A stretch of DNA of 63,113 nucleotides, counting the filler, from Stramenopiles sp. TOSAG23-6 (lineage: Eukaryota), in NCBI GenBank assembly GCA_900128565.1. It is 8 parts of 8 records of this genome, joined end to end, with 100 filler letters (N's around TTAATTAATTAA, not from the genome) between each part and the next. Parts side by side here need not be neighbours in the genome. Positions count along the whole stretch, not along the records: positions 1 to 7,823 come from LT636512.1; positions 7,924 to 15,736 come from LT636513.1; positions 15,837 to 23,640 come from LT636514.1; positions 23,741 to 31,542 come from LT636515.1; positions 31,643 to 39,438 come from LT636516.1; positions 39,539 to 47,331 come from LT636517.1; positions 47,432 to 55,223 come from LT636518.1; positions 55,324 to 63,113 come from LT636519.1. One strand, given 5' to 3'. Shown in pieces: positions 1 through 63,113 of this stretch. The notes under the pieces were generated by a model. The model was not told where the DNA came from. It did no database searches and saw only the letters and a list, made by a program, of their open reading frames with translations. Position numbers and translations under genes: made by a program. Within the stretch, counting starts at the first letter, position 1; each line of letters opens with the position of its first letter.

Positions 1-2
1 AT

Positions 3-104
3 GTATGTTTTATTTTTTTTCAATTTCGAGTTTTTTTTTCGTACGAAATTTTGTACCTAACAAATTTTTTAGAATTTTTTTTGAATTATTTTTCCAAAAT
101 ACAT
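3..104 (+). mobile_element. Introner-like element copy (upstream exon outside window)
   Basis: GTATGTTTT...TTCGTACGAAATTTTGTACCTAAC...CCAAAATACAT consensus. Confidence 0.8.
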
Positions 105-786
105 AGGTGGAAGTCCGCCACGCAACTAGAGCGAGATATAACACCTGGCCCTGGAGCATATACTCTAAAATCAACATTGAATAGCACTGGTGGATCTATG
201 GCTGGTAGAGTGCCTTCTGAAATTGATATCATCGTGAGAAATGCTAAAAAGACTCCTGTATGTTACACTTTGTGGCAAACAACACTAAAATTTGGTATCT
301 TAGATTTTAATTTTTATTTCATTTGTAACAGATTTGACATATTGTACTAAATATATGGACCCGGCCATTACAATGTAAATTTTTCATCACTTAAAAATAA
401 TTGCGGTAGAATCAGCGAATTTACAAGTTTAACCGATGTCGATTGGATGATGAAAAATGCTTCAAGTATACCTGGGTATGTTCTTTTTAGTAAGTACCTG
501 TACTATATCTTTTTATAGCCCTCTTTATTCATGAATACATATTATATTTTACATATTGCATATATAATAGACCCGGCCACTATGACGCGACACCTATAGG
601 CAAGTCGTTTAGCGCAAGCTTTGGAACATATGTACCCAAGCATTTTGTTGATATTGCTGTCGAAAGGGGAAAGGCAGTACCTGCTCCGGGTTATGCGCAA
701 AAGTTTATTGTGCCAAAGCGAAAAAAAAGACTATCAGAAATTCGGTCCGAGCTCTCTCTCGCCAAAATTATGGAGGACAGGATTAA
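105..786 (+). CDS. Sperm-tail PG-rich repeat (ODF3/STPG-like) protein, 3' part; exons 105-257, 357-475, 571-786
   Basis: Repeated (T/I)PGPG(A/H)Y motifs are rebuilt across introns 258-356 (GT-AT) and 476-570 (GT-AG); stop TAA 784-786. Confidence 0.75.
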
Positions 787-1133
787 AAATAATATATCTA
801 ATAATTCACGACGTGCTATTACATCATACATGTAATGATTAAATGGATTAAATGTAAAGGATAAAAATGACTAACGGTAGTAAGAGAGACACAATTTAAT
901 ATTTCTTGTGAAATCGCGATTTTGCCCTTCGGGAAATCGGTGAAGCTCTCTTCGTATTAAAAAATAAATAAAAAACTATTGAATAAATGTATTACGCTAA
1001 TATATTTGACTTGCATTTTTATAATAGTGTACTAAAAAGCTCAAGCTCGATTTTATCTGAAAACTTGAAAAAAACTTTCGCGCGATTTCCAGCGATTCAG
1101 CAGATAAAAGATGTATATCTCATTTTGAATAAA

Positions 1134-1565
1134 TTATTTTGCGTTTCGTGCGCAATAATTTTTCAAGATAGCAGTAGACATTACAGCTGCATAAAGTGTT
1201 ACTGTGTTAGTCGTGTTGAAATAAGTGCCCACCATGTGAGGAAGTGCTGTTTGAAGAGACTTCGAGTTTTCGAAAAATGTTGAGGCGACAACTGCGACAG
1301 GAGTGAAATTTACAGCCTTGTTAAGGAACTTTTCCGGAACAGCTTTGGACAATACTTGGCTAGTTATTTTCACAACAGCACCGTGAATTTTGCTTTGAGT
1401 ATTCATTACAGTGTGTAACAACTTCTGAACCACATTTTTCCCACCACTTTTTTTCTTTCTTCCTTTAGGTGATTTACGAGCTGATTTGCGAGAACTCTTT
1501 GGACTCTTTGTGCGAGAACGCTTTGGTGATTTTCTTCGTGGAGATCTTGATGCTTTACGTGCCAT
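1134..1565 (-). CDS. Small protein with basic S/P/K/R-rich N-terminus, unknown function
   Basis: 143-aa ORF, SPRRKSPKRSRTKSPK repeats. Confidence 0.6.
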   Translation of the reverse strand: MARKASRSPRRKSPKRSRTKSPKSSRKSARKSPKGRKKKSGGKNVVQKLLHTVMNTQSKIHGAVVKITSQVLSKAVPEKFLNKAVNFTPVAVVASTFFENSKSLQTALPHMVGTYFNTTNTVTLYAAVMSTAILKNYCARNAK

Positions 1566-2309
1566 GTTAAAGAGTTCTTAGTTGTAAAACTGTTGTGTGA
1601 AATGTAAAAAAGATAAAAAACTTGAGTATGTGTGAGTACTGGAGGAGCAATAAAACATGGGAGGGAATCTCTTGAGTTTAGTAACGACAAAGCCTCCAAA
1701 AAGAAAACAAAACACGCCAAACAACACACTAAAGCATGTTCTATGAGCTGTGCGTTATGTATTTCTCATTGTTTATGGAGAGCATTGTTGTGGGAAGCAT
1801 TGTTATGAGAGAGAACTTACGTTAAAATGTCTGCTCAAAAGTAGTATGAAGTGAAGAAGTGAAGAAGTTCCCGCGTTGCAAAGATTCGTTTTCAAGTTTC
1901 AGACCCCTTCTTCATTTTTTTACCAATTCTGCTAGAGTTACAGGGGGAAAAATGAAGGGGTACTTATATTTTTGAATTTACATAAGTACGAAATTTGGAT
2001 ACGAAAATTTGAAATTTTTCGCTGCGTAAATTTAACGGCTGTACACGAAATCTTGGGAAAAGAATAAAATCCTGCACGAAATATTATTCGAAAATGGAAA
2101 ATTCTTTGGATAAGATAAACTCACTCGTCTCTCCAGACGAGAGACACAATTATACAGCCGCTCTCCATTTAAGTTATATAACCGGTTATTTTGCACTAAT
2201 TTCAAAAGTGTGCGGTGTTTTGAACGATAAAGTTATTACTCTCTACATAATTACATAGTAACAAGAAACTATCGGTACATTATATACCAGTGTATCAAGC
2301 CATTTATGG

Positions 2310-5300
2310 ATGATGATAAGAACTTATAATAGAATTCAACCCACGGTGGGTCGTTTTTCCTTGTCGATGTTTATAGCATGTGTTTTCGTGTGTTATTTCT
2401 CGACTTTTGTCTCTGGCGAGGAAGTTGGTGTCCAAATTCACAAAGGAACAAAAGATGGAGATGTACTGCATTCGCTAAACAACTTGGGGGAAGATACATT
2501 TCTATGTGATCCTGAAAATAATAAAAAAGATTGTCAGATATTAAAAGAATTATATTTTGCTACAAAAGGACAGAAATGGACTGGTGCAGCGAAAGACCTC
2601 GGTTTTGGTAAGGGGACTGATTTCTGTACGTGGAATGAGGACAAAATGCATCGTAGTGATTTTGACTATCAAAGTAAAATGGGAGTATTGTGTGACCCTG
2701 ACTCATCTAGTATCATATCTATACAACTGAATAATAGTAATTTAAGTGGATATCTTCCTGATAGTATCGGAGATCTTTTGCAGCTCCGAGTTCTATCTCT
2801 CCGTGGGAATACAATCTCTGGTGTACTACCCAAAACTTTAGCACAATTACAACTGTCTGTATTATTTCTTGACAATAACGAATTTGATGGAGCATTTCCA
2901 CCTGAGTTGTGTCCTTTAATTGATAGCCTTCGTTTCTGCCGTCTACAATCTGCAAACCTAAATCAAGATGGAAGATATAATATGTTCAACTGCCCAGTTC
3001 CATCTTGTCTAACATCTGGTATACTCTTTGACAAATGCAATGTAGTTGATTATAACAACTCATCATGCGGTGAAGGAAAATGTGACACCTCTGGTCAATG
3101 CCGTTGTTATATGGGCTGGTCAGGTAAGAAATGTGACGTTCCATATCTAGAAATTGGGTCTCTCGTAACCTTGGTCTTAATTTTAGCATGTTTCTTTTTA
3201 ATAGCAATGAAAAAATTTCGTGTTTGGTTTAAGTGTCGTAACTTGGCGCGTCTTCGAATGAATTCTGAGCTAATTACCCTCGACGAACCACTCCTTGATA
3301 ATTCAGGTGCAGAGCTTACAGGTTCGCTTATAAATGATGATAGTCAGTGGACGTGTCCTCTCTGTGCTCATGTCGTTAAATGGGATTGTGAAAGCAATCG
3401 TTTTCCTATTGATAACTGCCCAATGTGTGGTGGTCCTGGACCAGATGTTGAGTTACAACATCATGGTAGTAATGATGACGTGTCATCTACTGGACTGAAT
3501 ACTGGACGGTTGCAATTTTTGCGTTTTAGTCGTAAAAGAAATTTAAAGAAAACTTCACCATGGGCACCTGAGTTAGACAGACGAACTGGGACTATAAAAT
3601 GGAAGCGAAGTACTACTATAAAAAATAACAAAAAAAACACGACAGTGGAAGTAGAGAAAATGGAGTACCAACCTCCAAAAGATCCATCTTTATCTCAAAT
3701 TAAACCTTCTGGTGAATCTATTTCTGATCATTTGAATTCTGATCATTTGAATGCCATTTCTCCTCGGGTGTCTTTATCGAATGTATCAAATTCTACAGTT
3801 GAAGAACATGTTCAAAATGCATCTCTTTTTAAGGTAAAAGAAATTGCTGATGATGATACTCCTGGCGAATCCAAAATGGTGGATGGGGCTGCTCCTGACC
3901 CACCGACACTTATATCAAATCCATCATTGTCATCGAAGGGATGGGTAAGACAGTTGAATGCAAAAACAGGTGAAGTATCATTACGATCACTAGGTGATGG
4001 AAATGATGAATCCAAAGGGAAAAAAATTAGTCGAAAACTATTTAAGCTTTTACAACTTGTTTCGGCGCAACCTTTTCATACCAAATTACAGTGGTTTCGT
4101 AAACAAGTAGATAAATTGAGAATTCCAGAAGCTAAAGGCTCCATTGAATTCCAGGTGAGACGAGATTATTTATTGAATGACGCCGTGGATGGATTTGGTA
4201 AAATTAGTTTAACAAAAGACTTACATAAAACTTTTCGCTTCAAGTTTATTGGTGAACCAGCTGTTGATGCTGGTGGTGTGGCGAGGGAGTGGTTTGACCT
4301 TGTTGTTGGCTTACTATTCAATCCAGATTTTGGCTTATTTGAGTATACAAATGTATCAGGATTGTCATATCAAATTAATCGAGATTCTGGTTTAATGCAT
4401 GAAGAACATTTGAACTATTTTTTCGTTGCTGGGCAAGTTATTGGTAAGGCAATTCTAGACAGTATTCCAATACCTGCTCATCTTGCACCTCCTTTATTTA
4501 AGCATATTTTGGGCGTACCAATATCTATGGGTGATGTGTGTTATATGGACGAAGAAACTTATGACTCACTCACCTTGCTCAGAGAAAATCCTGGTGCGGA
4601 GGATGCTATGCTTGATTTTACCATTACTCGAATGGTTTTTGGTGAACCTGTAAATATTGATCTTAAACCGAATGGTTCTACTATAGATGTAACAGATGAG
4701 AACAAAGATGAATATTGTGAACTTGTGATTAAGTGTATTCTATTGGAGGACACGTCGTCACAACTTGGTCAATTATTGAAGGGTATTTATGCAGTTATTC
4801 CTCGAGAATTACTTTCTGTATTCGACCCAACAGAACTTGCAATGGTCCTTGCAGGTCTTCCACGAATTGATGTTGCTGATTGGGAAGCACATACAACTTA
4901 TGTAGAGCCTTTTGATAAAGAACACGAAGTTGTTCGGTGGTTTTGGAGTATCGTAGAAGACTTGAGCCATGAACAAAGAGCAAGAATGCTACAATTTACT
5001 ACAGGGTCGTCGAGAGTTCCTGTGACTGGGTTTGTTGCACTAAAATCACACAATGGAAAGTCTTGTTGTTTCACCATAGCACCATTGAAAGAGTCTGAGT
5101 CAGAGACGGAGGGCGAGACATCAGAGACTTCAAGAAGCAGCAGTACGTCGTGGATCCTTCGGCGACCCTCGTTAGCTTCTTTATTCTCTAGTCGATCAAA
5201 TAATTCCAGTAATAGTGAGTTAGAAAATGCAAATAATAATAGTAATTCCGTTATAGAATCTGAAGAAAAGGATAATGTAAATTCTTCGAGTAGTTCTCAA

Positions 5301-5432
5301 ATGAATCCATATCCTGTTGCTCACACATGTTTCAACCGGCTTGATCTACCAGTGTATCAAACACGAGAAGAATTAGAGACTAAAATATTAGAGATATTAG
5401 AAATGGATGTGACAGGTTTTAGTATTCAATAA
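2310..5432 (+). CDS. Membrane-anchored HECT E3 ubiquitin ligase with LRR and EGF ectodomain
   Basis: Hydrophobic N-terminus, plant-type LRRs (LSGYLPDSIGDL), EGF (CRCYMGWSGKKC), TM helix, WTCPLC..CPMC zinc finger, HECT motifs (DAGGVAREWF, LQFTTGSSRVP, AHTCFNRLDLP). Confidence 0.92.
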   Translation: MMIRTYNRIQPTVGRFSLSMFIACVFVCYFSTFVSGEEVGVQIHKGTKDGDVLHSLNNLGEDTFLCDPENNKKDCQILKELYFATKGQKWTGAAKDLGFGKGTDFCTWNEDKMHRSDFDYQSKMGVLCDPDSSSIISIQLNNSNLSGYLPDSIGDLLQLRVLSLRGNTISGVLPKTLAQLQLSVLFLDNNEFDGAFPPELCPLIDSLRFCRLQSANLNQDGRYNMFNCPVPSCLTSGILFDKCNVVDYNNSSCGEGKCDTSGQCRCYMGWSGKKCDVPYLEIGSLVTLVLILACFFLIAMKKFRVWFKCRNLARLRMNSELITLDEPLLDNSGAELTGSLINDDSQWTCPLCAHVVKWDCESNRFPIDNCPMCGGPGPDVELQHHGSNDDVSSTGLNTGRLQFLRFSRKRNLKKTSPWAPELDRRTGTIKWKRSTTIKNNKKNTTVEVEKMEYQPPKDPSLSQIKPSGESISDHLNSDHLNAISPRVSLSNVSNSTVEEHVQNASLFKVKEIADDDTPGESKMVDGAAPDPPTLISNPSLSSKGWVRQLNAKTGEVSLRSLGDGNDESKGKKISRKLFKLLQLVSAQPFHTKLQWFRKQVDKLRIPEAKGSIEFQVRRDYLLNDAVDGFGKISLTKDLHKTFRFKFIGEPAVDAGGVAREWFDLVVGLLFNPDFGLFEYTNVSGLSYQINRDSGLMHEEHLNYFFVAGQVIGKAILDSIPIPAHLAPPLFKHILGVPISMGDVCYMDEETYDSLTLLRENPGAEDAMLDFTITRMVFGEPVNIDLKPNGSTIDVTDENKDEYCELVIKCILLEDTSSQLGQLLKGIYAVIPRELLSVFDPTELAMVLAGLPRIDVADWEAHTTYVEPFDKEHEVVRWFWSIVEDLSHEQRARMLQFTTGSSRVPVTGFVALKSHNGKSCCFTIAPLKESESETEGETSETSRSSSTSWILRRPSLASLFSSRSNNSSNSELENANNNSNSVIESEEKDNVNSSSSSQMNPYPVAHTCFNRLDLPVYQTREELETKILEILEMDVTGFSIQ

Positions 5433-5588
5433 AATATTTACACTATTATTCATATAAAGAAAGCAGGAATCAATTTAATCTTAGTATAATTACACAAGTT
5501 AAATTCTCTATTTGACACAGGATCTTCCGTCCCACAGATGAGTCACACTTTAGTGCATATGAATGAAAGATATAAGATCTAAAATAAA

Positions 5589-6533
5589 TTAACGTCCGGA
5601 AGGCCCAGAACGTTTCACATTACGTCCAGCACGCATAACTTCATCTACAAGAAGCAACTGTGATGCAATGACGGTACTCAACATTATGAAATGTCTTTTC
5701 ACTGTGTAATTATCCCAAATTCCCATATCCGCTGGTAGCATACCACCACCCCCATATACATCAAGTCCAACAGCATTGCCTGTCTTCTCATGTTCTTCCT
5801 GGAGTTCCAATATTGAATCCATAACATCAAATCCTGAGTTTTCTGCCAAAACTTTTGGAATAATTAACAATGCATCAGCAAATGCTTGTACGCCGAGCTT
5901 TGCTTTACCGGGTACATTTTTCTTAAACTCATTGACCAAATAGCTATGTGCGGCAATTTCAAACGAACCAGCGCCAGGAACAACACCCAAATCGTCTATG
6001 GCATTTTTCACTGCACGTGTACCATCACGAAGAGCATCCTTTAATTGGGCAATAGTGTGTGGATTTGGACCTCTAAGGAGAATCGTACAGGAAGTTGGAT
6101 TTTTAACACCTTCAATGAAACAATATTTACCTTCTCCAAGAGTCTCCTCATAAACGTGATCTGCATGACCAAGGCAATCTGGAGTAAGATCTTCAATACT
6201 GTTGACTTGACGACCACCACAAGCAAGCATAAGACGCTCCATATTACGCCTCTTTGCGCGGCGGAGTGCATAAATTCCTTCTTTGCAGAGCATGTCAAGT
6301 GACATTGGATCAACGCCCTTCTGATTGATAACAACAAACGATTTTCCAGATCCAGGAGGACAAACTTTGCGTTTTAACTCAAGAATGGCTTCTACCTTTT
6401 CGTCGGTGTATGTGCGCTCAGCGGCAACACACTTCTCGCGCTCTTCTGCATTCTTAAACATAAAAGTGGATTCAACATCAGTTTTCTCGTATTCCATAGA
6501 AATATTGGTAGTAAGAATAAAACAGTCACGAAG
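5589..6533 (-). CDS. CCT6: T-complex protein 1 subunit zeta, C-terminal exon only
   Basis: [42 protein letters not shown] motifs. Confidence 0.92.
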
Positions 6534-6630
6534 ATGTATTTTGGAAAAATATTTCAAAAAAATATTCGTTAGGTACAAAATTTCGTACGAAAAAAAATTT
6601 AGACAAAAAATTAAAAAAAATAAAACCTTC
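6534..6630 (-). mobile_element. Introner-like element, GA(?)-AT ends, joins kelch exon to CCT6 exon
   Basis: GAAGGTTTTATT...CGTACGAAATTTTGTACCTAAC...CCAAAATACAT. Confidence 0.75.
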
Positions 6631-7569
6631 ATGAATGTAAAGACTCAAATCGGCTGATCCAGCGACTGCAGCTGCGTGCCATGCACGTTTGGATGGTACA
6701 TCACCTAGTTCATTCCCTCCTCTAGTATCCGCATGTGTTTTAAATGACCATACTCTTGTTGTCAAATCCAATACTTGAACATCATTAAAGAAAATATCTT
6801 GAGCAAACATTCTATCCGGCCCTGCACCTCCAAATATAAGAAATCCATGACAATTTTTAACAGAGACAAAATTAGCCGTATGACCGCGACGTGCCGAAGG
6901 CGGCAAAAATGATGGAGGACCAACTTTAGTTTCAATAAAACGCCATTCTCTATCCATTACATTAAAGGCATAGAGATCTCCAAATATTTGACGTTTCGTT
7001 CCTGCTTTACCCGACTTATTGTATTCACCCTCACCTCCAAAAATCCATATTTCATTATTTGGCATTGATGTTAATGTATGTCCAGATCTAGGGGGTGGCA
7101 CATTATCTATCACATTAGATTTTTTCCACCCTTTATCAGGCACATCGACATCCATCATCCATAATTCATTTAATCGTCCACCATGAGACCCACCAATACC
7201 ACCAAATAAATACATCACATGACCAGCTATACCAAAAGCGAAACCTTCACGTATTTTCGGTGGTTGATGTTTGATTGATTGATACCTTGTCCATTTCTCA
7301 AGTGAATTTGGATCATTATTTACATTTTCTATTAATTGGTTCACTCCAGAGGATAGNNNNNNNNNNNNNNNNNNNNNNNNNNNNNNNNNNNNNNNNNNNN
7401 NNNNNNNNNNNNNNNNNNNNNNNNNNNNNNNNNNNNNNNNNNNNNNNNNNNNNNNNNNNNNNNNNNNNNNNNNNNNNNNNNNNNNNNNNTTTGCTTTAGC
7501 TATCTTCTCTATCTCATTAGAGCGGTAAATATTGTTTTTTGCCTCACCTTTCAAAAGTTTCCACGACAT
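6631..7569 (-). CDS. Kelch-repeat protein, N-terminal part (contains N gap)
   Basis: [38 protein letters not shown] repeats. Confidence 0.85.
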
Positions 7570-7823
7570 TTACTCTTTTGCAAGATATGTCGAGTAAAAA
7601 TTAAGACAAGTTGATATCCTCGATCTGTCAGTCAAAAAAGATCGTAAGTTTCGTAACGCTCGATCCACCCACAAACTCTGGGTCTAAGAATCTTAGACCC
7701 ACACGAAATTGTCGGGATTTTTGCGAGACCATTTTAGAGATCACGGTCAAAAATTCGATTTTCTTTCTTTTTTTTTTTGTACCAAATTCCGTACCTAAGT
7801 GATTTTTTCTTCAATTTGCAAGA

Positions 7824-7923
7824 NNNNNNNNNNNNNNNNNNNNNNNNNNNNNNNNNNNNNNNNNNNNTTAATTAATTAANNNNNNNNNNNNNNNNNNNNN
7901 NNNNNNNNNNNNNNNNNNNNNNN
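7824..7923. other. Artificial contig spacer (also 15737-15836, 23641-23740, 31543-31642, 39439-39538, 47332-47431, 55224-55323)
   Basis: 100-nt N run with TTAATTAATTAA all-frame stop, every ~7.9 kb. Confidence 0.97.
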
Positions 7924-8170
7924 AAATCGTATTTTAGACGTCGAAAGAACTGTTCAAGAGCAAGACACAAAGACCAAACAAGATCAAGATGAAGCAAAAC
8001 AAGAACAGCTGCAACGCATAATAGAAAATCTGCGTCAACAATTAATAGAACAACAAAGACGGCATACTGAAAGAGAGAAAGTATACACTGATTGTTTTTC
8101 AGGAAATGACAATAGAAAGCAACAACAAAAAAAGAAAGAACATAGTGCACTTGTAAAACAACCTGTTAAT

Positions 8171-9751
8171 GTGAAAGCGAAACAGGAAGAAGTCCATAAA
8201 AAGAGATTTAAAGCAGTGATAAAAGAAATATCCGTTCGAAGAATAAAAGAAGAAGCTTTATGTCTTCAACGACAAAACGACTTGAAGATAAAATGTGAAG
8301 AAGTGGCTCAGCGAGTTGTAAATATAAAACAACATCAAGAAACTAAAAAAATATCAAAAAAGCGAAATACTTTGATAAAACAAGGATTAAACCTTCCGAG
8401 TATTGAAGAAAATGAGATAGGTTTTGTGACTTGGAAACTAGATGGTATATTATACAACCGTTTGCGTGTAAAGTTATTGGTTTTACATGCGTGGCGTCAT
8501 GATGATTGGTGGGAAAATAGATGCAAAGATTTACGCAATCGAGAATGTATTGGATCCTTTAATAGTATTAATTCTCGAAGACATCATAATATATTTGATG
8601 CTTTAGGAAAGAATGCTAATGAGACAAAAGGAGATGTAAAATCTACTTCTTTATGGATAAGCAAGAATTCTAAATTAAGTGCTTATCAGAGGACGTTACA
8701 CGCAATTACCACTTTGAGAAGAAATTGGGATAATACCTCCGTAAATTTATGCACCAAACGGCCTTTAGTTTCATCCTGGTTATCTAGGATGTCATCACAC
8801 ACCTGGGCTCTTCATCAACAACAGATAGATGTTCGTGAGAGAAAGCTGAATAAATCACGAAATATGATTCGTAAACATTTAAACGATTTACAATCTGTAG
8901 TGAAAGAGAGAATGGATTTAGTCCATGTATTAAAAGCCAAACATTTGTATAGCAAATGTACTCGTGCCATGTTCAAACAGGGGTTTGAATGCAAAAGGAA
9001 TAATATTGATAATTTTCCGAATTCAACGAATAATGTAGCTTGTTTTAATAATTTTAGTGACGCAATGGATATTCAACACATTATCAGTGAAAGTTGTAAT
9101 AGTTCTCTCATGCATACATTATGCATTAACGATGCATATGAATTACAAGGTATTTTACATAGTGATATTGACATCTTGACATGTAAAAGTATTAATGCAG
9201 CAATTGACAAGAACAGAAAAGATGTAACTTTACTAAAAAAAACAAAATCAGCATTTGATGCGTCGGAAAAAGCATTGCTTATGAGGATAAAAAAAGTACA
9301 AAATAAAAAAAGCATGACTCTAAATGCTCAAAAACAACGCAGGCAACAAGCATCTAAGTCTAATATGACACTTCATCAGATGGGTGCTCATGTGGGAAAA
9401 ATAGCATTTAGTAAACACGATGCAAATAAGCATGTATTAGCTGCATTATTTTTCATTGATGCTAATGACCATTCTGAGGCATCTTTACATTATGAAAGAG
9501 CAGCTAGAATATACGAAAAGAAAAAGCAGCACGTTGAAGCATACCAACAATACGTGCATGCAGCAAAGAGCTATATATTCAGATTTAAATATGTCGAAGC
9601 GGCTCGGATGTGGGACGGAGCTGCTCATTGTATCGATAGTTCTGTGCAATGTCTCAAAGATGATCATTTAATTGGTTGTAGAAGAAAAAAAGCTCGATCA
9701 TGTAGACTTGAATCGACTAAAGCTAGGAATATGATTACGTACATCAAGTAA
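8171..9751 (+). CDS. Hypothetical coiled-coil protein with C-terminal SNAP/TPR-like helices, probably 5'-incomplete
   Basis: 526-aa ORF; ASLHYERAARIYE..AYQQYVHAAKSY pattern. Confidence 0.6.
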   Translation: MKAKQEEVHKKRFKAVIKEISVRRIKEEALCLQRQNDLKIKCEEVAQRVVNIKQHQETKKISKKRNTLIKQGLNLPSIEENEIGFVTWKLDGILYNRLRVKLLVLHAWRHDDWWENRCKDLRNRECIGSFNSINSRRHHNIFDALGKNANETKGDVKSTSLWISKNSKLSAYQRTLHAITTLRRNWDNTSVNLCTKRPLVSSWLSRMSSHTWALHQQQIDVRERKLNKSRNMIRKHLNDLQSVVKERMDLVHVLKAKHLYSKCTRAMFKQGFECKRNNIDNFPNSTNNVACFNNFSDAMDIQHIISESCNSSLMHTLCINDAYELQGILHSDIDILTCKSINAAIDKNRKDVTLLKKTKSAFDASEKALLMRIKKVQNKKSMTLNAQKQRRQQASKSNMTLHQMGAHVGKIAFSKHDANKHVLAALFFIDANDHSEASLHYERAARIYEKKKQHVEAYQQYVHAAKSYIFRFKYVEAARMWDGAAHCIDSSVQCLKDDHLIGCRRKKARSCRLESTKARNMITYIK

Positions 9752-9787
9752 TACAAATAAACTGTTTTATAGAAATTTATGTGAATA

Positions 9788-11358
9788 TTAAAGCATTCGA
9801 TCTAACATTGCCTTCATTTTCTCTTCTTTTTCTTTACACGAAATAATTTGTGCACGTAGTTGACAGATGGTGTCTTCTTTATTTGCTATAACTTTACGTA
9901 TACGAACATCAAGTTCTTCAAGTTCATAAATCCTTTTTTCGTTAATATCCTCAATCTCTTTAGCATGTTGTTCTTTAATGCTATCTATTGTCGTACTTGT
10001 ATTTATTTTTATAATCTTTTTCTGTTTCAATGAAGATGCAAGAGATTCTTTTAATTGATTTATACTATCCATTGCATCTTCTAAGCGCTTGGCTTGATTA
10101 GCTAATAACATTTTATTATCATTAAGTTCGACTTTGTTTCTTCTTCCCGTAATTTGATTTTTGTGTGTTCCTCCTGAGCTTTCCTTTCAGCTTCCACCAC
10201 ACGTTTTTTTTCTCGTTCAATCTCAAGCTGTGTTTGTTGTTCTACTAATTCTTGTCGCAGATTTTCAATTACTTTTTGCTGATGTTGTTTAATGTTTTTC
10301 TCTTTTCGCTGTTTGTTCTTTGTGTATTCTTCCTTTACAGTTCTTTCGGTTTCTACAATACGCTGTTTATCTTTTTCAATCTCAAGCTGTCTTTGTTTTT
10401 CTATTAATTCTTGTCGCAGATTTTCAATTACTTTTTGCTCCTGCTGTTTTCTTTCTTCCTCCTCCTGAACTTTTTGAGACTTCAAAGTCAAGAGTTGTAT
10501 TTTTTCTTTTTCACTCTCTGATTTCAGGTTTATACAGTTCGCGTGTATTCGGAGATCTTCTAAATGTTTTTTTTCTTCTACTACTTGTTCAATCAAACAA
10601 TTTGCTTCTATTTGAAGATCTTCTACATTTTTTTTCTTTACTTGTATCTCTATTTCTAAATCACTGAGCTCAGATTTCTTTACTGCGATTTCTTTAATAA
10701 GACATTCCTTATCGGCGTGTATTTGCTTTACTCCAATATCCTTATGACTTTCTTCAAAATATTCCTTATCCATCTTTCTTTCAGGATGAATAAAATTTAG
10801 CGTTGCTTCTGCTTCTCTTTGGAGGCGTTCATTTTCTATATACTTTTCTTGAAGCAGTTTTATATTTGCATCAATTTTTACTCTACCATTAGCAGTTTCA
10901 TAAGTATCTTGATTGTCTTTAGTCTTCAGATTATCTTTGTATTTAGATGAAACTGATATAGTACTTGGTGTATTCGCAATGATTGATGCTAACCTTGTTG
11001 ACTTTGCTGCAATTGTTGCAGTGGAGACTGATGGCTTATGAGGTTTTCTCTGTATTTTTTTTGATCTCATAACATACGAAATAAGAGATTCCGTTTTATC
11101 ATTAACCTCTTGAAGATGTTGTTGTGTCAGTTGAAGTTGACGCTGGGTTATTTGTTTGAAAGAAGGTTCGATTGGTACTTGTTTGAACGAGTGATCCTGT
11201 AATTTTACGTTATTGTACGACTCCTTCTCTATAGAACTCTGACATTTCTCATACATAGCACTAGCATTGTTACAAAGATGTATTTTTCTGTCTTTCTGTT
11301 TTTTTTTCAGAGAGTTGTGCGCTCGTTCAAGTTGCTTTAAACGTCTTTGTGACTGCAT
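9788..11358 (-). CDS. Coiled-coil protein with CEP131-like C-terminus, one frameshift near 10130
   Basis: Two overlapping ORFs; ELEELDVRIRKVIANKEDTICQLR resembles the CEP131 C-terminal motif (recalled, not searched). Confidence 0.5.
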
Positions 11359-11821
11359 TATTGATAAAATCTAAGTAGAATAATCAAAAGTATTTTTTAT
11401 TGCATTTTGCTTTCATATTGCTCAGTGATGTTCTTTATAGTTTCAAGGCTACGATGTTCCTAAGCAACTAATAAATATATGTGTATGATAGTATGCTCGT
11501 AATTAACATCAATTCGAATACTTAGGATATTGGTAATAGTAGCATAAAAGAACGGAAGACTTCTGAAGAACGCTATTCATTTACAGTTACAATTATTTTG
11601 ATTCCCGCGGAGATTTTGGACATACCGGGAAGAACAAACAACAACACATCATACCTATAACTACTGTACTAGCTAGTAGTAGAGGTACTGATGCCCTCGA
11701 CAGCAACTTCCAACTAGTACCGTATTTTTTTTCGCTTAGCACGTATAAGGCAAGAGATTTTTCAAAGTGATCAAGATAGAAACTAATATTTACTCGCGTA
11801 GAAACCTGAGATATTCCGAAG

Positions 11822-13036
11822 TTGCGTATGAATACTCATTTTCCACTTGCACTTACAGATGGCGTTTCCGTGACTAAAATGGAAACAATAGGTATTCCCG
11901 TTACAAAGAAAAAAACATCATCGCATCAGACGAAACAAAGCGTAGATCTTACATCCAAATCAATGATTGCTGTGACAAGAAATATCCCAAAACAGTTTGT
12001 AAAGAAAGAGAACAAAACCCGTTTTTTCATCAACGCGAATAAAAAGAAAATGACCGTAAAAAAGAGTAAAAGACAGATAAATCAAACTATATCAGCTAAA
12101 GAAACGACAAGTGTAAATATAGCTTCTACTTCTGGTGAAACCCCGTACTCAAAGAGACCAAATCGTCCAAATTATTATGTATTAGAGGGAAATGTAAAAC
12201 ATGTCCGAACCAAAACTTTTATTGATCCATCATGCTTGAAATCTACAAGTCCATTTTCTTCTCCCACTAGCCACAGAGTTTCGCTTCTTTCACTATCGTC
12301 TACAGATTCGTGTTCAAAACCTAAAATTTATGGTGAAACTCAAACTACTCAGAATCTTGAAAATAAGAGATGTAATAGTAGTAGTAGTCGTATTAAGATA
12401 TGTAGTCGAAAGATAGAAAATAAAAATAATTCATCCACATCAAAAGTGAAACCTAATGATAGTAGTAATAAGGCATGCAATACTACGAATGCTGTAACTG
12501 CTGGAGATGTTCCACAAACATTCAGTGAACAAGAGCAATGGAAATGGGATGATGAAGCAAATGATGATATTTCAATTGAAAAATTTCACAATAATAATAA
12601 TATACATTCTGAAATAAATACATCTAAAGTGTATAGAGGGAGTGGTCCGACACATCCAGCAGTAGCGTTATCTAGTATTGGATCATCACTATACTGTATT
12701 GAAAGTAATCATGATGTGACTAAATATAGAGAGAATATCAGCACGAATTATTGTAAAGACAAAAATATAAAAGATACAAAAGATACAACAAGTGCATCAT
12801 ACACCACATACGAAAATAGTGGTACAAAGTTATCACCAAATAGAGAAACAAAAATACATTCACCGAGTGTCTTCATTTATGATAATAAAACTAAAATACA
12901 TAGAAACATATCAAGTGAAGAACGAAACCGTTTTGAAATTATGAGAAGAAATAGACATTTCAAAGCACAAAAAAAACAAAGAAATTTGCAAATGAAAGAA
13001 AGGCGGCATTTTCATAAATTATCAAGACTAAAATAA
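11822..13036 (+). CDS. Hypothetical low-complexity S/T/K/N-rich protein
   Basis: 404-aa ORF. Confidence 0.55.
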   Translation: MRMNTHFPLALTDGVSVTKMETIGIPVTKKKTSSHQTKQSVDLTSKSMIAVTRNIPKQFVKKENKTRFFINANKKKMTVKKSKRQINQTISAKETTSVNIASTSGETPYSKRPNRPNYYVLEGNVKHVRTKTFIDPSCLKSTSPFSSPTSHRVSLLSLSSTDSCSKPKIYGETQTTQNLENKRCNSSSSRIKICSRKIENKNNSSTSKVKPNDSSNKACNTTNAVTAGDVPQTFSEQEQWKWDDEANDDISIEKFHNNNNIHSEINTSKVYRGSGPTHPAVALSSIGSSLYCIESNHDVTKYRENISTNYCKDKNIKDTKDTTSASYTTYENSGTKLSPNRETKIHSPSVFIYDNKTKIHRNISSEERNRFEIMRRNRHFKAQKKQRNLQMKERRHFHKLSRLK

Positions 13037-13066
13037 AAACTTTTTATTTTACAAAACTAAAGAAAA

Positions 13067-15734
13067 TCACATTTTTCTGATATGATCTGGTGGTACTTGA
13101 GTTTCCTTATCACCATCACTATAGTTAATATCGTATGTACCATTACTATTACACTTTCCTATAGATGCTTCAAAGTAATCCTCGCCTCCTTGGTATCTTA
13201 CTGCAACAACATCACCAACACTGAAATTTTCTTGTTCTACCTCTGCACTTGTGGCATCTTGATCCATTGCGCGAACAAAATCAGCTGGAACATTTTGTTC
13301 CTTGTCCCCATCACTATAGTTTATATTGTAAGTACCATCAATATTACACTTTGCAATCGAACCTTCAAAATAGTCCTCCCCACCCTGATACCGCACTGCA
13401 ACAACATCACCAATACTAAATTGTGTATCATTGGTCGTACCCATTTTACCTACATTTGTATCACTAGATGAACCTACACTTACATGGCTTGATATCGCAC
13501 TAGCTGGTTCTGGAGATGTATTAGATTCTTCGGCGTCTTTACCAAATGGTCGTAAATATTCTTCAGGAACGTTATCTTCCGTATCACCGTCACTATAAGT
13601 AACAAAATAAGTACCATCAATATTACATTTTGAAATAATACCTTCAAAGAAATCTTGACCACCTTGAAACCTAGCTGCCACTGAATCGCCTTTTTTAAAT
13701 GCACCACGGTGTTCTTCTTTTTCGTGAAATACTGACGTAGATTGTGATGTTTTTACATCATTCGTTGCCGCAGAGTTTATGTCAAGTGAAGAATTTGAAG
13801 CAGTTGTAGTGGATGTCTGGTCATCTTCTACTACACTCCCATCTGCATTCATTAATCTAATGTTCTTCTCGAGTACCGATTTCTCTCTATCACCATCGCT
13901 ATATGTGACTCCGTAAGTGCCATCAATATTACACTTTGATATAGTACCTTCAAAGAAATCTTCTCCGCCTTGAAACCTTGCTGCAACTGAATCACCCACG
14001 GAAAAGGTAAAATTTTGTCTATCTGTTCTATTATTCTTATTTGGCGAAGTGAACGAATTTTCGCTATTCGTTTCATTAAGGTTGGGATTAGAACTAATAT
14101 TCTCCGGCTCGTCAGCTTTAATATCAGACATTTTACGTATAAAATCTTCCTGTACACTATTCTCTTTATCGCCATCACTATATGTAACAGAATATTTACC
14201 TACACCGGTTATTCCAGTAATTGATCCTTCAAACCAATCTTCTCCGCCTTGAAAACGTGCAGCAACTATATCGCCCACCACAAATTTCGCCGATTTTGCA
14301 AAGTTTTTGATATCAGCTTCCAATTTTTCTTTGGCTGCTTTTGCTTTTGCAATGCGTCTTTCTTCGGCTTCCTTTTGCTGTGCCGCTGCTTTTGCTTTTG
14401 CTATTTTTCTCTGCGCAGCTGCTTTTTCTTCTGCTATTTTCCTCTCTGCCGCTGCTTTTTCTTCGGCTACCCTTCTCTCCGAAGCTGCTTTTTCTTTAGC
14501 TATCTTTCTTTCTGCAGCTGCTTTTTCTTCTGCAATCTTTCTCTCGGCATCTTGATGTTCAGCACGTATATTCTCCCATTTTATCTTCACGCGTTGTACA
14601 CTTGAAATTGCTTCGTCTGCTGCCCTCTGCAAATCTGAAAGTTTCGTTTCGAATATCTCTTCGATGATCTGAAATACGTGCCAGGGCTGATTGAAGCAAT
14701 GTTCTAGCATTTGTGGTACAATTTTCAAACTCAACTCGAGAATTTTCTCCAACAGTCCTACCAATTAAAATATTACTATTTTGTGCAGTAGATACAATAG
14801 ATTCTAATTCTTTCTGTGAAGGCAATACCTTCTTCTGACTCATTTGATTCACTGTTTGTTGTAACCTCTGTTCTCTTTCGTGAAATTCCTTTTGTAATTG
14901 TTGTTTTCTTTTCTTCTCCTGTTTAATTAATTCTTCAACATGTCCAACAGCTTCTTTAGCTTCATTTAATACACGTTTGATCTGTTCACTTGTCATTTTT
15001 TGAGGCAATGCAAAGTCTACCTTCATCTCTGCTGCTTGTTTTGCTTCTCTAAGATTTTCATTAGCAGCAAGTAAAGCTTTCGAGATTTCTTCATTGCCTT
15101 CTAAGCCACTTTTAATCACTATTGACTGTAAATAGTCAACATTTTGATGGAGTGGATTAATATCGTCCTTCAATATTTGATTTCGAATTTCCTGTTCGTG
15201 TTGTACCCGTGCTGCTTGTTCCTGTACAGCTTTGGTCTTGTGTGTTGTTACTACATTACAACATTCTGTCACTTGCTTTGACGCGGCAATTACTGGTGCG
15301 GATAACAGTTGTAAAGTAGCACTGNNNNNNNNNNNNNNNNNNNNNNNNNNNNNNNNNNNNNNNNNNNNNNNNNNNNNNNNNNNNNNNNNNNNNNNNNNNN
15401 NNTGTCGAACGATTGCTGTTGCGGCTACGATAGCTGCATTCATACCTGCATGCTCACCAAATGTAGAATTGTGTTGTCTTACATCTGCTGATAAAACATC
15501 AAGGGTTTGTTTGGTTGATCTAATATCAAGTGATTCGACAAATTGTTTCGCCTGGGAAACCTTTTCTTTGGCTTCATCTGCTCTTACTTTTAATGTATGT
15601 AAAGCTGATGCAGTTGCAGAATCAGAACTCAAATAATCAGAGAGAGATGTTTGTCTTAATTCGCCACTGCCGACGCCACTAGTATCACCACAAAGTGTTT
15701 TTGCACGTGCTACTGATTCTGTTGCATGCTTCAA
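13067..15734 (-). CDS. Coiled-coil protein with five Tudor/Agenet-like repeats, 5'-incomplete, frameshift near 14670
   Basis: Five copies of F.VGD.VA.R(F/Y)QGGED.FEG.I..C..DGTY...YSDGD.E. Confidence 0.75.
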
Positions 15735-15883
15735 TGNNNNNNNNNNNNNNNNNNNNNNNNNNNNNNNNNNNNNNNNNNNNTTAATTAATTAANNNNNNNN
15801 NNNNNNNNNNNNNNNNNNNNNNNNNNNNNNNNNNNNAAAAAAAAAAAAAAAAAAATAGGGAAAAAATTTCCTATGAAAAAAAT

Positions 15884-15929
<46 letters not shown>

Positions 15930-15966
15930 ACAATTTTATGAAATTGGTGAAATAATGAAAATGTAC

Positions 15967-18292
15967 AAATGTGCTTAAAAATGAATCACATAAATCTAAT
16001 GTTGTAGAGGATGATGAACACAATGATGTTAATAATTCAATGATTGTGCCAACAGTGCTACTTGGCCATTTATATGACAAGTCAATTGGATTATGAATGT
16101 GTTCCTATATTTGTAGAAAATATTTCAAAATTTAAAAAAATATTTTGTTAGGTACAAAATTTACTACGAAAAAAAAAATGAAAAAAAAATGAAAAAAAAA
16201 TTCCAAAATTTTTTTTAAACAAAAGATAAAAAAAGATAAAAAAAATATTCTTATTACAACACGTACCAACATTTTTGGTGTCATATGCCGGGGACACAAA
16301 ACTGTTTTCATAATTGAATATAAAATGTTTTGAACTCTTTCATCACTTTTTTCAATTTTTTCACTTTTTTCAATTTTTTCAATTTTTTCAATTTTTTCTT
16401 GATGTTGTCGACAAAATCGAACATGAATTATTTTTTCACGCCCATTACCGGGTATCAGCTGGTCAGGCACATTTTCTATAGTAAAACCTAGTAAAGATGC
16501 AATTTCTCTACTTATAGTAGGGTCATACGGTAATGTTTCAATAAGCATGTATTTTGGAAAAATATTTCAAAAAAAATCTAAAAAATTTCGTTAGGTACAA
16601 AATTTCGTACGAAAAAAAAAATTCGATTTTTTTGTAAAAAAAATAAAAAAATAAAAAAATAAAACATACATACTATCAAGACAATCAGCAACAGATAAAA
16701 TTTGTTCGGTAAAAATAAAAGGTTGAAATTGTTTTTTTTTTTTTTTTGAAATTTTTTTTTCTTCTTCTTTTGAAATTTTCGTTTTTTTTGGACTTTCTTG
16801 ATTAGGATTAGGGTTAGGGTTTTTTAATGCAGGTATGCATTTCATTACTAAATTCCACATCCCTACATAATCAATGACATTACTTGTATCAATAGCATGA
16901 TATCCATTACTTCCAGGTTGTTTTAAAGGAATTTCCATACAATGGTAAAAAAATATTTGAAAAAAAAATTCAGAATTTTTGTTAGGTACGAAATTTTTTT
17001 ACGAGATTTTTTTTACGAAAAAAAAAAAAAAAAAAAAAATGTAGGATAAAAAAATACATGCAATTACCAAATGTAAAAAAACAGCGTATTGTATTGTTTT
17101 TGACAGATTTTTGTAGACGAATAAATAATGGTGTCCAAACATTTTGAAGCGTTTTCGCAAATGAAGGTGAACCCACCATATTATCGATTGCATTGCTTGT
17201 ATTGGTTGTAGTAGAGTTAGGGTTAGGGTTAGGGTTAGGGTCGTCGAAAATTTCGTCACTAGTTAGTGATGCAAAAGCGCCAACAGGCCCTTGACATTCT
17301 AAATATATGGCATGCTGTTTGATCCCATCGATATCATCATTCGATATTTCAAAATTTTCAAAATTACATGTAGAAAGTATTGTGAAAAAATATTTCAAAA
17401 TTTACTATAAAAAAAAAATTTGTTAGGTATGAAATTTTTTTACGAAATTTTTTTACGAAAAAAAAAAATTTAAATTTGAAATTTAAATTTGAAATTCATA
17501 TAAAACGTACAACATCAAATAGAGTTGGGTTTATATACGTCACTGTAGTGTTTGTGAGGGAAGAGTCAACGGAGGAAACCCCATGTTTAAGCCAATCTAC
17601 AAGAAGATGTGATAAACGTCCATGACCTGCACTTTGGTCTGAGAGTCTTTTTGCACGTACATAAATTATGAAAAAATATTTCGAAAAAAAAAATCTAAAA
17701 AAAATTGTTAGGTACAAAATTTCGTACGAAAAAAAAAATCAAAAAAAAAAAATTCAAAATTGAAATGAAAACGAACTTGTAATAATTTTTTTGTGTTTGT
17801 TTGTACAGATTTCAAAGATAAAATCGTACGCCATGCAATCCAATGTTGTTTCATAGCACTTAATGTCTTTTTATCTGTTCGAATCCATGAAGGGATTTGT
17901 TCAATTAATTGACACAAGGTTTTAAAAAGTTGAGAAAAAGTTTCTTCATTGAGCAAGACATCACTCCAAATAGCTGTTGCATATTGTATACTCAACTCTC
18001 CTTCAGATGCCAAGGTGATCAGTACCACATTTCGTGCAAGGGCAATCGAATTTAAGTCATTGAAATGTAGTTCAACTCGTGCTTCTGATGGAATATTTAT
18101 CAAAGTGGTGAGAGGGTTTCGTATATCACCAACTCCAATCCAAAGCAATTTGATGGGTGTTGCGTTACATAAACTTTGTACTTCTTCTTTTGTTAGCAAG
18201 CTGCGAGCAAATGTATTTCCAATAAGAAAGCCACTCATCACACTATCGACAAGCTTACGTCGTGCAAGACTAAATGGTTTAGAGTACACCAT
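15967..18292 (-). CDS. DUF4470-like domain protein, multi-exon, 3'-incomplete; exons 18292-17777, 17660-17511, 17374-17058, 16936-16670, 16546-16267, 16104-15967
   Basis: LLWIGVGDIRN..LHFNDLNSIALARNVVL motif; all five complete element excisions keep the frame open. Confidence 0.7.
16105..16266 (-). mobile_element. Introner-like intron, GT-AG
   Basis: GTACGT...GTACCTAAC...CAAATATAG; phase-0 in-frame join. Confidence 0.75.
16547..16669 (-). mobile_element. Introner-like intron, GT-AT
   Basis: Full consensus; join reads CLDS-M-LIETLP. Confidence 0.85.
16937..17057 (-). mobile_element. Introner-like intron, GT-AT
   Basis: Core TACGAAA/GTACCTAAC; join reads FGNC-M-EIPLK. Confidence 0.75.
17375..17510 (-). 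mobile_element. Introner-like intron, GT-TT
   Basis: TT|GTACGT...CACAATACTT; join reads LFDV-STCNF. Confidence 0.75.
17661..17776 (-). mobile_element. Introner-like intron, GT-AT
   Basis: AA|GTTCGT...CATAATTTAT; join reads KLLQ-VRAKRL. Confidence 0.8.
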
Positions 18293-18561
18293 CACTCGAA
18301 ATAGCGTACTGTGGCAAGTACTCTAAAAGTAGTACTTAGTAGTAGTACTTTAAAAGTAGTAGTAAACGTCGTAGTAAACGCCAAGAAGACTTCAGAAGTT
18401 CAGAACTTTTTGGAGAACACCACGATAGTACCTGGTAACCTTGAATCTTAACTTCGCTGACTCTAAATTTTAGACACGTGTTCGTTGTGTTGTTGTTCTT
18501 TGCACGACTTGTTGTTGTTCGTCTTGTGATTGATTTTTCATACTAATCAAAACAATACAAT

Positions 18562-19282
18562 ATGGTACGTGACACTTCAACACATGTGGGAGGTTGTCAT
18601 CCATGATATTTGGATGACAACCTCCCACGTAGTTATATTTCGCTTTTATTTACTATCCCTATCCCACTTCGCCTTTCGTTAGTGTTACACGAACCCTAGT
18701 GTTACACTAACGTCATGGTTGAGACCGTTGTGCGATTGAACTTCCTTCGGGAAGCTTTCCTCATCGAGTATATGTGGCTAAATCATTTATTCACCATCAC
18801 AAACCCTTTATATATACCCAAATATACATGCTTTAATTGTAAAGGAAGGCGAGTTTCAGCACATTCTCCGTGTTATGAACACTAATCTTAACGGTAAGGA
18901 GAAAATCATGTATGCTCTGACAGCTATCAAAGGCATTGGTCGTCGTTTTTCCAACTTAATTCTTAAAAAAGCTGAGATTGACCTCAACAAACGTGCTGGT
19001 ATGATGTCTCAAGAAGAGATCGAAAAAATCGTAGCTATTATTGAAGATCCTCTTCGTTTTAAGATCCCAAAATGGTTCTTGAACAAACAGAAGGATCCTG
19101 TTACTGGTAAATGGACTCAACTACATGCTCAAGGTGTTGCTGGTGGTCTTCGTGAAGACATTGAACGTCTCAAGAAGATCCGCTCTCACCGTGGTCTCCG
19201 TCATTACTGGGGACTTACTGTTCGTGGTCAACATACAAAGACAACTGGGCGTAAGGGCAAATCTGTAGGAAAGAAAAACTAA
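18562..19282 (+). CDS. RPS18: 40S ribosomal protein S18 (uS13); exons 18562-18564 and 18830-19282
   Basis: [49 protein letters not shown]. Confidence 0.96.
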
Positions 19283-19565
19283 AGTAGCCTAACCCTAACC
19301 CTAACCCTAATGTCGAAATTAGTGAATTTGAAACATGTCAGGACTCGATTTTTTAATATTTTTGAGTTAATTATATAGCGTGAATTCAGTTCTATATCTT
19401 AGTTTGTTGATTGTCATAATCAAGTTAGAATTCTTAGAATTGTATTTAAAATATTGAATAAAAACCAGTATGAAAAAATATTTTGTAACCTTAACCCTAA
19501 GTACTATCGAATTGAAAAAAAAACACTTAAAATTGAATATACAATTTTATCTACTTAATTTTTTT

Positions 19566-22500
19566 TTACTCTTCAAAAGTTGTACATTGACTAAATTGAC
19601 TGATAAAAGAAATATGACTTAAATCACTCAAATGATCATTATGCAGTTGCTCATTTCTATCAATAAAACATGAAGTAATAAAATCTCTAATAATTTTGAT
19701 ACTCTTTAAAAGTTCAAATAATTCAGTGATTTCATTAGGGTTAGGGTTATTAGGGTTAGGGCTATTATTTCCATTATTTTCAATGCATTTTGAAGAATTC
19801 GTATTTAATTTCGTACCAATTTGTTGAAGAATTTCACCCCATAATTGTAGAACATACGAAATCTCAACTGAATGATCAAAAATTTCATCATTTGTTGTTG
19901 TACACGAATTATTTTGTGTTTTTTGTGTTTTTTTTGTTTTTTTTGTTTTTTGTGTATTTCGTGTTTTTTGTGTCTTTTGTTGTTTTTTGAATTGATTCAA
20001 TGCAGAGTTTGATGTTTTTTTAGAATCATTGGAATTATACTTCTTTTTATTAGGAGTTTTTATACGAATAGGAAGAGATTTTATATCCAAATTATTCTTT
20101 TGAAATATTGTACCATTAGGGTTAGGGTTAGGGTGTAATGAGTGATTTTCATTTTTTTCTAATGTTTGCCATTCCTTCTTAAAAACATCAGGATCTTGTT
20201 TTTGAAGTGAAATAATATCATCCTCAACTTGTCTATATTCTTTAATCAATCCATTGGATATTGAATTCCAATGAGATTGCATTTGACTCATTTGAAGTGA
20301 ACGATGACGAAATAATCTACTTTCATGTATTTGGGAAAAATATTTCAAAAAAAATTTTGAAAATTTGTTAGGTACAAAATTACGTACGAAAAAAAAATTC
20401 GATTTTTTTGTTAAAAAAAAAAATAAAACATACAGCAAGAATTTGTGAAATGATAATATTTCGTGCAACTTGCAAAGAATATTGACTTGACTCAGTTCCA
20501 TCTTTACTTTTCATACTAGTGTTTTGATATGATATTGAATTGTTAGGGTTGGGGTTAGGGCTATAATTTTTTTTTTTTCCATCATTTTTTGTATCATTTT
20601 TTAAATCATTTTTTGTATTATTTTTTGTATCATTTTTCAAATCATTTTTTAAATCATTTTTTAAATCTTTTGTTAATTCAGAAAATGAAAACTTGACATG
20701 AGGGAAACGACCTATATTTTGGAAAAATATTTCAAAAAAAAATCTAAAAAAAATTGTTAGGTACAAAATTTACTATAAAAACCAAAAACCAAAAACCAAA
20801 AAAAAAAAAATCGAATTTGAAAAAAAATTGAAAAAAAATAAAACAAACTTGTGAATTTTTTTTCCAAGACTATAGAGGACAAATAAGAAAAAAGCATATA
20901 CATTTTTTTTTCAATATCTATTTTTTGTTTTAATCCATTTTTCAAGAATACCAAATGCTTTGGGAGTATACCATCAGCTACTAATGTTTTTAAAGATTTT
21001 TGAGCGACGCGGTTGAAACTGCTAATTTGGAATTTATCTGTACATGTATTGTGAAAAATATTTTTTTTTTAATAAAATTTGTTAGGTACGAAATTTCGTA
21101 CGAAAAAAAAATAAATTCGAAATTGAAAAAAATAAAACGTACATGCAAGTGCCCCAAAATGTTGCCAACTTTTCATGATTACAAAAGAAGGGAGGATAAC
21201 AAATAAAATAGACACCATAATTGATTGAATGGCAATACTTCTTTGAATCCAAATAGCCTGGCGATCAGGTTTGCTACTATTTAAATGGTAGCCTAAAACA
21301 CAACTTTCTACTAATCCGGCAACTGTATTGTGAAAAATTAAAAAAAAAAAATATCGTTAGGTACAAAATTTCGTATGAAAAAAAAAATAGGTAAAAAAAT
21401 TCATGATGAAAACGAACCTGAACCACCTAAAATTAAGAAAAATGAAACATTATCAATAAATGGTTGTACCTTTTCTTGTGAAGCCATAACTTGAGGATCT
21501 GTGCCCAAACAAACTCCTAGAATGACAAATAAATGATGTAACCAAGCATCTAGAGGTAGTTCTGGAATACTCGCCAATTCCCAAATCATGACGGCCATAA
21601 TATTGTCACGGGCAAAAATCCAAGCCCGCATAGCAACTGCATCTGTGAGTGACATGCCAGCTTCTTCACATGTCATTGCAGTGTGTTTGTTTAAAAGGAC
21701 CATGTTGGATTTTTTTATATTAAATTTACCGAATAATCCACGTTCCAAGTCGACTTGAGGAGCTACTAAAAATGCGATTTGCACGAAACATGAAGCTCTG
21801 ACAATAATTTTCACACAGAAGCCTACTAATTTTCTTCGTTTTAGATGAGTAAATTTCCCCCACAAAGCACCAAATACAGAAGGAACAACAATGTCTTTGA
21901 GCAAAACACAAGAGATTAACACTTCCAGCAGGCAAAAAACGAACACTGTCTGTGTGGAGCCTCCAATACAACCTTGGAAGAGAAACACCTTTGTGAGGTC
22001 ACCAGTGTAAACATAACCCGGAAACAAAACGACAAACAATGGTTTCCAAATGAGCAACACTACAGCAATGGATGCTGGAATGGATTTATATATATTTTTT
22101 GATTTAAAAAATTTGTTAGGTACAAAATTTTCCATTTTCTTAGTAAAAACAATTTGGAAATCAAAATGAAAATGTACAGGATGGTGTCTTTGAAAGCACT
22201 TCCGAATTTCCTTGTTGTTTTACCTCCCCCAAATGATTATCTTTATCATCAATATGGCTATCATCTCGTTTACCGTCTATTTCAATATCATCAATATCTT
22301 GAATAGATTTATCTGCACGATTTTCATTCGTATCTTTAGGGTTAGGGTTAGGATTATCTGTACCTTCCTCGTTATTTTCCTGACTACTTCTATTATCTTC
22401 TTCATATTCACCATTTTTATTTGGCCGTAAATGAGCTTGAAATACTTCACCAGGACCAATGTTTTGTGAAAAAAATTGTTTTTTTTTAAATTGGTTAGAT

Positions 22501-23585
22501 GTGAAATTTTTTTATGGAAAAAAAATATACATTTGAAATTCATAATGAAAACGTATCGAAATAAAAACTCAAAAAAAAAAAAAAAATGTTAGGTACAAAA
22601 TTTCGTATTAAAAAAAAAATAAATTTGAAATTCATAATGAAAACGTACATGCCAGGGGGTACGGCAAGGGTATATCTCCGACCATCAGTCATGCTAATTA
22701 GTATATGTTGCCCTTTTTGCCAGTCTAAAGGTACAGGAACAGAAACAACCTCAGGTTCAGGCATGTGACTATGAAGTTCTGTTTGAAATGATTCTCCTGG
22801 ACCAATGTGTTTTGGAAAAATATTTGAAAAAAAAAACTAAAAATTGTTAGGTACAAAATTTCGTACGAAAACTAAAAAAAAAAAATTGGAATTAAAAAAA
22901 AAGTAAAACGTACATTCCTGGAGGAACAGCGAGAGTATATCTATGACCATCCGTCATGGTCACTAGGATATGTTGTCCTTCAAGCCAATCTTCAGGTACA
23001 AAAACAGACACTACTTGAGGTTCACCATTGCCTGAATCATCACTCATTGATTCACTCTGATCATATATTGTGGAAAAATATTTCAAAAAAAAAAAAAAAA
23101 ATTGTTAGGTATAAAATTTTCTACCAAAAAAACAAAATTTGAAATTCATCTATGAAAACGTACATCGACACATTCGTATCCACTCTCAGTACTGTTTGCA
23201 CCAAAGCGACTGCGTGCACCGCCTACATCGCTATGAGATCCTCCTCCACTGCTCCCGTTTCTAAAATCGGACACACTAGATTGGTCATCTCTACCAAAAC
23301 CTCTAAAATGCCAATTATTATTTCTTGGTTTCACATGATTCTCTTGAACTGTATTCGCCATTGTATCACATTCTTCATTTTCTTCAAAACGGACACCTTT
23401 ACCAAAACCAGCAGATGTACCACGCTTCAACTGCAAAGAATAGTCATCGCTATTTTGTGAATCATCACTACTATTATCATCACCAAAGGTTCCACTTCCA
23501 CGACGTACAGTAGTCACTATTGTTCCAGAATTTCCTGACGCTTCCGCATTTGTTTTATCATTACACAAATTTTCTTTCTGGCCAA
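19566..23585 (-). CDS. Multi-exon reading frame(s): two VPPGIGPG repeat domains, a multi-pass membrane segment and a low-complexity C-terminal region; possibly more than one gene
   Basis: Excising eight elements yields a continuous open frame; domain content changes abruptly at 21044-21142. Confidence 0.5.
20325..20433 (-). mobile_element. Introner-like intron, GT-AT
   Basis: CT|GTATGT...CCCAAATACAT; join reads SQILA-ESRLF. Confidence 0.82.
20712..20848 (-). mobile_element. Introner-like intron, GT-AG
   Basis: GTTTGT...CCAAAATATAG; in-frame phase 1. Confidence 0.8.
21044..21142 (-). mobile_element. Introner-like intron, GT-AT
   Basis: AT|GTACGT...CACAATACAT; in-frame phase 1. Confidence 0.8.
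21323..21417 (-). mobile_element. Introner-like intron, GT-AG
   Basis: AG|GTTCGT...CACAATACAG; join reads LGGS-V-AGLV. Confidence 0.82.
22090..22177 (-). mobile_element. Introner-like intron, degenerate, GT-AT
   Basis: GTACAT...TTTTGTACCTAAC...AAATATAT; in-frame phase 1. Confidence 0.65.
22459..22648 (-). mobile_element. Introner-like intron, compound (internal partial duplication), GT-AT
   Basis: Join reads VPPG-I-GPGEVFQ; two copies of ACGTTTTCATTATGAATTTCAAAT. Confidence 0.8.
22805..22913 (-). mobile_element. Introner-like intron, GT-AT
   Basis: Join reads VPPG-I-GPGESFQ. Confidence 0.85.
23063..23163 (-). mobile_element. Introner-like intron, GT-AT
   Basis: AT|GTACGT...CACAATATAT; join reads ECVD-DQSES. 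Confidence 0.8.
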
Positions 23586-23640
23586 ATGTATTTTGGAAAA
23601 ATATTTCAAAAAAAAAATCGTTAGGTACAAAATTTTTATA
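23586..23640 (-). mobile_element. Introner-like element truncated at contig end (others: 15837-15966, 31643-31701, 39384-39438, ~47280-47331, 47432-47508, 55136-55223, 55324-55376, 63022-63113)
   Basis: Consensus fragments abutting spacers or window edge. Confidence 0.8.
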
Positions 23641-24612
23641 NNNNNNNNNNNNNNNNNNNNNNNNNNNNNNNNNNNNNNNNNNNNTTAATTAATTAANNNN
23701 NNNNNNNNNNNNNNNNNNNNNNNNNNNNNNNNNNNNNNNNTCAATTGCAGATGACTAGTATAAATGCAATTGGTTGGGGTTTTCAGTGTTCTTTACGTAC
23801 GAACAAATGGATGAATTCGAGTTAGATTATCGGTAGATTTGATTAAAATATATCGAGTTAGTATGTATATTCAGAATTGAGTAATGAATGTACAGAGAAA
23901 TGGAGAGTGTACGGGATGTTGGTATGTAGTATATTCTATGTCAGGTGGCCTTACTGATAAGTGTTATACGACAATTCAAGTAGAGAAAATAGAGAGAGCA
24001 GTATTTAACTTTGAGAAACTAAGTAAATAGTGAAGTGATTTTATTGTAAGATAGAAATAAAGCTGTTATAAACCTTGTCACGTGATATTAATAGCAAAGT
24101 AGAACATTCTGCTCCATTCAATGAATGTAGTTGTATATATTCTATACAGAACTTTGTTGTGTTTAGTGTCGAGGTGTAGTAGCAAACTTTACAAGTATAA
24201 TAGTAGTTGTTGTTAGTGTTGGCCGTTAAGAATGTTAACCGTTTTCGGCACTTTTTCTTAATCGAGTGTAGTCTCAGACAAACACGAAATCTTGGAACTC
24301 GTAAATAAAGTGAACCATTTTGAAGTGGTTCACATTTTTGTAAGCACGAAATCTTGGAAATCTGAGCTACGCCAAATGTTTTTTGTGGAACTAACCTGTT
24401 TTGATGAGAAAGCAAAAAAAGAATTTCTTTTTTTTTTGAATTTGAATTTGAAATTTTTCCCTATTTCAAACTTTTCTCCAAACACTCTAGACGCAGGCGA
24501 ATATTATCTACGAGATAATCCTGGGAAAGATATATTTCTACTAAAAGGACATAGTAATATTAAAAGTATCAAATCACGAAGCTCATCTATTGAATAAGAG
24601 ACTCTACATAGA

Positions 24613-26814
24613 ATGATCATCATTCGACAATTTACTTTTCTGCTTATTTTCTTTCAGTCATCTTTTATTGTGGCAGAAAGACTCCGTAAAGTTGGAAAGG
24701 AAATAGCATGGGCGCCAGCAAGGCTTAAGTCAGTTAATTATCCTAGTATGCAAATAGTAGAAACTGCGTCTGCTAAGCCTATGAAAAGTGTCAATATTGA
24801 TAATTCAATCAATTCAAACAATGAACCAAATTTTCCAAATGAAGAAAGCCCCGAAGAAAGTTTTGCTGAACCTGTGAATGAATCCTATGACGATATTAGC
24901 TCACCGAGAAGTATGATAACTGACGGGAAAACTTCTCGTAATCCAAATGAAGAAAGCTCTGTGCCTTACAATGATGGGATTAATACAACAAACGTGCCTG
25001 TTACAAATGGAATTGAAGAAATAGGTGAAAACGAATGGATACAACAACAACAACAACAACAACAACCAGAGGGTTCAAACAACGCAAAATCATTTGAAAC
25101 AATGGCTGTCGGTGACGCAAAACTACCGAAACCAAAACAAGATATTTCCGATATTTCCATGGCACGTAAAATGGGTGAAATGATGAATGAAAACGGTACA
25201 CGTCCAGAGGAAAATAAAGAGAATTCACTTGACTTGAGAGATGACAGTAGAAATGAAGTCTTACCATTGAATAGTGATATGCCTCAAAAGGTGTCAAACG
25301 GAAACTTGAAACCAAATCTTGAGAAAAAAACATCTGAAGAAATTTATGAACTTTTGGTGAATTCAAATAAATTTTTGAATGACACCATTGAAGAATCACA
25401 GAATAATCCAGATAATCGCAACCTGTTGAAACAAATTAAAATTCTTTCAGCTGGAATCCTAAAATACTCCCGTCAGTTGGTTGATAACGCCGTGACTCAA
25501 ATTAATGCAAAAAAAAATGATCCTCCAAAAAATCCTCCAACAAATGGAACAAATGATTGCCAAGAAAGTATTAAATTGCTGAAATTTTTGAAAGCTGAAG
25601 TAAAAACACAAAAAGCACAAATAAAAAATCTTACGGGCTTACTACGAGGTGTGTCAACTTTGCAAGAAGAAATGCTCACTAATCAAAAGAAAGCTAGAAA
25701 AAGTCCACCAAAAAAGAAGAAATCAGCAGCTCTTGTCAACTTGCTTGCACAAGAAGCCCCTGTGACACAAGACGAAAAAAATGATCCAGTTGCTATGGAT
25801 ACACAAAGAGATATTGGCAAAGCACAAAACGCGGCTGCAATTGCTGCAAAGAGGCAGCGAGATAATGTAAATGAGAACAAGAAATATCAAGCTGGCCTTA
25901 TGGCTGAGGCTGCTCGTGACCTTAAAAAACTCAATGCAACTGTTCGCAAGGAGCAAAAAGCTGCCATTGCTAATGCCAAGAAACATCAAGCTAATGCAAC
26001 TAAAATGGAAAAAATTGTTAATGCTAGAGCCAAAAAGAAGGTAGCTGAGAAAGAGGCTGCTAATGATGAAAATGGCCAGAAAAAGAAAAAAATGCAAAAG
26101 TTTATGGGTGGTGATGTTGATCAGATGAAGTTTGGTTTTAACGATGACATCGATGGTTTGAAAAATCTTATGAACGTCGCATCATCCTCTGAAAAAGAAC
26201 ATAAGAAGAAGGAAAATGACTTAGGTAATTTAAAAGATCTTATGCAAATTGCATCAAACTCAGAAAAAGAACATAAGAAGAAGAAAAAGAAAAAGGAAGA
26301 GTCTAGTGATGAGGAAGAGGAAGAAAGCGAAGACGAGGAAAGCGAAGACGAGGAAGAGGAAGAGGAAGNGGAGAAGAAAGCGTCAAAGAAGAAGACATCA
26401 GATCAAGATGAAGATGAAAATGATGAAGACGAAGAAGAAGAAGAAGAAGAAGAAGGGGAGAAGAAAGCGTCAAAGAAGAAGAAAGTGACAGAGAAGAAGA
26501 AAGCGCCAAAGAAGAAGCCTGTAGACGAAGATGAAGACGAAGAAGAAGAAGAAGAAGAAGAAGAAGAAGAAGAAGGGGAGAAGAAAGCGTCAAACTTAAA
26601 AAAACAGATGAAAGTTTTAGAAGACGAGGAGAAAGAAGAAAAGAAGGAAGAGAAGGAAGAGAAGAAAAAAGAAAAAAAGGAAGAAGCGGAAGGCGAAGAA
26701 GAAGACGAAGAAGCCGAGAGAGAGCTGAAAAAAAATAAAAAAAAAGAATCTGAAGAGGAAGAGGAAGAAGACGAAAGTGCGGAACCAGGTCTTGAAGAAG
26801 ATGCTGACATATGA
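24613..26814 (+). CDS. Secreted protein with very acidic E/D/K-rich C-terminus
   Basis: 733-aa ORF, N-terminal hydrophobic signal-like segment, poly-E tracts. Confidence 0.75.
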   Translation: MIIIRQFTFLLIFFQSSFIVAERLRKVGKEIAWAPARLKSVNYPSMQIVETASAKPMKSVNIDNSINSNNEPNFPNEESPEESFAEPVNESYDDISSPRSMITDGKTSRNPNEESSVPYNDGINTTNVPVTNGIEEIGENEWIQQQQQQQQPEGSNNAKSFETMAVGDAKLPKPKQDISDISMARKMGEMMNENGTRPEENKENSLDLRDDSRNEVLPLNSDMPQKVSNGNLKPNLEKKTSEEIYELLVNSNKFLNDTIEESQNNPDNRNLLKQIKILSAGILKYSRQLVDNAVTQINAKKNDPPKNPPTNGTNDCQESIKLLKFLKAEVKTQKAQIKNLTGLLRGVSTLQEEMLTNQKKARKSPPKKKKSAALVNLLAQEAPVTQDEKNDPVAMDTQRDIGKAQNAAAIAAKRQRDNVNENKKYQAGLMAEAARDLKKLNATVRKEQKAAIANAKKHQANATKMEKIVNARAKKKVAEKEAANDENGQKKKKMQKFMGGDVDQMKFGFNDDIDGLKNLMNVASSSEKEHKKKENDLGNLKDLMQIASNSEKEHKKKKKKKEESSDEEEEESEDEESEDEEEEEEXEKKASKKKTSDQDEDENDEDEEEEEEEEGEKKASKKKKVTEKKKAPKKKPVDEDEDEEEEEEEEEEEEGEKKASNLKKQMKVLEDEEKEEKKEEKEEKKKEKKEEAEGEEEDEEAERELKKNKKKESEEEEEEDESAEPGLEEDADI

Positions 26815-27062
26815 ACTGAATTTTAAGAAAATGCTTTTGTGCAAAATGTACAAAAGCATTGAACTAATACTTCATTATATAAAAGATACTCTAGAATATA
26901 TATAAGATGTTTTTATGATCAAATATATTCCACTTGTACGCAAAAATGATCATTATAAATCATAATCATATGACTGATTGTAAATGATTTTTTATATTTT
27001 TCACAGCAAAAAGGAAAATTGAACCATCACATTAAATATCTACAGTCAAATAGCACGTACCA

Positions 27063-29174
27063 TTATTTAGAAATGTCCCATCTTCCATCTCCAGTTAGTG
27101 TCAGTACAGTATCAAATAGTTCGACGATATTCTTCTGGTGTGAAATCGCAATTACGGAAATATTAGGATCATTACAAACATGCTTATACACTTCTGTACC
27201 AAAGTCAGACGGACATGCATTAACAATCTCATCAAGAAGTAGTATTTGAGCTGATTCTATATTGAATTTCATTCGAGCAATACAGAGACGTTGTTGCTCT
27301 CCACGTGACATGTGTGTACACAAACCTGTAGAATCCAATACTGATTTCAGTGATGGTTTCACATCATCATTATGAACCTTTTCATATACAACACGATTTA
27401 ACCAATCAGAAAGTCCAACAGAACGTAATAATTGCATACACTTTTCATCAGTTTCATCATCATATTTTGCTAGAGTAGGATACGAAATATTATCACGAAG
27501 AGTAGCAAATCCACCATCTAAAATATAAGGAGTCTGGGGTAAGCAAAAACATGCATTCGATCCTGGAGGAGGTATATATATTACTCCGTGTGACGGTTTT
27601 GTAATTCCGCGTAATACACGTATTATAGTTGACTTACCTGTACCGTTTGCACCTCTTATTAAAAGATTTTGACCCTTGCTCAATGAAAAAGATATATTCT
27701 CTACTAGAATATTTTTTGTATTTTGATCTGACTTTTTTGCCAAATTACTATTCGAATTAATATCAGATTGTATACTAGTTCCACCTGTACTGGCCGTAGT
27801 AGTATCAGATACTTCATTAGTCATTGAAGCAATAGATGGAGGATAAATACTCACATGATCCATTTTTACAACTGCATCAGTATTAGATTCTTTGTATATT
27901 GCCGATGAATCAGTCGTATTCAACAAACCAACTCGTGAATTCTCAAGAGCATTCATTAATGATGATTGAGTCTCTAGTAATGACTTAACTACACCCATTC
28001 TACGAAGGCCTCCAGCAAAATTTTTTAAAGCCATTCCAACATGCACTAATTCGTGTAAAACGCCGAGGAAATATTCAGTAGCCGCCTGTTGATTAACCGC
28101 AGATAGAGGTTCCACAGATGTATGCAATGCGGGTGCCATACACTGAACAGCAGCAACAATAACAAGGTAACGTAAGAAATAATTGCTGATACAATCACCA
28201 ATAAAACATTGATTTAAAAGACTTCTTTTTGCCTCCAAACATGCATCAAATGTACGTTTCAATATTCTTTTTTCAGTTTTACCACCACCGAGTAAATCAA
28301 ACTCTTCGGCATGTTGCATTAATTGAAAATGCTGTGATTTAAATTCATCTTCGCGTGCTTCAGATGTTGAACTTCCAGATTTAATGCAAGGGACAATCTT
28401 CCGTGTCCAAATGCCAAGACCAAAAGCAACACCATAGAATTTAGCCAATTCAGAAGCACCCATCTGAGAAGCAAGAACATATGTTAACCCTACAACTTCC
28501 AAAAGTGGTTTTACAAAATCCAAAAACAGCTCCGATAATTCAGACGAAAGCTTAATTGCGCCACTTGTCAGACATGCATCAGGAAATTGTACAACGCTTT
28601 TAACTTTTACAAGAGAGCAGCGACCAGAGACTGGATCTTCAACGCTTTTCCAAGTGACATCTACACCTTCAGAGTTGTTCACTGCACTGGTGAGCAATTT
28701 TTGAGATTTGTTAACTAGTCTTTCTCGGATGGATAGAGACAGAGAGTCTCTCAAAAATNATATCGCAGAGTTTATGGCAGCTGCTGGTATACAAAGTAAG
28801 GCAAAACGAATCTGGTTGTCAAGAAGGCCAGACCAATCGCGGGCCACAAGACAAGCTCCAAGAGTACCGGTCATTCTAGAAACTTTCACAGACACATAAA
28901 GACGAGCACAAAGTCCAAGAGTAAGAACACTTGCAATTAACGAAGACGTTGAATAGCGAGGCCATACAATAGATAAAAGCTGCCAACGGCGTTGCTTGAT
29001 TTCAAGTTCCTTTTCATTTTTTTCTTCAACCTTTTTCTTTCGCAAACGGCGCGCACGTGACTTTTCTACAACAGCGAACAAGGAAGCTGAGACAAAAACC
29101 GATCCACATAGTGCAACAAGCATGGTACCATGCCTCTTTGCCATGATGCCCCGAAGGGTAGAGAATACATTCAT
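27063..29174 (-). CDS. ABC transporter subfamily D (peroxisomal-type) half transporter
   Basis: TM domain, Walker A GANGTGKS, LPQTPY, MSRGEQQRL signature, LLLDE Walker B. Confidence 0.88.
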   Translation of the reverse strand: MNVFSTLRGIMAKRHGTMLVALCGSVFVSASLFAVVEKSRARRLRKKKVEEKNEKELEIKQRRWQLLSIVWPRYSTSSLIASVLTLGLCARLYVSVKVSRMTGTLGACLVARDWSGLLDNQIRFALLCIPAAAINSAIXFLRDSLSLSIRERLVNKSQKLLTSAVNNSEGVDVTWKSVEDPVSGRCSLVKVKSVVQFPDACLTSGAIKLSSELSELFLDFVKPLLEVVGLTYVLASQMGASELAKFYGVAFGLGIWTRKIVPCIKSGSSTSEAREDEFKSQHFQLMQHAEEFDLLGGGKTEKRILKRTFDACLEAKRSLLNQCFIGDCISNYFLRYLVIVAAVQCMAPALHTSVEPLSAVNQQAATEYFLGVLHELVHVGMALKNFAGGLRRMGVVKSLLETQSSLMNALENSRVGLLNTTDSSAIYKESNTDAVVKMDHVSIYPPSIASMTNEVSDTTTASTGGTSIQSDINSNSNLAKKSDQNTKNILVENISFSLSKGQNLLIRGANGTGKSTIIRVLRGITKPSHGVIYIPPPGSNACFCLPQTPYILDGGFATLRDNISYPTLAKYDDETDEKCMQLLRSVGLSDWLNRVVYEKVHNDDVKPSLKSVLDSTGLCTHMSRGEQQRLCIARMKFNIESAQILLLDEIVNACPSDFGTEVYKHVCNDPNISVIAISHQKNIVELFDTVLTLTGDGRWDISK

Positions 29175-29441
29175 GGTTAATTTGGCTGGTCAAAAAAGTG
29201 CGGTTTGCTCAATCCAGCCTCAATCCATGGCCATTTCATTTTTTTGACATTTTTTGTGTTCTTCTTCTTGATTCATGAACACGTGTCATTCGCATTCCTG
29301 AACCAATTTCAGCAGTCAGTTCAAGTTCTTGGTACCACAAGTAGTAGGTAGTAGACTAGAGACTTTCATTTGGATGACTATATTTGATTGATTTAGTATT
29401 GCACAACAATTTTGTAATTTGAAACGTCAACAAGTTTTATA

Positions 29442-30386
29442 ATGTCGCAATCTGTCCCTATGCGTATTGCAAAAGTAATTGCACGTTCTGGGCTATGTAG
29501 TCGTCGTGGTGCTGAAGACCTCATTAAAGCTCGTCGTGTTTGCCTAAACGGTGTTGTCATTTCTGAGCCAGGAATTGTGGTGAGTGAAAAGGATAATGTA
29601 ATGGTTGATAATAATCCACTTCGACGTACTGGTCCTACAAAGGTATGGGCAGTTCATAAGCTAAAGGGTGAATTAGTTACACGTAACGACCCTCAAGGTC
29701 GTCCAACAGTAGAGGATCGTTTTAAAAAAATGGGTGTTCCTGATAATCTTATGGCTATTGGTAGGTTGGATTACAATACTGAAGGTCTCCTTTTACATAC
29801 AAATGATGGTGACTTGTCGAGATATCTTGAACTTCCAAGTAATGGAATACGTAGACGATATTTATGCTTAGTTAAAGGAACTGTACAGCAACCATGGCTT
29901 AGGTCACTGAAGCGAAAAGGAGGAAGTACCTTTGGAGGTCAAAGATATCGACCAATTGATGCAAAAATTTTGCGTAAGGATGGGCCTACGCGTACATGGA
30001 TAGATATTACATTGACAGAAGGAAAAAATCGAGAAATTAGAAGAATTATGAAGGCAATGAAGTTAGATGTTAAACAGCTCATTCGCATTGAATATGGCCC
30101 ATATAAACTTGGTGAATTACCTCCTGGAGCTGCCATGCAAGTTCCATTAAAATTTGAAGCTCCTTCTGGTCCCAATGGTGTTAAAAGTTATAGTAAGGGA
30201 TGGAATAGTGCTTGGCAAGGCTTTGGTATTCAGAAAAGTCTCAAAAACCGGAAGAATAAAAAGAACGAATTGAATGCCAAAATGCGAAATGCTTTAAGAA
30301 ATAAAGCAACAGTTGCAGCAAGAAAGTCTCTTCCACATAGTTCTTGTTATCAAGCTGCTGTTGATGTCGTCTCTAGTGATTCATAA
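29442..30386 (+). CDS. RsuA/RluB-family pseudouridine synthase with S4 domain
   Basis: RIAKVIARSGLCSRRGAE, IGRLDYNTEGLLL, LTEGKNREIRRI. Confidence 0.92.
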   Translation: MSQSVPMRIAKVIARSGLCSRRGAEDLIKARRVCLNGVVISEPGIVVSEKDNVMVDNNPLRRTGPTKVWAVHKLKGELVTRNDPQGRPTVEDRFKKMGVPDNLMAIGRLDYNTEGLLLHTNDGDLSRYLELPSNGIRRRYLCLVKGTVQQPWLRSLKRKGGSTFGGQRYRPIDAKILRKDGPTRTWIDITLTEGKNREIRRIMKAMKLDVKQLIRIEYGPYKLGELPPGAAMQVPLKFEAPSGPNGVKSYSKGWNSAWQGFGIQKSLKNRKNKKNELNAKMRNALRNKATVAARKSLPHSSCYQAAVDVVSSDS

Positions 30387-30629
30387 AAATTGAATTAGCC
30401 TCACTGTATTATTATTATAAACTTTTATTGATTCAATCCTTCATAAACCTATTTTAAAACATGTATGTGTCTCGAAATACAACCCTAACCCTAATGTTAT
30501 GAACAAAATTTCAAGGTACCCCAAAAAAAACATTTGAACCATATTTCAAAACACCTTCCTTCAAACAAGAATGAGAATTTCCCACAGAGATTATTCTATT
30601 AAAATTAAATTGATTTAATATTTGTGCAC

Positions 30630-30731
30630 ATGTATTTTGGAAAAATATTTGAAAAAAAAAAACTCAAATTTGTTAGGTACAAAATTTCGTACGAAAAAAA
30701 AAATTCGAATTTGAAAAAAAATAAAACATAC
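30630..30731 (-). mobile_element. Introner-like element, GT-AT
   Basis: Full consensus. Confidence 0.8.
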
Positions 30732-30799
30732 ATACAGCTGAGTGTCTTTTAGATAGCGTTAGCTCTTCAGCACATGCACGAGTCACATGCCGACTAATA

Positions 30800-30907
30800 T
30801 ATATATTGTGAAAAAATATTTTTTTTCCGGAAAAAAAATTAAATCGTTAGGTCCTATGAAATTATTTTGATAATAAAATAAATTCGAAATAAATAATGAA
30901 AAAATAC
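30800..30907 (-). mobile_element. Introner-like element, degenerate; 3' boundary approximate
   Basis: GTATTT...GACCTAAC...TTTTTCACAATATAT. Confidence 0.6.
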
Positions 30908-31003
30908 TTTGGCATTCCAGAAGCGACTCCCATAACCAGTGATAAATGCACAGGCTGATTTCCAAACAAACCCACATCTTCAAACATAGCAATTGAACGG
31001 ACA

Positions 31004-31101
31004 ATGTATTCTGGAAAAATATTTCAAAAAAAAAAACTAAAAATCGTTAGGTACAAAATTTCGTACGAAAAACAAATCGAATTTGAAAAAATAAAACAAA
31101 C
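31004..31101 (-). mobile_element. Introner-like element, GT-AT, flanking exons out of phase
   Basis: AT|GTTTGT...CCAGAATACAT. Confidence 0.8.
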
Positions 31102-31542
31102 ATAGTATCCATGCGCTGATTGATTCTTCGGGGGGAGACTGAAAAACTTGTAGACCGTGAATGATGTATCATCACCGTCACCAAGATTATTGACCACTTG
31201 AAAATATATAAGGTAGTTTCCGATACAAAAGTGCCAAGCACCAATAACGAAGCTAAAATCTACCCAAGCACGGAATCGCTTGTTATGTAGATCATTTATT
31301 GGAATCAATCCTGGAAACATGAATATGCTTCCAATGGTGAATAACATACTACCTTGAATGTAGGAAATTGCAGCCCAAAACGCTATCGTGTTGCGGCTGT
31401 GCCACTGGGTCATTGAATTGCGGTGCAATCTTTTCAGGTGCACTTCATCTTGCTCAGACACATAGCCACTCCCGGACTGATCAATAGAAGTGTTTTCGTG
31501 ATCTTGGTTACTCTTGACCAAGTCATCAAAAAGCGGTATGCT
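31102..31542 (-). CDS. Integral membrane protein fragment (YrhK-like helices)
   Basis: AFWAAISYIQGSMLFTIGSIF and FSFVIGAWHFCIGNY helices. Confidence 0.55.
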
Positions 31543-31701
31543 NNNNNNNNNNNNNNNNNNNNNNNNNNNNNNNNNNNNNNNNNNNNTTAATTAATTAANN
31601 NNNNNNNNNNNNNNNNNNNNNNNNNNNNNNNNNNNNNNNNNNCGTTAGGTACGAAATTTCGTATGAAAAAAAATTAAATTAGAAATTCATATGAAACGTA
31701 C

Positions 31702-33299
31702 ATCATTTACAGATGTTTTAATTCCCTGTAGCTGTGGTGCCCTATATCGAATTTCTCCCGTAAGACTATGCTTGTAATAATAAAATCCAGTATACGGCGA
31801 ATATAATTTTTCCCATATGGAAAGCAAAAGATTCCGCATGTATTTTAGAANAATATTTCAAAAAAATCATTAGGTACAAATTTCCGTACGAAAAAAAAAT
31901 CGAATTTGAAAAAAAATAAAACATACATATTACGTCGAACAAGTTTTCTTCTATACATTCCTTGTAGTTTAGAAATGGAAACAAACTCTCGCTCTTCTTC
32001 TGTCATATCTTCCCATTTAGGTTTTGTTACTTTACTTTCATTCATCTCATTTTCACCCTTTTCGTTTTCATCATTTTCATTTTCATCATTTTCACTATCT
32101 TCATCTATTATAGGTTTACCCAGATAATTGTAACGAATACCATCATATCCACCCACAGGTGCGTAAATTGTAACATCATTACCAAAGTCATCATATTCAT
32201 TTTCTTCGTTCAGAGCGAGTTTAGAAAATCGCTTTTCAATTTTTTCTAACTCAATTGAACGTAGACGTTTTTCATTGTTGTGTACTACTTCGTCCTTTAA
32301 TAACTTCGGTTTATCCCATTGTGCTTCACCAGTTTCATGATTTTGGTAATAATATGCTTGGTGCCATTCGTCCCATTCCTTGGAAAATATTTTATTTAGC
32401 ATTGCTTTGAACATCTTTCTTCCTCTTCTAGCTCTATACAATGTTTGGATTCTAGATGCAGCAGCATCAATTCCAGGTGTACCTAATAACTCTTCTAACT
32501 TTGCAGCAGCTGCTCTAGCTTCTTCCAGTTGTCTACGTCTTGAGGATTCTTCTCGACGACGCTTTCTTTTCTGCTGTCTTTCCCATTTTTTATTTTGCAT
32601 TGTAGTAAATGAATCGATTCTACCCATTCGCGCTTCTCGTTCTGCATGCGAAAACTCAAAATGATACATAGCATCTGATGCGCACTGTTGTGTGATTATA
32701 TTCGATGACATTGCCGCATATGCGGCTCTTGCAGCACGCATTGCAGCCTCCGCCTTTTGCTTTGCAACTTTTTTTTTACGGAATTCTGCAAGTCGTTCTT
32801 TCCTTGCCGCTTTTGCTCTCTTCTTTGCCTCTAATTGTTCTGGCCTCACATTATTTAATTTCCTGAGCATTGCTATTTCAGCATCACTCCAAATAACATT
32901 CCTCTTCCTCTTAGCCATAGTGTTACAAGAAGAGGGTAGGCAGTCGATTTGTAACATTCTTTGCAAACGTCTTTTTTTTTTTTCTCGATTCAAGTTTTCA
33001 CGTTCAATTCCTTGTTCTATAGATTTTTGTTGAGAAGAAAATTGATTTGCCTCATGTGGATTATTCGATGAAAGCATATTGCTACAAGGAGCAAGAGCCA
33101 AACATGGATCTGGATTTGGTGTTTCACCATTATTTTGCTCAGAAGAACCACTACGCCATTGTAGTGTGAGCTTCCGCCTTCGAATCACTGGAATTTTTAT
33201 TTCTTTTAGGAGTTCAATGAATTCCGTTTGTGACATTTGAAGAATTTCCTCAATGTCGCACGAATACTCTTTGGCAATATCATTAAGCGTATACTCCAT
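31702..33299 (-). CDS. IQ-motif/WW-domain repeat protein, 3'-incomplete; exons 33299-31927, 31837-31702
   Basis: IQTLYRARRGR + YYYQNHETGEAQWDKP; second unit LQGMYRRKLVRR..FYYYKHSLTGEIRYRAP rebuilt by splicing. Confidence 0.8.
31838..31926 (-). mobile_element. Introner-like intron, GT-AT
   Basis: 89 nt; excision restores the IQ-WW unit; no AG between branch motif and end. Confidence 0.88.
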
Positions 33300-33428
33300 C
33301 TTCTAAAGATCAAAGTGCAAACCAGTAGCTACTACATACAGTAGCTGATTGGAACAGTACTTATAGGAGCCGCTAATTTTTGATTTTTGAAATTCATTGT
33401 CAACTCAACTAAGTCTTCGAGTCTTTTG

Positions 33429-33736
33429 TATTGTTCCGCACGAAAAAATAATAAAATAATAAAATAATTATTTTTTTAAAAAATAATAAAATAATAATGC
33501 TCCAAAAAAGCAAATTATTATTATTTTATTAGGGTTAGGGTTAATTATTATTATTTCATTAGGGTTAGGGTTAATTTTATAAAAAAATGAAAATCAAGTT
33601 TACTTTATTCGGTCAAAAACCTGTAAAAAATATTATTTTATTCACAATAATAATTATTATTGTGAATAATTATTATATTCAATAATAATTATTATTATTT
33701 TTCGTTTCTAAAAAATAATAAAATAGCGGATCAATA
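33429..33736. mobile_element. hAT-like MITE, 308 bp
   Basis: TIR TATTGTTCCGC / GCGGATCAATA (10/11) flanked by exact 8-bp duplication GTCTTTTG (33421-33428, 33737-33744). Confidence 0.8.
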
Positions 33737-33870
33737 GTCTTTTGACACAGTCCTTTTGAGTCTTTGACCAGTATTAGTACCAGTACTACCAGTCACTTGA
33801 TGGCCGCGGCCAAATCCATAAAACCTGGTACGGAGTATACTACAGGTACTAAAAAGAACATTATTTCAAG

Positions 33871-35124
33871 ATGCAAATGAAGCATAATACTGAACAAGCT
33901 GCTGCTCCACCAGCAAAACGAGTAAAGTTAAACAATGCTGTTACCCTGAGTCACTTTTCTACCAATGAATTAGGTGTCACTAACAACTGGAAAATGTTTG
34001 GAACGAAAAACAGTCCAACGTTATATGTCCGTGATTTTGATACTTCCAAGTCAGATAAAGACAAAAAAGTTGCTGGTTTTGATATGGACTGGAATTTGAT
34101 TCAAACAAAATCAGGAAAGAGACATCCTCGTTCACCTGATGACTGGAAGTTATGGCATGATAGTGTTCCAACTAAGCTTCAGGCTTTGCACCGTGAAGGT
34201 TATACCATTTGTGTTTTTACTAATCAAAGAGGCATTTCTAATGGAAAGACGAAAGCGACGGATATTTTTAAAAAAATAGAAGATATTCAGTCTTCTCTTG
34301 AGGTTCCATTGATTGCATTTATATCTGCTGCCAATGATTGTTTTCGAAAACCACGAGTAAATGCCTGGAGGCAAATGGAAAAAATAGTAGGTANTGTTTT
34401 ACGTAAAGACTCTTTTTTTGTTGGAGATGCTGCAGGTCGAGTTCCACCNTNAGTNAAGAAGAAAGATTTTAGTAATACTGATCTTAAATTTGCAATGAAT
34501 TTAGGCATTTCATTTATGACTCCTGANGAATGCTTTCTTGGACTTACACANACATATGAAAAGAACAACTTTTCTTTTGATCCTCGGAAACTTGGTGAAA
34601 ACCCTACAAAACTCCCTTGTTTCTCCNAGGCTTCTTTTGAAATGATTATCATGGTTGGCTCTCCTGGTTCTGGAAAAAGTTTTTTCTCACGTAATATTTT
34701 TTCTTCCTATGAAAGAATTAATCAAGATACTTTGAAAACGAAGAAGAAATGTTTAAAAGCTTGCCAAATAGCTTTAGATTCAAAAAAATGTGTGATCATT
34801 GATAAACAAAATACAAGTGTGAATGATAGAGCTCCATANATCGAAATGGCAAACAAGGCTGGAGCATCNGTTAAATGTATATGGATGAATGTGAGCAAAG
34901 AGTTTTGTTTNCATTTAAATACATATCGATCTTTGAATGTAGCATCTTTTGAACATAGAGGAGTAAAGGAAGTNCCACCTGTGGTCATCCATTCTTTTTA
35001 CAAAAANTTAGAAAAACCAACACTAAAGGAAGGATTTACTGATATTATTCCCATTGGTTTGAATCATTTTACNTTATCTGACAAATCTGCAGATGTTGCA
35101 TTAATAAGATCATTTTTGTTGTGA
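33871..35124 (+). CDS. PNKP: Bifunctional polynucleotide 3'-phosphatase/5'-kinase
   Basis: GFDMDWNLI, FTNQRG, RKP, FVGDAAGR, GSPGSGKS, INQDTL. Confidence 0.92.
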   Translation: MQMKHNTEQAAAPPAKRVKLNNAVTLSHFSTNELGVTNNWKMFGTKNSPTLYVRDFDTSKSDKDKKVAGFDMDWNLIQTKSGKRHPRSPDDWKLWHDSVPTKLQALHREGYTICVFTNQRGISNGKTKATDIFKKIEDIQSSLEVPLIAFISAANDCFRKPRVNAWRQMEKIVGXVLRKDSFFVGDAAGRVPXXXKKKDFSNTDLKFAMNLGISFMTPXECFLGLTXTYEKNNFSFDPRKLGENPTKLPCFSXASFEMIIMVGSPGSGKSFFSRNIFSSYERINQDTLKTKKKCLKACQIALDSKKCVIIDKQNTSVNDRAPXIEMANKAGAXVKCIWMNVSKEFCXHLNTYRSLNVASFEHRGVKEXPPVVIHSFYKXLEKPTLKEGFTDIIPIGLNHFXLSDKSADVALIRSFLL

Positions 35125-35217
35125 AATTTCATGGTATGTAAGCTATTCGTTTTATTGAAAAATAAACATTTTATTTCAACATCCTCTTTGAAACAAAGCA
35201 TAAATAAACATTTTATT

Positions 35218-37245
35218 TCAACATCCTCTTTGAAACGAAGCATGGCGTAGACGATTTACAGCAGCAATGACTTCCAAAGCACGAGGTCTAGCCATGTTAC
35301 CCAGCTTAGTAAATGTACCAAAATGATCCATTCCTTCTTCACTATCCATAGCATNATCAATAGCCACTTTCATGTCAGCCATAGAATCATATTTTTTCTG
35401 TTTTCCAAGCCACTGTACAGCATAAGCAGTTGCACGTGTTTGAGATGTCTCTACTAATTGCTCTATAGCACACAAGTCAATCTTAGTTGCACCATATTCT
35501 ATAATCTTTTTATCTCGACACATAACTTTGCCTCTGTCNCCACGAACAGCTAAACTATGAGGTAATGGAGAGCGTCGACTTGCGCTACATTGATTTGAGC
35601 ACGTCAAAGATCGAATGACATCGTCGTCAGAAATGACACCTTCTGTATTTTTCCTAGCTCTTTTCNACATTGGGGCATCTCCATCCTCTTTTGAAGTTAG
35701 AAATATTTGAGGAATCTTTGATTCATTTTGTGCAAATGCATGAGCAATAGCCTTTGCTTTTGCTGTCACATCNGTTGCTTTGTANCAATCCATCAATATA
35801 ACAGTATCTGCAACACTAAAGAAGCAACCTGCTCCACCAACAACAAGAACTGTACTAACTTTCAGATTTTGCCATAATTGACGAGCCCGTGAAAGAAATG
35901 GGGTAATTGGTTCTTTATGAGAGGGTAATAAGTGAGCCATNTGNTCATCCCGAATCATAAAGTTAGTAGCACAAGAGTCTTCGTCCATTAGCAATGTTTT
36001 CGACCCCGCTTGAAGTGCTTCTACAATATTTGCAGCTTGACTAGTAGATCCTGAAGCATCAGATGTGCTAAATTCTGTGGTACCTTTACCCATTGGTAGA
36101 TTGTTAATAAAAGCTGATATATCGAGTGAGTGAATTGCCCTTCCATCTTCTGCTCTTATCTTCAAAGCATCTGCATCAGTTACCACAAATTCTCGCCCAT
36201 CACCCGGTATGTGGTTATAGCATCCNACTTCAAGTGCTTTTAATAAGGTTGATTTCCCATGAAAACCACCACCAACAATAAGAGTTACACCTTGCGGGAT
36301 ACCACAGCCTACCAAAAGACCAGAATTCGGTACAGTAAATTTATGTTCTAAACTAGTTGGTGACGAAAATGCAACTGCTGTAGATAAATCCATTGGCAAA
36401 TCACTAGCACCACTATCACGAGGTAAAATTGAACCATTTACAATAAAAGCAGTTAAACCTGCATCTCTTAACTGACCNCGTAAACTTTCTTGATCTTCCA
36501 CACAAAGNACATGTTTTTTGCCAGCATTTTGGTCAACACCAGAACCATTCCAATTGAGTGCAGCATCTACTAATAAAGGGATGTCCCGAACAAATATCTC
36601 TATAGCACGTCTACCCATTATAGAGCGACCTCTTGCTGGAAGTGCAACTGTAAAGCGAGCTTCTACAGAAGTTTCAGTCACAATTACACTTGTTCGTTCG
36701 AGAACATGTTGACCAGGTTTATCAATACTCATATTTCCACCTTTGGGGCCTGACCATCCCTTCCCAGTACTAGATTTATCAGTGCCTTTTGCATGAGCTG
36801 CCTTCCAAAAGCATCTAGTAAAGTAATCGGCAAGAGCCACACGACGAGTTCGAGAAGAAACAAGTTCACTTGGAACGTTGGCTTGCGAATGTTCAATTAG
36901 GACATGACATCGTGAAGGTGGCGCATAGGAGTCTCCTTGAACGTGATTTACACCAAGAACATACTTTGTATTACAATTATCAAATGACCAAAGCCCACGT
37001 ATATCTTTGTATGCATTATAGGATTTCCCGTCAATACGACGCAACTCCTTTTCCAAGTCGTTTTGTGAACCTACTCGGTTGACAGGTCCAGAGTCATGAT
37101 GCTTATGTTGACTTCGACTACCACCACCACGCCCTCCATATTTAGCTTTATAATATGCTCCTCTACCTCTACCTCTTCCGCGACCGCCACCTCTTCCACC
37201 ACGGTAGCCACCACCTCCGCGGCCTCTACTATATGATGATCGCAT
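35218..37245 (-). CDS. ABC-class ATPase domain protein (PF09818-like) with RGG-rich N-terminus
   Basis: HVQGDSYAPPSR, IVGGGFHGKSTLL, NHIPGDGRE, ASGSTSQAANI, DEDSCATNFMIRD. Confidence 0.88.
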   Translation of the reverse strand: MRSSYSRGRGGGGYRGGRGGGRGRGRGRGAYYKAKYGGRGGGSRSQHKHHDSGPVNRVGSQNDLEKELRRIDGKSYNAYKDIRGLWSFDNCNTKYVLGVNHVQGDSYAPPSRCHVLIEHSQANVPSELVSSRTRRVALADYFTRCFWKAAHAKGTDKSSTGKGWSGPKGGNMSIDKPGQHVLERTSVIVTETSVEARFTVALPARGRSIMGRRAIEIFVRDIPLLVDAALNWNGSGVDQNAGKKHXLCVEDQESLXGQLRDAGLTAFIVNGSILPRDSGASDLPMDLSTAVAFSSPTSLEHKFTVPNSGLLVGCGIPQGVTLIVGGGFHGKSTLLKALEXGCYNHIPGDGREFVVTDADALKIRAEDGRAIHSLDISAFINNLPMGKGTTEFSTSDASGSTSQAANIVEALQAGSKTLLMDEDSCATNFMIRDXXMAHLLPSHKEPITPFLSRARQLWQNLKVSTVLVVGGAGCFFSVADTVILMDXYKAXDVTAKAKAIAHAFAQNESKIPQIFLTSKEDGDAPMXKRARKNTEGVISDDDVIRSLTCSNQCSASRRSPLPHSLAVRXDRGKVMCRDKKIIEYGATKIDLCAIEQLVETSQTRATAYAVQWLGKQKKYDSMADMKVAIDXAMDSEEGMDHFGTFTKLGNMARPRALEVIAAVNRLRHASFQRGC

Positions 37246-37598
37246 GAAAAGTTTTAAAAAGGTACTTCTTTTTTTCGTAGATTTTTTTATCGAATGTATT
37301 GACTCGAAAAACAAACAAACCTGTTGCTGCTGGTCAATGTGACATNTCATCAACATCATAATGTCATTATATGTCACAACAACAAACAATTATCAAAAAC
37401 ACAAACAAACAACAACAATAATTTTCAAAATATTTATTGTTCAATGACAAATTCAAAGCTTTTAATTATTTACATGACATTGTGGCAGGGATTTAAGTAT
37501 ATCGGTGGTATTAAAAAAGNAATAACGCATACTTTTGAATGTTAGGTNTTTATTACAATCTCAAATCTTAAAAAAATCNATAGCTCTTTTTTTANTCA

Positions 37599-38882
37599 CT
37601 ATTCAGACAAATCTAAAGTACAACCAATAAGAATNTGATCTGATGGATTTTCCTCGTTTGGGCAGAGTGGTTGAGAGTGATCAGGATATGNTTCAGTTGC
37701 CTGAGGCGTTTCCAATACTTCTTCAACACTCCAGTGATCTGAGATAAATACATAGTCAATTGTATCCGTAAATGCATTTGGTTTCTTTTCACCTCCACTA
37801 ACAGTATGATTTGTCCAAGAAGGTTCATGGCCTTGATATTCCATATACGCCGATCGAAANGGAAATTCTAAACTAGGCTTCCATGAAACACGTGCTTTCG
37901 CAATTACATCTTCTGATATATAAGCAGGATCATCTGGGCTTATTGAACCACTNGTGATCAGAGCATATGGACCATCAACTGGTTTAATATTAAAATCACC
38001 TAATAAAACATAAGGCTTGATAATATCACTATCTGCAGTAGCAAGGTCNATGACACGTTGTGCACAAAGTTGGGTGTGGATTGTCATAATTGGTTGTTGC
38101 CAGTAACAACATGGCATGTGGTACGTAGATACGATGAAAGAAGGGCCTGAGGACACTTTACTACGGCTTCGTGTCATTCTACCAGAATACCATGAGCTAC
38201 CAGAACTTGAATCTTTACCCCGTAGCTCAAATGATATCATATTATTATATCTTTTACGTGAGTACTCAAATGAACATANTTTTTCGACAGCTTTTGGTTT
38301 TGACCATACGAAGAATTCTTGCAAGCCAGGAACTGCGGCTAAAACACATAANAATAGTGTTATGAAAAGATNAAAGTCCNTTACCCTTTCAACTTCTAGT
38401 ATCAAGGACGCAGCAACAGTTACTGGCAATACTATNCTAGTAATAGTTTCGCCAATTGATANAAACCGTNTTACAGATGAACATAATGNANTTCCTTTCG
38501 TCTTTTTCTTATCAGTGTCCTTTAACATTTTGATTGCTGGAGACTGTCCAACTCTGAAAATATCAGCATTCACTAGTTCATACTTTTCCATAGGAAAAGC
38601 AAGAGAAACACCCATAAATCCACTCCATTGACTTCCATAAAGACTATCGCAGTAATAGTAACCATTTGATAAAAACAAAGCGTGAAACCGTCCTGACCAT
38701 TCCATACAAACTTCTTGTAGGGCAATGATGGCACGTCTATTCATTTGTTCTTGTAGCTTTGCTACGATACGCTCATATCGAGTTTCTGGATCACAGTCTT
38801 CAGGCTTACAGTGTAGAAACCANCCCGAATTCCCAAGAAAAGGGGAAAGAACATTGTATGAGACAAAATCGTGATGCGACAT
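37599..38882 (-). CDS. Endonuclease/exonuclease/phosphatase-family (CCR4/nocturnin-like) protein
   Basis: VSYNVLS, IALQEV, LGDFN, TIDYVF, PSD(H) motifs. Confidence 0.88.
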   Translation of the reverse strand: MSHHDFVSYNVLSPFLGNSXWFLHCKPEDCDPETRYERIVAKLQEQMNRRAIIALQEVCMEWSGRFHALFLSNGYYYCDSLYGSQWSGFMGVSLAFPMEKYELVNADIFRVGQSPAIKMLKDTDKKKTKGXXLCSSVXRFXSIGETITXIVLPVTVAASLILEVERVXDFXLFITLXLCVLAAVPGLQEFFVWSKPKAVEKXCSFEYSRKRYNNMISFELRGKDSSSGSSWYSGRMTRSRSKVSSGPSFIVSTYHMPCCYWQQPIMTIHTQLCAQRVXDLATADSDIIKPYVLLGDFNIKPVDGPYALIXSGSISPDDPAYISEDVIAKARVSWKPSLEFXFRSAYMEYQGHEPSWTNHTVSGGEKKPNAFTDTIDYVFISDHWSVEEVLETPQATEXYPDHSQPLCPNEENPSDXILIGCTLDLSE

Positions 38883-39145
38883 TTGCTCACCTATAACTAA
38901 CTATACTTTCGTTGCGCACTTTTTGGCGTGTCGAAAAATTTATGACACGCGCTGGCCACGAGTCGAATTTTTATCAGCAATTTTTATTTTATCTCAATTA
39001 TATTATTATAGTAGCAAGTAGAGCTACCGGTCATATGAACAACTGATAGCAAAATAAATGAGATTTTTTTTTATTCATTATATACTTTAAGTCACACCTG
39101 ATTTGAGATTCTTCTTAAGACTTATACTAGTAATTTTTTTTAAAA

Positions 39146-39383
39146 TTAGTATGAGAAAACAGGTACAAAATTTTCGGCGAGTAGCTTTTCAGTGAGAGAC
39201 TCCTCATTTTTGATAGTGGTCTCGATATCTGTCACAAACATTGGCTCATCAGCAACGCCACACATATTTTTGCCCATCTCAAGGTAAATATAACCTTTTT
39301 CTCCCCAATCCGTTGCCCAACTGTTACGTACGATCCAGTATGGAGTTACATTTTCCATGTTTACACCAACAATTTGTACACAG
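39146..39383 (-). CDS. Papain-family cysteine protease, last exon
   Basis: CVQIVG..YWIVRNSWATDWGEKGY..NMCGVA. Confidence 0.9.
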
Positions 39384-39538
39384 ATGTATTGTGAAAAAAA
39401 AATGTAGTCNAAANTTNTTAGGTACAAAATTTCGTACGNNNNNNNNNNNNNNNNNNNNNNNNNNNNNNNNNNNNNNNNNNNNTTAATTAATTAANNNNNN
39501 NNNNNNNNNNNNNNNNNNNNNNNNNNNNNNNNNNNNNN

Positions 39539-39744
39539 AAATGTTTATGAAATCAAATCCAAATTTAACATCAAAAGCGTTTTCAGGTGGCGTTGCTATC
39601 GCAGCTGCTAATCCAGAGTTTGCCATGTCCATAGCTAAAACTGCTGCAAAACAATCAACTGAAGACTTCTATAATGACAATTCTGACCCTTTAGACGAAC
39701 CTGCAGGATTGCCTGACGTTCCCGGTGATGATCCTTTTGCTTGA
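39539..39744 (+). CDS. C-terminal fragment of unknown protein
   Basis: Open frame from contig start with normal codon usage. Confidence 0.4.
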
Positions 39745-40091
39745 TTGGAAGTTGATTTTTTGCCGAGAACAACTTTTGTTTTTGATAAGTGGAAAAGGAA
39801 CTGAGTACTGCGATTTTGTTCTAAAGATAAATATCAATGAAATATACCGAAATATACACTGCAAATGTTTTTTTTTTTTTTGTAATTTTTTCTTTTTTTA
39901 TGTAATTTTTAAAATTTTTGTTTGGTACCCGGTAATACTATATTTCAGTTCCTCGAAAAGAGCCAGACCGTTAAAAAATGGGGTACCATATGCGCTTCCT
40001 AACCGACGGTAGGTTCCAAGAAGACTCTTTGTATACGGAGAAGCTTTAATTTAACGAAAAATCACTCAGTCGAACTTCAAAAACAGAGGAA

Positions 40092-42037
40092 ATGAAAACT
40101 CTGGGTATTTTATATGCGTCTGTGTTTTCTCTTTTGCTTCTACTGAGTCATGTTCGCGCGGCTGACTTTGGTAGAGACGTCGCACACCCTGATGGGACTA
40201 CCATCACTAGAGTAGTTCCAGACACTCATGAAGATTCTGCTAACATGGGTGATATGGTGACTGCTGTGGCATTGCGAGGTTCTCCTCCACAATTAGGTAT
40301 GAATGGTGGTGCTGTACCGGCTCCACCAGAACCGGCTGCACCAGAACCCACCGCCCTCGTACCCGCCGCACTCGTACCCGCTGCACCAGAACCAGAACCA
40401 GAACCAAAAGCTGCCGAAGTCCTGGGAAAGGGGACTATTTTGGAAGCTTTGTCGTGCGATGGCGGTGGTGGTGGTCATGCTGCTGCTGTTTGTGCTAGGC
40501 GGGAATACCAAATTAAAAAAACACTTGCCGAGGCAGATCAGGGGAAAGTTTTTCTAGCAGTTCGTACTCATGATCAATTACCGGTTGCTATAAAGGTCGC
40601 AAAAAGTAAGGAGAACAACGAGGAGTTGAATAAGGAGTCAGAAGCACTAGAGAAATGTAAAGGTTCCCCATATGTAGCCCATCTCATTGCCAGAGGTACA
40701 TTTGGTGATTTGTCTTTTATCGTCCTACCATTATACGAGAAAACTTTACGTCAGTATATTGAACAACTTAAAATTGATAAAGTTGACGAAATCGTTGCTT
40801 TAGAAAACATTGTACACATCATGAGTGATGTACAATACGGATTGCAACATATTCACAAGAATGGCATTGTCCATAGTGACCTGAAACTGGATAATATAAT
40901 GGTCTGGGACGACGATAATGGGAAAAAAAGAGGTGTCATTGTAGATTTTGGTGTGTATAAGTTGATTGGTAATGAAGAAAATGTGGTTGATTACGTAGGC
41001 GACAAAGTTGATGAATTTGAATTTGGTGACGCAGATACGAAGGCGCCAGAACTTTGGGCAAAAAGCCTAAAGTGGTGGGAAGAATATCTTAATATGCGAA
41101 AACCGTCAAAGGAGATGCTTGAAAAAAAATTTGGGGTTGACTTTCCAGTTACCTATACAATGTCGGGAAAATCAGATATTTATTCCTTGGGGAAAGTTTT
41201 CCTTCAGTGCTTAAATGTACTCAATTATGAAGAAGGTGGATCGTCTCAGGTACACACTGAGGGAATAATCCAGGCGACAAAACAAAGTGGTCGTTTTGCC
41301 AATAAAAACCTTTTGGGTTTCACTAACATTGATGAAATTTATAACGAAATTTTTGCGAAAACTCTAAAAGATGATCCTTCAATACGGGATTACATTGACT
41401 TTTCTGAATTACGTCGTGCTCTTGTTCAAAGGCAAGCGGATATTGAAAATCATCAAATAGACAATGAAGTATCAGGCGTTACAAAAGGAAGTGTTACAAG
41501 AGGAAGCGGACTTAGTATCAGTCCAGTCGCGTTGCCGGGTGATAAATTTTCTAGACGCAGCCCCGGTGCGTGGGTACCTAGTAGGCGCCGTAGGAGTAAT
41601 GAGCGCCCGTTTAGCGTCAGTCCTGAGGGTTCTAGTACCAGTCCAGCGGAGACGGGGAGTCGTTCATCGATGTCAGTGCCGCTGCCGCATGATGATAGCC
41701 CCGGTGCGTCGAAACTTAGCTCGTTTAGAGCATTTCAACAACGAGGGGGAGACTCTAGCGGCAGTGGCCTACTGAAATGGCGACTCCGTTGGAACTCCAG
41801 GGGGTAGGGGAATCAACAGAAGTAACAAGTGATGGAAGTGGGGGATTTAGCCCAGTGGTGGTACTCCAGAAGGGACCATTAGGAACCGTATTAAGAAGAG
41901 CAGAAAGTGGGGGGTTTAGCCCAGTGGTGCTGCGGAAAAGCCCAGTGGCACAAACCCCGACTCCGCCATTGGATGAAAGAAGCAAGGTTATCCTTGAAAG
42001 AAGCCCCGAAAACCTGGCGTTGAATCCTTATTTTTAG
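40092..42037 (+). CDS. Ser/Thr protein kinase with N-terminal signal peptide; likely frameshift near 41770
   Basis: VAIK, HSDLKLDN, DFG, APE, SDIYSLG; MKTLGILYASVFSLLLLLSHVRA leader. Confidence 0.85.
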
Positions 42038-42146
42038 CCCAGTGTTGGTGCCGAAAAGCCCAGTGGCACAAACCCCGACTCCGCCATTGGATGAAAGAGA
42101 TTTGGATAGCCACTTAAGCCCCGAAAACCTGGTGTTGAATCCTTGA
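41916..42146 (+). repeat. ~117-bp direct duplication across the kinase 3' end
   Basis: AAAAGCCCAGTGGCACAAACCCCGACTCCGCCATTGGATGAAAGA twice. Confidence 0.85.
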
Positions 42147-42321
42147 CGGTTGTTATGATATATTATATATCAAAAGTAATGAATTTTATCAGTAGACTCT
42201 ACGGCAAAGCGAACATTTTTGTACAAAATGAATATAAGAAAACTATGAACATAATTATGAATATAAAAGAAATAATAAATTTATATAACGAAACATTTAA
42301 AGCTTAAAATGAATTTGAAAT

Positions 42322-45300
42322 TCACGATAAATTTGTAATAGCATTATTGTGACTACTTATTTGCATGTTACGCCATATTTCGTATTCGGCAAAATTATTT
42401 TCCGCTTCATTTCGTGTAAAAATTCCATTTATTCTACGACTGCTCATATGGTATCCGATGATGGCATGACGAACTTTTCTGTGGAAAGTATGCCTCTCAA
42501 GTGAAATTGCGTACCCCATTTGTGCACGAGCTTTCCTCTCTTTTGGATGGCTCAACCACCATTGTAGTATATTAAGAATTTCTTCGTCGGTGTCCTCCTC
42601 TGAAAGTTCAACTACGAAAAGTTGTAATTCGTCCCGTTCATACTTTGGTGCTGAAATAGGTATATTCCCCACAATGAGACTGCCTGCCAGGGCAGCTTCC
42701 CAGTACTTGGCTAAAGTATAGCTATATTTACTGCTAGTTACAAATATATGCTGTGAAAAATATGTAACAAAAATAAATTATTGCGTAAGAAACCTTCAGA
42801 TTTTAGTTGCAAAAATAAATAAATTTGACCAAATAATTGACCAAATAAATTTGAAATTCATAATGAAAACATACACAATCTTGGCACGATGAAGTCTTGT
42901 AAGAAACCCTTTGTATTGCTGCTCCATTTTAGCTTCTGTAATTCCTCGTTTTTCACACATTTGTACTGATGAACATAACCTATCCGTGTAACCTGGGTGA
43001 TTCAAAAGTGCAACTTGTGTATTCTTGTTATTCCAAGGTTGCTGAGCAATATTTATTATAGTAAATGAACCAGGAATGTCTTTGTCGTCCAGAAAGATTT
43101 TACTTTGTTCTGGGTTAAACTTTGGTCTTGGAATCTTACTAAAAGTGCCTTTAAATGCTAATCTACCCAACCGAACGCGAAGTGGGTAATGTTTTTCATG
43201 CATAAAACCAGTGAGGAATAAGTCTATATCTCGTTGATTCATAACATCACATGTCTTTGGGTTAGGGTTATGTTTTTGCTGTGTTACTGTAGAATTCAAA
43301 TGTTTCGTATGACATTGATTTTTATCAATGCGATTTTGTTTTTTTATATCCTTTGCGATATCATCAAATAATGTAGGCATTACAGCATGGCCAGAATGGA
43401 TGAGAATCTTGCCAGGTTGACGTGAATCCTTCCTATTCATATTAATATTATTAATATATTGGAATATAGAGTTTACTCGCATTTCGTGTTCATATGCAAA
43501 TAAAAAAACGTCACTTTCTTCAACACACTGTTTGCAAACACTTGAATGGCATTCATGCTCCCATCTAACGTTTATAGGTGGCGGAAAACCTAATTTTTTA
43601 TTCATCTGTTGAATTTCTAAAACTTCAGAGGAAAAATTGTAACGCTCTACACCAATTTCACCACACTGTCCAAATATCCACAGCATATCGATTGGTTTAA
43701 TCGATTTAATATCTATTGATTCTTTTGTATTATTAAGTAAAGATATTTCATTATTCTCTTTTCGAACTTCAACATGAAGATACGGACAGTTCTGTGCAGC
43801 TTTCAGTAAATATATTTTGTCGAAATATTTCATAATTTTTTTTTGTTGGGTATAAAATTTACTATAAAACAAAACTAAACTTTAAATTCAATTTTGAAAA
43901 CGTACATGTATAAAATCTCTGTGCATAAACTTTGACTTGTCAACATCAGAAATCAGAAATACAACGGAAATTTGCCGTCTTTGAGTATTTATATTTGAAT
44001 CAATATCACTTGTAATACTATTCATATCTAAACCTTGTGTCCCATTCATAAAATACTCTTTGTTGCCTGTCCATGAATTTGATCGTAATATTTCTAGTTT
44101 TCTCTCTTGTGTGTCTTTTTGAGTAGTAGGGTTAGGGTTAGGGTCTTTTTGAGTAGTAGACGAAGGAGATTCACGAGGTGGAAATTCTGTACCAAATTTT
44201 GCCCCGAATGAATTTCGATTTTTGTTTTTATGAAGATTGGATAACATCCAAACATGGCGTTCAAACAAAAATGTTGCAATTTTTACGTGACTTGTACGTT
44301 GCCATGTGTCATATAGGATTGTATTCTCCTTTGTAAACGTATAATTACCATGTTGTGGTCTTAAAGTAGGCAATTTATTCAATAATGTCTTATTCAATAT
44401 AGTTGAGTGAGTTTTCTCCATCCAAGCAGCAACAATATACGGTCCAGGTGATAAAGTTGGCTTTGTTATAGTTGTGTTATTTGATGTATAATTAAATGTT
44501 TTAAAGAATGGAAGTTTGTAGGAATATAAGAAAATATCTTCTGAACTACCAGTTTGTTTTAATTGTCTCGAAACTTTTTCAAAAACAAATGGATTTGTTT
44601 CATTAATGGGAGGACTAAAAGATACCTCATTTGTGGATAGATTATGGCATTGAATAATCACCGAAGATTTCACCAGATCATTTTCTCTTTCTTGTGTACT
44701 TTTTGTAATATTCTTAATATCCTCATAATTTTTACATGGTGGAGATATATGTTGGGAAAATATTTCATAATTTGAAATTTATTAGGTACAAATTTTAATA
44801 CAAAAAAAAATCAAATTTAAATTTAAAATTCATACTGAAAACGTACACGAACATTTCACAAATTCATCATTAAAACAACATTGAGAAGTATACCTCAATT
44901 CACTTCCATCACATAACGGATTCAATATGTTTCCCTGAAATTTTGAATTAATTGTACTAGATTTATTGTCATTACTATTAATGTATTTTAGAAAAATATT
45001 TCAAAAAAAAATCCTTAGGTACAAAATTTCGTATGAAAAAAAAATTGAATTTGAAAAAAAAATAAAACATACATGGTATTCAATCCATTTCGAAGTTCAT
45101 TTGCAATTGTACGGGATATTTCATCTGTCGTTTGTTGAATATTTTGGTCAATATTAATTTCATCTGTCGTTTGTTGAATATTTTGGTCAAGATTAATTTC
45201 ATCTGTCGTTTGTTGAATATTTTGGTCAATATTTTCTGATTTTTGGTTGACTATTTTTTCCTTTCGGTGGGCACAGCATCGATCACGATATCCATCATTA

Positions 45301-47198
45301 CTACTAAAAGTAAAGGGATAGGATGTGAAATATATATATATATGTATATATTCGTAAAAAAAAAAAAATCGTTGTACAAAATTTTCTATAAAAACACAAT
45401 ATAAGGTAAAACAGTAGGTAGTGATAAATATTTTTGAAGAAATTTGTTAGGTAAAAAATTTCGTATGAAAAAAAAAATTCGAAAAAAATATAAACGTACA
45501 TGAGTTGGAGGGCACATTCCCCGTATTCTTTGTTTGCCTTGTCGTCTTCTCCAGTTCCATAAAAATGTTTTATATTTTTCATTATTGTTATTGACGTCAT
45601 CACGTTGAATTGAAAAGCACAATCTTTTATCGTTAAGTTTGTATTTTTCTGGACAATCTATACAAATTGGTACAGATATCGCAACATTTAATGGAAGCGA
45701 AACATGTATTTTGGAAAAATATTTCAAAAAAAAATCGTTAGGTACAACATTTCGTACGAAAAAAAATAAATTCGAAATTGAAAAAATAAAACAAACATGT
45801 CCCCGATGATATTGATTACCTATTTTTGGATCAATTAATTGTATTTCATAATCTTCATAATATGTTTCAACAAATTTAGTATTCGCTTGAGCTTTATCTG
45901 TTTGATTAGGGTTTGATGTTTTTGTCTCTGAAGGAGGAAGCAAAATTGTTGATGAAATCGGACAATTTTTTGTAATCAACACCGCAAAAATTGAATCATT
46001 TGAGTAAATGTGAGGAATTTGGCGTTTAATAGAACTCTGCCATTCATATAATGAAAAATATGCAACAACGATAACTCGTTACCTTATAGAATTGTTTTGG
46101 AAAAACAATAAATTTAAACAATAAATTTGAATAATAAATTTGAACAATAAATTTAAACAATAAATTTGAACATAAATTTAAACACTTCATCCTCAAAAAA
46201 AAAAATATTAGGTACAAAATTTGGTACAAAAACAAATTGAAATTCATGATGAAAACGTACAAATGTACCATATAACTACGATGTATTTTTTCATTAAGTG
46301 TAATCCAATGTCGATCAATTTCGTTTGATGTTTTTGTACTCATTATCAATTTATTAAAGATATCAGATTCTGCTTCAAAAAGATCCCAAGTTCTATGCCA
46401 CGGCACAGGGTAAAATATATAGGGTTCTGCAATATTTACTTTTTTTTTATGTAGGGAATTTGGCACGGAATCATTAGTAGACTTTGAGAAATCTTCCCAT
46501 ACACGCTGCAATAATTTTGGTCCATTGTGTCCCCATAGATAACTAGAAAATTCAGACACAAAGCGGCATAGAGCTATCGCAATGAATGGATGCTCAGGTT
46601 CCCACATGGAGAGCACTGCATTATTGAGTTGATTTGGATCTTCCTCTCCCACAGTATTTTTCGGAATAGTTGAAAAATCTTTTTTAACAATCAAATCTGT
46701 GTCAAGATAAGTACCACCATATCGATATATCAAAGCTAACCGTAAAGCATCTGCCTTGTGGTGATATCCAAATCCGTTATCCCACTTTGCTTCGAAATAC
46801 CAATCCCTTAGATTAGTCCAGGGTTTGTTATTACAGTCACTTTTACAGTTGGATAATTGAGATGAAAAATAAAACTCATCCGCATAGTTAAATCGAACGA
46901 CAATTATATTGGTTGCCAATGTTTGCAAAACTCCTGCTGACCAAGTATTGGAATAAACAAAGACATTTCTATTGGGATTTTTACTGGTTGCGCTTTCAAT
47001 GGCGCATAGAGCAATACCATCAGGGGTATATTCTTCACTTGTATGTACAAAAAAGATATCCGATCCAAGCCTCGGTAATGGCGCTGTATTTTTTCCTTGA
47101 ACAAGTATTTGGAACAATAAGAAGCATAATCCAAGTAGTATACCAGTACGGCGTAATGTCATTCCTTTGCTAGAAAAATAGGCGGAAATGCAACGCAT
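42322..47198 (-). CDS. Multi-exon glycosyltransferase: N-terminal GT32 (DXD, A4GALT-like) domain and C-terminal GT-B-like domain, seven element introns
   Basis: CAIESA, ADALRLALIYRYGGTYLDTD, WGHNGP; C-terminal KIV|FVTSSKYSYTLAKYWEAALAGSLIVGNIP. Confidence 0.7.
42746..42874 (-). mobile_element. Introner-like intron, degenerate, GT-AT
   Basis: Join reads AKI-V-FVTSSKY; nearby CAG gives an immediate stop. Confidence 0.75.
43810..43905 (-). mobile_element. Introner-like intron, GT-AT
   Basis: Join reads RDFIH-LLKAAQ. Confidence 0.8.
44745..44846 (-). mobile_element. Introner-like intron, GT-AT
   Basis: Join reads VKCS-S-PPCK. Confidence 0.75.
44981..45072 (-). mobile_element. Introner-like intron, GT-AT
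   Basis: Full consensus; join reads GLNT-I-NSND. Confidence 0.82.
45118..45233 (-). repeat. 39-bp coding tandem repeat x3 (NIDQNIQQTTDEI)
   Basis: ATTTCATCTGTCGTTTGTTGAATATTTTGGTCAA repeated three times. Confidence 0.9.
45330..45499 (-). mobile_element. Introner-like intron, compound; 3' boundary approximate within (AT)n
   Basis: AT|GTACGT.. with two core-like segments. Confidence 0.6.
45704..45796 (-). mobile_element. Introner-like intron, GT-AT, 93 nt without in-frame stop
   Basis: Join reads HRGH-VSLPL. Confidence 0.82.
46050..46260 (-). mobile_element. Introner-like intron with internal short tandem repeats; 3' boundary uncertain
   Basis: TT|GTACGT...GTACCTAAT; downstream exon SIFAVLITKNCP completes the GT32 domain. 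Confidence 0.6.
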
Positions 47199-47508
47199 AT
47201 ACGCATGGGGTCTTTGACTTTGACCCGCGGTTGAGAGAGAGATTGGAGAAATTTATGACGTTTAAAATTTCGATAAATTTTATTTTTTCAAAAAAAAATC
47301 ATTTTTTTTTTCATAGTAAATTTTGTACCTANNNNNNNNNNNNNNNNNNNNNNNNNNNNNNNNNNNNNNNNNNNNTTAATTAATTAANNNNNNNNNNNNN
47401 NNNNNNNNNNNNNNNNNNNNNNNNNNNNNNNTTGTAAAATATGTTAGGTAGAACATTTCGTACGAAAAAAAAATCGATTTTTTTGTTTAAAAAAAAAATA
47501 AAACGTAC

Positions 47509-50394
47509 ATAGTGTTCATCGACGCGACGTCGTTTACGAACTTGTCGAGGAGCAGCTGAACCCCAAGATCTTGGTGGCCGATACATCTGTGAATTGTTAT
47601 TATTACGATTTTGTGAAAAATATTGTTGCCCACCCGAGTTATTTGATAGTCTAGGTCTTGTACCTTCTAATACACTCTTACCTAAATCTGCAATACTAAC
47701 TCCACGACCTAATCGTGGTTCTTTAATAAATTTATCTTGTGGTAGAAGAACTTCATCTGGTAGAATTGCACCTTCAAGAATTTCACATCGATGAGGTCTA
47801 AAACAATCTGGTTCAGGTGGTTGATCAAAATGTAACACAAACGCTTGATTCGATTGTACTGCATTGAAACGAGACCCAGGTGCGGAAAGACTATCTCCTT
47901 GTCCAGGCATATGTGGTGCAATATTAACAACACCATTAATACTCGCTCCATCACATCGTTGTACGTACACTTTTTGAGAGTGTTCACCTTCATTTGATGT
48001 GTCCTTAGATGAACTCAAAGAATCCTTTGTTGCCGCTAAAACAGCCGATGCAAGTGGATGATCATATCTAACATAAAGTAAATCATGACCACGCGTATTT
48101 CGTAATTTCTCGGCAGGTGAGAATTCTTGTATGACATCTTTCATTGCATCAAACAAACGTTTTTCATCAATAAATGGTAGTAAAACTACCCAAAGCCATT
48201 TATATTTGTGACCATTGGCATCTAATTGAAATTCTTTAGGATAAAAATCAATAATTGGAGAGCTTTCTGAAGCCATTAATGGCCAACACGGTTTTGGTAA
48301 CATATGTTTACTAGATTCAGGTTGAACACCCATCAATTGTGCTATTGGTGTAAATGGTTCAGATAATTCGAATTTGATCTTGAATTGATCTAAATTTAAA
48401 AGATCAGACGCACAAGGCGCGTAATGATATGGATAATACCATTTCCAAGATACACAACCCTTATAATAATACGCCAGTACCCAACATAACCCTTTTGTAA
48501 AATGTTCAACTACAGTGGTTGTAAAGCCAGGTTGTTTAGCCTGTTCACCAAACTTACTTAAATAGTATCTTCCCTTCCAACCACTAATTCCAAATTTGAC
48601 ATCATCTTTTATTGTATCATCTACATTATTATCATATATTAATTCTTTTAATTCTTTTTGGTACTCTTCAACTGAAACTGTTTTTTCTTTTGCATCTTTT
48701 GTATCTTTTGTATCTTTTGTATCGTTTATTTCATTGGTGACGTCACTTGATGATGATAATGATGATGATGATGGCGTATCTTTTATTTCATTTATGACGT
48801 CACTTGATGATGATTTATTTTTTTTCGATAATGTTGCCTTTAAAGCAGCAGCTGCAGCTTTATTTGATGTATTTGATGCAATACGTTGAGAACCACTCGT
48901 ATTATTAGGGTTAGGGTTCTGATTCATCTTTGTAGTAGATGTTGATTTTCTACCTAATGGAATAGCATCAATTTTATCACGGTCGTCGTTATGCTTATAA
49001 TGACAACGTTTACCTTTATCACAACGGCCACGTTGAAAATTTCTACACAGAGGATTCGTTGATTTCATTTTTGCAATTTCCTCTGGATTTCCATGCTTAA
49101 ACCGACATCGTTTTCCTCTAGTGCATTGCCCTTGTGCAAATGCCCTACACAGCTGTTCAGCTTGACGTGCCAATTTATCTGCTTCTTGGTTTCGTCTGAG
49201 ATACGTTTCCTCTTCAAATTCACCAATGACAGCAAGAATGACGTCAACACGAGACAAATTAACATCTCCACAATTTGTTAAATAACCACCAATCGCAGGT
49301 AATTTAGCACGATAAATATTCATTAATACACCAAGCGCACCCTCACGAATATCTAATGATGGTAAGTGTGGTAGAAAATCATTTCCTACAAAGAAACAAA
49401 GAAACACAAAGTCATCAACAATTCTTTCAAAATTATACACAAACGGAATTTGACCTTTTGCTTCCATTGCAGCAATGGCAGCGTTAGATGGAGGAACAAT
49501 GGCAGTTTCTAAATCTGCAAACTCAGCACGAAGATACTCACGTAAAATACTTATATGTAGAAACTGTAGAGGTTTGTCAAATAATAGATTATCGGCAACT
49601 TTTTCACCTTCTTTTCCTTTCGGCGTAAACACTTGTTCACGAAAAATGGTAAAATTAGCTTCATGAGTTGCTAACCCAAGCATTATCAAATCAGCATCCA
49701 AACCGTGTAGAATATGTTTTTCATTTGGGTTATACCCTGGTTGTGCGCGTTGTTGTCTTATATACTGCATAATTTTATGCTCTCCTTCTCCAGGGCATCG
49801 TGCATCAGATAAAACAATTTTGAGATGTTTCCAATTTGGATTATTTGTCAGTCTGTCATGACAATACCAACGAAGATGTTCTGAAAGTTTTGTCATAAAA
49901 ACTGTACCAGGAGTGATGACATTATGATCCCAAGAAGGCTTTTTTTTAGGAGGAACTTGCATACCGTTCTTTCGTAACTTATCACGAAGGTTATCTTCAA
50001 GCGCAACAACTTCATCACGCTCTTGAGCAGCACGGAATCGTCTACTTCTTTGCTGATTCATTTTCGCTCTTGGAGCTACACCGTCGACTGCCATGTACAA
50101 AAGTTTTCGAGGACGCGCGACAGCCAAAAGGCGGTCAATGTATTTACAAATGTTTTCGAACATTTCAGCCTCCGTCTCCGGGCGACGGCCAAGATCTTCA
50201 CCGTGAGAACAGTTATGCACAATTCCATTCATATCGAGATAAAGATTATCAAATTCCATTCCATTTGGATTTGGTTCATCTGTATTGATTGGAATCTCTT
50301 GACCGTCAATAACGACAGGTTTCTCTTCCACGGCAGATACGATAGACTTTGGATATTTTAGCATGAGCCATCGAAAGAATGCTGGAACTCCCAT
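47509..50394 (-). CDS. XRN2: 5'-3' exoribonuclease 2 (Rat1), 3'-incomplete
   Basis: MGVPAFFRWL..KYP, DNLYLDMNGIVH, PGEGEHKI, GNDFLPHLP, WYYPYHYAP. Confidence 0.92.
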
Positions 50395-50844
50395 CTAAAA
50401 GCTCCAAAAGTAATACCTCTCGTGCTTCGGCTTTAGCTTGTCGTTATATCGTCGTGACTTCGCTTGATCGATCGATCATGATCTGATTCTGATCGCTGAA
50501 TATTTTTCAAGGTTACGTACCTAGGGTTAGTGTTTGTGGTTAGTGTGTTCGGTTAGGGTTAGGGTTTGGTTGTCAAAATCTCAAATTCATCATCGATGTT
50601 CTGTGTCATCATCATGCAATGCATATGTTATTGTGTGTAACAAGAAGAGACGAAAGAAACGCCCAATTTATTTCAATATTATAGCAGTACACTATATAGT
50701 CATACACGACAACGCCCTGATAGAATCTCACTGTGTTTGTTCATGATCTAATAGAGTTAATTACACTAAAAAATAGGGTTTGTTTCACTCGGTGTAAACA
50801 AATAAACTACTCGAGGAAGAAAAGTTGTCGTCTTTTTTGTTACA

Positions 50845-53247
50845 ATGTCGGGTAAACCAATACATGTAGTCTTTAAGAATAGGGATTATACAGTACGCAG
50901 CAGTCGGAGCCAAAATGGTTGCATCAAATTCGAACCTATTGGGTCAAAAACCAATCAGAAAGTACAACCCATGACTTTTAGTTTGAATGCCATCCTCGCT
51001 ACAACTTGGGATAAGCCTACCCTACGTATGAATTTGCGGTTTTCAAAATTCTCCGATGTGCGTGGCAAGCGAGAAGACCACGAAATGACCTTAGAATTCA
51101 CCGTCAAAGACAATACTTCGGGTATAGACGCGCGTGTGAAAGCTTTACAAACGTGGATCGAGGAGAACCAACGGCGAAAGGAGGCTAAACCTACAGATAG
51201 AGAAATAAATTGGAGATTTTATGAGTTACAGAAAAATCCTGAAACTCAACGCCTTCATGAACAACTTGTATCAGGTTCTGCTTCCTCCGGGTTACCCAAA
51301 GGGATTCTTTCTGAAGAAGAATTTTGGTCATACCGCCAACTAGAACACAGCGATGATCGTCGGCTTCGTCGAACTCAAAAACGAGGCCTCTCGACGGCTT
51401 TTTTGTCCGACATGCGTCCTCAACTAACGTTAAAACGAGCAAAATATTCAATCACTGATGAAACACAGCAGCTTATTTTTGCTGAATATCCACAATTACG
51501 TTTAGAACACAAAAATGCGTTATATCGGAAACGGAAATTGAAGCGTAGCGCCGCAGAGGAAGAAGCAAAATTATCTGAGAGTCATGGCGGACCAAAATTT
51601 AACTCTCTTCGAGTTCAGAATGAAATTGAACGTAAAAGTGAATTATCAGAGGAAGAGAAAAAGGAGTGTTCTAAGGAATGGTGGGTGTCTTATTTCAAAA
51701 CACAGCATTGTAAATTATATGGCAAGGAGGATAATAAAGGACATAAGTTAATCAGCTCATGTTCTAAAGATACATCTCTGGATTTACGAACTATTTGTGC
51801 TCTTGCAGATGTCACTTCAACTGTGAATGAAACTCCACATTTCTTACAGCGTCGTAAATTAATAACTCTAGATAACAATGTGCTAGGTAACAGAGAACTA
51901 CGTCTCCAGAGAGAAGAAGAACAAGTCATTCGTAAAGTAAATCATCATAGCGCTGTTGTGTGCAAGGAAACATCATTAACAAATGAGGAAAATACTGCCC
52001 GCCAACTTGTATCCCATGCTGACATTGCACGGAGTCAAGCCATACGAACTCGAGATAAGCTTAGACAGTCAAATGAAAGATTCGTTTACATGTATAATAC
52101 GTTTAGGGCAGATCAAAAAGTTATTTTTGACGAACTTTCTCGTGAAAAAGAAAAATATACTGAATTGAAAACTAAATTGAGCACTTCTGATCATGTCCAT
52201 ATTCAAAAAAATTTAAATNATTCTACCCAGCGTATTGGAGTTTTAGATAGAGAATGTACAAAAATAGAAACGAAATTAGAAAGTCTTAAAAAAAAAGTAT
52301 ACTCGAATAAAAGGGATGCATTTCAATTAAGCGATGATATCAAAAAAAAAACACAACGTCTCAACGAATATCAAAATGGCCTCTTGCTGACGTCACTTCG
52401 GGAAGCTCGAAAAAGGTCGAATAAAAGATTGTATAAGTTAGCAACAATGGAGATTTCTTTGAATGAGTTATGTTCTAAGCGTAAACAAAACGAGATTGAA
52501 TTAAAGATAAACCAAAAGCATATTATGGTTCAATCTTTAGAGATGGCACGAAAAATTGGATCTAGTGTGGCTGGTCCTTTTCCACAAACTCTACATTCTT
52601 TAAATGGATCCTTAAAAAAACAAAATAGTAGACCCCAAAATGAAGTGTCAGAATCAGTAGATAAAGAGAAAGTAAAGATTACTTTTCCATTTCGAAATAT
52701 GAAAACGGACGCGATGCGTGCGACCATGAAACCTCATGGGGGCCCAAGTTTGCAGGTTGCTACTGATTTTGGTAAAGCAAACGGTCATTTTAATGGTCGA
52801 TGGATCTCTCAACGAAAAACACCAGTAACGTCTCAAGAATCGTTAAGTGGAGATGACTCTGGATCTGCTCAACAATATGAAAAGAATTTACTAAAAAGGC
52901 TCAAAGCAGCGTCGATTATGCTACAAGAAGTCATGAGGCATTTGTTGGGTCATGGGGGTGTTGGTCACAAGGTTAACCTCAAAAGGGTTAGAAGTTCGTT
53001 AGATAGTGTAGGTGGTGTTCCTTTGTATCATAGAATTGAACCTGTATTGAAGTTTTTACAAGCTGCGCAACAAAAAGAAAGAAATAATATACCTGTCAAA
53101 TATAGAAAGACCTTAGGTCTATTGTTGAAGCCTCTGGATTTACAAATTTCAGCTGCCCTAGAGTTGCTTGCAAAGGCAAAAATTGAAGTGGATGACTTTC
53201 TGAAAAATACACATAACAGTGCTAGTCACAAGAATGGTGATAAATAA
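50845..53247 (+). CDS. GTF2H1: TFIIH p62/Tfb1-like subunit (PH-like and BSD domains)
   Basis: LQKNPETQRLHEQLV..ILSEEEFW..QKRGLSTAFL..QLIFAEYP. Confidence 0.7.
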   Translation: MSGKPIHVVFKNRDYTVRSSRSQNGCIKFEPIGSKTNQKVQPMTFSLNAILATTWDKPTLRMNLRFSKFSDVRGKREDHEMTLEFTVKDNTSGIDARVKALQTWIEENQRRKEAKPTDREINWRFYELQKNPETQRLHEQLVSGSASSGLPKGILSEEEFWSYRQLEHSDDRRLRRTQKRGLSTAFLSDMRPQLTLKRAKYSITDETQQLIFAEYPQLRLEHKNALYRKRKLKRSAAEEEAKLSESHGGPKFNSLRVQNEIERKSELSEEEKKECSKEWWVSYFKTQHCKLYGKEDNKGHKLISSCSKDTSLDLRTICALADVTSTVNETPHFLQRRKLITLDNNVLGNRELRLQREEEQVIRKVNHHSAVVCKETSLTNEENTARQLVSHADIARSQAIRTRDKLRQSNERFVYMYNTFRADQKVIFDELSREKEKYTELKTKLSTSDHVHIQKNLNXSTQRIGVLDRECTKIETKLESLKKKVYSNKRDAFQLSDDIKKKTQRLNEYQNGLLLTSLREARKRSNKRLYKLATMEISLNELCSKRKQNEIELKINQKHIMVQSLEMARKIGSSVAGPFPQTLHSLNGSLKKQNSRPQNEVSESVDKEKVKITFPFRNMKTDAMRATMKPHGGPSLQVATDFGKANGHFNGRWISQRKTPVTSQESLSGDDSGSAQQYEKNLLKRLKAASIMLQEVMRHLLGHGGVGHKVNLKRVRSSLDSVGGVPLYHRIEPVLKFLQAAQQKERNNIPVKYRKTLGLLLKPLDLQISAALELLAKAKIEVDDFLKNTHNSASHKNGDK

Positions 53248-53405
53248 AAATGTAATACAAAAACACTATAATTCCCTTTTTAATATTAAATTCTAACTCA
53301 AAGGAGAGGTACAAAACATTGAAGTTCAACTGGGGTGTTTTCTCTGTAGCTTACAAGATAGTCGTTGTCTTCTTTCCAGAATTACACACACACACACAGA
53401 AGACT

Positions 53406-53999
53406 TTACGCTCCAAACGTATTCTCTCCACTGTAAGTTATGTATAGAAAACCATCTTCGTCTTTTTGTTCTTCATAAATGGCTGACATGAGGGAAGCTG
53501 TAGGTGGTAATACATTGTCAATAAACACAAAGATGGCTTTTTCAGGTGGTAATTCTATCCGTTTGCGGATAACGTATACAAACTGACCAACAGTAAGATC
53601 GGCAGGGACAAGATATTTCTTTTTGTCGATGTCAGGAATATCCGTCCTCTCCGCTTTTTCACAAATAACAGGAATCCTATCAGGATACTTACTCCGAATT
53701 CTTGTTGCTTCGGCTTTGCGTTTGTCTATAATGTTAAAAATATTTCACAAAGAAAACAGTGAGTAATGGTTATATCATGTATTATAATAATGGTGCAGAA
53801 GGGATTATAAAAAGATTAAATCAATGGATTATCAATACGCACGGAAACAAACTCAATCCGTGTGTTGTATTGGTTGAATGGAGATGTAAGGAATCGAAAC
53901 TCAAACAAAAACACAGGATATCATCAAAAAAAAGTGATACATCATTCTACATTATGAATACTACCTACCAAAAGTATGTTCAGCTTTAAATTTACTCAT
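53406..53999 (-). CDS. ATG8: Autophagy protein ATG8; exons 53999-53969 and 53725-53406, canonical GT-AG intron
   Basis: [58 protein letters not shown]; absent from ORF track. Confidence 0.96.
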
Positions 54000-54353
54000 T
54001 TGTGGTAAAATATCTCTATCTAATGAATAACAGTAAATTGAATAAAGAGATCAACAGCTGGTTGAATTATTCAATTACACACAGAGCATCGGCGAAGAAA
54101 TTTCTGGGACGTTTCAAAAAGAGTCTCTTACGTACACGAAATTCGTCATCGGAGCGACACCTAGCCTAGGGTTAGGGTTTGATTCCGTTAGGGTTAGGGT
54201 TGTACAATATGGCCAGACCGTTACATCGTAGTACGAGTCAAAAACTATATGAACTTTTTTGATCTCGTAAGTATATCTATCTAAAAAGGGATATATAATT
54301 GATTATATCAACTTGAATCCGTTGTAAAGAGACTACATTCGAAATAGTATAAT

Positions 54354-55135
54354 ATGGCAGCAACAAATAAAGTCTTGAATGTATTCCAAAAGTACCAAAA
54401 GGCTCGTGTTGATTTTGCTCAAAGTGTTGCCGAGTTAGCAACTCGACCTCAAAATGTTGATCTTATGCAAAACGCTGGAGTTATGGGTTTGCTTCGCCCT
54501 TTGCTACTTGACAATGTCCCTTCTATCCAACAAACAGCATCACTGGCATTAGGACGGATGGCAAATTACAGTGAACAACTTGCACAGAGTGCTGTACGTA
54601 ATAATGTGCTACCAGATGTAGTAAAGTCTTTAAGTGGAAATAACAAATATCAACAAAAAGCTGCTGCATTTGTTTTACGCGCCGTTGCCCGACATTCGGC
54701 AGATTTAGCACAATTTGTGGTAGATGAAAACGCACTTCCACCTCTACGAAATTGTCTTGAGTCTATTGATCCTACTGTCAAAGAAGCTGCTGTTTGGTGT
54801 TATGATTATATTGCGCAACATAATGCAGAGCTGGCTAAAATTGTCGCAAATGAAGGCGTAATACCACTGATAGTTTTATGTCTGGAAGAACCGGAGCTAC
54901 CACTAAGACGTATCGCTGCATGTTGCCTTAGCGATCTTGTAAAACATGATGAGTACTTGGCACAAAAGGTTGTGGACACCAATGCTTTAAATGTGTTTAA
55001 ACTACTCCTCGAAGGAAACGACGGTCAGTTGAAGCGACAGGTATGTGCATGCCTTGCACAAATCGTAAAGCATAGCGACGCTCTTGCACAAAAAGTGATG
55101 GATGAAGGGATTTTACCAAGTGCGCTACAGTGTAT
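54354..55135 (+). CDS. SPAG6: Axonemal central-pair armadillo protein PF16/SPAG6, first exon
   Basis: VFQKYQKARVDFAQSVAELATRPQN..LLRPLLLDNVPSIQQTASLALGR. Confidence 0.93.
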
Positions 55136-55453
55136 GTATGTTTTATTTTTTTTTCAATTTCTAATTTATTTTTCGTACGAAATTTTGTACCTAACAAATT
55201 TAAGTTTTTTTTTTGAAATATTTNNNNNNNNNNNNNNNNNNNNNNNNNNNNNNNNNNNNNNNNNNNNTTAATTAATTAANNNNNNNNNNNNNNNNNNNNN
55301 NNNNNNNNNNNNNNNNNNNNNNNTTGTACCTAACAAATTTAAGTTTTTTTTTTTGAAATATTTTTCCAAAATACATGGATACGTGGTATTTTTGCAAGGA
55401 GGAAATTAGATAAAGTACTACACAAAAGACGTTATTTAATTTCAGGTAAAAAT

Positions 55454-56839
55454 ATGATTTCAGGTAAAAATATCTTATTTCATAAACGGCAAATGAAGTC
55501 AGCATCGAAAGAATCTAAATGTTTTAATCCTCAAAAGTTGAATCGACAGAGAAGACAGAAAAAAGCAATCGCATTGCGAATTCCACGAGCAGGAGATAAT
55601 AATGAAAATATCCCCAAAAGGAAAATAGATGATTCATCTAAACATGCCGCGATGTTTGTGAATAAAAAACTTGAGAAGTCAATGAAATGTGTTAAGACAC
55701 TTGAAAATTCAAATAGTGGAAAAAATGAAGAAAAAATTAAACGTCAGCAAAAAATAAAAATTCAACAGCCAAGTATACTCTATCCAGGTAAAGATTGTCT
55801 CAGACCTTCCACTGTACATTTAATGAATAAAACTAATGAGCATAATAGAAAGAATAGAAATAGTAAAAGACCTTCCACTGTACATTTAATGAATAAAACT
55901 AATGAGCATAACAGAAAGAATAGAAATAGTAAAAGACCTTCCACTGTACATTTAATGAATAGATCCAAGAGAACAGGTAGTAGCAAAGATAGGCAAAATC
56001 AATGTATTAGCTCTGATGGTAATGATCGATGGATTCCCTCATGGAGTACGTCGCGTTTTGGAGGTGGTTTTGTGCGAGAGACAAAACCTTTTGAAAAACG
56101 TAAGGCAATCAGAAGTAGGCCCAATACAATAATTAGAGCTCATGTTTGGGGAGAATCGGCAACTTCGAATGTACACAAGGATAAGTCTTTGGAGCAGAGT
56201 TCTACTAAGTCTTCAATACATACGAAAAGAACATCGGTCAAATCACCAAAACCAAAACCAAATAGGAAAATTCGAAATTCGAATTTTCGTGTAGATTCAA
56301 TTTCAAATTTACTAAATGCTAATCCTCAGGGTGTAGGCAGAAATAAATATATGAAATATGGTATTCTGAAACCGGTTCCTATTAAATATAGTGGGATTTT
56401 ACAAAGTGAAAAATACGAAGAAAAGTTAAAAGTTGAGCTACCAAAATTTCGTACAAAATGGAAGAATCGTAAAAAGTCGAATTATTCCATCCAACGACCC
56501 AAAAAAACTACAAAATTTGTTACAACAAATAAAACGAATTCAAAGAAAAATAGAGATTTTTTGCTCATGACATCAACCATGAGTCCATCTTGTCGTGGTA
56601 TTACGACGTATCCTGCACAAGGAATGCCACCTTCAAAACGATTATACGATGAAATGCGCAGAAGTGAATGGGAAAAATATGCACAAAATGCTGAAATTGA
56701 GGAATGGCAAAGAAGTGAAAAACACCGAATTCTCGTTTCCCACAGGAAAAATAAATTGAATGCAGAACAAGGAACTGATAATGAATGGAAAGCACAGAAT
56801 AATATAGAACGAATTATGAATGTTTGTAACCTCAAATAA
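55454..56839 (+). CDS. Hypothetical basic protein with 66-bp tandem repeat (55802-55960)
   Basis: 461-aa ORF; RPSTVHLMNKTNEHNRKNRNSK x2.4. Confidence 0.6.
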   Translation: MISGKNILFHKRQMKSASKESKCFNPQKLNRQRRQKKAIALRIPRAGDNNENIPKRKIDDSSKHAAMFVNKKLEKSMKCVKTLENSNSGKNEEKIKRQQKIKIQQPSILYPGKDCLRPSTVHLMNKTNEHNRKNRNSKRPSTVHLMNKTNEHNRKNRNSKRPSTVHLMNRSKRTGSSKDRQNQCISSDGNDRWIPSWSTSRFGGGFVRETKPFEKRKAIRSRPNTIIRAHVWGESATSNVHKDKSLEQSSTKSSIHTKRTSVKSPKPKPNRKIRNSNFRVDSISNLLNANPQGVGRNKYMKYGILKPVPIKYSGILQSEKYEEKLKVELPKFRTKWKNRKKSNYSIQRPKKTTKFVTTNKTNSKKNRDFLLMTSTMSPSCRGITTYPAQGMPPSKRLYDEMRRSEWEKYAQNAEIEEWQRSEKHRILVSHRKNKLNAEQGTDNEWKAQNNIERIMNVCNLK

Positions 56840-56881
56840 ATAGTATGAATTTATGAATTTATTTGATTACTTTGAGATGTC

Positions 56882-57898
56882 TCAAGCTTTTTTTTTTTTT
56901 GAAGTCCTTTTTGATTTTGTATTTGAACTTTTACGTTTTTTTGCGTTTTCCTTCTTTCCAGTATTCCGTTTGTTTTTGGTACTATTTGTTTTCTTTTTAT
57001 TTTTTGAAGTATACTTTGCTTCAAATGCATCCCATCCACCGCCATGAGATCGTTTAGCTTGATTCCCAAGTATCTTTGCACGTAATGCTGCCATAGGATC
57101 ATCTGAGGTGTCCTCCACCTGTTCATCCATTTCGACTTCTTCGCCATCTTCTTCATCCTCCTCCTCCTCTTCTTCTTCTTCGCCATCTTCATTTTCATCT
57201 TCGTTTTCATTTTCTTCGTCTTCAGGTGCAAGAAAGTCATCCAAGTCACTGCCTTCATCATCTTCTTCTTCTTCTTCTTCATCATCATCTACATCACTAT
57301 CGCAAACGTCAACTACATCTTTTAATTCTTCATCGACGGTACTAATACACGTCTTTGAGCGCTCGAACTCTGGTGTTGACTTTATAGAACCATCATTTAT
57401 AGCCTTTTCAAATATTTTAACAAAACGATCAATGTCTTCCACGCGACTGACAGGAATCCAATGAATTACGTTTGTGACGTCTCCACCATTCTTCCGGTAA
57501 AAAACAAGAAGCTCGGAAACCTCTTCAGGAGAACCACGGTATTCCTTTTCGAAGCGTTTAATATCGTCCCGTGTGAGTGCAGGAGCTGTCTTTCGGAAGT
57601 GCTCATACGCACTCCAAAATTCTCGAGAATCTTCGTCTGTGCAACCTGTTCGGTCATATAAGTCTCTTCTTTTGGGGTCACGGAGAATATCGTATGCATT
57701 TTTCAGAGTTTGGAATGATTGAGCTGCAGCTTTCTGATCCACTTCAGGCGACTTTACCTTGACCTTGTCAGGGTGAAGCACAAGGGCTAGCTTGAGATAT
57801 GCTTTACGAATCTGCGCGGCAGTTGAAGTCTTTTCTACACGCAGTAATTTATATGGACATCCCTTACTACCTTTGCTTTTCTTTGACGGCGAAGGCAT
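56882..57898 (-). CDS. J-domain protein, DNAJC9-like
   Basis: HPDK J-domain, EKEYRGSPEE, acidic tract, FEAKY C-terminal motif. Confidence 0.85.
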   Translation of the reverse strand: MPSPSKKSKGSKGCPYKLLRVEKTSTAAQIRKAYLKLALVLHPDKVKVKSPEVDQKAAAQSFQTLKNAYDILRDPKRRDLYDRTGCTDEDSREFWSAYEHFRKTAPALTRDDIKRFEKEYRGSPEEVSELLVFYRKNGGDVTNVIHWIPVSRVEDIDRFVKIFEKAINDGSIKSTPEFERSKTCISTVDEELKDVVDVCDSDVDDDEEEEEEDDEGSDLDDFLAPEDEENENEDENEDGEEEEEEEEDEEDGEEVEMDEQVEDTSDDPMAALRAKILGNQAKRSHGGGWDAFEAKYTSKNKKKTNSTKNKRNTGKKENAKKRKSSNTKSKRTSKKKKA

Positions 57899-58196
57899 GT
57901 TGAACTTCTATTCGAATAAATACTCTGATTGGATCTCCGATAATTGCTGTAAAGTTAAAACTTTGGAAAAATTTTAATGCTTTTGTTGCAACTTTTGTGT
58001 GCGAGACGACGATACTACTGTGTGTGTGTGCGAGTGATGGATCAAGAGTGATGGCTGTTTTTTTCCGATTTTTCGTGTTTTCAGGAACTCATAATGAACA
58101 GCAAAGAACCCTGGAGTAAAGAACCAGTAAAGAACAGGAATTACTTGCTTTCGCTTTCAAAGCATTCAGCATATACACCCTATTATATCATTCAAA

Positions 58197-58883
58197 ATGG
58201 AGAAAACAACATTCTTGTCAATACTTCTTTTAGTATTGACTACTGTACTTCAAACTGAATGTGCAACGTCTCATGCAAAACCTAATGATGTGCAAGAAAC
58301 AGAGATTGAAGACGTTTCTTTGGATGAAGTGGGACTAATGCCAGAACCAGAATACACGCCCGATGAGCCTCATACTACTACTCCATCTTTCGACAACTTG
58401 CCAACAGATATTCTTCAACAAATACTTGAAACTTTGTCTCTCAAAGATCTTTCGAATACTTCTCAAGTTTCAAGAAATTTTCGTGGTGCATCTCGTGAAG
58501 TAATGTCTCCTCAAAGAAAAGTTAAACGTAATACTTTAAATTACATTCGTAAGGTGTTGGACAACCAAAATTTAAAACGTTTACCCGAAGAAGTTTTTCT
58601 CAGACGTTTAGGTCAAGTTAATGAATTGTGTGTAAAGAACTTTGAAAGTAATGATGAATTTCAGGAGTACGAGAACGAGAACGTAACATCGATACCTTTC
58701 CCTGTTTTGGATAAAAGACTGTATCATGTTTATTATCGTAAAAATGCGACAACCGGAATAATCAAGGTATGTGTCAGAGAAAAAGGCAAAAATGGTGGGG
58801 GAGCAACAACGTGGGGGGAGATTGATGAAGGTGACATCGTCACAGATGAAAATATACACTCTCTACTTTTGAAAATGGAATAA
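58197..58883 (+). CDS. F-box protein with N-terminal signal peptide
   Basis: MEKTTFLSILLLVLTTVLQTECA leader; FDNLPTDILQQILETLSLKDLSNTSQVSRNF F-box. Confidence 0.8.
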   Translation: MEKTTFLSILLLVLTTVLQTECATSHAKPNDVQETEIEDVSLDEVGLMPEPEYTPDEPHTTTPSFDNLPTDILQQILETLSLKDLSNTSQVSRNFRGASREVMSPQRKVKRNTLNYIRKVLDNQNLKRLPEEVFLRRLGQVNELCVKNFESNDEFQEYENENVTSIPFPVLDKRLYHVYYRKNATTGIIKVCVREKGKNGGGATTWGEIDEGDIVTDENIHSLLLKME

Positions 58884-59400
58884 CACTCCAGATGAAAATG
58901 TACGCTCTCTACTTTGGAAAAGCAAACCAGTAAAACGATGATTTATTTTTCATAGTAAGAAAATCCATGAAATTTCAAATGTTTTGTGAATGAGAATTCG
59001 ATCCAACATTGCATAAAGTGCGCCAAACCATTGNTACAATCCAAGAAAAAAAGAGATTTTATTAAAGGGAATTGTAAAAATAAAGAAACCTTTTTTATAT
59101 CAATCATTATAATCCAATTTTATTTCGATTTTATCCGGTACGCTCTTTATACTATTAAATTTCACCTTCGTTGGCGGCTACTGCGAGTTTTTACCCGTCA
59201 GTTATAGTTTTTTGTCGTTTTGTTTTGTTGTTTCACTTCAATTTTGAATTATTTCAAAAATATTTTTGTAGAAAAAATTGCCAAAAAATGAGTTTTTACA
59301 TTGAATGTTTATTATACCATTTATTTAGTTCCAGGCTAGAGAAAATTCATTTTATTTACTCATACCACTACGTACTATCAAATCAAACTACCCAATCACA

Positions 59401-61069
59401 TTACTTACTTGTATTCATCAAACTTTCCCATCTTTTCCAGTATTGATTTGATTTTTCAATTGTGAGTAAAGTTGAGTAAATTGATAATTTCAGGTGAGAA
59501 AATTTCTCCAAAATTTTCACTTTTGATTCTGTTTTTCTACAATTTTGTATTTTATCCTTTACAAATGAAATTAACCATAAAATATAGTTGAGAGCTTCAA
59601 ATCTACTACACTCATTTTCTTTAGTGTTCGGCGATTGCACAACACATTTTAAAGAGACAAATCTTATTTCTCTTTCAAAAAATGTACAAAATTCATGCTC
59701 AAATATCAGAGGAGTAGAACTTGTTGGTCCATTCAAAATCGAATCTGTACCAAATTTCGTACCTAACGAATTTCGATTTTTCTGAGTGTAACAAAAAGTC
59801 CCAAATTGTACATTGCTAAATGAAGCATATATTGATGTACATGATGAATTATTTTCAAAAGTCATGTTATTTTTTGAAAAAAAAAGAAGTATAGTATTCA
59901 CTAAACTACGTCTATAATGCCAAAGTGACTCATTACCTGGGAACCTGTCCATTAATGTATCTAATACGTCATTCTGATCAACTATAATAGAATGCATGTA
60001 TTTTGGAAAAATATTTTTTTTTAGTAAACGTTTTTGTTAGGTACAAAATTTCGTACGAAAAATAAATAAATTTAAAATTGATCCTGAAAACATACATTTC
60101 TTTAGGAGATATATTTGTGTCAGAAAGAAATCCAAATAAAATGGACACATAATGCCAACCAGAAAAATCAGATATATGTAATCTAAGCCAAGTATTCATA
60201 TTTCTGACTTCTTTTTTTAATACTTGAATTAATTGAGAATCGATTTTTTTTCGTTGTTTTTCATCAGTTGAGAGTGATATTTTTTGTGTATAATTTCCTA
60301 CTATTTTTTTCATAATTATACACCGATGAGTCCAAGCATAGTAATTGCGCTTATAACCATACGAACTATGACTTTCTACTGACCGCTCACAAATTACAAA
60401 TTCCGCAAGGTATAATTTCTCATGCCAACGGAATTGTTCAATTGGTGAATTTGTAGATTTAGTATATACTTGATATGCTTTGTCTAATAATTTAGGGTGG
60501 CATAATAACCATCGTCTATTTTTCCATGTTTCTTCACTTTTAGGATGATGACGAAGCACAATATCGTTGAAATGCAACTCATCCATAAAAGCATCTTTTG
60601 GAGAATATTTTTGGGCTGTACTACATTTAGTTTCGTTTCCATCGAAAATACAACTCTTTTCAATCAAAATACACTTTCTTGCATTCCATGCGGCAGCACA
60701 ATCGCCGTTAATAAGCAATAAAACTCTTGTGCTGCACTCTAAGCTGATAACATCACGTTTTTTTGTTGTGTTTTTTACGCTTTTTCCAGCCTTTTCTATA
60801 CTCACTGATTTCCAATGCTTTCGCTTATAAACAAAATCTTTCCACGCACTCTCATAAATCCACGGGGTACACCATAAAGCAATTCCAATCTTATGTTCTA
60901 CATAAGTAAAAGCCTGGTTAGCACCGGGTATAAAGCCAATCTCATCAATAAGAGGGTCTTTATGAAGGAAAGCACAAAAGCGTTCATAGAAATCATCATC
61001 AATGGATGCTAAGTTTTGACGGCGAATGCGCTTACCTTCCTTTCCTCGACATCTTGATACACCATGCAT
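59401..61069 (-). CDS. PTAR1: Protein prenyltransferase alpha-subunit repeat protein; exons 61069-60096, 59995-59401
   Basis: IDEIGFI, AAWNARK, PKSEETWKNRRW, NYYAWTHR, HISDFSGWHY, FPGNESLWHYRR. Confidence 0.85.
59996..60095 (-). mobile_element. Introner-like intron, GT-AT
   Basis: 100 nt; join reads SPKE-M-HSIIV; the two next downstream AGs give stops. Confidence 0.88.
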
Positions 61070-61381
61070 AGCCAAGTATGACACTGCGACTGCGTCTAAT
61101 TATAAAACTCCATTCTTCAATTGATTTGAGATTTAGGAGGATTCAGTGAAATCGGAAGGTTTCGATTTCAAAAAGAGGATTTCCACATCATCTGAAATCG
61201 CAATCTCATCAAGTCAGAATCAGATTCTGACTCGAACACCCTAACCCTAGGCGGCAACAACATGCACACGTGTCACGTATAGGACCGCGCAATTATTCGG
61301 CGGCAAATATTGAATATTTATACGTACACAAAATTGAAAATTTTTTAGTGTTTGGAGGTATTAAGCATTGCATTGAAAGTA

Positions 61382-63021
61382 ATGGTTGATGCTCGTCAAC
61401 ATAGAAATGTTGTGGCAACAGAATCTTCAGAAAATGCTCCAATGCCTGCCATCGTTGTGCGAGTGGCACAATCTTCTAAGTCTTTGTTGCTTCGACAGTT
61501 TGAATCTATTGTAAGCGACTCTGGTGAATGGACACATACGTGCATACACTGTAATAAAGTTATCTCTAATGCGAAACTTCTAATTCAAGCGCGTGCAATT
61601 GCACATGTTAAAATATGTGTGTCAATCAGTGATGATTTGAAGACGCAATGTAATGCAAATTTAAAGAGAAATGTTAAAGCTTTAAATGGTGTAGTTAGGT
61701 CACAATTTAGAACAGAAGCTACAGGTAACACCTTTACTCATACGTGTATTCACTGCTTAAGAGTCGTTTCGAGAGCTTTACATTTCAATACAACGCGCGC
61801 ACTTGAACATATTTCTACATGTACAATAGCATCAGATCAAGTTAAAACTGATTGCGCTGCCACCTCTCAGAAAGCAAAACGGAAGAAAATGAATGCGTTA
61901 GGAGAAATGTATGTTTTATTTTTTTTCAAATTTGAGTTTTTTTCGTACGAAATTTTATACCTAACGATTTTTTTTTGAAATATTTTTCCAAAATACATAC
62001 GGAAAGGAAAACAGATTATCAGACAGAGAGTAAGAAATAGTACCGGTAATTTGCACACTGTTTCACATCATAATCCAAAAACAGTTCTTTGTTATGGCGA
62101 CTCGAACACCTGGGGGTATGATTCTGTAACTGGGTCTCGTTTTGCGTTGCATATGCAAGTTTTCAAAATTGAATTTAAATTTTTTTTTTTTTTTCAAACT
62201 TTTTAGTACCTAACAATTTTTTTCTACAATATTAAAGTATTTTTTCACTATGCATCCGTTGGCCTGGAGTTGTACAAACCATGCTTGGCACAAATATCAG
62301 AATTGTTGAATGTGGCTTAAGTGGTCGCACAACAGTAATGGACGATCATGCATGTGGATATGTATGTTTTATTTTTTTTTTTACAAAAAAATCGAATTTA
62401 TTTTGTTTTCGTACGAAATTTTGTACCTAACAAATTTTGGAATTTTTTTTGAAATATTTTTCCAAAATACATCTTGCTTCTAATGCAGACCCTAGTTGGT
62501 GCAACGGCAGAAAAGTATTAGGACCGACTCTTCATACTACAAAACCTATAGATCTCGTCATATTATTTCTTGGTACAAATGACCTTCAAACAAAATACAG
62601 AAAGACCGCGGCTGATGTACGTTTTATTTTCTTTTTAAACAAAAAAAACAAAAAAATCGATTTTTTTTTTTATAAAAATTTTGTACCTAACAAAATTTTT
62701 TAAAATTTTTTTGAAATATTTTTTCATAATCTATATTGCGTATAGTTGTGGGATTCTAATTGATGACATTGTCACAAGTTCAGTTTGCGCTCAAGGAAAT
62801 CCAACTGGTCCGTCTATGTATCCAGACTATCGCACAAAAAGAAATAAATTTCGTGGAACTAATCCTGTCCCACCTTCGATCATCTTGGTCTGCCCGGCGT
62901 CCTGTACCAATGAAAATTTTAGAGGATTTGAAGGTACACTTGAAAAATCAAAAAATCTTGGAAAAGAATACAAAAAAGTAGTTGCGGAAAAATCATTGTT
63001 ATGGAAGAAATATGGTCTCAT
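61382..63021 (+). CDS. SGNH/GDSL hydrolase with two N-terminal BED-like zinc fingers, 3'-incomplete; exons 61382-61908, 61999-62154, 62256-62361, 62473-62616, 62735-63021
   Basis: CYGDSNTWGYD..H-I-RWPGV..GLSGRTT..LFLGTND..AAD-IAYS assembled only after excision. Confidence 0.85.
61909..61998 (+). mobile_element. Introner-like intron, GT-AT
   Basis: Full consensus, in-frame phase 2. Confidence 0.85.
62155..62255 (+). mobile_element. Introner-like intron, GC-AT
   Basis: AT|GCAAGT...GTACCTAAC...CACTATGCAT; join reads RFALH-I-RWPG. Confidence 0.85.
62362..62472 (+). mobile_element. Introner-like intron, GT-AT
   Basis: Full consensus; join reads ACGY-LASN. Confidence 0.88.
62617..62734 (+). mobile_element. 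Introner-like intron, GT-AT
   Basis: Join reads TAAD-IAYSCG. Confidence 0.85.
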
Positions 63022-63113
63022 GTATCTTTTATTTTTTTTTTTAAACAAAAAAATCGATTTTTTTTTCGTACGAAATTTTGTACCTAACAAATTTTAGGTT
63101 TTTTTTTTGAAAT

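Follow-up and report, generated by a model that had tools for sequence, protein, structure and literature searches.

The window analysed here, a whole stretch of 63,113 nucleotides, contains a genuine family of introner-like repeats that would probably be removed as GT-AT introns. It is fairly probable that the inserts are spliceosomal introns derived from one short, non-autonomous, MITE-like introner family, in a host whose spliceosome is tolerant at the 3' splice site. The coding frames and the homology at three junctions show, at the level of the sequence, that exact removal of GT...AT is needed. The AG end of introns is near-universal, and introns ending in AT would call for an unusually tolerant splicing machine.

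Detection and Distribution of the Family

A nhmmer profile made from 12 clean copies gave 41 matches at E < 0.03 in the window, which agrees with the approximately 40 related inserts of the original prediction. With up to one mismatch allowed, there are 24 matches to TTCGTACGAA where 2.2 would be expected, and this count was reached in 0 of 100 shuffles. For TTTTTCCAAAATACAT, with up to three mismatches, 27 matches compare with an expectation of 5.3, again equalled in 0 of 100 shuffles, and the pattern [GAT]TA[CT]CTAAC is seen 31 times. Both ends were fixed for 29 complete copies, 89–190 nt in length. Eight more copies are either truncated, by a gap or by the edge of the window, or ambiguous at the 3' end, and there are three odd fragments besides.

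All 37 copies with assessable flanks are in the sense orientation of the flanking long ORF. The claim that the orientation is always sense thus stands for these copies. An exception outside this count is a 51-nt antisense fragment (59733–59783, + strand, E 4.6e-6) within the PTAR1-like gene's last exon, which is open. A further two partial copies, both on the + strand and both at the end of a contig, were left out of the orientation count because their context is not judgeable: 47260–47331, which runs into a linker, and the diverged 7748–7823 before a linker gap. The quality of the assembly is poor: it contains 878 N, the frame switches near 14600, and there is a probable misjoin at copy c02.

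In the following, the last two exon bases are in lower case and a slash marks the exon-intron boundary. On the + strand, a complete copy at 3–104 (at/GTATGT...ACAT) has its 5' exon cut by the window start. The SGNH gene is interrupted by intron 1 at 61909–61998 (GTATGT...ACAT), intron 2 at 62155–62255 (c34; diverged, at/GCAAGT...GCAT), intron 3 at 62362–62472 and intron 4 at 62617–62734 (GTACGT...CTAT); introns 1, 3 and 4 are in frame. The copy at 63022–63113 (at/GTATCT) is cut by the window end. A 5' part at 55136–55223 precedes a linker gap and a 3' part at 55324–55376 follows it; their phases are mismatched, and the latter may belong to another intron.

The remaining copies are on the - strand. 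Those in frame with the end ACAT are 16547–16669 (GTATGT), 20325–20433 (ct/GTATGT, where the upstream exon dinucleotide is not AT), 21044–21142 (c11, GTACGT), 22459–22648 (c14, GTACGT, a 190-nt tandem double copy), 22805–22913 (c15, GTACGT), 30630–30731 (GTATGT), 31838–31926 (GTATGT), 44981–45072 (GTATGT), 45342–45499 (c27, GTACGT, a 158-nt composite), 45704–45796 (GTTTGT), and 59996–60095 in the PTAR1-like gene (GTATGT). Also in frame are 16937–17057 (diverged, at/GTATTT...GTAT), 17661–17776 (aa/GTTCGT...TTAT), 23063–23163 (GTACGT...ATAT), and the diverged copies 43810–43905 (GTACGT...ATAT) and 44745–44846 (c25, gt/GTACGT...ATAT). The AG end is seen in 16105–16266 (diverged, tg/GTACGT...ATAG), 20712–20848 (aa/GTTTGT...ATAG), 21323–21417 (c12, ag/GTTCGT...ACAG) and 22075–22177 (diverged, ct/GTACAT...CCAG), and the TT end in 17375–17510 (c07, tt/GTACGT...ACTT), all of them in frame.

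The other - strand copies are irregular or partial. At 6534–6630 (c02, at/GAAGGT...ACAT), the donor GT is lost and a Kelch ORF is fused to CCT-zeta residues 226–527, probably by an assembly misjoin within the repeat. The diverged copy at 30801–30907 (aa/GTATTT) ends in (AT)n, and its end is placed at 30803 or 30801 by the frame of a 96-nt exon, two frames of which are open. The copy at 31004–31101 (c20, GTTTGT...ACAT) is out of frame and is the only clear frame conflict; either a C6 homopolymer 35 nt upstream could have been misread, or the acceptor could be a new CAG that lies 7 nt short of the end. The diverged copy at 46083–46260 (c29, tt/GTACGT) has an internal minisatellite and an ambiguous 3' end: no AT or AG end keeps the frame, and the AG at 46083 leads to a stop. 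Partial copies are 23586–23640 (3' part with ACAT, the 5' part lost in the linker gap), 31643–31701 (5' part, at/GTACGT, the 3' part lost in a gap), 39384–39438 (c23, 3' part with ACAT), and 47432–47508, a 5' part that lies where the XRN2 ORF ends and into which the public gene model P0001 runs.

Ends and Internal Structure of the Inserts

The first two bases of the 29 complete copies are GT (27), GC (1) or GA (1), and the last two are AT (24), AG (4) or TT (1). If three 3'-only partial copies, all with ACAT, are included, AT ends account for 27 of 32. This is close to the manual tally of about 27 AT, three AG and one TT made in the original prediction. Positions +5 and +6 of the 5' end are G and T, which suits a GT register. 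The branch box ACCTAAC hardly varies, and an alignment of 27 copies shows no exception to TACC.AA. The distance from the box to the 3' end is 32–48 nt in all measured copies except one (the box was mis-detected in c25, and c27 is composite), matching the branch-like box reported about 40 nt from the end. The best-kept parts of the element are the U2-type 5' site and the branch box.

Excision and Reading Frames

Cutting at the GT and AT given by the family alignment brings the longest ORFs on the two sides into one frame in 26 of the 28 complete copies that could be tested (binomial p 6.9e-11 against 1/3), or in 25 of 27 (p 1.9e-10) if the chimeric c02 is left out. An additional copy in a metagenome contig (L001) is likewise in frame. 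Retention would introduce an in-frame stop and/or frameshift in 26 of 29 copies, as had been proposed for most inserts. The flanking ORFs are long and have intact domains. The expectation that excision restores recognisable motifs was confirmed for the SGNH gene; the PTAR1-like ORF contains PPTA repeats, and the WW match near 31838 is weak (E 0.002).

In 18 of the 27 AT/TT copies that have a branch box, the stretch from the branch A to the boundary is free of AG. An in-frame, stop-free AG within the intron is seen in three of 29 copies, and a frame-keeping AG up to +45 nt is absent in 12 of 25 complete AT/TT copies. By these counts, most copies have no AG that could serve as the acceptor. Most copies have an alternative YAT in frame 15 nt upstream of the acceptor, and length differences among esterases occur at the c34 junction, so the exact acceptor is fixed mainly by the copies in which the alternative YAT is at 13, 14 or 16 nt or is absent.

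Homology to known proteins reaches the boundaries. At c34, the alignment of the upstream exon to 4tx1_A stops with residue 38, the codon split by the insert corresponds to residue 39, and the next exon starts from residue 40. The junction spacing in 3dci_A is the same, so that c34 is colinear with two solved esterases; of the five solved esterases that align on both flanks, three carry 4–5 extra residues here. The match to CCT-zeta 226–527 begins at residue 2 of the exon after c02, just past ...ACAT, and the match to Peptidase_C1 (papain-type) 170–218 begins at residue 2 of the exon after c23, just past ACAT. The first downstream AG is 48 nt into the CCT-zeta exon and 63 nt into the protease exon; the use of downstream AGs would remove conserved residues from both proteins.

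RNA and Metagenome Contigs

Contigs of an independent seawater metagenome (X3) cover exon and intron ends at 23132–23610 and 21378–21930, which indicates that the introns are present in DNA. The inserts in independent metagenome contigs have normal, exon-like depth. In three polyA-RNA contigs (X8), the match stops exactly where the exon gives way to c11, c12 or c14 (final exon bases 21143, 21418 and 22649). They continue for 31, 6 and 80 letters, respectively, which were not aligned to the adjacent intron, where the DNA contigs do align. These contig ends hint at removal at the RNA level. Among the joints listed (15 of 433), no spliced junction was seen, and all 15 are repeat artefacts. An RNA-run contig (X6, 22655–22839) extends 35 nt into the 3' end of c15 and represents either unspliced RNA or DNA. 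Words of the element are also very deep in the RNA runs. Both facts indicate that retention or DNA carry-over exists.

Register of the Proposed Introns

In 20 of 29 copies AT also stands at the end of the upstream exon, so that in these copies the mRNA would be the same under the GT-AT, TG-CA and AT-AC registers. An intron of equal length running from the "exonic" AT to AC, removed by U2-type or U12-type splicing, is unlikely, but it has points in its favour. These 20 copies read AT/GT...AC/AT, with identical products in both registers, and c02, which retains the upstream AT and has lost the donor GT (GAAGGT), fits AT-AC better at face value. From yeast genetics, the combination of A as first and C as last intron base is known to be tolerated. 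AT-AC is also described as the classic pair of minor introns (PMC1557818).

Against this, the AT-AC register would have AT in just 20 and AC in just 18 of 29 copies, while the GT register has GT or GC in 28 and AT or AG in 28. GT is retained in all nine copies without the upstream AT, which are more diverged than the others (Mann-Whitney p 0.02), and c34 would be turned into an AT-GC intron. The 5' motif is GTAYGT and not RTATCCTT, and the observed branch-box distance differs from 10–20 nt. The GT-AT register is favoured, since in diverged copies it is the upstream AT and the AC before the end that erode, and GT and the final AT that persist. The original prediction was right about an introner-like family in coding sequence that requires exact GT...AT removal; it had missed the ambiguity with AT-AC in the 20 copies.

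Alternative Explanations

It is very unlikely that the inserts are excised from RNA without a spliceosome, their ends being brought together by the terminal inverted repeat AUGUAU...AUACAU, a mechanism that has been proposed for euglenid nonconventional introns and Amoebophrya introners. The consensus ends are inverted repeats at 9 of 13 positions, and both arms of c34 are altered together (ATGCA...TGCAT). Amoebophrya introners have inverted repeats, varied ends and direct repeats of 3–5 nt (PMC7789003). RNAalifold, however, found no consensus base pair across 27 copies, the mean MFE z-score is just -0.5, and the stem is less well kept than the 5' site and the branch box. Flank and intron end agree directly in 22 of 29 copies (at with AT in 20, tt with TT in c07, ag with AG in c12), and the agreement in c07 and c12 is not complementary. 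Imprecise removal, whether by cryptic AG sites nearby or because the genes are dead copies or assembly artefacts, is equally improbable. Some frame-keeping AG lies within 45 nt downstream in 14 of 29 copies, the c15 contig keeps an intron end, and the assembly has errors with at least one misjoin; but only exact excision restores the frame in 26 of 28 copies, the downstream AGs would be costly to CCT-zeta and the protease, the flanking domains are intact, and the independent metagenome has the same exon-intron arrangement.

The least probable explanation is elimination at the DNA level, like that of ciliate internal eliminated sequences, with the sequenced genome being a germline-like copy. 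The transposon-like ends with a 2-nt flanking repeat, and the restoration of genes by precise loss of the element and one repeat, would fit it. DNA excision would not require that all 37 assessable copies lie in gene sense, 5' splice-site and branch motifs are conserved, and the inserts are present at normal depth in both the assembly and the metagenome. Nuclear dimorphism is not known in stramenopiles.

Proposed Origin of the Family and Comparison with Known Systems

Under the preferred GT-AT splicing model, the family would consist of two subfamilies. Each copy carries a U2-type 5' splice site of its own (GTAYGT), a branch box (G)TACCTAAC that hardly varies, a tract rich in T and a YAT-type 3' end. 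Insertion would generate the structure AT/GTAT...ATAC AT/, in which the terminal inverted repeats are short and imperfect and the 2-nt direct repeat is probably a target-site duplication. The intron removed would be the element plus one repeat copy, so that the old reading frame would be exactly restored and most introns would end in AT; AG or TT would be found where the flank was different or mutated. Transposon origin with target-site duplication is put forward as a suggestion, because the inverted repeat is short, seven of 29 flank and end pairs disagree, and no empty insertion site was found. If the model is correct, 3' splice-site recognition may be altered in the host, a low-GC marine stramenopile as judged from protein similarity, whose major spliceosome would accept U besides G at the last intron position (YA[U/G]).

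The original prediction that this is not a described system was overstated. Introners that obtain a splice site through target-site duplication are already known (10.1101/2020.10.14.339549). Single conserved GT-AT introns are reported for mammals (PMC1557818). In larvacean tunicates, introns end in 3'AC or 3'AT at genome scale and are handled by a divergent U2AF (PMC13326754).

Copies and Consensus of the Family

The 63 kb contain 41 matches (E < 0.03) to a profile built from 12 clean copies, spread over at least 10 different genes. The high copy number claimed in the original prediction is thus confirmed, and the family motifs listed there occur far more often than by chance. The density of copies in the window is about 0.6 per kb. 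In the family alignment, both ends are fixed in 29 copies of 89–190 nt, among which c14 and c27 are doubles, either tandem or composite. Eight further copies are cut by gaps or by the end of the window, or their 3' end is unclear. The family consensus is (AT)GTATGTTTTATTTTTTTT..AAATTCGA..TTTTTCGTACGAAATTTTGTACCTAAC..T-run..GAAATATTTTTCCAAAATACAT. A second, more diverged subfamily starts with GTACGTTTTCAT.ATGAATTTCAAATTT and ends with TTTTTCACAATA[CT]AT.

Outside the window, a metagenome scan for the core of the element found one contig (L001). Its copy, at positions 2476–2578 on the minus strand, reads at/GTATGT..ACAT (upstream exon end in lower case) and lies in frame between two ORFs. Six loci in the scanned viral contigs share a 17-mer with the family, and there is one weak match (E 0.0034). 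Nothing family-like is seen at these loci beyond the 17-mer, which is taken as a chance occurrence.

Bins containing family copies (16359–16619, 17664–17924, 20274–20795, 21057–21578, 22623–22883, and 23406–23640) show summed contig depths, which are not copy numbers, hundreds to thousands of times those of neighboring exons in a seawater DNA run and two RNA runs. These samples clearly contain the family in great abundance. The stretch 19491–20012, where a family copy is absent, also has a very high summed depth (about 5000 in run X9 and about 1800 in run X3), and lengths differ there by 3 bases at 19747. Low complexity or wide sharing of this segment may account for the depth.

Some copies are found in unusual contexts. 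At 22459–22913 (minus strand), in each of two adjacent exon repeats (..YTLAVPPG[I/M] / GPGE.FQ..), a family intron interrupts the same codon position, which indicates that some copies were generated by internal gene duplication, not by insertion. The gene at 19.6–23.6 kb has an internally repeated exon, for which the window contains no intron-free paralogue. At 59733–59783 (plus strand), a 51-nt family fragment (nhmmer E 4.6e-6) lies antisense in the open last exon of a PTAR1-like gene and is translated as ...QKNRNSLGTKFGTDS... within that exon. This fragment may be an exonised antisense insertion. The diverged copy c29 contains, at 46090–46170 (minus strand), a minisatellite of about 20-nt units similar to TTCAAATTTATTGTT. 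Neither an AT end nor an AG end of c29 preserves the reading frame.

Reading Frames and Protein Homology at the Junctions

If retained, family copies bring an in-frame stop codon and/or a frameshift in 26 of 29 cases. For the frame test, the longest stop-free frame was taken on each side, and the cut ran from the G to the last base, both as placed by the family alignment. This exact GT..AT cut rejoins the frames in 26 of 28 copies (p = 6.9e-11 against one-third), c01 being outside the test as the window begins there. The two misses, c19 and c20, lie on either side of one 96-nt exon in which two frames are open. If the C6 homopolymer located 35 nt upstream of c20 has been miscounted, both copies are in frame as GT..AT; otherwise, c20 would use a new CAG lying 7 nt before its end, and c19 would end at 30801. 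An indel error is plausible here, since a frame switch lacking any intron signal is known elsewhere in this assembly: at about 14560–14770 (minus strand), one long ORF of 409 aa and another of 565 aa share about 200 nt read in different frames, and no intron signal separates them, which looks like an assembly indel error.

Protein homology bears on three junctions. In the SGNH gene, the exon before the second intron (c34) aligns ungapped, through its residue 50 of 51, to residues 4–37 of the esterase 4tx1_A, and the exon after it begins at residue 40. Positions 38 and 39 are exactly accounted for by the leftover residue and the split codon, and the spacing in 3dci_A is identical. Three other structures (2q0q, 7bxb, and 5hoe) have 4–5 extra residues in the loop at this junction. 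These matter, since an in-frame YAT lies 15 nt upstream of the end in most copies. In c19, c11, c06, and c14, the upstream YAT is found at 13, 14 or 16 nt or is absent, and the terminal AT is still in frame, which indicates that the terminal site is the consistent acceptor. The exon after c02 (6534–6630, minus strand) matches residues 226–527 of CCT-zeta starting from its second residue, and the exon following c23 likewise aligns, from its second residue on, with the end of a papain-family domain. AG is absent between the branch box and the boundary in both copies, and the first AG after them is 48 and 63 nt inside the conserved coding sequence, respectively. Judged from the sequences, the frames and the homology at these three junctions would require exact removal of the inserts.

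Pfam gave only one weak match with single SGNH exons. The PDB sequence search with these exons matched SGNH structures, exon 5 being without an SGNH match. Protein searches for SGNH orthologues across the junctions, with exons and longer lengths, gave no match. The PTAR1-like exon has one match with 28% identity, too distant to judge junctions.

Termini and the Branch Box

The first two bases of the 29 complete copies are GT (27 copies), GC (one), and GA (one), with the consensus GTAYGT. The last two bases are AT (24 copies), AG (four), and TT (one). A canonical 3' AG is therefore seen in only four copies. The sequence TACC.AA is invariant across 27 aligned copies, is located 32–48 nt from the 3' end, and is followed by a T-rich tract. 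Together with the 5' site, it comprises the most conserved columns over these copies, and it is the putative branch site. The family thus shows the marks of U2-type introns, an extended GT/GC 5' site and a branch-like box with a pyrimidine tract.

Canonical AG acceptors cannot replace most of the AT ends. No AG follows the branch box in 18 of the 27 AT/TT copies with a recognisable box. The remaining nine contain an AG 10–36 nt past the branch A, and only in c18, c20, and c34 is it in frame and stop-free. In 12 of the 25 complete AT/TT copies, the first 45 nt of the exon contain no AG that would preserve the frame. No other T-rich CTAAC/CTGAC site was found in the window outside the family, and no non-family intron was seen there for a comparison of 3' ends. 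The family appears to supply every intron in the window.

The original prediction took GT and AT as the termini and overlooked the fact that the upstream exon ends with AT in 20 of 29 copies. In these copies, removal as GT..AT, TG..CA, or AT..AC yields the identical product. The remaining information favors GT-AT. In the GT register, the intron begins with GT or GC in 28 of 29 copies and terminates with AT or AG in 28 of 29, while in the AT-AC register only 20 copies would begin with AT and only 18 would end with AC. The nine copies without the upstream AT are more diverged (p = 0.02), and all nine keep GT. Where AC is replaced (by AT, TT, CT, GC, GT, or CC), the terminal AT or AG is retained. 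Besides, G at +5 and T at +6 match the U2-type GTAYGT. In the GT-AT register, c34 is an ordinary GC donor. The sole copy favoring the other register is c02 (at/GAAGGT), but c02 is almost certainly a misjoin of a Kelch ORF to the C-terminus of CCT-zeta.

RNA and DNA Reads

Read mapping covered 15837–23640, where repeat-driven joints dominate and part of the repeats was skipped. Seven RNA runs contain words of the window, each with a small share. No clean exon–exon junction is present among the 15 listed of 433 joints. In three contigs of the polyA RNA run X8, the match ends precisely with the final exon base preceding c11, c12, and c14, and 31, 6, and 80 further letters follow, none of which is placed on the intron. 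On the other hand, one contig of the RNA run X6 extends 35 nt into c15. RNA reads on the inserts had been proposed as a check, and what they give on splicing of the family are hints only. Independent seawater metagenome DNA contigs contain intron ends adjoining exons.

Transposon-Like Features

The consensus copies have terminal inverted repeats, which are short and imperfect: ATGTAT.TTTT and AAAATACAT agree at 9 of 13 positions. The upstream flank and the end of the copy agree as a direct repeat in 22 of 29 copies, including the non-palindromic tt/TT of c07 and ag/AG of c12. These ends and flanks would suit a small DNA transposon that duplicates 2 nt of its target, in which case the intron would correspond to the element plus one copy of the repeat. 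Neither an empty site nor an autonomous partner was found. A MITE origin of the non-canonical introns of larvaceans was reportedly proposed by Henriet et al. in 2019. AG-ending copies tend to be more diverged (p = 0.06), and it can be speculated that a suboptimal AT end is later converted to AG. In c34 (62155–62255), the sole copy with a GC donor, both arms of the terminal repeat are altered together (ATGCA...TGCAT vs. ATGTA...TACAT). This is a single compensatory-looking case, and no further covariation is seen among copies.

Other Types of Introns and Removal

U12-type introns are characterized by the 5' site RTATCCTT and the branch box TCCTTAAC about 10–20 nt from the 3' end. GT-AT introns of this type are known in animals, as described below. 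In the family, RTATCCTT is found in no copy, +5 and +6 being G and T rather than C and C, and the branch box TACCTAAC is 32–48 nt from the end. The 5' motif and the branch distance are both wrong, and the U12-type reading is rejected. As for the snRNAs suggested for inspection, Rfam gave no match within the window. Exact removal at the DNA level, like that of ciliate internal eliminated sequences, does not fit the presence of the inserts in both the assembly and independent metagenome contigs. Moreover, all 37 assessable copies are sense to the gene. A reversed element still offers the ends GTAT.. and ..ACAT and lacks the branch box. Selection for splicing would account for the sense-only bias, and DNA excision would not.

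Introns defined by structure, as in euglenids and Amoebophrya, would need a helix pairing the ends. The only candidate for it is the A/U-rich inverted repeat of 6–10 nt. RNAalifold predicts no pairs in the family consensus, that is, no conserved fold, and the mean MFE z-score of 28 copies is −0.5; the end-pairing helix is thus unsupported.

Comparison with Known Systems

Among the closest known systems are the introners of Aureococcus anophagefferens and Pelagomonas calceolata, which are short, high-copy, transposon-like elements with terminal inverted repeats and flanking direct repeats (10.1101/2021.10.25.465678, PMC7789003). They create introns in coding sequences, as does the family here, and their hosts are stramenopiles, the same large group. 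As far as the available description goes, they are about 210 nt long and use AG acceptors, "in all cases" in Pelagomonas (10.1101/2021.10.25.465678), while the family is 89–190 nt long with an AT end in 24 of 29 copies. In Polarella glacialis and Symbiodinium, the introner supplies one splice site and the duplicated target supplies the other; introns newly formed in this way can have suboptimal boundaries, such as GA donors, that may convert later (the accessible text of 10.1101/2020.10.14.339549). Similarly, 22 of 29 copies of the family have a 3' dinucleotide identical to their upstream flank. The duplications described for these two hosts are 4–8 nt and the recruited 3' site is AG, whereas the 2-nt repeat of the family is mostly AT, which results in a non-canonical 3' site.

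In larvacean tunicates of the Fritillaria borealis lineage, 3'AC and 3'AT are used at the genome scale by the major spliceosome, with divergent U2AF1/U2AF2 paralogs (PMC13326754, in excerpt). Compared with these, the family has a textbook GTAYGT 5' end, departs only at the last base (YAT), and is a single family in a protist. The repeated introns of Amoebophrya have inverted repeats and direct repeats of 3–5 nt across the boundaries, which leave the splice register ambiguous; according to the same portion of text, dominant terminal dinucleotides are absent and inverted repeats of 8–20 nt form hairpins (PMC7789003). The family has one dominant pair (GT-AT) and a strong branch box, and no stem is predicted. 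Animal GT-AT introns include the U2-type intron of DGCR2 and U12-type introns, for example in DEADC1 and SLC24A6, so both spliceosomes can exceptionally finish splicing at AT (PMC1557818, in the part available). The latter number seven in four species in that account, and these animal introns are singletons, whereas the family has dozens of copies per 63 kb, with a 5' site and branch spacing that are not U12-like.

Based on these partly available sources, the claim that such a system has not been described goes too far, as precedents are seen in target-duplication introners, larvacean 3'AC/3'AT introns, and mammalian GT-AT singletons. No GT-AT introner family and no unusual splicing in MAST-type stramenopiles was found in the literature, and supplementary tables of the introner surveys could list such a family. 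A recent introner survey accepted only AG/AC 3' sites and dropped families with unfamiliar sites unless they were RNA-supported (PMC12130899). In the accessible text on single-cell genomes of uncultured stramenopiles, introns are mentioned only in methods (PMC5778133).

The interpretation as GT-AT introners is probably right in substance, given the frames and the junction homology, although the RNA gives only hints and precedents exist. The chances are about even that this lineage re-specified the last 3' splice-site step, reading YAU as well as YAG with otherwise textbook U2-type 5' and branch sites, and thereby let a MITE-like element spread through its coding sequence, the 3' splice dinucleotide of this element being a copy of its 2-nt AT target duplication. 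If so, changes would be expected in U2AF1, Prp8, Slu7, Prp18, or snRNAs. The G of the 3' AG would be dispensable at the genome scale in a natural system with still canonical 5' and branch sites. Such a system would be cleaner than those of the tunicates and Amoebophrya, which vary at both ends, and would allow direct tests of the rules by which 3' splice sites are chosen in the second catalytic step. It would also mean that an introner gives the spliceosome a non-canonical site derived from target duplication, which bears on the fixation of new introns.

Host, Assembly and Annotation

The window is eukaryotic DNA with long ORFs and a low GC content (27–45% per 2 kb). The ORFs encode HECT, XRN, ABC, kinase, Kelch, CCT, and other domains. 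In the protein search, the XRN2 ORF is about 50% identical to proteins of oomycetes, brown algae, and other stramenopiles, and by protein similarity the host is a stramenopile. The closest other proteome is 64–77% identical, in a comparison at the protein level only.

The window contains 878 N's, including those of seven N-TTAATTAATTAA-N linkers placed at the contig joins (7824–7923, 15737–15836, 23641–23740, 31543–31642, 39439–39538, 47332–47431, and 55224–55323). A family copy directly adjoins at least six of the seven linkers. The assembly is broken by the family repeat, and blocks across linkers therefore need not be neighbors in the genome. The partial copies c31a and c31b have incompatible phases across a linker. 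Around c02 (minus strand, 5592–7356), a Kelch-repeat ORF (6631–7356) is fused to the C-terminal 300 residues of CCT-zeta (5592–6533). The latter part corresponds to residues 226–527 of the solved CCT6, and the first 225 residues of CCT-zeta are missing there. This fusion is most likely an assembly misjoin within the repeat.

Standard gene finders miss such introns, and systematic truncation or splitting of proteins is therefore likely in the proteomes of uncultured marine protists of this kind. The family introns are not seen by annotation pipelines, as exemplified by the best match of XRN2, P0001 (source label "GSMAST32.ASY1.ANO1.713.1"). This protein is the window's own XRN2 ORF (47434–50394, minus strand) with pieces carved out. 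The two are identical at 828 of 831 residues, and 156 residues have been removed as false introns. The last 25 residues of P0001 (VRFIFF...) are the translated start of c30, the 5' part of a family copy at the end of the XRN2 ORF, up to the contig gap.

What the first reader, a model, noticed from the sequence alone, without database searches (positions are those of the whole stretch)
17375..21417. Acceptor dinucleotide looks like a 2-bp target-site duplication around a GTA...TAC inverted-repeat element
Seen: in most copies the two exon bases before GT equal the last two intron bases: usually AT/AT, but TT/TT at 17375-17510 and AG/AG at 21323-21417. The sequence between them starts GTA(T) and ends (A)TAC. 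Known: introners in Micromonas and Aureococcus are short non-autonomous DNA transposons that co-opt a splice site from the TSD. Inference: a TIR transposon with a 2-bp TSD and AT preference leaves scarless introns whose 3' site is whatever was duplicated, including a GT-TT intron.
Basis: partly seen in the sequence, partly recalled or inferred. Interest (0 to 1): 0.8.

Follow-up and report, generated by a model that had tools for sequence, protein, structure and literature searches.

The report
Repeated introns ending in AT
A marine protist carries dozens of near-identical 90-190-base introns that end in AT instead of the usual AG and mostly sit after an exonic AT, so they look like a mobile intron family in a genome whose splicing machinery accepts AT.

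Summary
The window has 28 complete copies of one intron-like element: 5' GTAYGTTTT, internal TACCTAAC, 3' TTTCCAAAATAC plus 2 nt. All lie in the sense direction of their host reading frames. Removing GT..TAC plus 2 nt gives the longest frame across the junction in 26 of 28. The exon's last two bases equal the intron's last two in 20 of 28: 18 AT/AT, TT/TT at 17375-17510, AG/AG at 21323-21417.

Eight copies do not match. Acceptors are AT in 23, AG in 4 and TT in 1, so not "whatever was duplicated". Once exonic AT is excluded, the excess of matches rests on two copies (2 of 10, p=0.044). The TT copy also has an in-frame AG 60 nt downstream.

AT acceptors also occur in two introns outside the family, in RPS18 and in a PG-rich-repeat gene, whose exon ends are TG and CT. 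RNA contigs and protein homology support these. AT is therefore a normal acceptor in this organism.

The inverted ends are only 4-6 nt, and no transposase lies in the window. A 2-bp duplication versus insertion after AT stays open. Public gene models of apparently the same loci miss these introns.

The parts
17375..17510 (-). Family copy e17429: exon end TT, intron ends TT. This is the finding's GT-TT case.
   Evidence: +2 removal gives 696/1038 nt open on the two sides; the next AG ends 60 nt downstream and is in frame, so a canonical alternative exists.
17661..17776 (-). Family copy e17714: exon end AA, acceptor AT (no match).
   Evidence: The next AG downstream is out of frame.
18565..18829 (+). 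RPS18 intron, not a family member: ATG|GTACGTG...ATATACAT|GCT. Exon end TG, acceptor AT.
   Evidence: three RNA contigs begin alignment at 18830 with 16-24 unaligned letters before it, one loose end finishes in ATG, and a DNA contig runs through; relatives begin MALVV; no nhmmer hit at E<=1.
20325..20433 (-). Family copy e20374: exon end CT, acceptor AT (no match).
   Evidence: 756/2373 nt open. The next AG is out of frame.
20712..20848 (-). Family copy e20763: exon end AA, acceptor AG in the same register as AT in other copies.
21044..21142 (-). Family copy e21088: AT/AT.
21323..21417 (-). Family copy e21363: AG/AG, a canonical GT-AG member.
16105..16266 (-). Family copy e16154: TG/AG.
16547..16669 (-). 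Family copy e16597: AT/AT.
16937..17057 (-). Family copy e16988: AT/AT.
22075..22177 (-). Family copy e22122: CT/AG, with a divergent 3' part.
   Evidence: (20 bits).
22459..22648 (-). Family copy e22595: AT/AT, a 190-nt tandem dimer of the element.
22805..22913 (-). Family copy e22853: AT/AT, paralogous position to e22595.
   Evidence: (D14).
23063..23163 (-). Family copy e23111: AT/AT.
30630..30731 (-). Family copy e30679: AT/AT.
30803..30907 (-). Divergent family copy e30907: AA/AT.
   Evidence: (17 bits).
31004..31101 (-). Family copy e31053: AT/AT flanks, but the frames fit removal without the extra 2 nt. An exception or an assembly chimera.
   Evidence: k=0 gives 441/285 nt open, against 158/283 for k=2.
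31838..31926 (-). Family copy e31927: AT/AT.
42746..42874 (-). Divergent family copy e42875: GT/AT.
   Evidence: (7.6 bits).
43810..43905 (-). Family copy e43852: AT/AT.
44745..44846 (-). Family copy e44788: GT/AT.
44981..45072 (-). Family copy e45073: AT/AT.
45704..45796 (-). Family copy e45744: AT/AT.
59996..60095 (-). Family copy e60043: AT/AT, in a prenyltransferase alpha-repeat gene.
3..104 (+). Family copy e54: AT/AT. The upstream exon lies off the window.
258..356 (+). Intron outside the family: CT|GTATGTTA...ACTAAATATAT|GGA. Acceptor AT. Splicing restores ..KTP|GPGHY.
   Evidence: sequence; the upstream exon has the repeat profile starting at T13 (positions 1-30), and the next exon starts at profile position 3.
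476..570 (+). Intron outside the family with a canonical AG acceptor: GG|GTATGTTC...ATAATAG|A. Splicing restores IPG|PGHY.
61909..61998 (+). Family copy e61958: AT/AT.
62155..62255 (+). Family copy e62207: 5' GC, acceptor AT, AT/AT. The junction was checked against a solved esterase.
   Evidence: the exon before it matches 4tx1_A up to residue 37 and the exon after it starts at residue 40, with exactly two residues (H and the junction I) between.
62362..62472 (+). Family copy e62424: AT/AT.
62617..62734 (+). Family copy e62684: AT/AT.
6534..6632 (-). Element e6575 at a chimeric join. Its 3' half precedes the CCT-zeta exon. It was dropped from the flank counts.
   Evidence: Kelch repeats upstream, and Cpn60_TCP1 profile positions 195-489 downstream; homology to CCT zeta starts at residue 2 after the AT. 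No AG lies between the TACCTAAC motif and that AT.

Best explanation
The window holds a high-copy family of mobile introns ('introners') 89-190 nt long. Each copy carries its own 5' splice site (GTAYGTTTT), a branch-site-like TACCTAAC about 43 nt from the 3' end, and a conserved 3' block TTTCCAAAATAC followed by the acceptor dinucleotide. Copies lie only in the sense direction inside coding exons of unrelated genes. They are removed from the transcript as GT...AT introns (GT...AG in a few), which restores the reading frame without a scar.

AT is a regular 3' splice dinucleotide of this organism. It is also used by introns that do not belong to the family. The element inserts preferentially at an exonic AT in the context c-AT-g.

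Shown: the family, the sense orientation, the frame restoration, and non-AG acceptors in four junctions checked by RNA or homology. Inferred: splicing of each family copy at the RNA level, mobility, and the insertion mechanism. Whether the terminal AT is a 2-bp target duplication or part of the element is left open.
For: Family. The TACCTAACAA motif has 38 hits at up to 1 mismatch, against 6.0 expected. nhmmer with a model built from 21 copies gives 35 hits at E<=1e-5. Median pairwise identity is 73%, and subfamilies are visible.

Frames. Removing GT..TAC plus 2 nt gives the longest open frame across the junction in 26 of 28 complete copies. One copy is uninformative and one fits +0. An earlier run gave 22 of 24 informative copies, p=4e-9 against a null of 1/3. 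Up to 3.1 kb of frame opens across eight copies.

Non-AG acceptor.
- In 16 of 24 copies with AT or TT, the next downstream AG is out of frame.
- The e62207 junction fits the solved esterase 4tx1_A with no gap.
- The CCT-zeta exon is homologous from residue 2 after an element's AT.

Generality.
- RPS18 intron, 18565-18829: three RNA contigs from two runs start at 18830. One loose end finishes in ATG. A DNA contig is continuous across the site. Relatives' proteins start MALVV.
- Intron 258-356: splicing at AT restores TP|GPGHY.

Acceptor conservation. The acceptor is AT in 23 copies, AG in 4 and TT in 1. The exon side is AT in only 18 of 28.

AT site preference: p=2e-12.
Against: No RNA evidence shows a family copy being spliced. 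The RNA contigs that stop at 21143, 21418 and 22649 stop where the tool masks repeats. One RNA contig (22655-22839) runs 33 nt into e22853 unspliced.

In 8 of 24 non-AG copies an in-frame AG lies 6-60 nt downstream, so frame alone does not exclude canonical splicing there. One copy (e31053) fits removal without the extra 2 nt.

The assembly is a draft with linkers and at least one chimeric join inside an element. Only 63 kb could be examined, and no copy was found in any other collection. The two AT-acceptor introns outside the family could be old, decayed family members.
Confidence: 0.75

Rival explanations
1. The element is GTA...TAC, a non-autonomous cut-and-paste DNA transposon with short inverted ends. 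It duplicates 2 bp of target, usually AT. The second copy of the duplication serves as the acceptor, whatever it is.
For: 20 of 28 flanks are identical. TT/TT and AG/AG are locus-specific matches: 2 of 10 against 0.5 expected, p=0.044.

All 5 non-AT acceptors occur in copies whose exon end is also non-AT (Fisher p=0.0026, or 0.029 among the 16 lower-scoring copies). The restored site is palindromic around AT, with C at -3 in 11 of 27 and G at +1 in 12 of 28.

Fragments of the element's middle part occur antisense inside coding exons and in the other orientation at contig ends, as expected for insertion into DNA. Introner families that take a splice site from their duplication are in print (Gozashti 2022, passages).
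Against: 8 of 28 flanks differ. Acceptors are restricted to AT or AG in 27 of 28, so they are not free. AT acceptors also follow TG and CT exon ends in introns outside the family.

The inverted ends are 4-6 nt only. No transposase domain was found in the 28 long ORFs scanned of 60 listed.

Mismatching and non-AT copies are the more diverged ones: median 36 bits against 53. The age of copies alone can therefore link decay on the two sides. C at -3 and G at +1 are also common splice-site contexts. The TT copy has an in-frame AG alternative.
Confidence: 0.35
2. The element is GTA...TACAT and carries its own AT acceptor. It inserts directly after an exonic AT with no duplication, either as DNA or by reverse splicing of the excised intron into transcripts followed by copying back into DNA.
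For: The 3' block, including AT, is the best conserved part of the element: A at -2 in 27 of 28 copies. The same ..AAATAYAT| ending occurs in introns outside the family, so it is a splicing signal and not target sequence.

All 28 complete copies are in the sense direction and lie in genes. Five copies keep AT although the exon end differs. Gozashti 2022 states that when all copies share the flank, a duplication cannot be told from a preferred site (passage).
Against: TT/TT and AG/AG then need parallel changes on both sides. Non-AT acceptors are linked to non-AT exon ends. Antisense fragments in exons are not expected from reverse splicing.
Confidence: 0.3
3. The same introns are read in another register or by the minor spliceosome: AT...AC introns (|ATGTA...TAC|AT), or U12-type GT-AT introns whose 3' site is set by distance from a nearby branch site.
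For: For AT/AT copies the three registers give the same mRNA. [quoted passage not shown] The 5' GTATGTTTT and the 3' TTCCAAAAT loosely resemble the U12-type motifs; those motifs are recalled, not tested.
Against: The RPS18 junction ATG|GCT allows only the GT...AT register. Copies with exon ends CT, AA and GT have no AT to start with. Position +5 is G in 27 of 31, not C. The well-conserved TACCTAAC lies a median 43 nt from the 3' end, not 10-15 nt. No snRNA is in the window.
Confidence: 0.08
4. These are not RNA introns at all. They are sequences cut out of the DNA, like ciliate internal eliminated sequences bounded by a 2-bp repeat, or insertions in dead genes, or assembly artefacts.
For: They are short, AT-rich, bounded by a 2-bp repeat and lie inside coding sequence. 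RNA-library contigs contain unspliced copies. The assembly is chimeric at one copy.
Against: All 28 copies are in the sense direction and carry splice-site and branch-like motifs. An independent seawater DNA run holds the element in place: contig 21378-21930 crosses the 5' end of e21363, and 22087-22558 crosses into e22122 and e22595 (table 8). Frames stay open for kilobases once copies are removed.
Confidence: 0.03

Closest known systems
Introners of Micromonas, Aureococcus and many other protists (Gozashti et al. 2022, PMC9860276, and 2025, PMC12130899: passages read; Huff et al. 2016 recalled, not read)
   Same: Many near-identical short introns at unrelated positions, biased to genes. Splicing leaves the mRNA length unchanged. 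Some families take one splice site from the target duplication.
   Different: Those families are described with GY-AG borders and 3-9 bp duplications. Here the usual acceptor is AT, the candidate duplication is 2 bp, and the inverted ends are 4-6 nt.
Introner elements and non-canonical introns of Amoebophrya (Farhat et al. 2021, PMC7789003: passages read)
   Same: Repeated introns with non-GT/AG borders. Short direct repeats overlap the exon/intron borders, and inverted repeats lie at the intron ends.
   Different: Amoebophrya has 3-5 nt direct repeats, 8-20 nt inverted repeats, highly varied borders and no detectable U1. Here the 5' site is a strong GTAYGT, the borders are nearly uniform GT-AT, and predicted folding is weak (z -0.7 to -2.2).
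Non-canonical introns of the tunicate Fritillaria borealis (PMC13326754: abstract and passages read; Henriet et al. 2019 recalled, not read)
   Same: A genome in which non-AG acceptors, including AU, are processed routinely by the major spliceosome. Introner transposons are discussed there as a source.
   Different: That case is an animal with fewer than 10% GT/AG introns, many border types and duplicated U2AF subunits. Here the organism is a protist with a canonical GT and mostly one non-AG acceptor. Its splicing factors could not be examined.
U12-type GT-AT introns (Physarum, 10.1101/2020.10.12.336362: passages read)
   Same: GT-AT borders occur there as a recognised minor class.
   Different: The 5' site and the branch-site position here do not fit the U12 type.

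Membership tests
Introners (intron-generating mobile elements) | Many similar intron sequences at non-homologous positions in unrelated genes | tested here: met
   28 complete copies plus partial ones in genes for an esterase, a prenyltransferase repeat protein, glycosyltransferases, a DUF4470 protein and others.
Introners (intron-generating mobile elements) | Removed as introns, so that the coding frame is restored | tested here: met
   Frames in 26 of 28 copies. The e62207 junction is contiguous against 4tx1_A. Direct RNA proof for a family copy is lacking.
Introners (intron-generating mobile elements) | Recent gain: absent from orthologous sites in relatives, or polymorphic | not testable with these tools
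   No whole genome is held. The element is absent from the three collections. The closest related locus found is 68% identical.
Cut-and-paste DNA transposon (miniature inverted-repeat element) with a 2-bp target duplication | Terminal inverted repeats of about 10 bp or more | tested here: not met
   Only GTAT/ATAC match, or 6 nt if the flanking AT is counted.
Cut-and-paste DNA transposon (miniature inverted-repeat element) with a 2-bp target duplication | Flanking direct repeat that varies with the locus | tested here: inconclusive
   2 of 10 non-AT sites match, p=0.044. 8 of 28 flanks differ.
Cut-and-paste DNA transposon (miniature inverted-repeat element) with a 2-bp target duplication | Autonomous partner that encodes a transposase and has the same ends | tested here: not met
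   No transposase, integrase or reverse transcriptase domain in the 28 long ORFs scanned of 60 listed in the window. The rest of the genome could not be searched.
U12-type (minor) introns | 5' site [AG]TATCCTT, and a branch site 10-15 nt from the 3' end (motifs recalled; Physarum variant) | tested here: not met
   +5 is G in 27 of 31. TACCTAAC lies a median 43 nt from the end.
Amoebophrya-type introner elements | 3-5 nt direct repeats across the borders plus 8-20 nt inverted repeats that form a hairpin | tested here: not met
   The repeat is 2 nt and the inverted ends 4-6 nt. Folding z-scores are -0.7 to -2.2 for 6 copies.
Ciliate-type eliminated DNA segments | No strand bias relative to genes, no splice signals, and removal from DNA | tested here: not met
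   All 28 complete copies are in sense and carry splice and branch motifs. The element is present in independent DNA contigs.

The most novel reading that the evidence does not exclude
In this lineage of marine heterotrophic stramenopiles, the major spliceosome sets the 3' splice site by position after a conserved ..CCAAAATAY block and not by the AG dinucleotide. AT is therefore the normal acceptor, and even TT can serve. A mobile element with a 2-bp target duplication exploited this. It spread to thousands of scarless introns whose acceptor began as the duplicated target bases and is later tuned to AT or AG.
Probability: 0.25. Interest if true: 0.85.

Novelty: new variant of a known kind. Interest (0 to 1): 0.65.

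Why it matters
Introners are the best current explanation for bursts of intron gain, but published surveys start from annotated GY-AG introns. A family that makes GT-AT introns would be invisible to such pipelines. The public gene models that match these loci indeed force false GT-AG introns or run into the element (P0038 and P0121).

If AT is a routine acceptor of the major spliceosome in this protist, it is a natural system for asking how 3' splice-site choice can be loosened. It also means that gene catalogues of this abundant marine group are systematically wrong wherever such introns occur.

Whether the acceptor comes from a target duplication bears on how a transposon can become an intron at the moment of insertion.

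Tried and rejected
1. RNA proof for family copies. RNA contigs end at 21143, 21418 and 22649, which are the 5' borders of three copies. The tool states that repeats are skipped and that reads seem cut there, so I do not count these. Most joints in the table link different element copies and also occur in the DNA run.

2. More copies from elsewhere. The 21-base core gave 0 hits in metagenome contigs, genome contigs and viral contigs. The 16-base core gave 28 viral hits, and 0 of 28 had the element's tail.

3. Related loci. An RPS18 relative (P0001) used as query reached at best 68% identity among 80 loci kept. No close relative was found.

4. Transcript-derived proteins of the same organism. 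None was found for RPS18. The best hits were 87% and a 113-aa public model. Only the public model was found for the esterase exon.

5. Pfam on 34 single exons. Matches were too few and too weak to place junctions, except for the PG-rich repeat.

6. Esterase exon 62735-63019 against solved structures. No relevant match, so the e62684 junction is not confirmed by contiguity.

7. RNA folding of 6 copies. The terminal AUGUAU/AUACAU helix is predicted in AT/AT copies, but energies are near those of shuffles. The exon-AT and acceptor-AT pairing idea fits 21 of 28 copies by my own count from the table. That is no better than identity (20 of 28).

8. A brute-force search for other introns was mostly noise. 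It pointed to 258-356 and 476-570.

9. A 3-bp duplication. By my own count, exon -3 matches intron -3 in about 8 of 27 copies, against about 10 expected.

11. A supplement of Gozashti 2022 was searched for the core motif, with 0 hits. The file was cut when stored, so the family could still be listed there.

12. Rfam and tRNA scans of the window found nothing.

Full report
**What the window is.** The 63,113-base window is a draft eukaryotic assembly with about 34% G+C. It contains runs of N around the spacer TTAATTAATTAA. No whole genome is held.

A search of public runs found the stretch in small DNA runs of one coded organism. Parts of it were also found in seawater metagenomes and metatranscriptomes. 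I laid four of these runs. The seawater DNA run X3 covers unique exons with contigs that differ at few positions (table 8), so the organism is marine.

Two protein hits that are identical to window proteins over their aligned parts carry a source label that reads like a MAST-3 stramenopile single-cell assembly (P0038 and P0121). I take that as the likely lineage and did not pursue the record.

**The element.** On the gene's strand each copy reads as follows: exon, then GTAYGTTTT(A/C), a variable A/T-rich part, (TTTCGTACGAAATTTTG)TACCTAAC(A/G)A, a T-run, GAAATATTTTTCCAAAATAC, two more bases, then exon.
- The 10-base core occurs 38 times at up to 1 mismatch, against 6.0 expected.
- A profile built from 21 copies finds 35 places at E<=1e-5.
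- I fixed both borders for 28 complete copies of 89-190 nt, median 102.5.
- Several partial copies abut the N linkers, so the repeat breaks the assembly.
- Median pairwise identity is 73%, with a range of 59-95%, and subfamilies are recognisable.

One further copy (e6575) joins a Kelch-repeat gene to the C-terminal part of a CCT-zeta gene, matching Cpn60_TCP1 profile positions 195-489 of 490. This is an assembly chimera inside the repeat, and I dropped it from all flank counts.

**Are they introns, and where do they end?** I removed each copy as GT..TAC plus 0, 1 or 2 bases, with all other copies removed at +2. The +2 version gives the longest open frame across the junction in 26 of 28 copies.
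- e54 has no upstream exon in the window, so it is uninformative.
- e31053 fits +0 instead. It is either an exception or another chimera.
- An earlier run gave 22 of 24 informative junctions, p=4e-9 against a null of one in three.
- Frames then stay open for up to about 3.1 kb across eight copies.
- All 28 copies lie in the sense direction of the frames they interrupt.

A canonical AG cannot explain most of them. In 16 of the 24 copies that end in AT or TT, the next AG downstream is out of frame. In the other 8 it is in frame, 6-60 nt away, and frame alone cannot exclude it.

Two family junctions were checked against homologues.
- In the SGNH esterase gene, the exon before e62207 aligns without gaps to the solved esterase 4tx1_A up to residue 37 (query residue 50 of 51). 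The exon after it starts at residue 40. The last exon residue and the junction codon fill residues 38-39 exactly.
- The CCT-zeta exon that follows an element's ..AAAATACAT is homologous to solved CCT zeta from its second residue. No AG lies between the TACCTAAC motif and that point.

**AT is a general acceptor here.** Two introns that the family profile does not detect also end in AT.

The first is in RPS18. The start codon at 18562-18564 is followed by GTACGTG, and the intron ends ..ATATACAT at 18829.
- Three RNA-library contigs from two runs begin their alignment exactly at 18830, with 16-24 unaligned letters before it.
- The one loose end shown finishes in ATG.
- A DNA contig runs straight through 18450-18873.
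- The resulting N-terminus [16 protein letters not shown] matches relatives that begin [15 protein letters not shown].
- An in-frame AG 15 nt further on is not where the RNA contigs start.
- The exon end here is TG, so only the GT...AT register fits.

The second is in a PG-rich-repeat gene. Intron 258-356 (CT|GTATGTTA...AAATATAT|) restores ..KTP|GPGHY. In the upstream exon the repeat profile starts at position 1 at T13, and the next exon starts at profile position 3 (both E-values are weak, at 0.0041 and 0.059). The next intron in the same gene, 476-570, is a normal GT-AG intron. The organism therefore uses both AT and AG.

**The flank claim.** Exon-end and intron-end dinucleotides are identical in 20 of 28 copies: 18 AT/AT, TT/TT (17375-17510) and AG/AG (21323-21417). 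The other 8 are GT/AT twice, AA/AT twice, CT/AT, AA/AG, TG/AG and CT/AG. Inside the finding's own range, 3 of 6 match.
- AT before GT is far above chance: 18 of 28 against a frequency of 0.094, p=2e-12.
- Shuffled pairing gives 15.0 matches, p=1e-4.
- With exonic AT excluded there are 2 matches in 10 against 0.5 expected, p=0.044.
- All 5 non-AT acceptors sit in copies whose exon end is also non-AT: Fisher p=0.0026, or 0.029 among the 16 lower-scoring copies.

This favours a duplication, but two things weaken it. First, the non-matching and non-AT copies are the more diverged ones, with a median of 36 bits against 53. Copy age alone can therefore couple decay on the two sides. Second, the TT copy has an in-frame AG 60 nt downstream. 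The restored site reads c-AT-g, with C at -3 in 11 of 27 and G at +1 in 12 of 28 (p=0.004 and 0.002). That is symmetric around AT, as a duplication would predict, but it is also an ordinary splice-site context.

**What argues against "the acceptor is whatever was duplicated".** Acceptors are AT in 23 copies, AG in 4 and TT in 1. They are more uniform than the exon side, and the variants are almost all the canonical AG in the same register. Five copies keep AT next to exon ends GT, GT, AA, AA and CT. The introns outside the family use AT after TG and CT. The 3' block ending in A-Y-A-T is shared by family and non-family introns, so it behaves as a splicing signal.

The inverted ends are 4 nt (GTAT/ATAC), or 6 nt with the flanking AT. 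Predicted RNA folds pair these ends, but the energies are close to those of shuffles (z -0.7 to -2.2). No transposase, integrase or reverse transcriptase domain was found in the 28 long ORFs scanned of 60 listed.

**Hints of insertion as DNA.** Fragments of the element's middle part lie antisense inside two coding exons, at 59724-59801 and 44165-44247, where they are read as similar peptides. Others lie in the opposite orientation at two contig ends. This is easier to explain by insertion into DNA than by reverse splicing. They are fragments only, and I did not follow them further.

**Mechanism, as far as supported.** The element supplies a strong 5' site, a branch-like TACCTAAC a median 43 nt from its end, and a conserved 3' block. 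The transcript is cut at GT and after the dinucleotide that follows ..AATAY. These steps are inferred from frames and homology. The RNA contigs show a GT-AT junction only for RPS18. One RNA-library contig (22655-22839) runs 33 nt into e22853 unspliced, and such libraries can contain DNA. How new copies arise is not shown.

**Comparison with what is known.** Introners, including families that borrow a splice site from their target duplication, are well described (Gozashti 2022 and 2025, passages). Repeated non-canonical introns with short direct and inverted repeats are known from Amoebophrya (passages). Routine use of non-AG acceptors is known from Fritillaria (abstract and passages). GT-AT occurs as a minor U12-type class in Physarum (passage). 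The present case shares the principle with the first two. It differs in having a near-uniform GT-AT border, a 2-bp candidate duplication and very short inverted ends. It does not fit the U12 type.

**Is it in print?** Six literature searches found no paper on GT-AT introns or introners in MAST or other heterotrophic stramenopiles. The two single-cell genome papers I checked mention introns only in their methods or as genome fractions (passages). bioRxiv supplements are closed, and the one PMC supplement I searched had been cut when stored, so the family may be listed there.

The public gene models that match these loci miss the introns. P0038 starts at an internal Met and removes 11 residues of a conserved exon. 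P0121 begins inside one element, forces GT-AG borders at two others at the cost of conserved residues, and runs into a fourth until a stop.

**Verdict.** The element is a new variant of an introner, in an organism where AT is a working acceptor. The 2-bp duplication is plausible but unproven, at about one chance in three. The claim that the duplicated bases define the acceptor is not supported by the 28 copies available.

Noticed in passing
window 16802-16819, 17217-17240, 19287-19310, 19735-19761, 20116-20133, 20543-20560, 22336-22353, 44126-44143 and others: Short telomere-like runs (TTAGGG)2-4 occur 28 times at up to 1 mismatch, against 0.17 expected. Many lie inside open frames, where the gene strand reads CCCTAA and is translated as PNPNPN. 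One run sits just after the RPS18 stop codon. In the cases I looked at, the C-rich strand is the sense strand.
   Followed up: partly
window 7824-7923, 15737-15836, 23641-23740, 31543-31642, 39439-39538, 47332-47431, 55224-55323: Blocks of N flank the spacer TTAATTAATTAA and mark joins between contigs. Most are bordered by partial copies of the element. The two sides of 55224-55323 belong to unrelated genes: a SPAG6-like armadillo protein upstream and a different ORF downstream.
   Followed up: partly
window 6534-6632: A chimeric join lies inside an element copy. A Kelch-repeat gene (6630-7356) runs into the element, and the last two thirds of a CCT-zeta gene follow it.
   Followed up: yes
window 59724-59801 and 44165-44247: About 45-50 nt of the element's middle part lie antisense inside two unrelated coding exons. 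They are translated in frame as similar peptides (..KNRNSLGTKFGTD.. and ..KNRNSFGAKFGTE..). Short inverted AAAATCGAA/TTCGATTTT motifs flank the first one.
   Followed up: partly
window 18588-18626: The RPS18 intron holds a perfect 16-bp hairpin with a 7-nt loop. It was seen by eye. No Rfam family matches it.
   Followed up: no
window 22640-22759 and 22905-23024: Two tandem exon copies are 78% alike (D14). Each is followed by a family intron at the same position, so the duplication came after the insertion.
   Followed up: partly
window 22459-22648: This 190-nt intron is a head-to-tail dimer of the element. The two units are joined where ..ATAC meets GTTTTC.
   Followed up: no
window 31004-31101: Copy e31053 has AT/AT flanks, but the long frames on its two sides agree only if the extra 2 nt are kept in the mRNA. 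It could be a GT-AC intron, an indel error or another chimera.
   Followed up: partly
window 18830-19279 and 62000-62734 (proteins P0038, P0121): Public gene models that match these loci avoid the AT acceptors. They start at internal Met codons, invent GT-AG introns inside conserved exons, or read into the element until a stop.
   Followed up: yes
window 16368-16626, 20253-20770, 21030-21547 (bins): In a seawater DNA run, the summed contig depth over bins that hold elements is about 4,000-33,000, against about 4-11 over unique exons. This suggests a very high copy number of the element in that community. The tool warns that this figure is not a copy number.
   Followed up: no

Follow-up and report, generated by a model that had tools for sequence, protein, structure and literature searches.

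A putative GT..AT intron at a conserved position in the uS13 (RPS18) gene of a stramenopile

The uS13 gene and its surroundings

The window analyzed here is the whole 63,113-nucleotide stretch of DNA, filler included, from Stramenopiles sp. TOSAG23-6, in which the features collected in Table 1 were located. The translation of exon 2 gave 4122 matches to uS13/RPS18 at E <= 1e-3, and PF00416 was found on the 120 matches listed. The 150-codon frame is intact and retains all of the columns that are conserved among its relatives; judged by homology, the gene is uS13 (RPS18) of a stramenopile-like protist. It lies in a stop-to-stop frame open from 18782 to 19282, with an in-frame TAA just upstream (18779-18781), and between 18782 and the internal Met this frame has no in-frame ATG. 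The closest relative, P0121 (~90% identity), is known only from VKEGEF... onward and is therefore uninformative on the junction discussed below. P0001 is another relative at ~90%. The closest named record is P0038 (source label GSMAST32.ASY1.ANO1.664.1, EukProt CDS), which is identical over all 113 of its residues. This public model (18908-19282) starts at the internal Met of ...IMYALTAIK and drops eleven conserved codons (33 nt, GT..AG). Because the omitted codons begin with GT and end with AG, the automated model seems to have removed an intron that does not exist while missing the real one.

Table 1. Features of the uS13 locus and other genes predicted in the window
Feature	Coordinates	Strand	Basis
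Exon 1, coding part: initiator ATG alone	18562..18564	+	Sole ATG in 18323-18564; GTACGT follows
Putative phase-0 GT..AT intron between Met1 and Ala2, 265 nt, GTACGT...ATACAT	18565..18829	+	Frame logic; intron end in 6/9 other uS13 loci
Donor GTACGT	18565..18570	+	Same hexamer in many element donors
Perfect 20-bp hairpin, function unassigned; arms 18584-18603 and 18611-18630	18584..18630	+	Folding
CTAAC, candidate branch-point-like motif, 119 nt before 3' end	18707..18711	+	Motif search
CTAAA, weaker branch-point-like candidate, 48 nt before 3' end	18778..18782	+	Motif search
3' terminal motif CCAAATATACAT, ends in CAT; resembles element end CCAAAATACAT	18818..18829	+	Comparison with elements
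Exon 2: uS13/RPS18 codons 2-151 and stop TAA 19280-19282	18830..19282	+	PF00416, homology
In-frame AAG, canonical rival acceptor, would give MEGEFQ...	18842..18844	+	Sequence
HECT ubiquitin ligase	2262-5429	+	Pfam
XRN 5'-3' exonuclease	47434-50394	-	Pfam
ABC transporter (ABC_membrane_2)	27066-28757	-	Pfam
Pseudouridine synthase with S4 domain	29418-30383	+	Pfam
Protein kinase; G+C locally higher (0.45)	40050-41804	+	Pfam

Linkers consisting of 44 N, TTAATTAATTAA and 44 N occur every ~7.9 kb (7824-7923, 15737-15836, 23641-23740, 31543-31642, 39439-39538, 47332-47431 and 55224-55323), and both sides of the last of these repeat the same ~40 nt of one copy of the short element described below (T10 versus T11). 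The window thus looks stitched from overlapping pieces and not like one continuous assembly. Many single Ns are present in 34394-39417. Telomere-like CCCTAA repeats of 2-4 units gave 18 matches at ~12 places in the window, versus 0 expected (examples are at 19288-19310, 17217-17240, 19735-19761, 20116-20133 and 33529-33570); one lies 5 nt after the uS13 stop codon, and several fall in long open frames and are translated there as PNPNPN. On the - strand, 5592-7356 encodes the C-terminal half of CCT-zeta (PDB chain residues 223-527), which starts right after the 3' end of an element. Its N-terminal half is missing, with a Kelch-repeat ORF upstream in its place; this arrangement is probably a mis-join at an element copy. 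Apart from the uS13 intron, no old, non-element intron was found in the window: regions of overlapping frames at ~14562-14764, 10105-10186 and 41759-41804 were without intron signals, and donors lacking the element core would need homology to be read as introns.

Boundaries and position of the uS13 intron

The initial annotation had described an ATG at 18562-18564 followed by GTACGT (18565-18570), an intron of 265 nt, and a uS13 frame that resumes at 18830. The sequence agrees with this description base for base: the putative intron spans 18565-18829, and the codon run GCT TTA ATT GTA AAG GAA GGC GAG TTT CAG CAC begins at 18830, directly after AAATATACAT (18820-18829). Over the 240 bases leading up to the gene, the + strand has no ATG besides the initiator. 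The GTACGT that follows this ATG conforms to the local donor consensus. Two further points of the annotation were reproduced. The local ATG at 18828-18830 is out of frame, reading ATG CTT TAA, and the last upstream AG (18767-18768) is likewise out of frame; this AG is in addition upstream of the in-frame TAA. AG dinucleotides within 18700-18860 start at 18722, 18753, 18767, 18843, 18847, 18852 and 18858, and none is found between 18768 and 18843. Given these positions, no AG acceptor is possible between the in-frame stop and codon 2, and the boundary set by homology and conserved position reads CAT^GCT (^ marks a splice boundary) in place of an AG.

When the ATG is joined to GCT, the predicted protein begins MALIVK and aligns with the N-termini of P0002 and P0003, the nearest full-length relatives among the matches listed (72-73% identity), which begin MALVV.... 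An FQHILR-like motif is present in 118 of the 120 matches listed, and in 101 of these 118 it is preceded by a tripeptide of the form [SA][LV][VIL]. Four codons encoding [AS]L[IV][VIL] are expected by chance at 2.6e-4 of all window positions and frames; among random 12-mers with the composition of the intron, the rate is 6.3e-4. ATACAT, the hexamer with which the putative intron ends, has a frequency of 6.8e-4 per position in the window. The ALIV-type match and ATACAT meet at one base, and the conserved position of the intron, a third independent line of evidence, marks the same base.

This third line comes from a comparison of intron position and ends in other taxa, which the initial annotation had proposed and which was carried out by a metagenome scan. 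Twelve uS13 loci were found, all at <=66% identity, and nine of them reach the N-terminus; L008, L011 and L012 were left out, as their matches stop short. AG stands directly before codon 2 in six of the nine (L002, L004, L006, L007, L009 and L010: tag^GCG, tag^GCC, cag^GCT, aag^TCT, cag^TCT and cag^TCT), and in these six there is no in-frame ATG directly upstream of codon 2. ATG^GT is located upstream of codon 2 at 95 nt in L002, 53 nt in L004 and 52 nt in L006; the upstream sequence of L007 and L009 is too short to contain it, and in L010 it is found only >2 kb away. The ATG is contiguous with the coding sequence in L001, L003 and L005. P0124, which belongs to the same 90% cluster as P0002, reads MVSFYPQ^ALVVGDEF; from the protein sequence alone, its N-terminus looks like an ORF call that reads through an intron end at the same place. 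Since an intron ends at codon 2 in six of nine other eukaryotic loci, the position is ancient. In the window the same arrangement is seen, with ATG at 18562 and GCT at 18830 separated by 265 nt. The phase-0 intron at this position has the form ATG^GT...AG^codon 2 in L002, L004 and L006, and its acceptor alone is visible in L007, L009 and L010; elsewhere it ends in TAG, CAG or AAG, versus CAT here. By this comparison, the predicted intron of the window has AT where the orthologous introns of other eukaryotes have AG.

A canonical acceptor is nonetheless available 15 nt downstream. The intron could be of the GT-AG type and end at the in-frame AAG (18842-18844) or at the GAG at 18851-18853, yielding a protein that begins MEGEFQ... 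or MFQ..., in which case ALIVK would be what remains of an acceptor since lost; use of both sites is a further possibility. The sequence AAG^GAA is in frame, and its use would join ATG^GAAGGCGAG. Short uS13 N-termini may exist among relatives, as 17 of the 118 motif-bearing matches listed are without the N-terminal tripeptide and eight of these 17 have just four residues before FQHILR (for example MTPEFQ...), although at least one of these short forms, P0016, is a truncated version of the longer P0011. Against a downstream acceptor, ALIV fits the MALVV of the nearest relatives at the low chance frequencies given above, and the conserved intron position is before codon 2. Moreover, the AAG site carries a purine at -3, in a context (TTAATTGTAAAG) that does not resemble the ATAYAG of the AG-ending element ends, whereas the CAT^ at 18829 is upstream of the AAG and carries the terminal hexamer of the element family. 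We therefore regard the use of AAG or GAG as unlikely.

The uS13 intron is thus probably a GT..AT intron extending from 18565 to 18829, with a predicted product ATG^GCTTTAATT, that is, ...CAATACAATATG joined to GCTTTAATTGTAAAGG. Nine YAT sites are present in 18770-18829, so YAT by itself cannot define the acceptor. Two of them, ending at 18790 and 18811, likewise keep the frame, and it is therefore homology and position that single out 18829. The first base of the intron and the first base of exon 2 are both G; as a result, removal of TA..TG (18566-18830) yields an mRNA identical to that obtained by removal of GT..AT (18565-18829), and the cut is not fixed to the base by the sequence. An AT-AC intron at 18562-18827 was also considered and was rejected, because it gives ATG CTT TAA and the other frame of exon 1 has no ATG before the TGA at 18531-18533.

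AT-ended elements in the window and the uS13 intron

Copies of a short element of ~100-160 nt, several dozen in all, occur in the window and have the general form [AT]^GTAYGTTTTAT...CGTACGAAATTTTGTACCTAAC...GAAATATTTTTCCAAAATACAT^, where CGTACGAAATTTTGTACCTAAC is the core. The consensus of the 3' end is CCAAAATACAT, and ATACAT is the commonest last hexamer. CCTAAC is found 34-55 nt from this end, the termini are inverted (ATGTAT...ATACAT), and there is an AT direct repeat. An automatic scan for joined reading frames covered 17 copies, of which one at the window edge was set aside and 16 were scored. In 11 of the 16 copies the joined frames were longest at offset 0, where removal runs exactly from GT through the terminal A[T/G] (the probability of at least 11 of 16 at p = 1/3 is 0.004); two further copies agree if their donor is taken to have been placed 4 nt too far upstream, and three did not agree.

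A hand-picked set of 26 GT donors of elements was also examined. For 13 of these there is an in-phase terminal AT (ATACAT, ATATAT, ACACAT, ATCTAT or ATTTAT), after which the frame stays open for at least 150 nt; for four an AG is in phase, at or near the same register (ATACAG, ATATAG twice, TTCCAG); and nine, for example those abutting N runs or short exons, gave no assignment. The AT and AG ends seem to be interchangeable at this site. The 13 AT-ending copies are 90-123 nt long. Most of them have AT on the exon side, so that an AT-AC rereading is possible for them, but three have other 5' flanks, at 20433 (ct), 17776 (aa) and 44846 (gt), and for those three such a rereading is impossible. Internal TTTTAG sites, 12-16 nt after CCTAAC, are not the acceptors, since they leave just 19-109 nt open. 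From this frame logic, the element family behaves as introns with YA[T/G] ends. In the CCT-zeta exon, the match to solved structures starts at ORF residue 36-38, and residue 38 is the one encoded directly after ...AAAATACAT^; because the 5' half of the gene is missing, it is usable for its acceptor only. AG-ended copies in the same or a nearby register are located on the - strand at 31101-31011, 21417-21323, 20848-20712 and 16266-16105, where the ends are ATACAG, ATATAG, or a CCAG that arises within CCAAAATACAT.

The initial annotation placed the uS13 intron outside this family. That placement is right as to the body and origin of the intron. Its 3' signal is the exception, as the last ~12 nt, CCAAATATACAT, resemble CCAAAATACAT. 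The absence of the core was borne out: CGTACGAAATTTTGTACCTAAC does not occur in 18565-18829, and the nearest core matches, at 17718 and 20378, flank the intron. Local alignments of the intron to six element copies scored 14-20, versus shuffle means of 16.8-17.6 and maxima of 25-30. With no core and no significant alignment, the idea that the uS13 intron is itself an element copy was rejected. The intron also differs from the elements in its length of 265 nt and in its flank, which is the TG of ATG where most elements have AT. Its sole CTAAC is 119 nt from the 3' end and CTAAA is at 48 nt, versus CCTAAC at 34-55 nt in the elements. What the two have in common is a GTAYGT donor, a terminal ATACAT with its CAT acceptor, and a possible pairing of GUA with UAC at -5..-3. 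Since its position is common to other eukaryotes, the uS13 intron is not a recent insertion, and its position predates the family.

The element copies also bear on whether the terminal T is genuine. T 18829 might be a base-call or amplification error for G, the true end being CAG, or the locus might be a pseudogene whose acceptor has mutated, the functional copy being elsewhere. A single T-for-G error at this base would restore CAG, and the window does have signs of imperfect assembly in its scattered single Ns, its linkers and the likely mis-join. The 150-codon frame is intact, however, with 72-73% identity to relatives and with conserved columns all kept; AT ends are systematic, with 13 element introns in the window alone; and it is the whole hexamer ATACAT, beyond the last base, that matches the end of the family. 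An artefact or a dead copy is for these reasons quite improbable.

Minor-type introns tolerate varied 3' dinucleotides, and their U12 consensus consists of the donor [AG]TATCCTT and a branch site, TCCTTRAY, ~10-20 nt from the 3' end. Parts of a splice-site survey (PMC1557818) and of a Physarum preprint (10.1101/2020.10.12.336362) use the term GT-AT, which is applied to rare U12-type introns. The uS13 intron could accordingly belong to a rare GT-AT subtype removed by the minor spliceosome, and it has the same terminal dinucleotides. The U12 donor and branch consensus are absent here, though: the donor (GTACGTGAC, GTACGTGA) does not match [AG]TATCCTT even at one mismatch, and the sole TCCTTRAY-like site at one mismatch, at 18600, falls within the hairpin, 229 nt before the intron ends. 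In the elements, both the GTAYGT donor and CCTAAC are major-type in appearance. Of all the readings considered, we give least credence to a U12-type intron. With GTAYGT donors and CCTAAC that look major-type and no U12 consensus, removal by the major-type spliceosome is the most economical reading.

The fold of the whole uS13 intron has a z-score of -6.7, to which belongs a hairpin (18584-18630) with a perfect 20-bp stem and a 7-nt loop, whose arms occur nowhere else in the window. A scan of the whole window against Rfam at gathering level gave zero matches. A known RNA or snoRNA within the intron was rejected as a candidate, since Rfam gave only sub-threshold, miRNA-precursor-like matches to the hairpin (13-26 bits versus thresholds of at least 53).

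Structure-guided excision has been proposed for the introners of Amoebophrya and for euglenid nonconventional introns. In such a scheme, paired intron ends would define the cuts and excision would not be classically spliceosomal. In the MFE structure of the uS13 intron, GUA at the 5' end pairs with UAC at -5..-3; the elements could pair in the same way (GTAT...ATAC) through their inverted termini. The uS13 helix is just 3 bp, though, and the exon flanks differ (ATG^ in uS13, AT^ in the elements), so that the uS13 intron and the elements have no common extended helix. Further points against this scheme are that the donors are perfect major-type hexamers, that AG-ending copies use the same register, and that the intron position is common to ordinary GT-AG introns elsewhere. 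Excision guided by structure alone is accordingly very unlikely for the uS13 intron.

Known systems and a proposed mechanism

Few signals in eukaryotic genes are as constant as the AG at the 3' end of introns. To our knowledge, only a few lineages or intron classes relax it, namely tunicates, Amoebophrya, euglenids and minor-type introns, and each is informative on how the spliceosome chooses its sites. For the tunicate Fritillaria borealis, a review describes introns that derive from MITEs and are for the most part AG-AC or AG-AT, with those at conserved positions still GT-AG (PMC11282704); the non-canonical introns of this tunicate are also treated in a second paper (PMC13326754). The stramenopile would resemble it in having a spliceosome that accepts a 3' AT, in a genome invaded by short inverted-repeat elements (PMC11282704, PMC13326754). 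The difference is in the 5' end, which is AG in Fritillaria and GT here, and in the introns at conserved positions, which are GT-AG in Fritillaria whereas the predicted one here ends in AT (PMC11282704).

The introners of Amoebophrya, according to PMC7789003, are short repeated introns that carry both inverted and direct repeats and have no clear signature in their terminal dinucleotides; their boundaries are ambiguous because a short direct repeat spans the introner junction. The element family of the window is similar in having an AT direct repeat and ATGTAT/ATACAT termini, but it differs from those introners in its uniform GTAYGT donor and YA[T/G] end. The uS13 intron differs further, in that no direct repeat allows another reading, save a 1-nt G.

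A literature search returned nothing on introners or AT-ending introns in MAST stramenopiles; supplementary splice-site tables were outside its scope. In a paper on single-cell genomes of uncultured stramenopiles (PMC5778133), "intron" occurs only in the methods, and "splice", "canonical" and "non-canonical" are absent; in a paper on a cultured MAST-3 species (PMC12614181), "intron", "splice" and "splicing" are absent. Supplements may hold such tables. From the known cases of relaxed 3' dinucleotides, the present one would differ in its canonical donor, in a change of the last base only, and in the extension of AT to the conserved-position intron of a ribosomal protein gene.

The initial annotation had proposed that an essential gene uses an AT acceptor through the splicing machinery of the host. 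This proposal gains support, of a sequence-based kind, from the match to MALVV, from the six of nine loci with an intron end at codon 2, and from the non-element nature of the intron. An old intron of an essential gene that apparently has an AT acceptor points to the host splicing machinery. We suggest that the spliceosome removes the uS13 intron by means of the same 3' signal, ...CCAAA(A)TACAT^, as it would use for the introner copies. The spliceosome would be of the major type, and its second step, exon ligation, would accept U besides G at the last base of the intron, giving YA[G/U] acceptors in a favorable context. That context probably includes the pairing of the 5' GUA with UAC at -5..-3; for the branch point, the motifs of Table 1 are candidates.

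For the genome as a whole, we lean towards a model in which the major spliceosome of this MAST-3-like stramenopile accepts U at the last intron base throughout the genome. Under such relaxation, the ancient uS13 intron could have drifted from CAG to CAT harmlessly, and a mobile element with GT...AC ends, duplicating AT as it inserts, could have spread as ready-made GT..AT introns, or could itself have brought the relaxation about. Such genes are mis-modeled by gene finders that insist on GT-AG, P0038 being an example, and throughout the genome of this organism models based on that rule are likely to be wrong. If the model is true, a stramenopile with uniform GT..AT introns would be an independent and unusually clean case of relaxation at the 3' end of introns.
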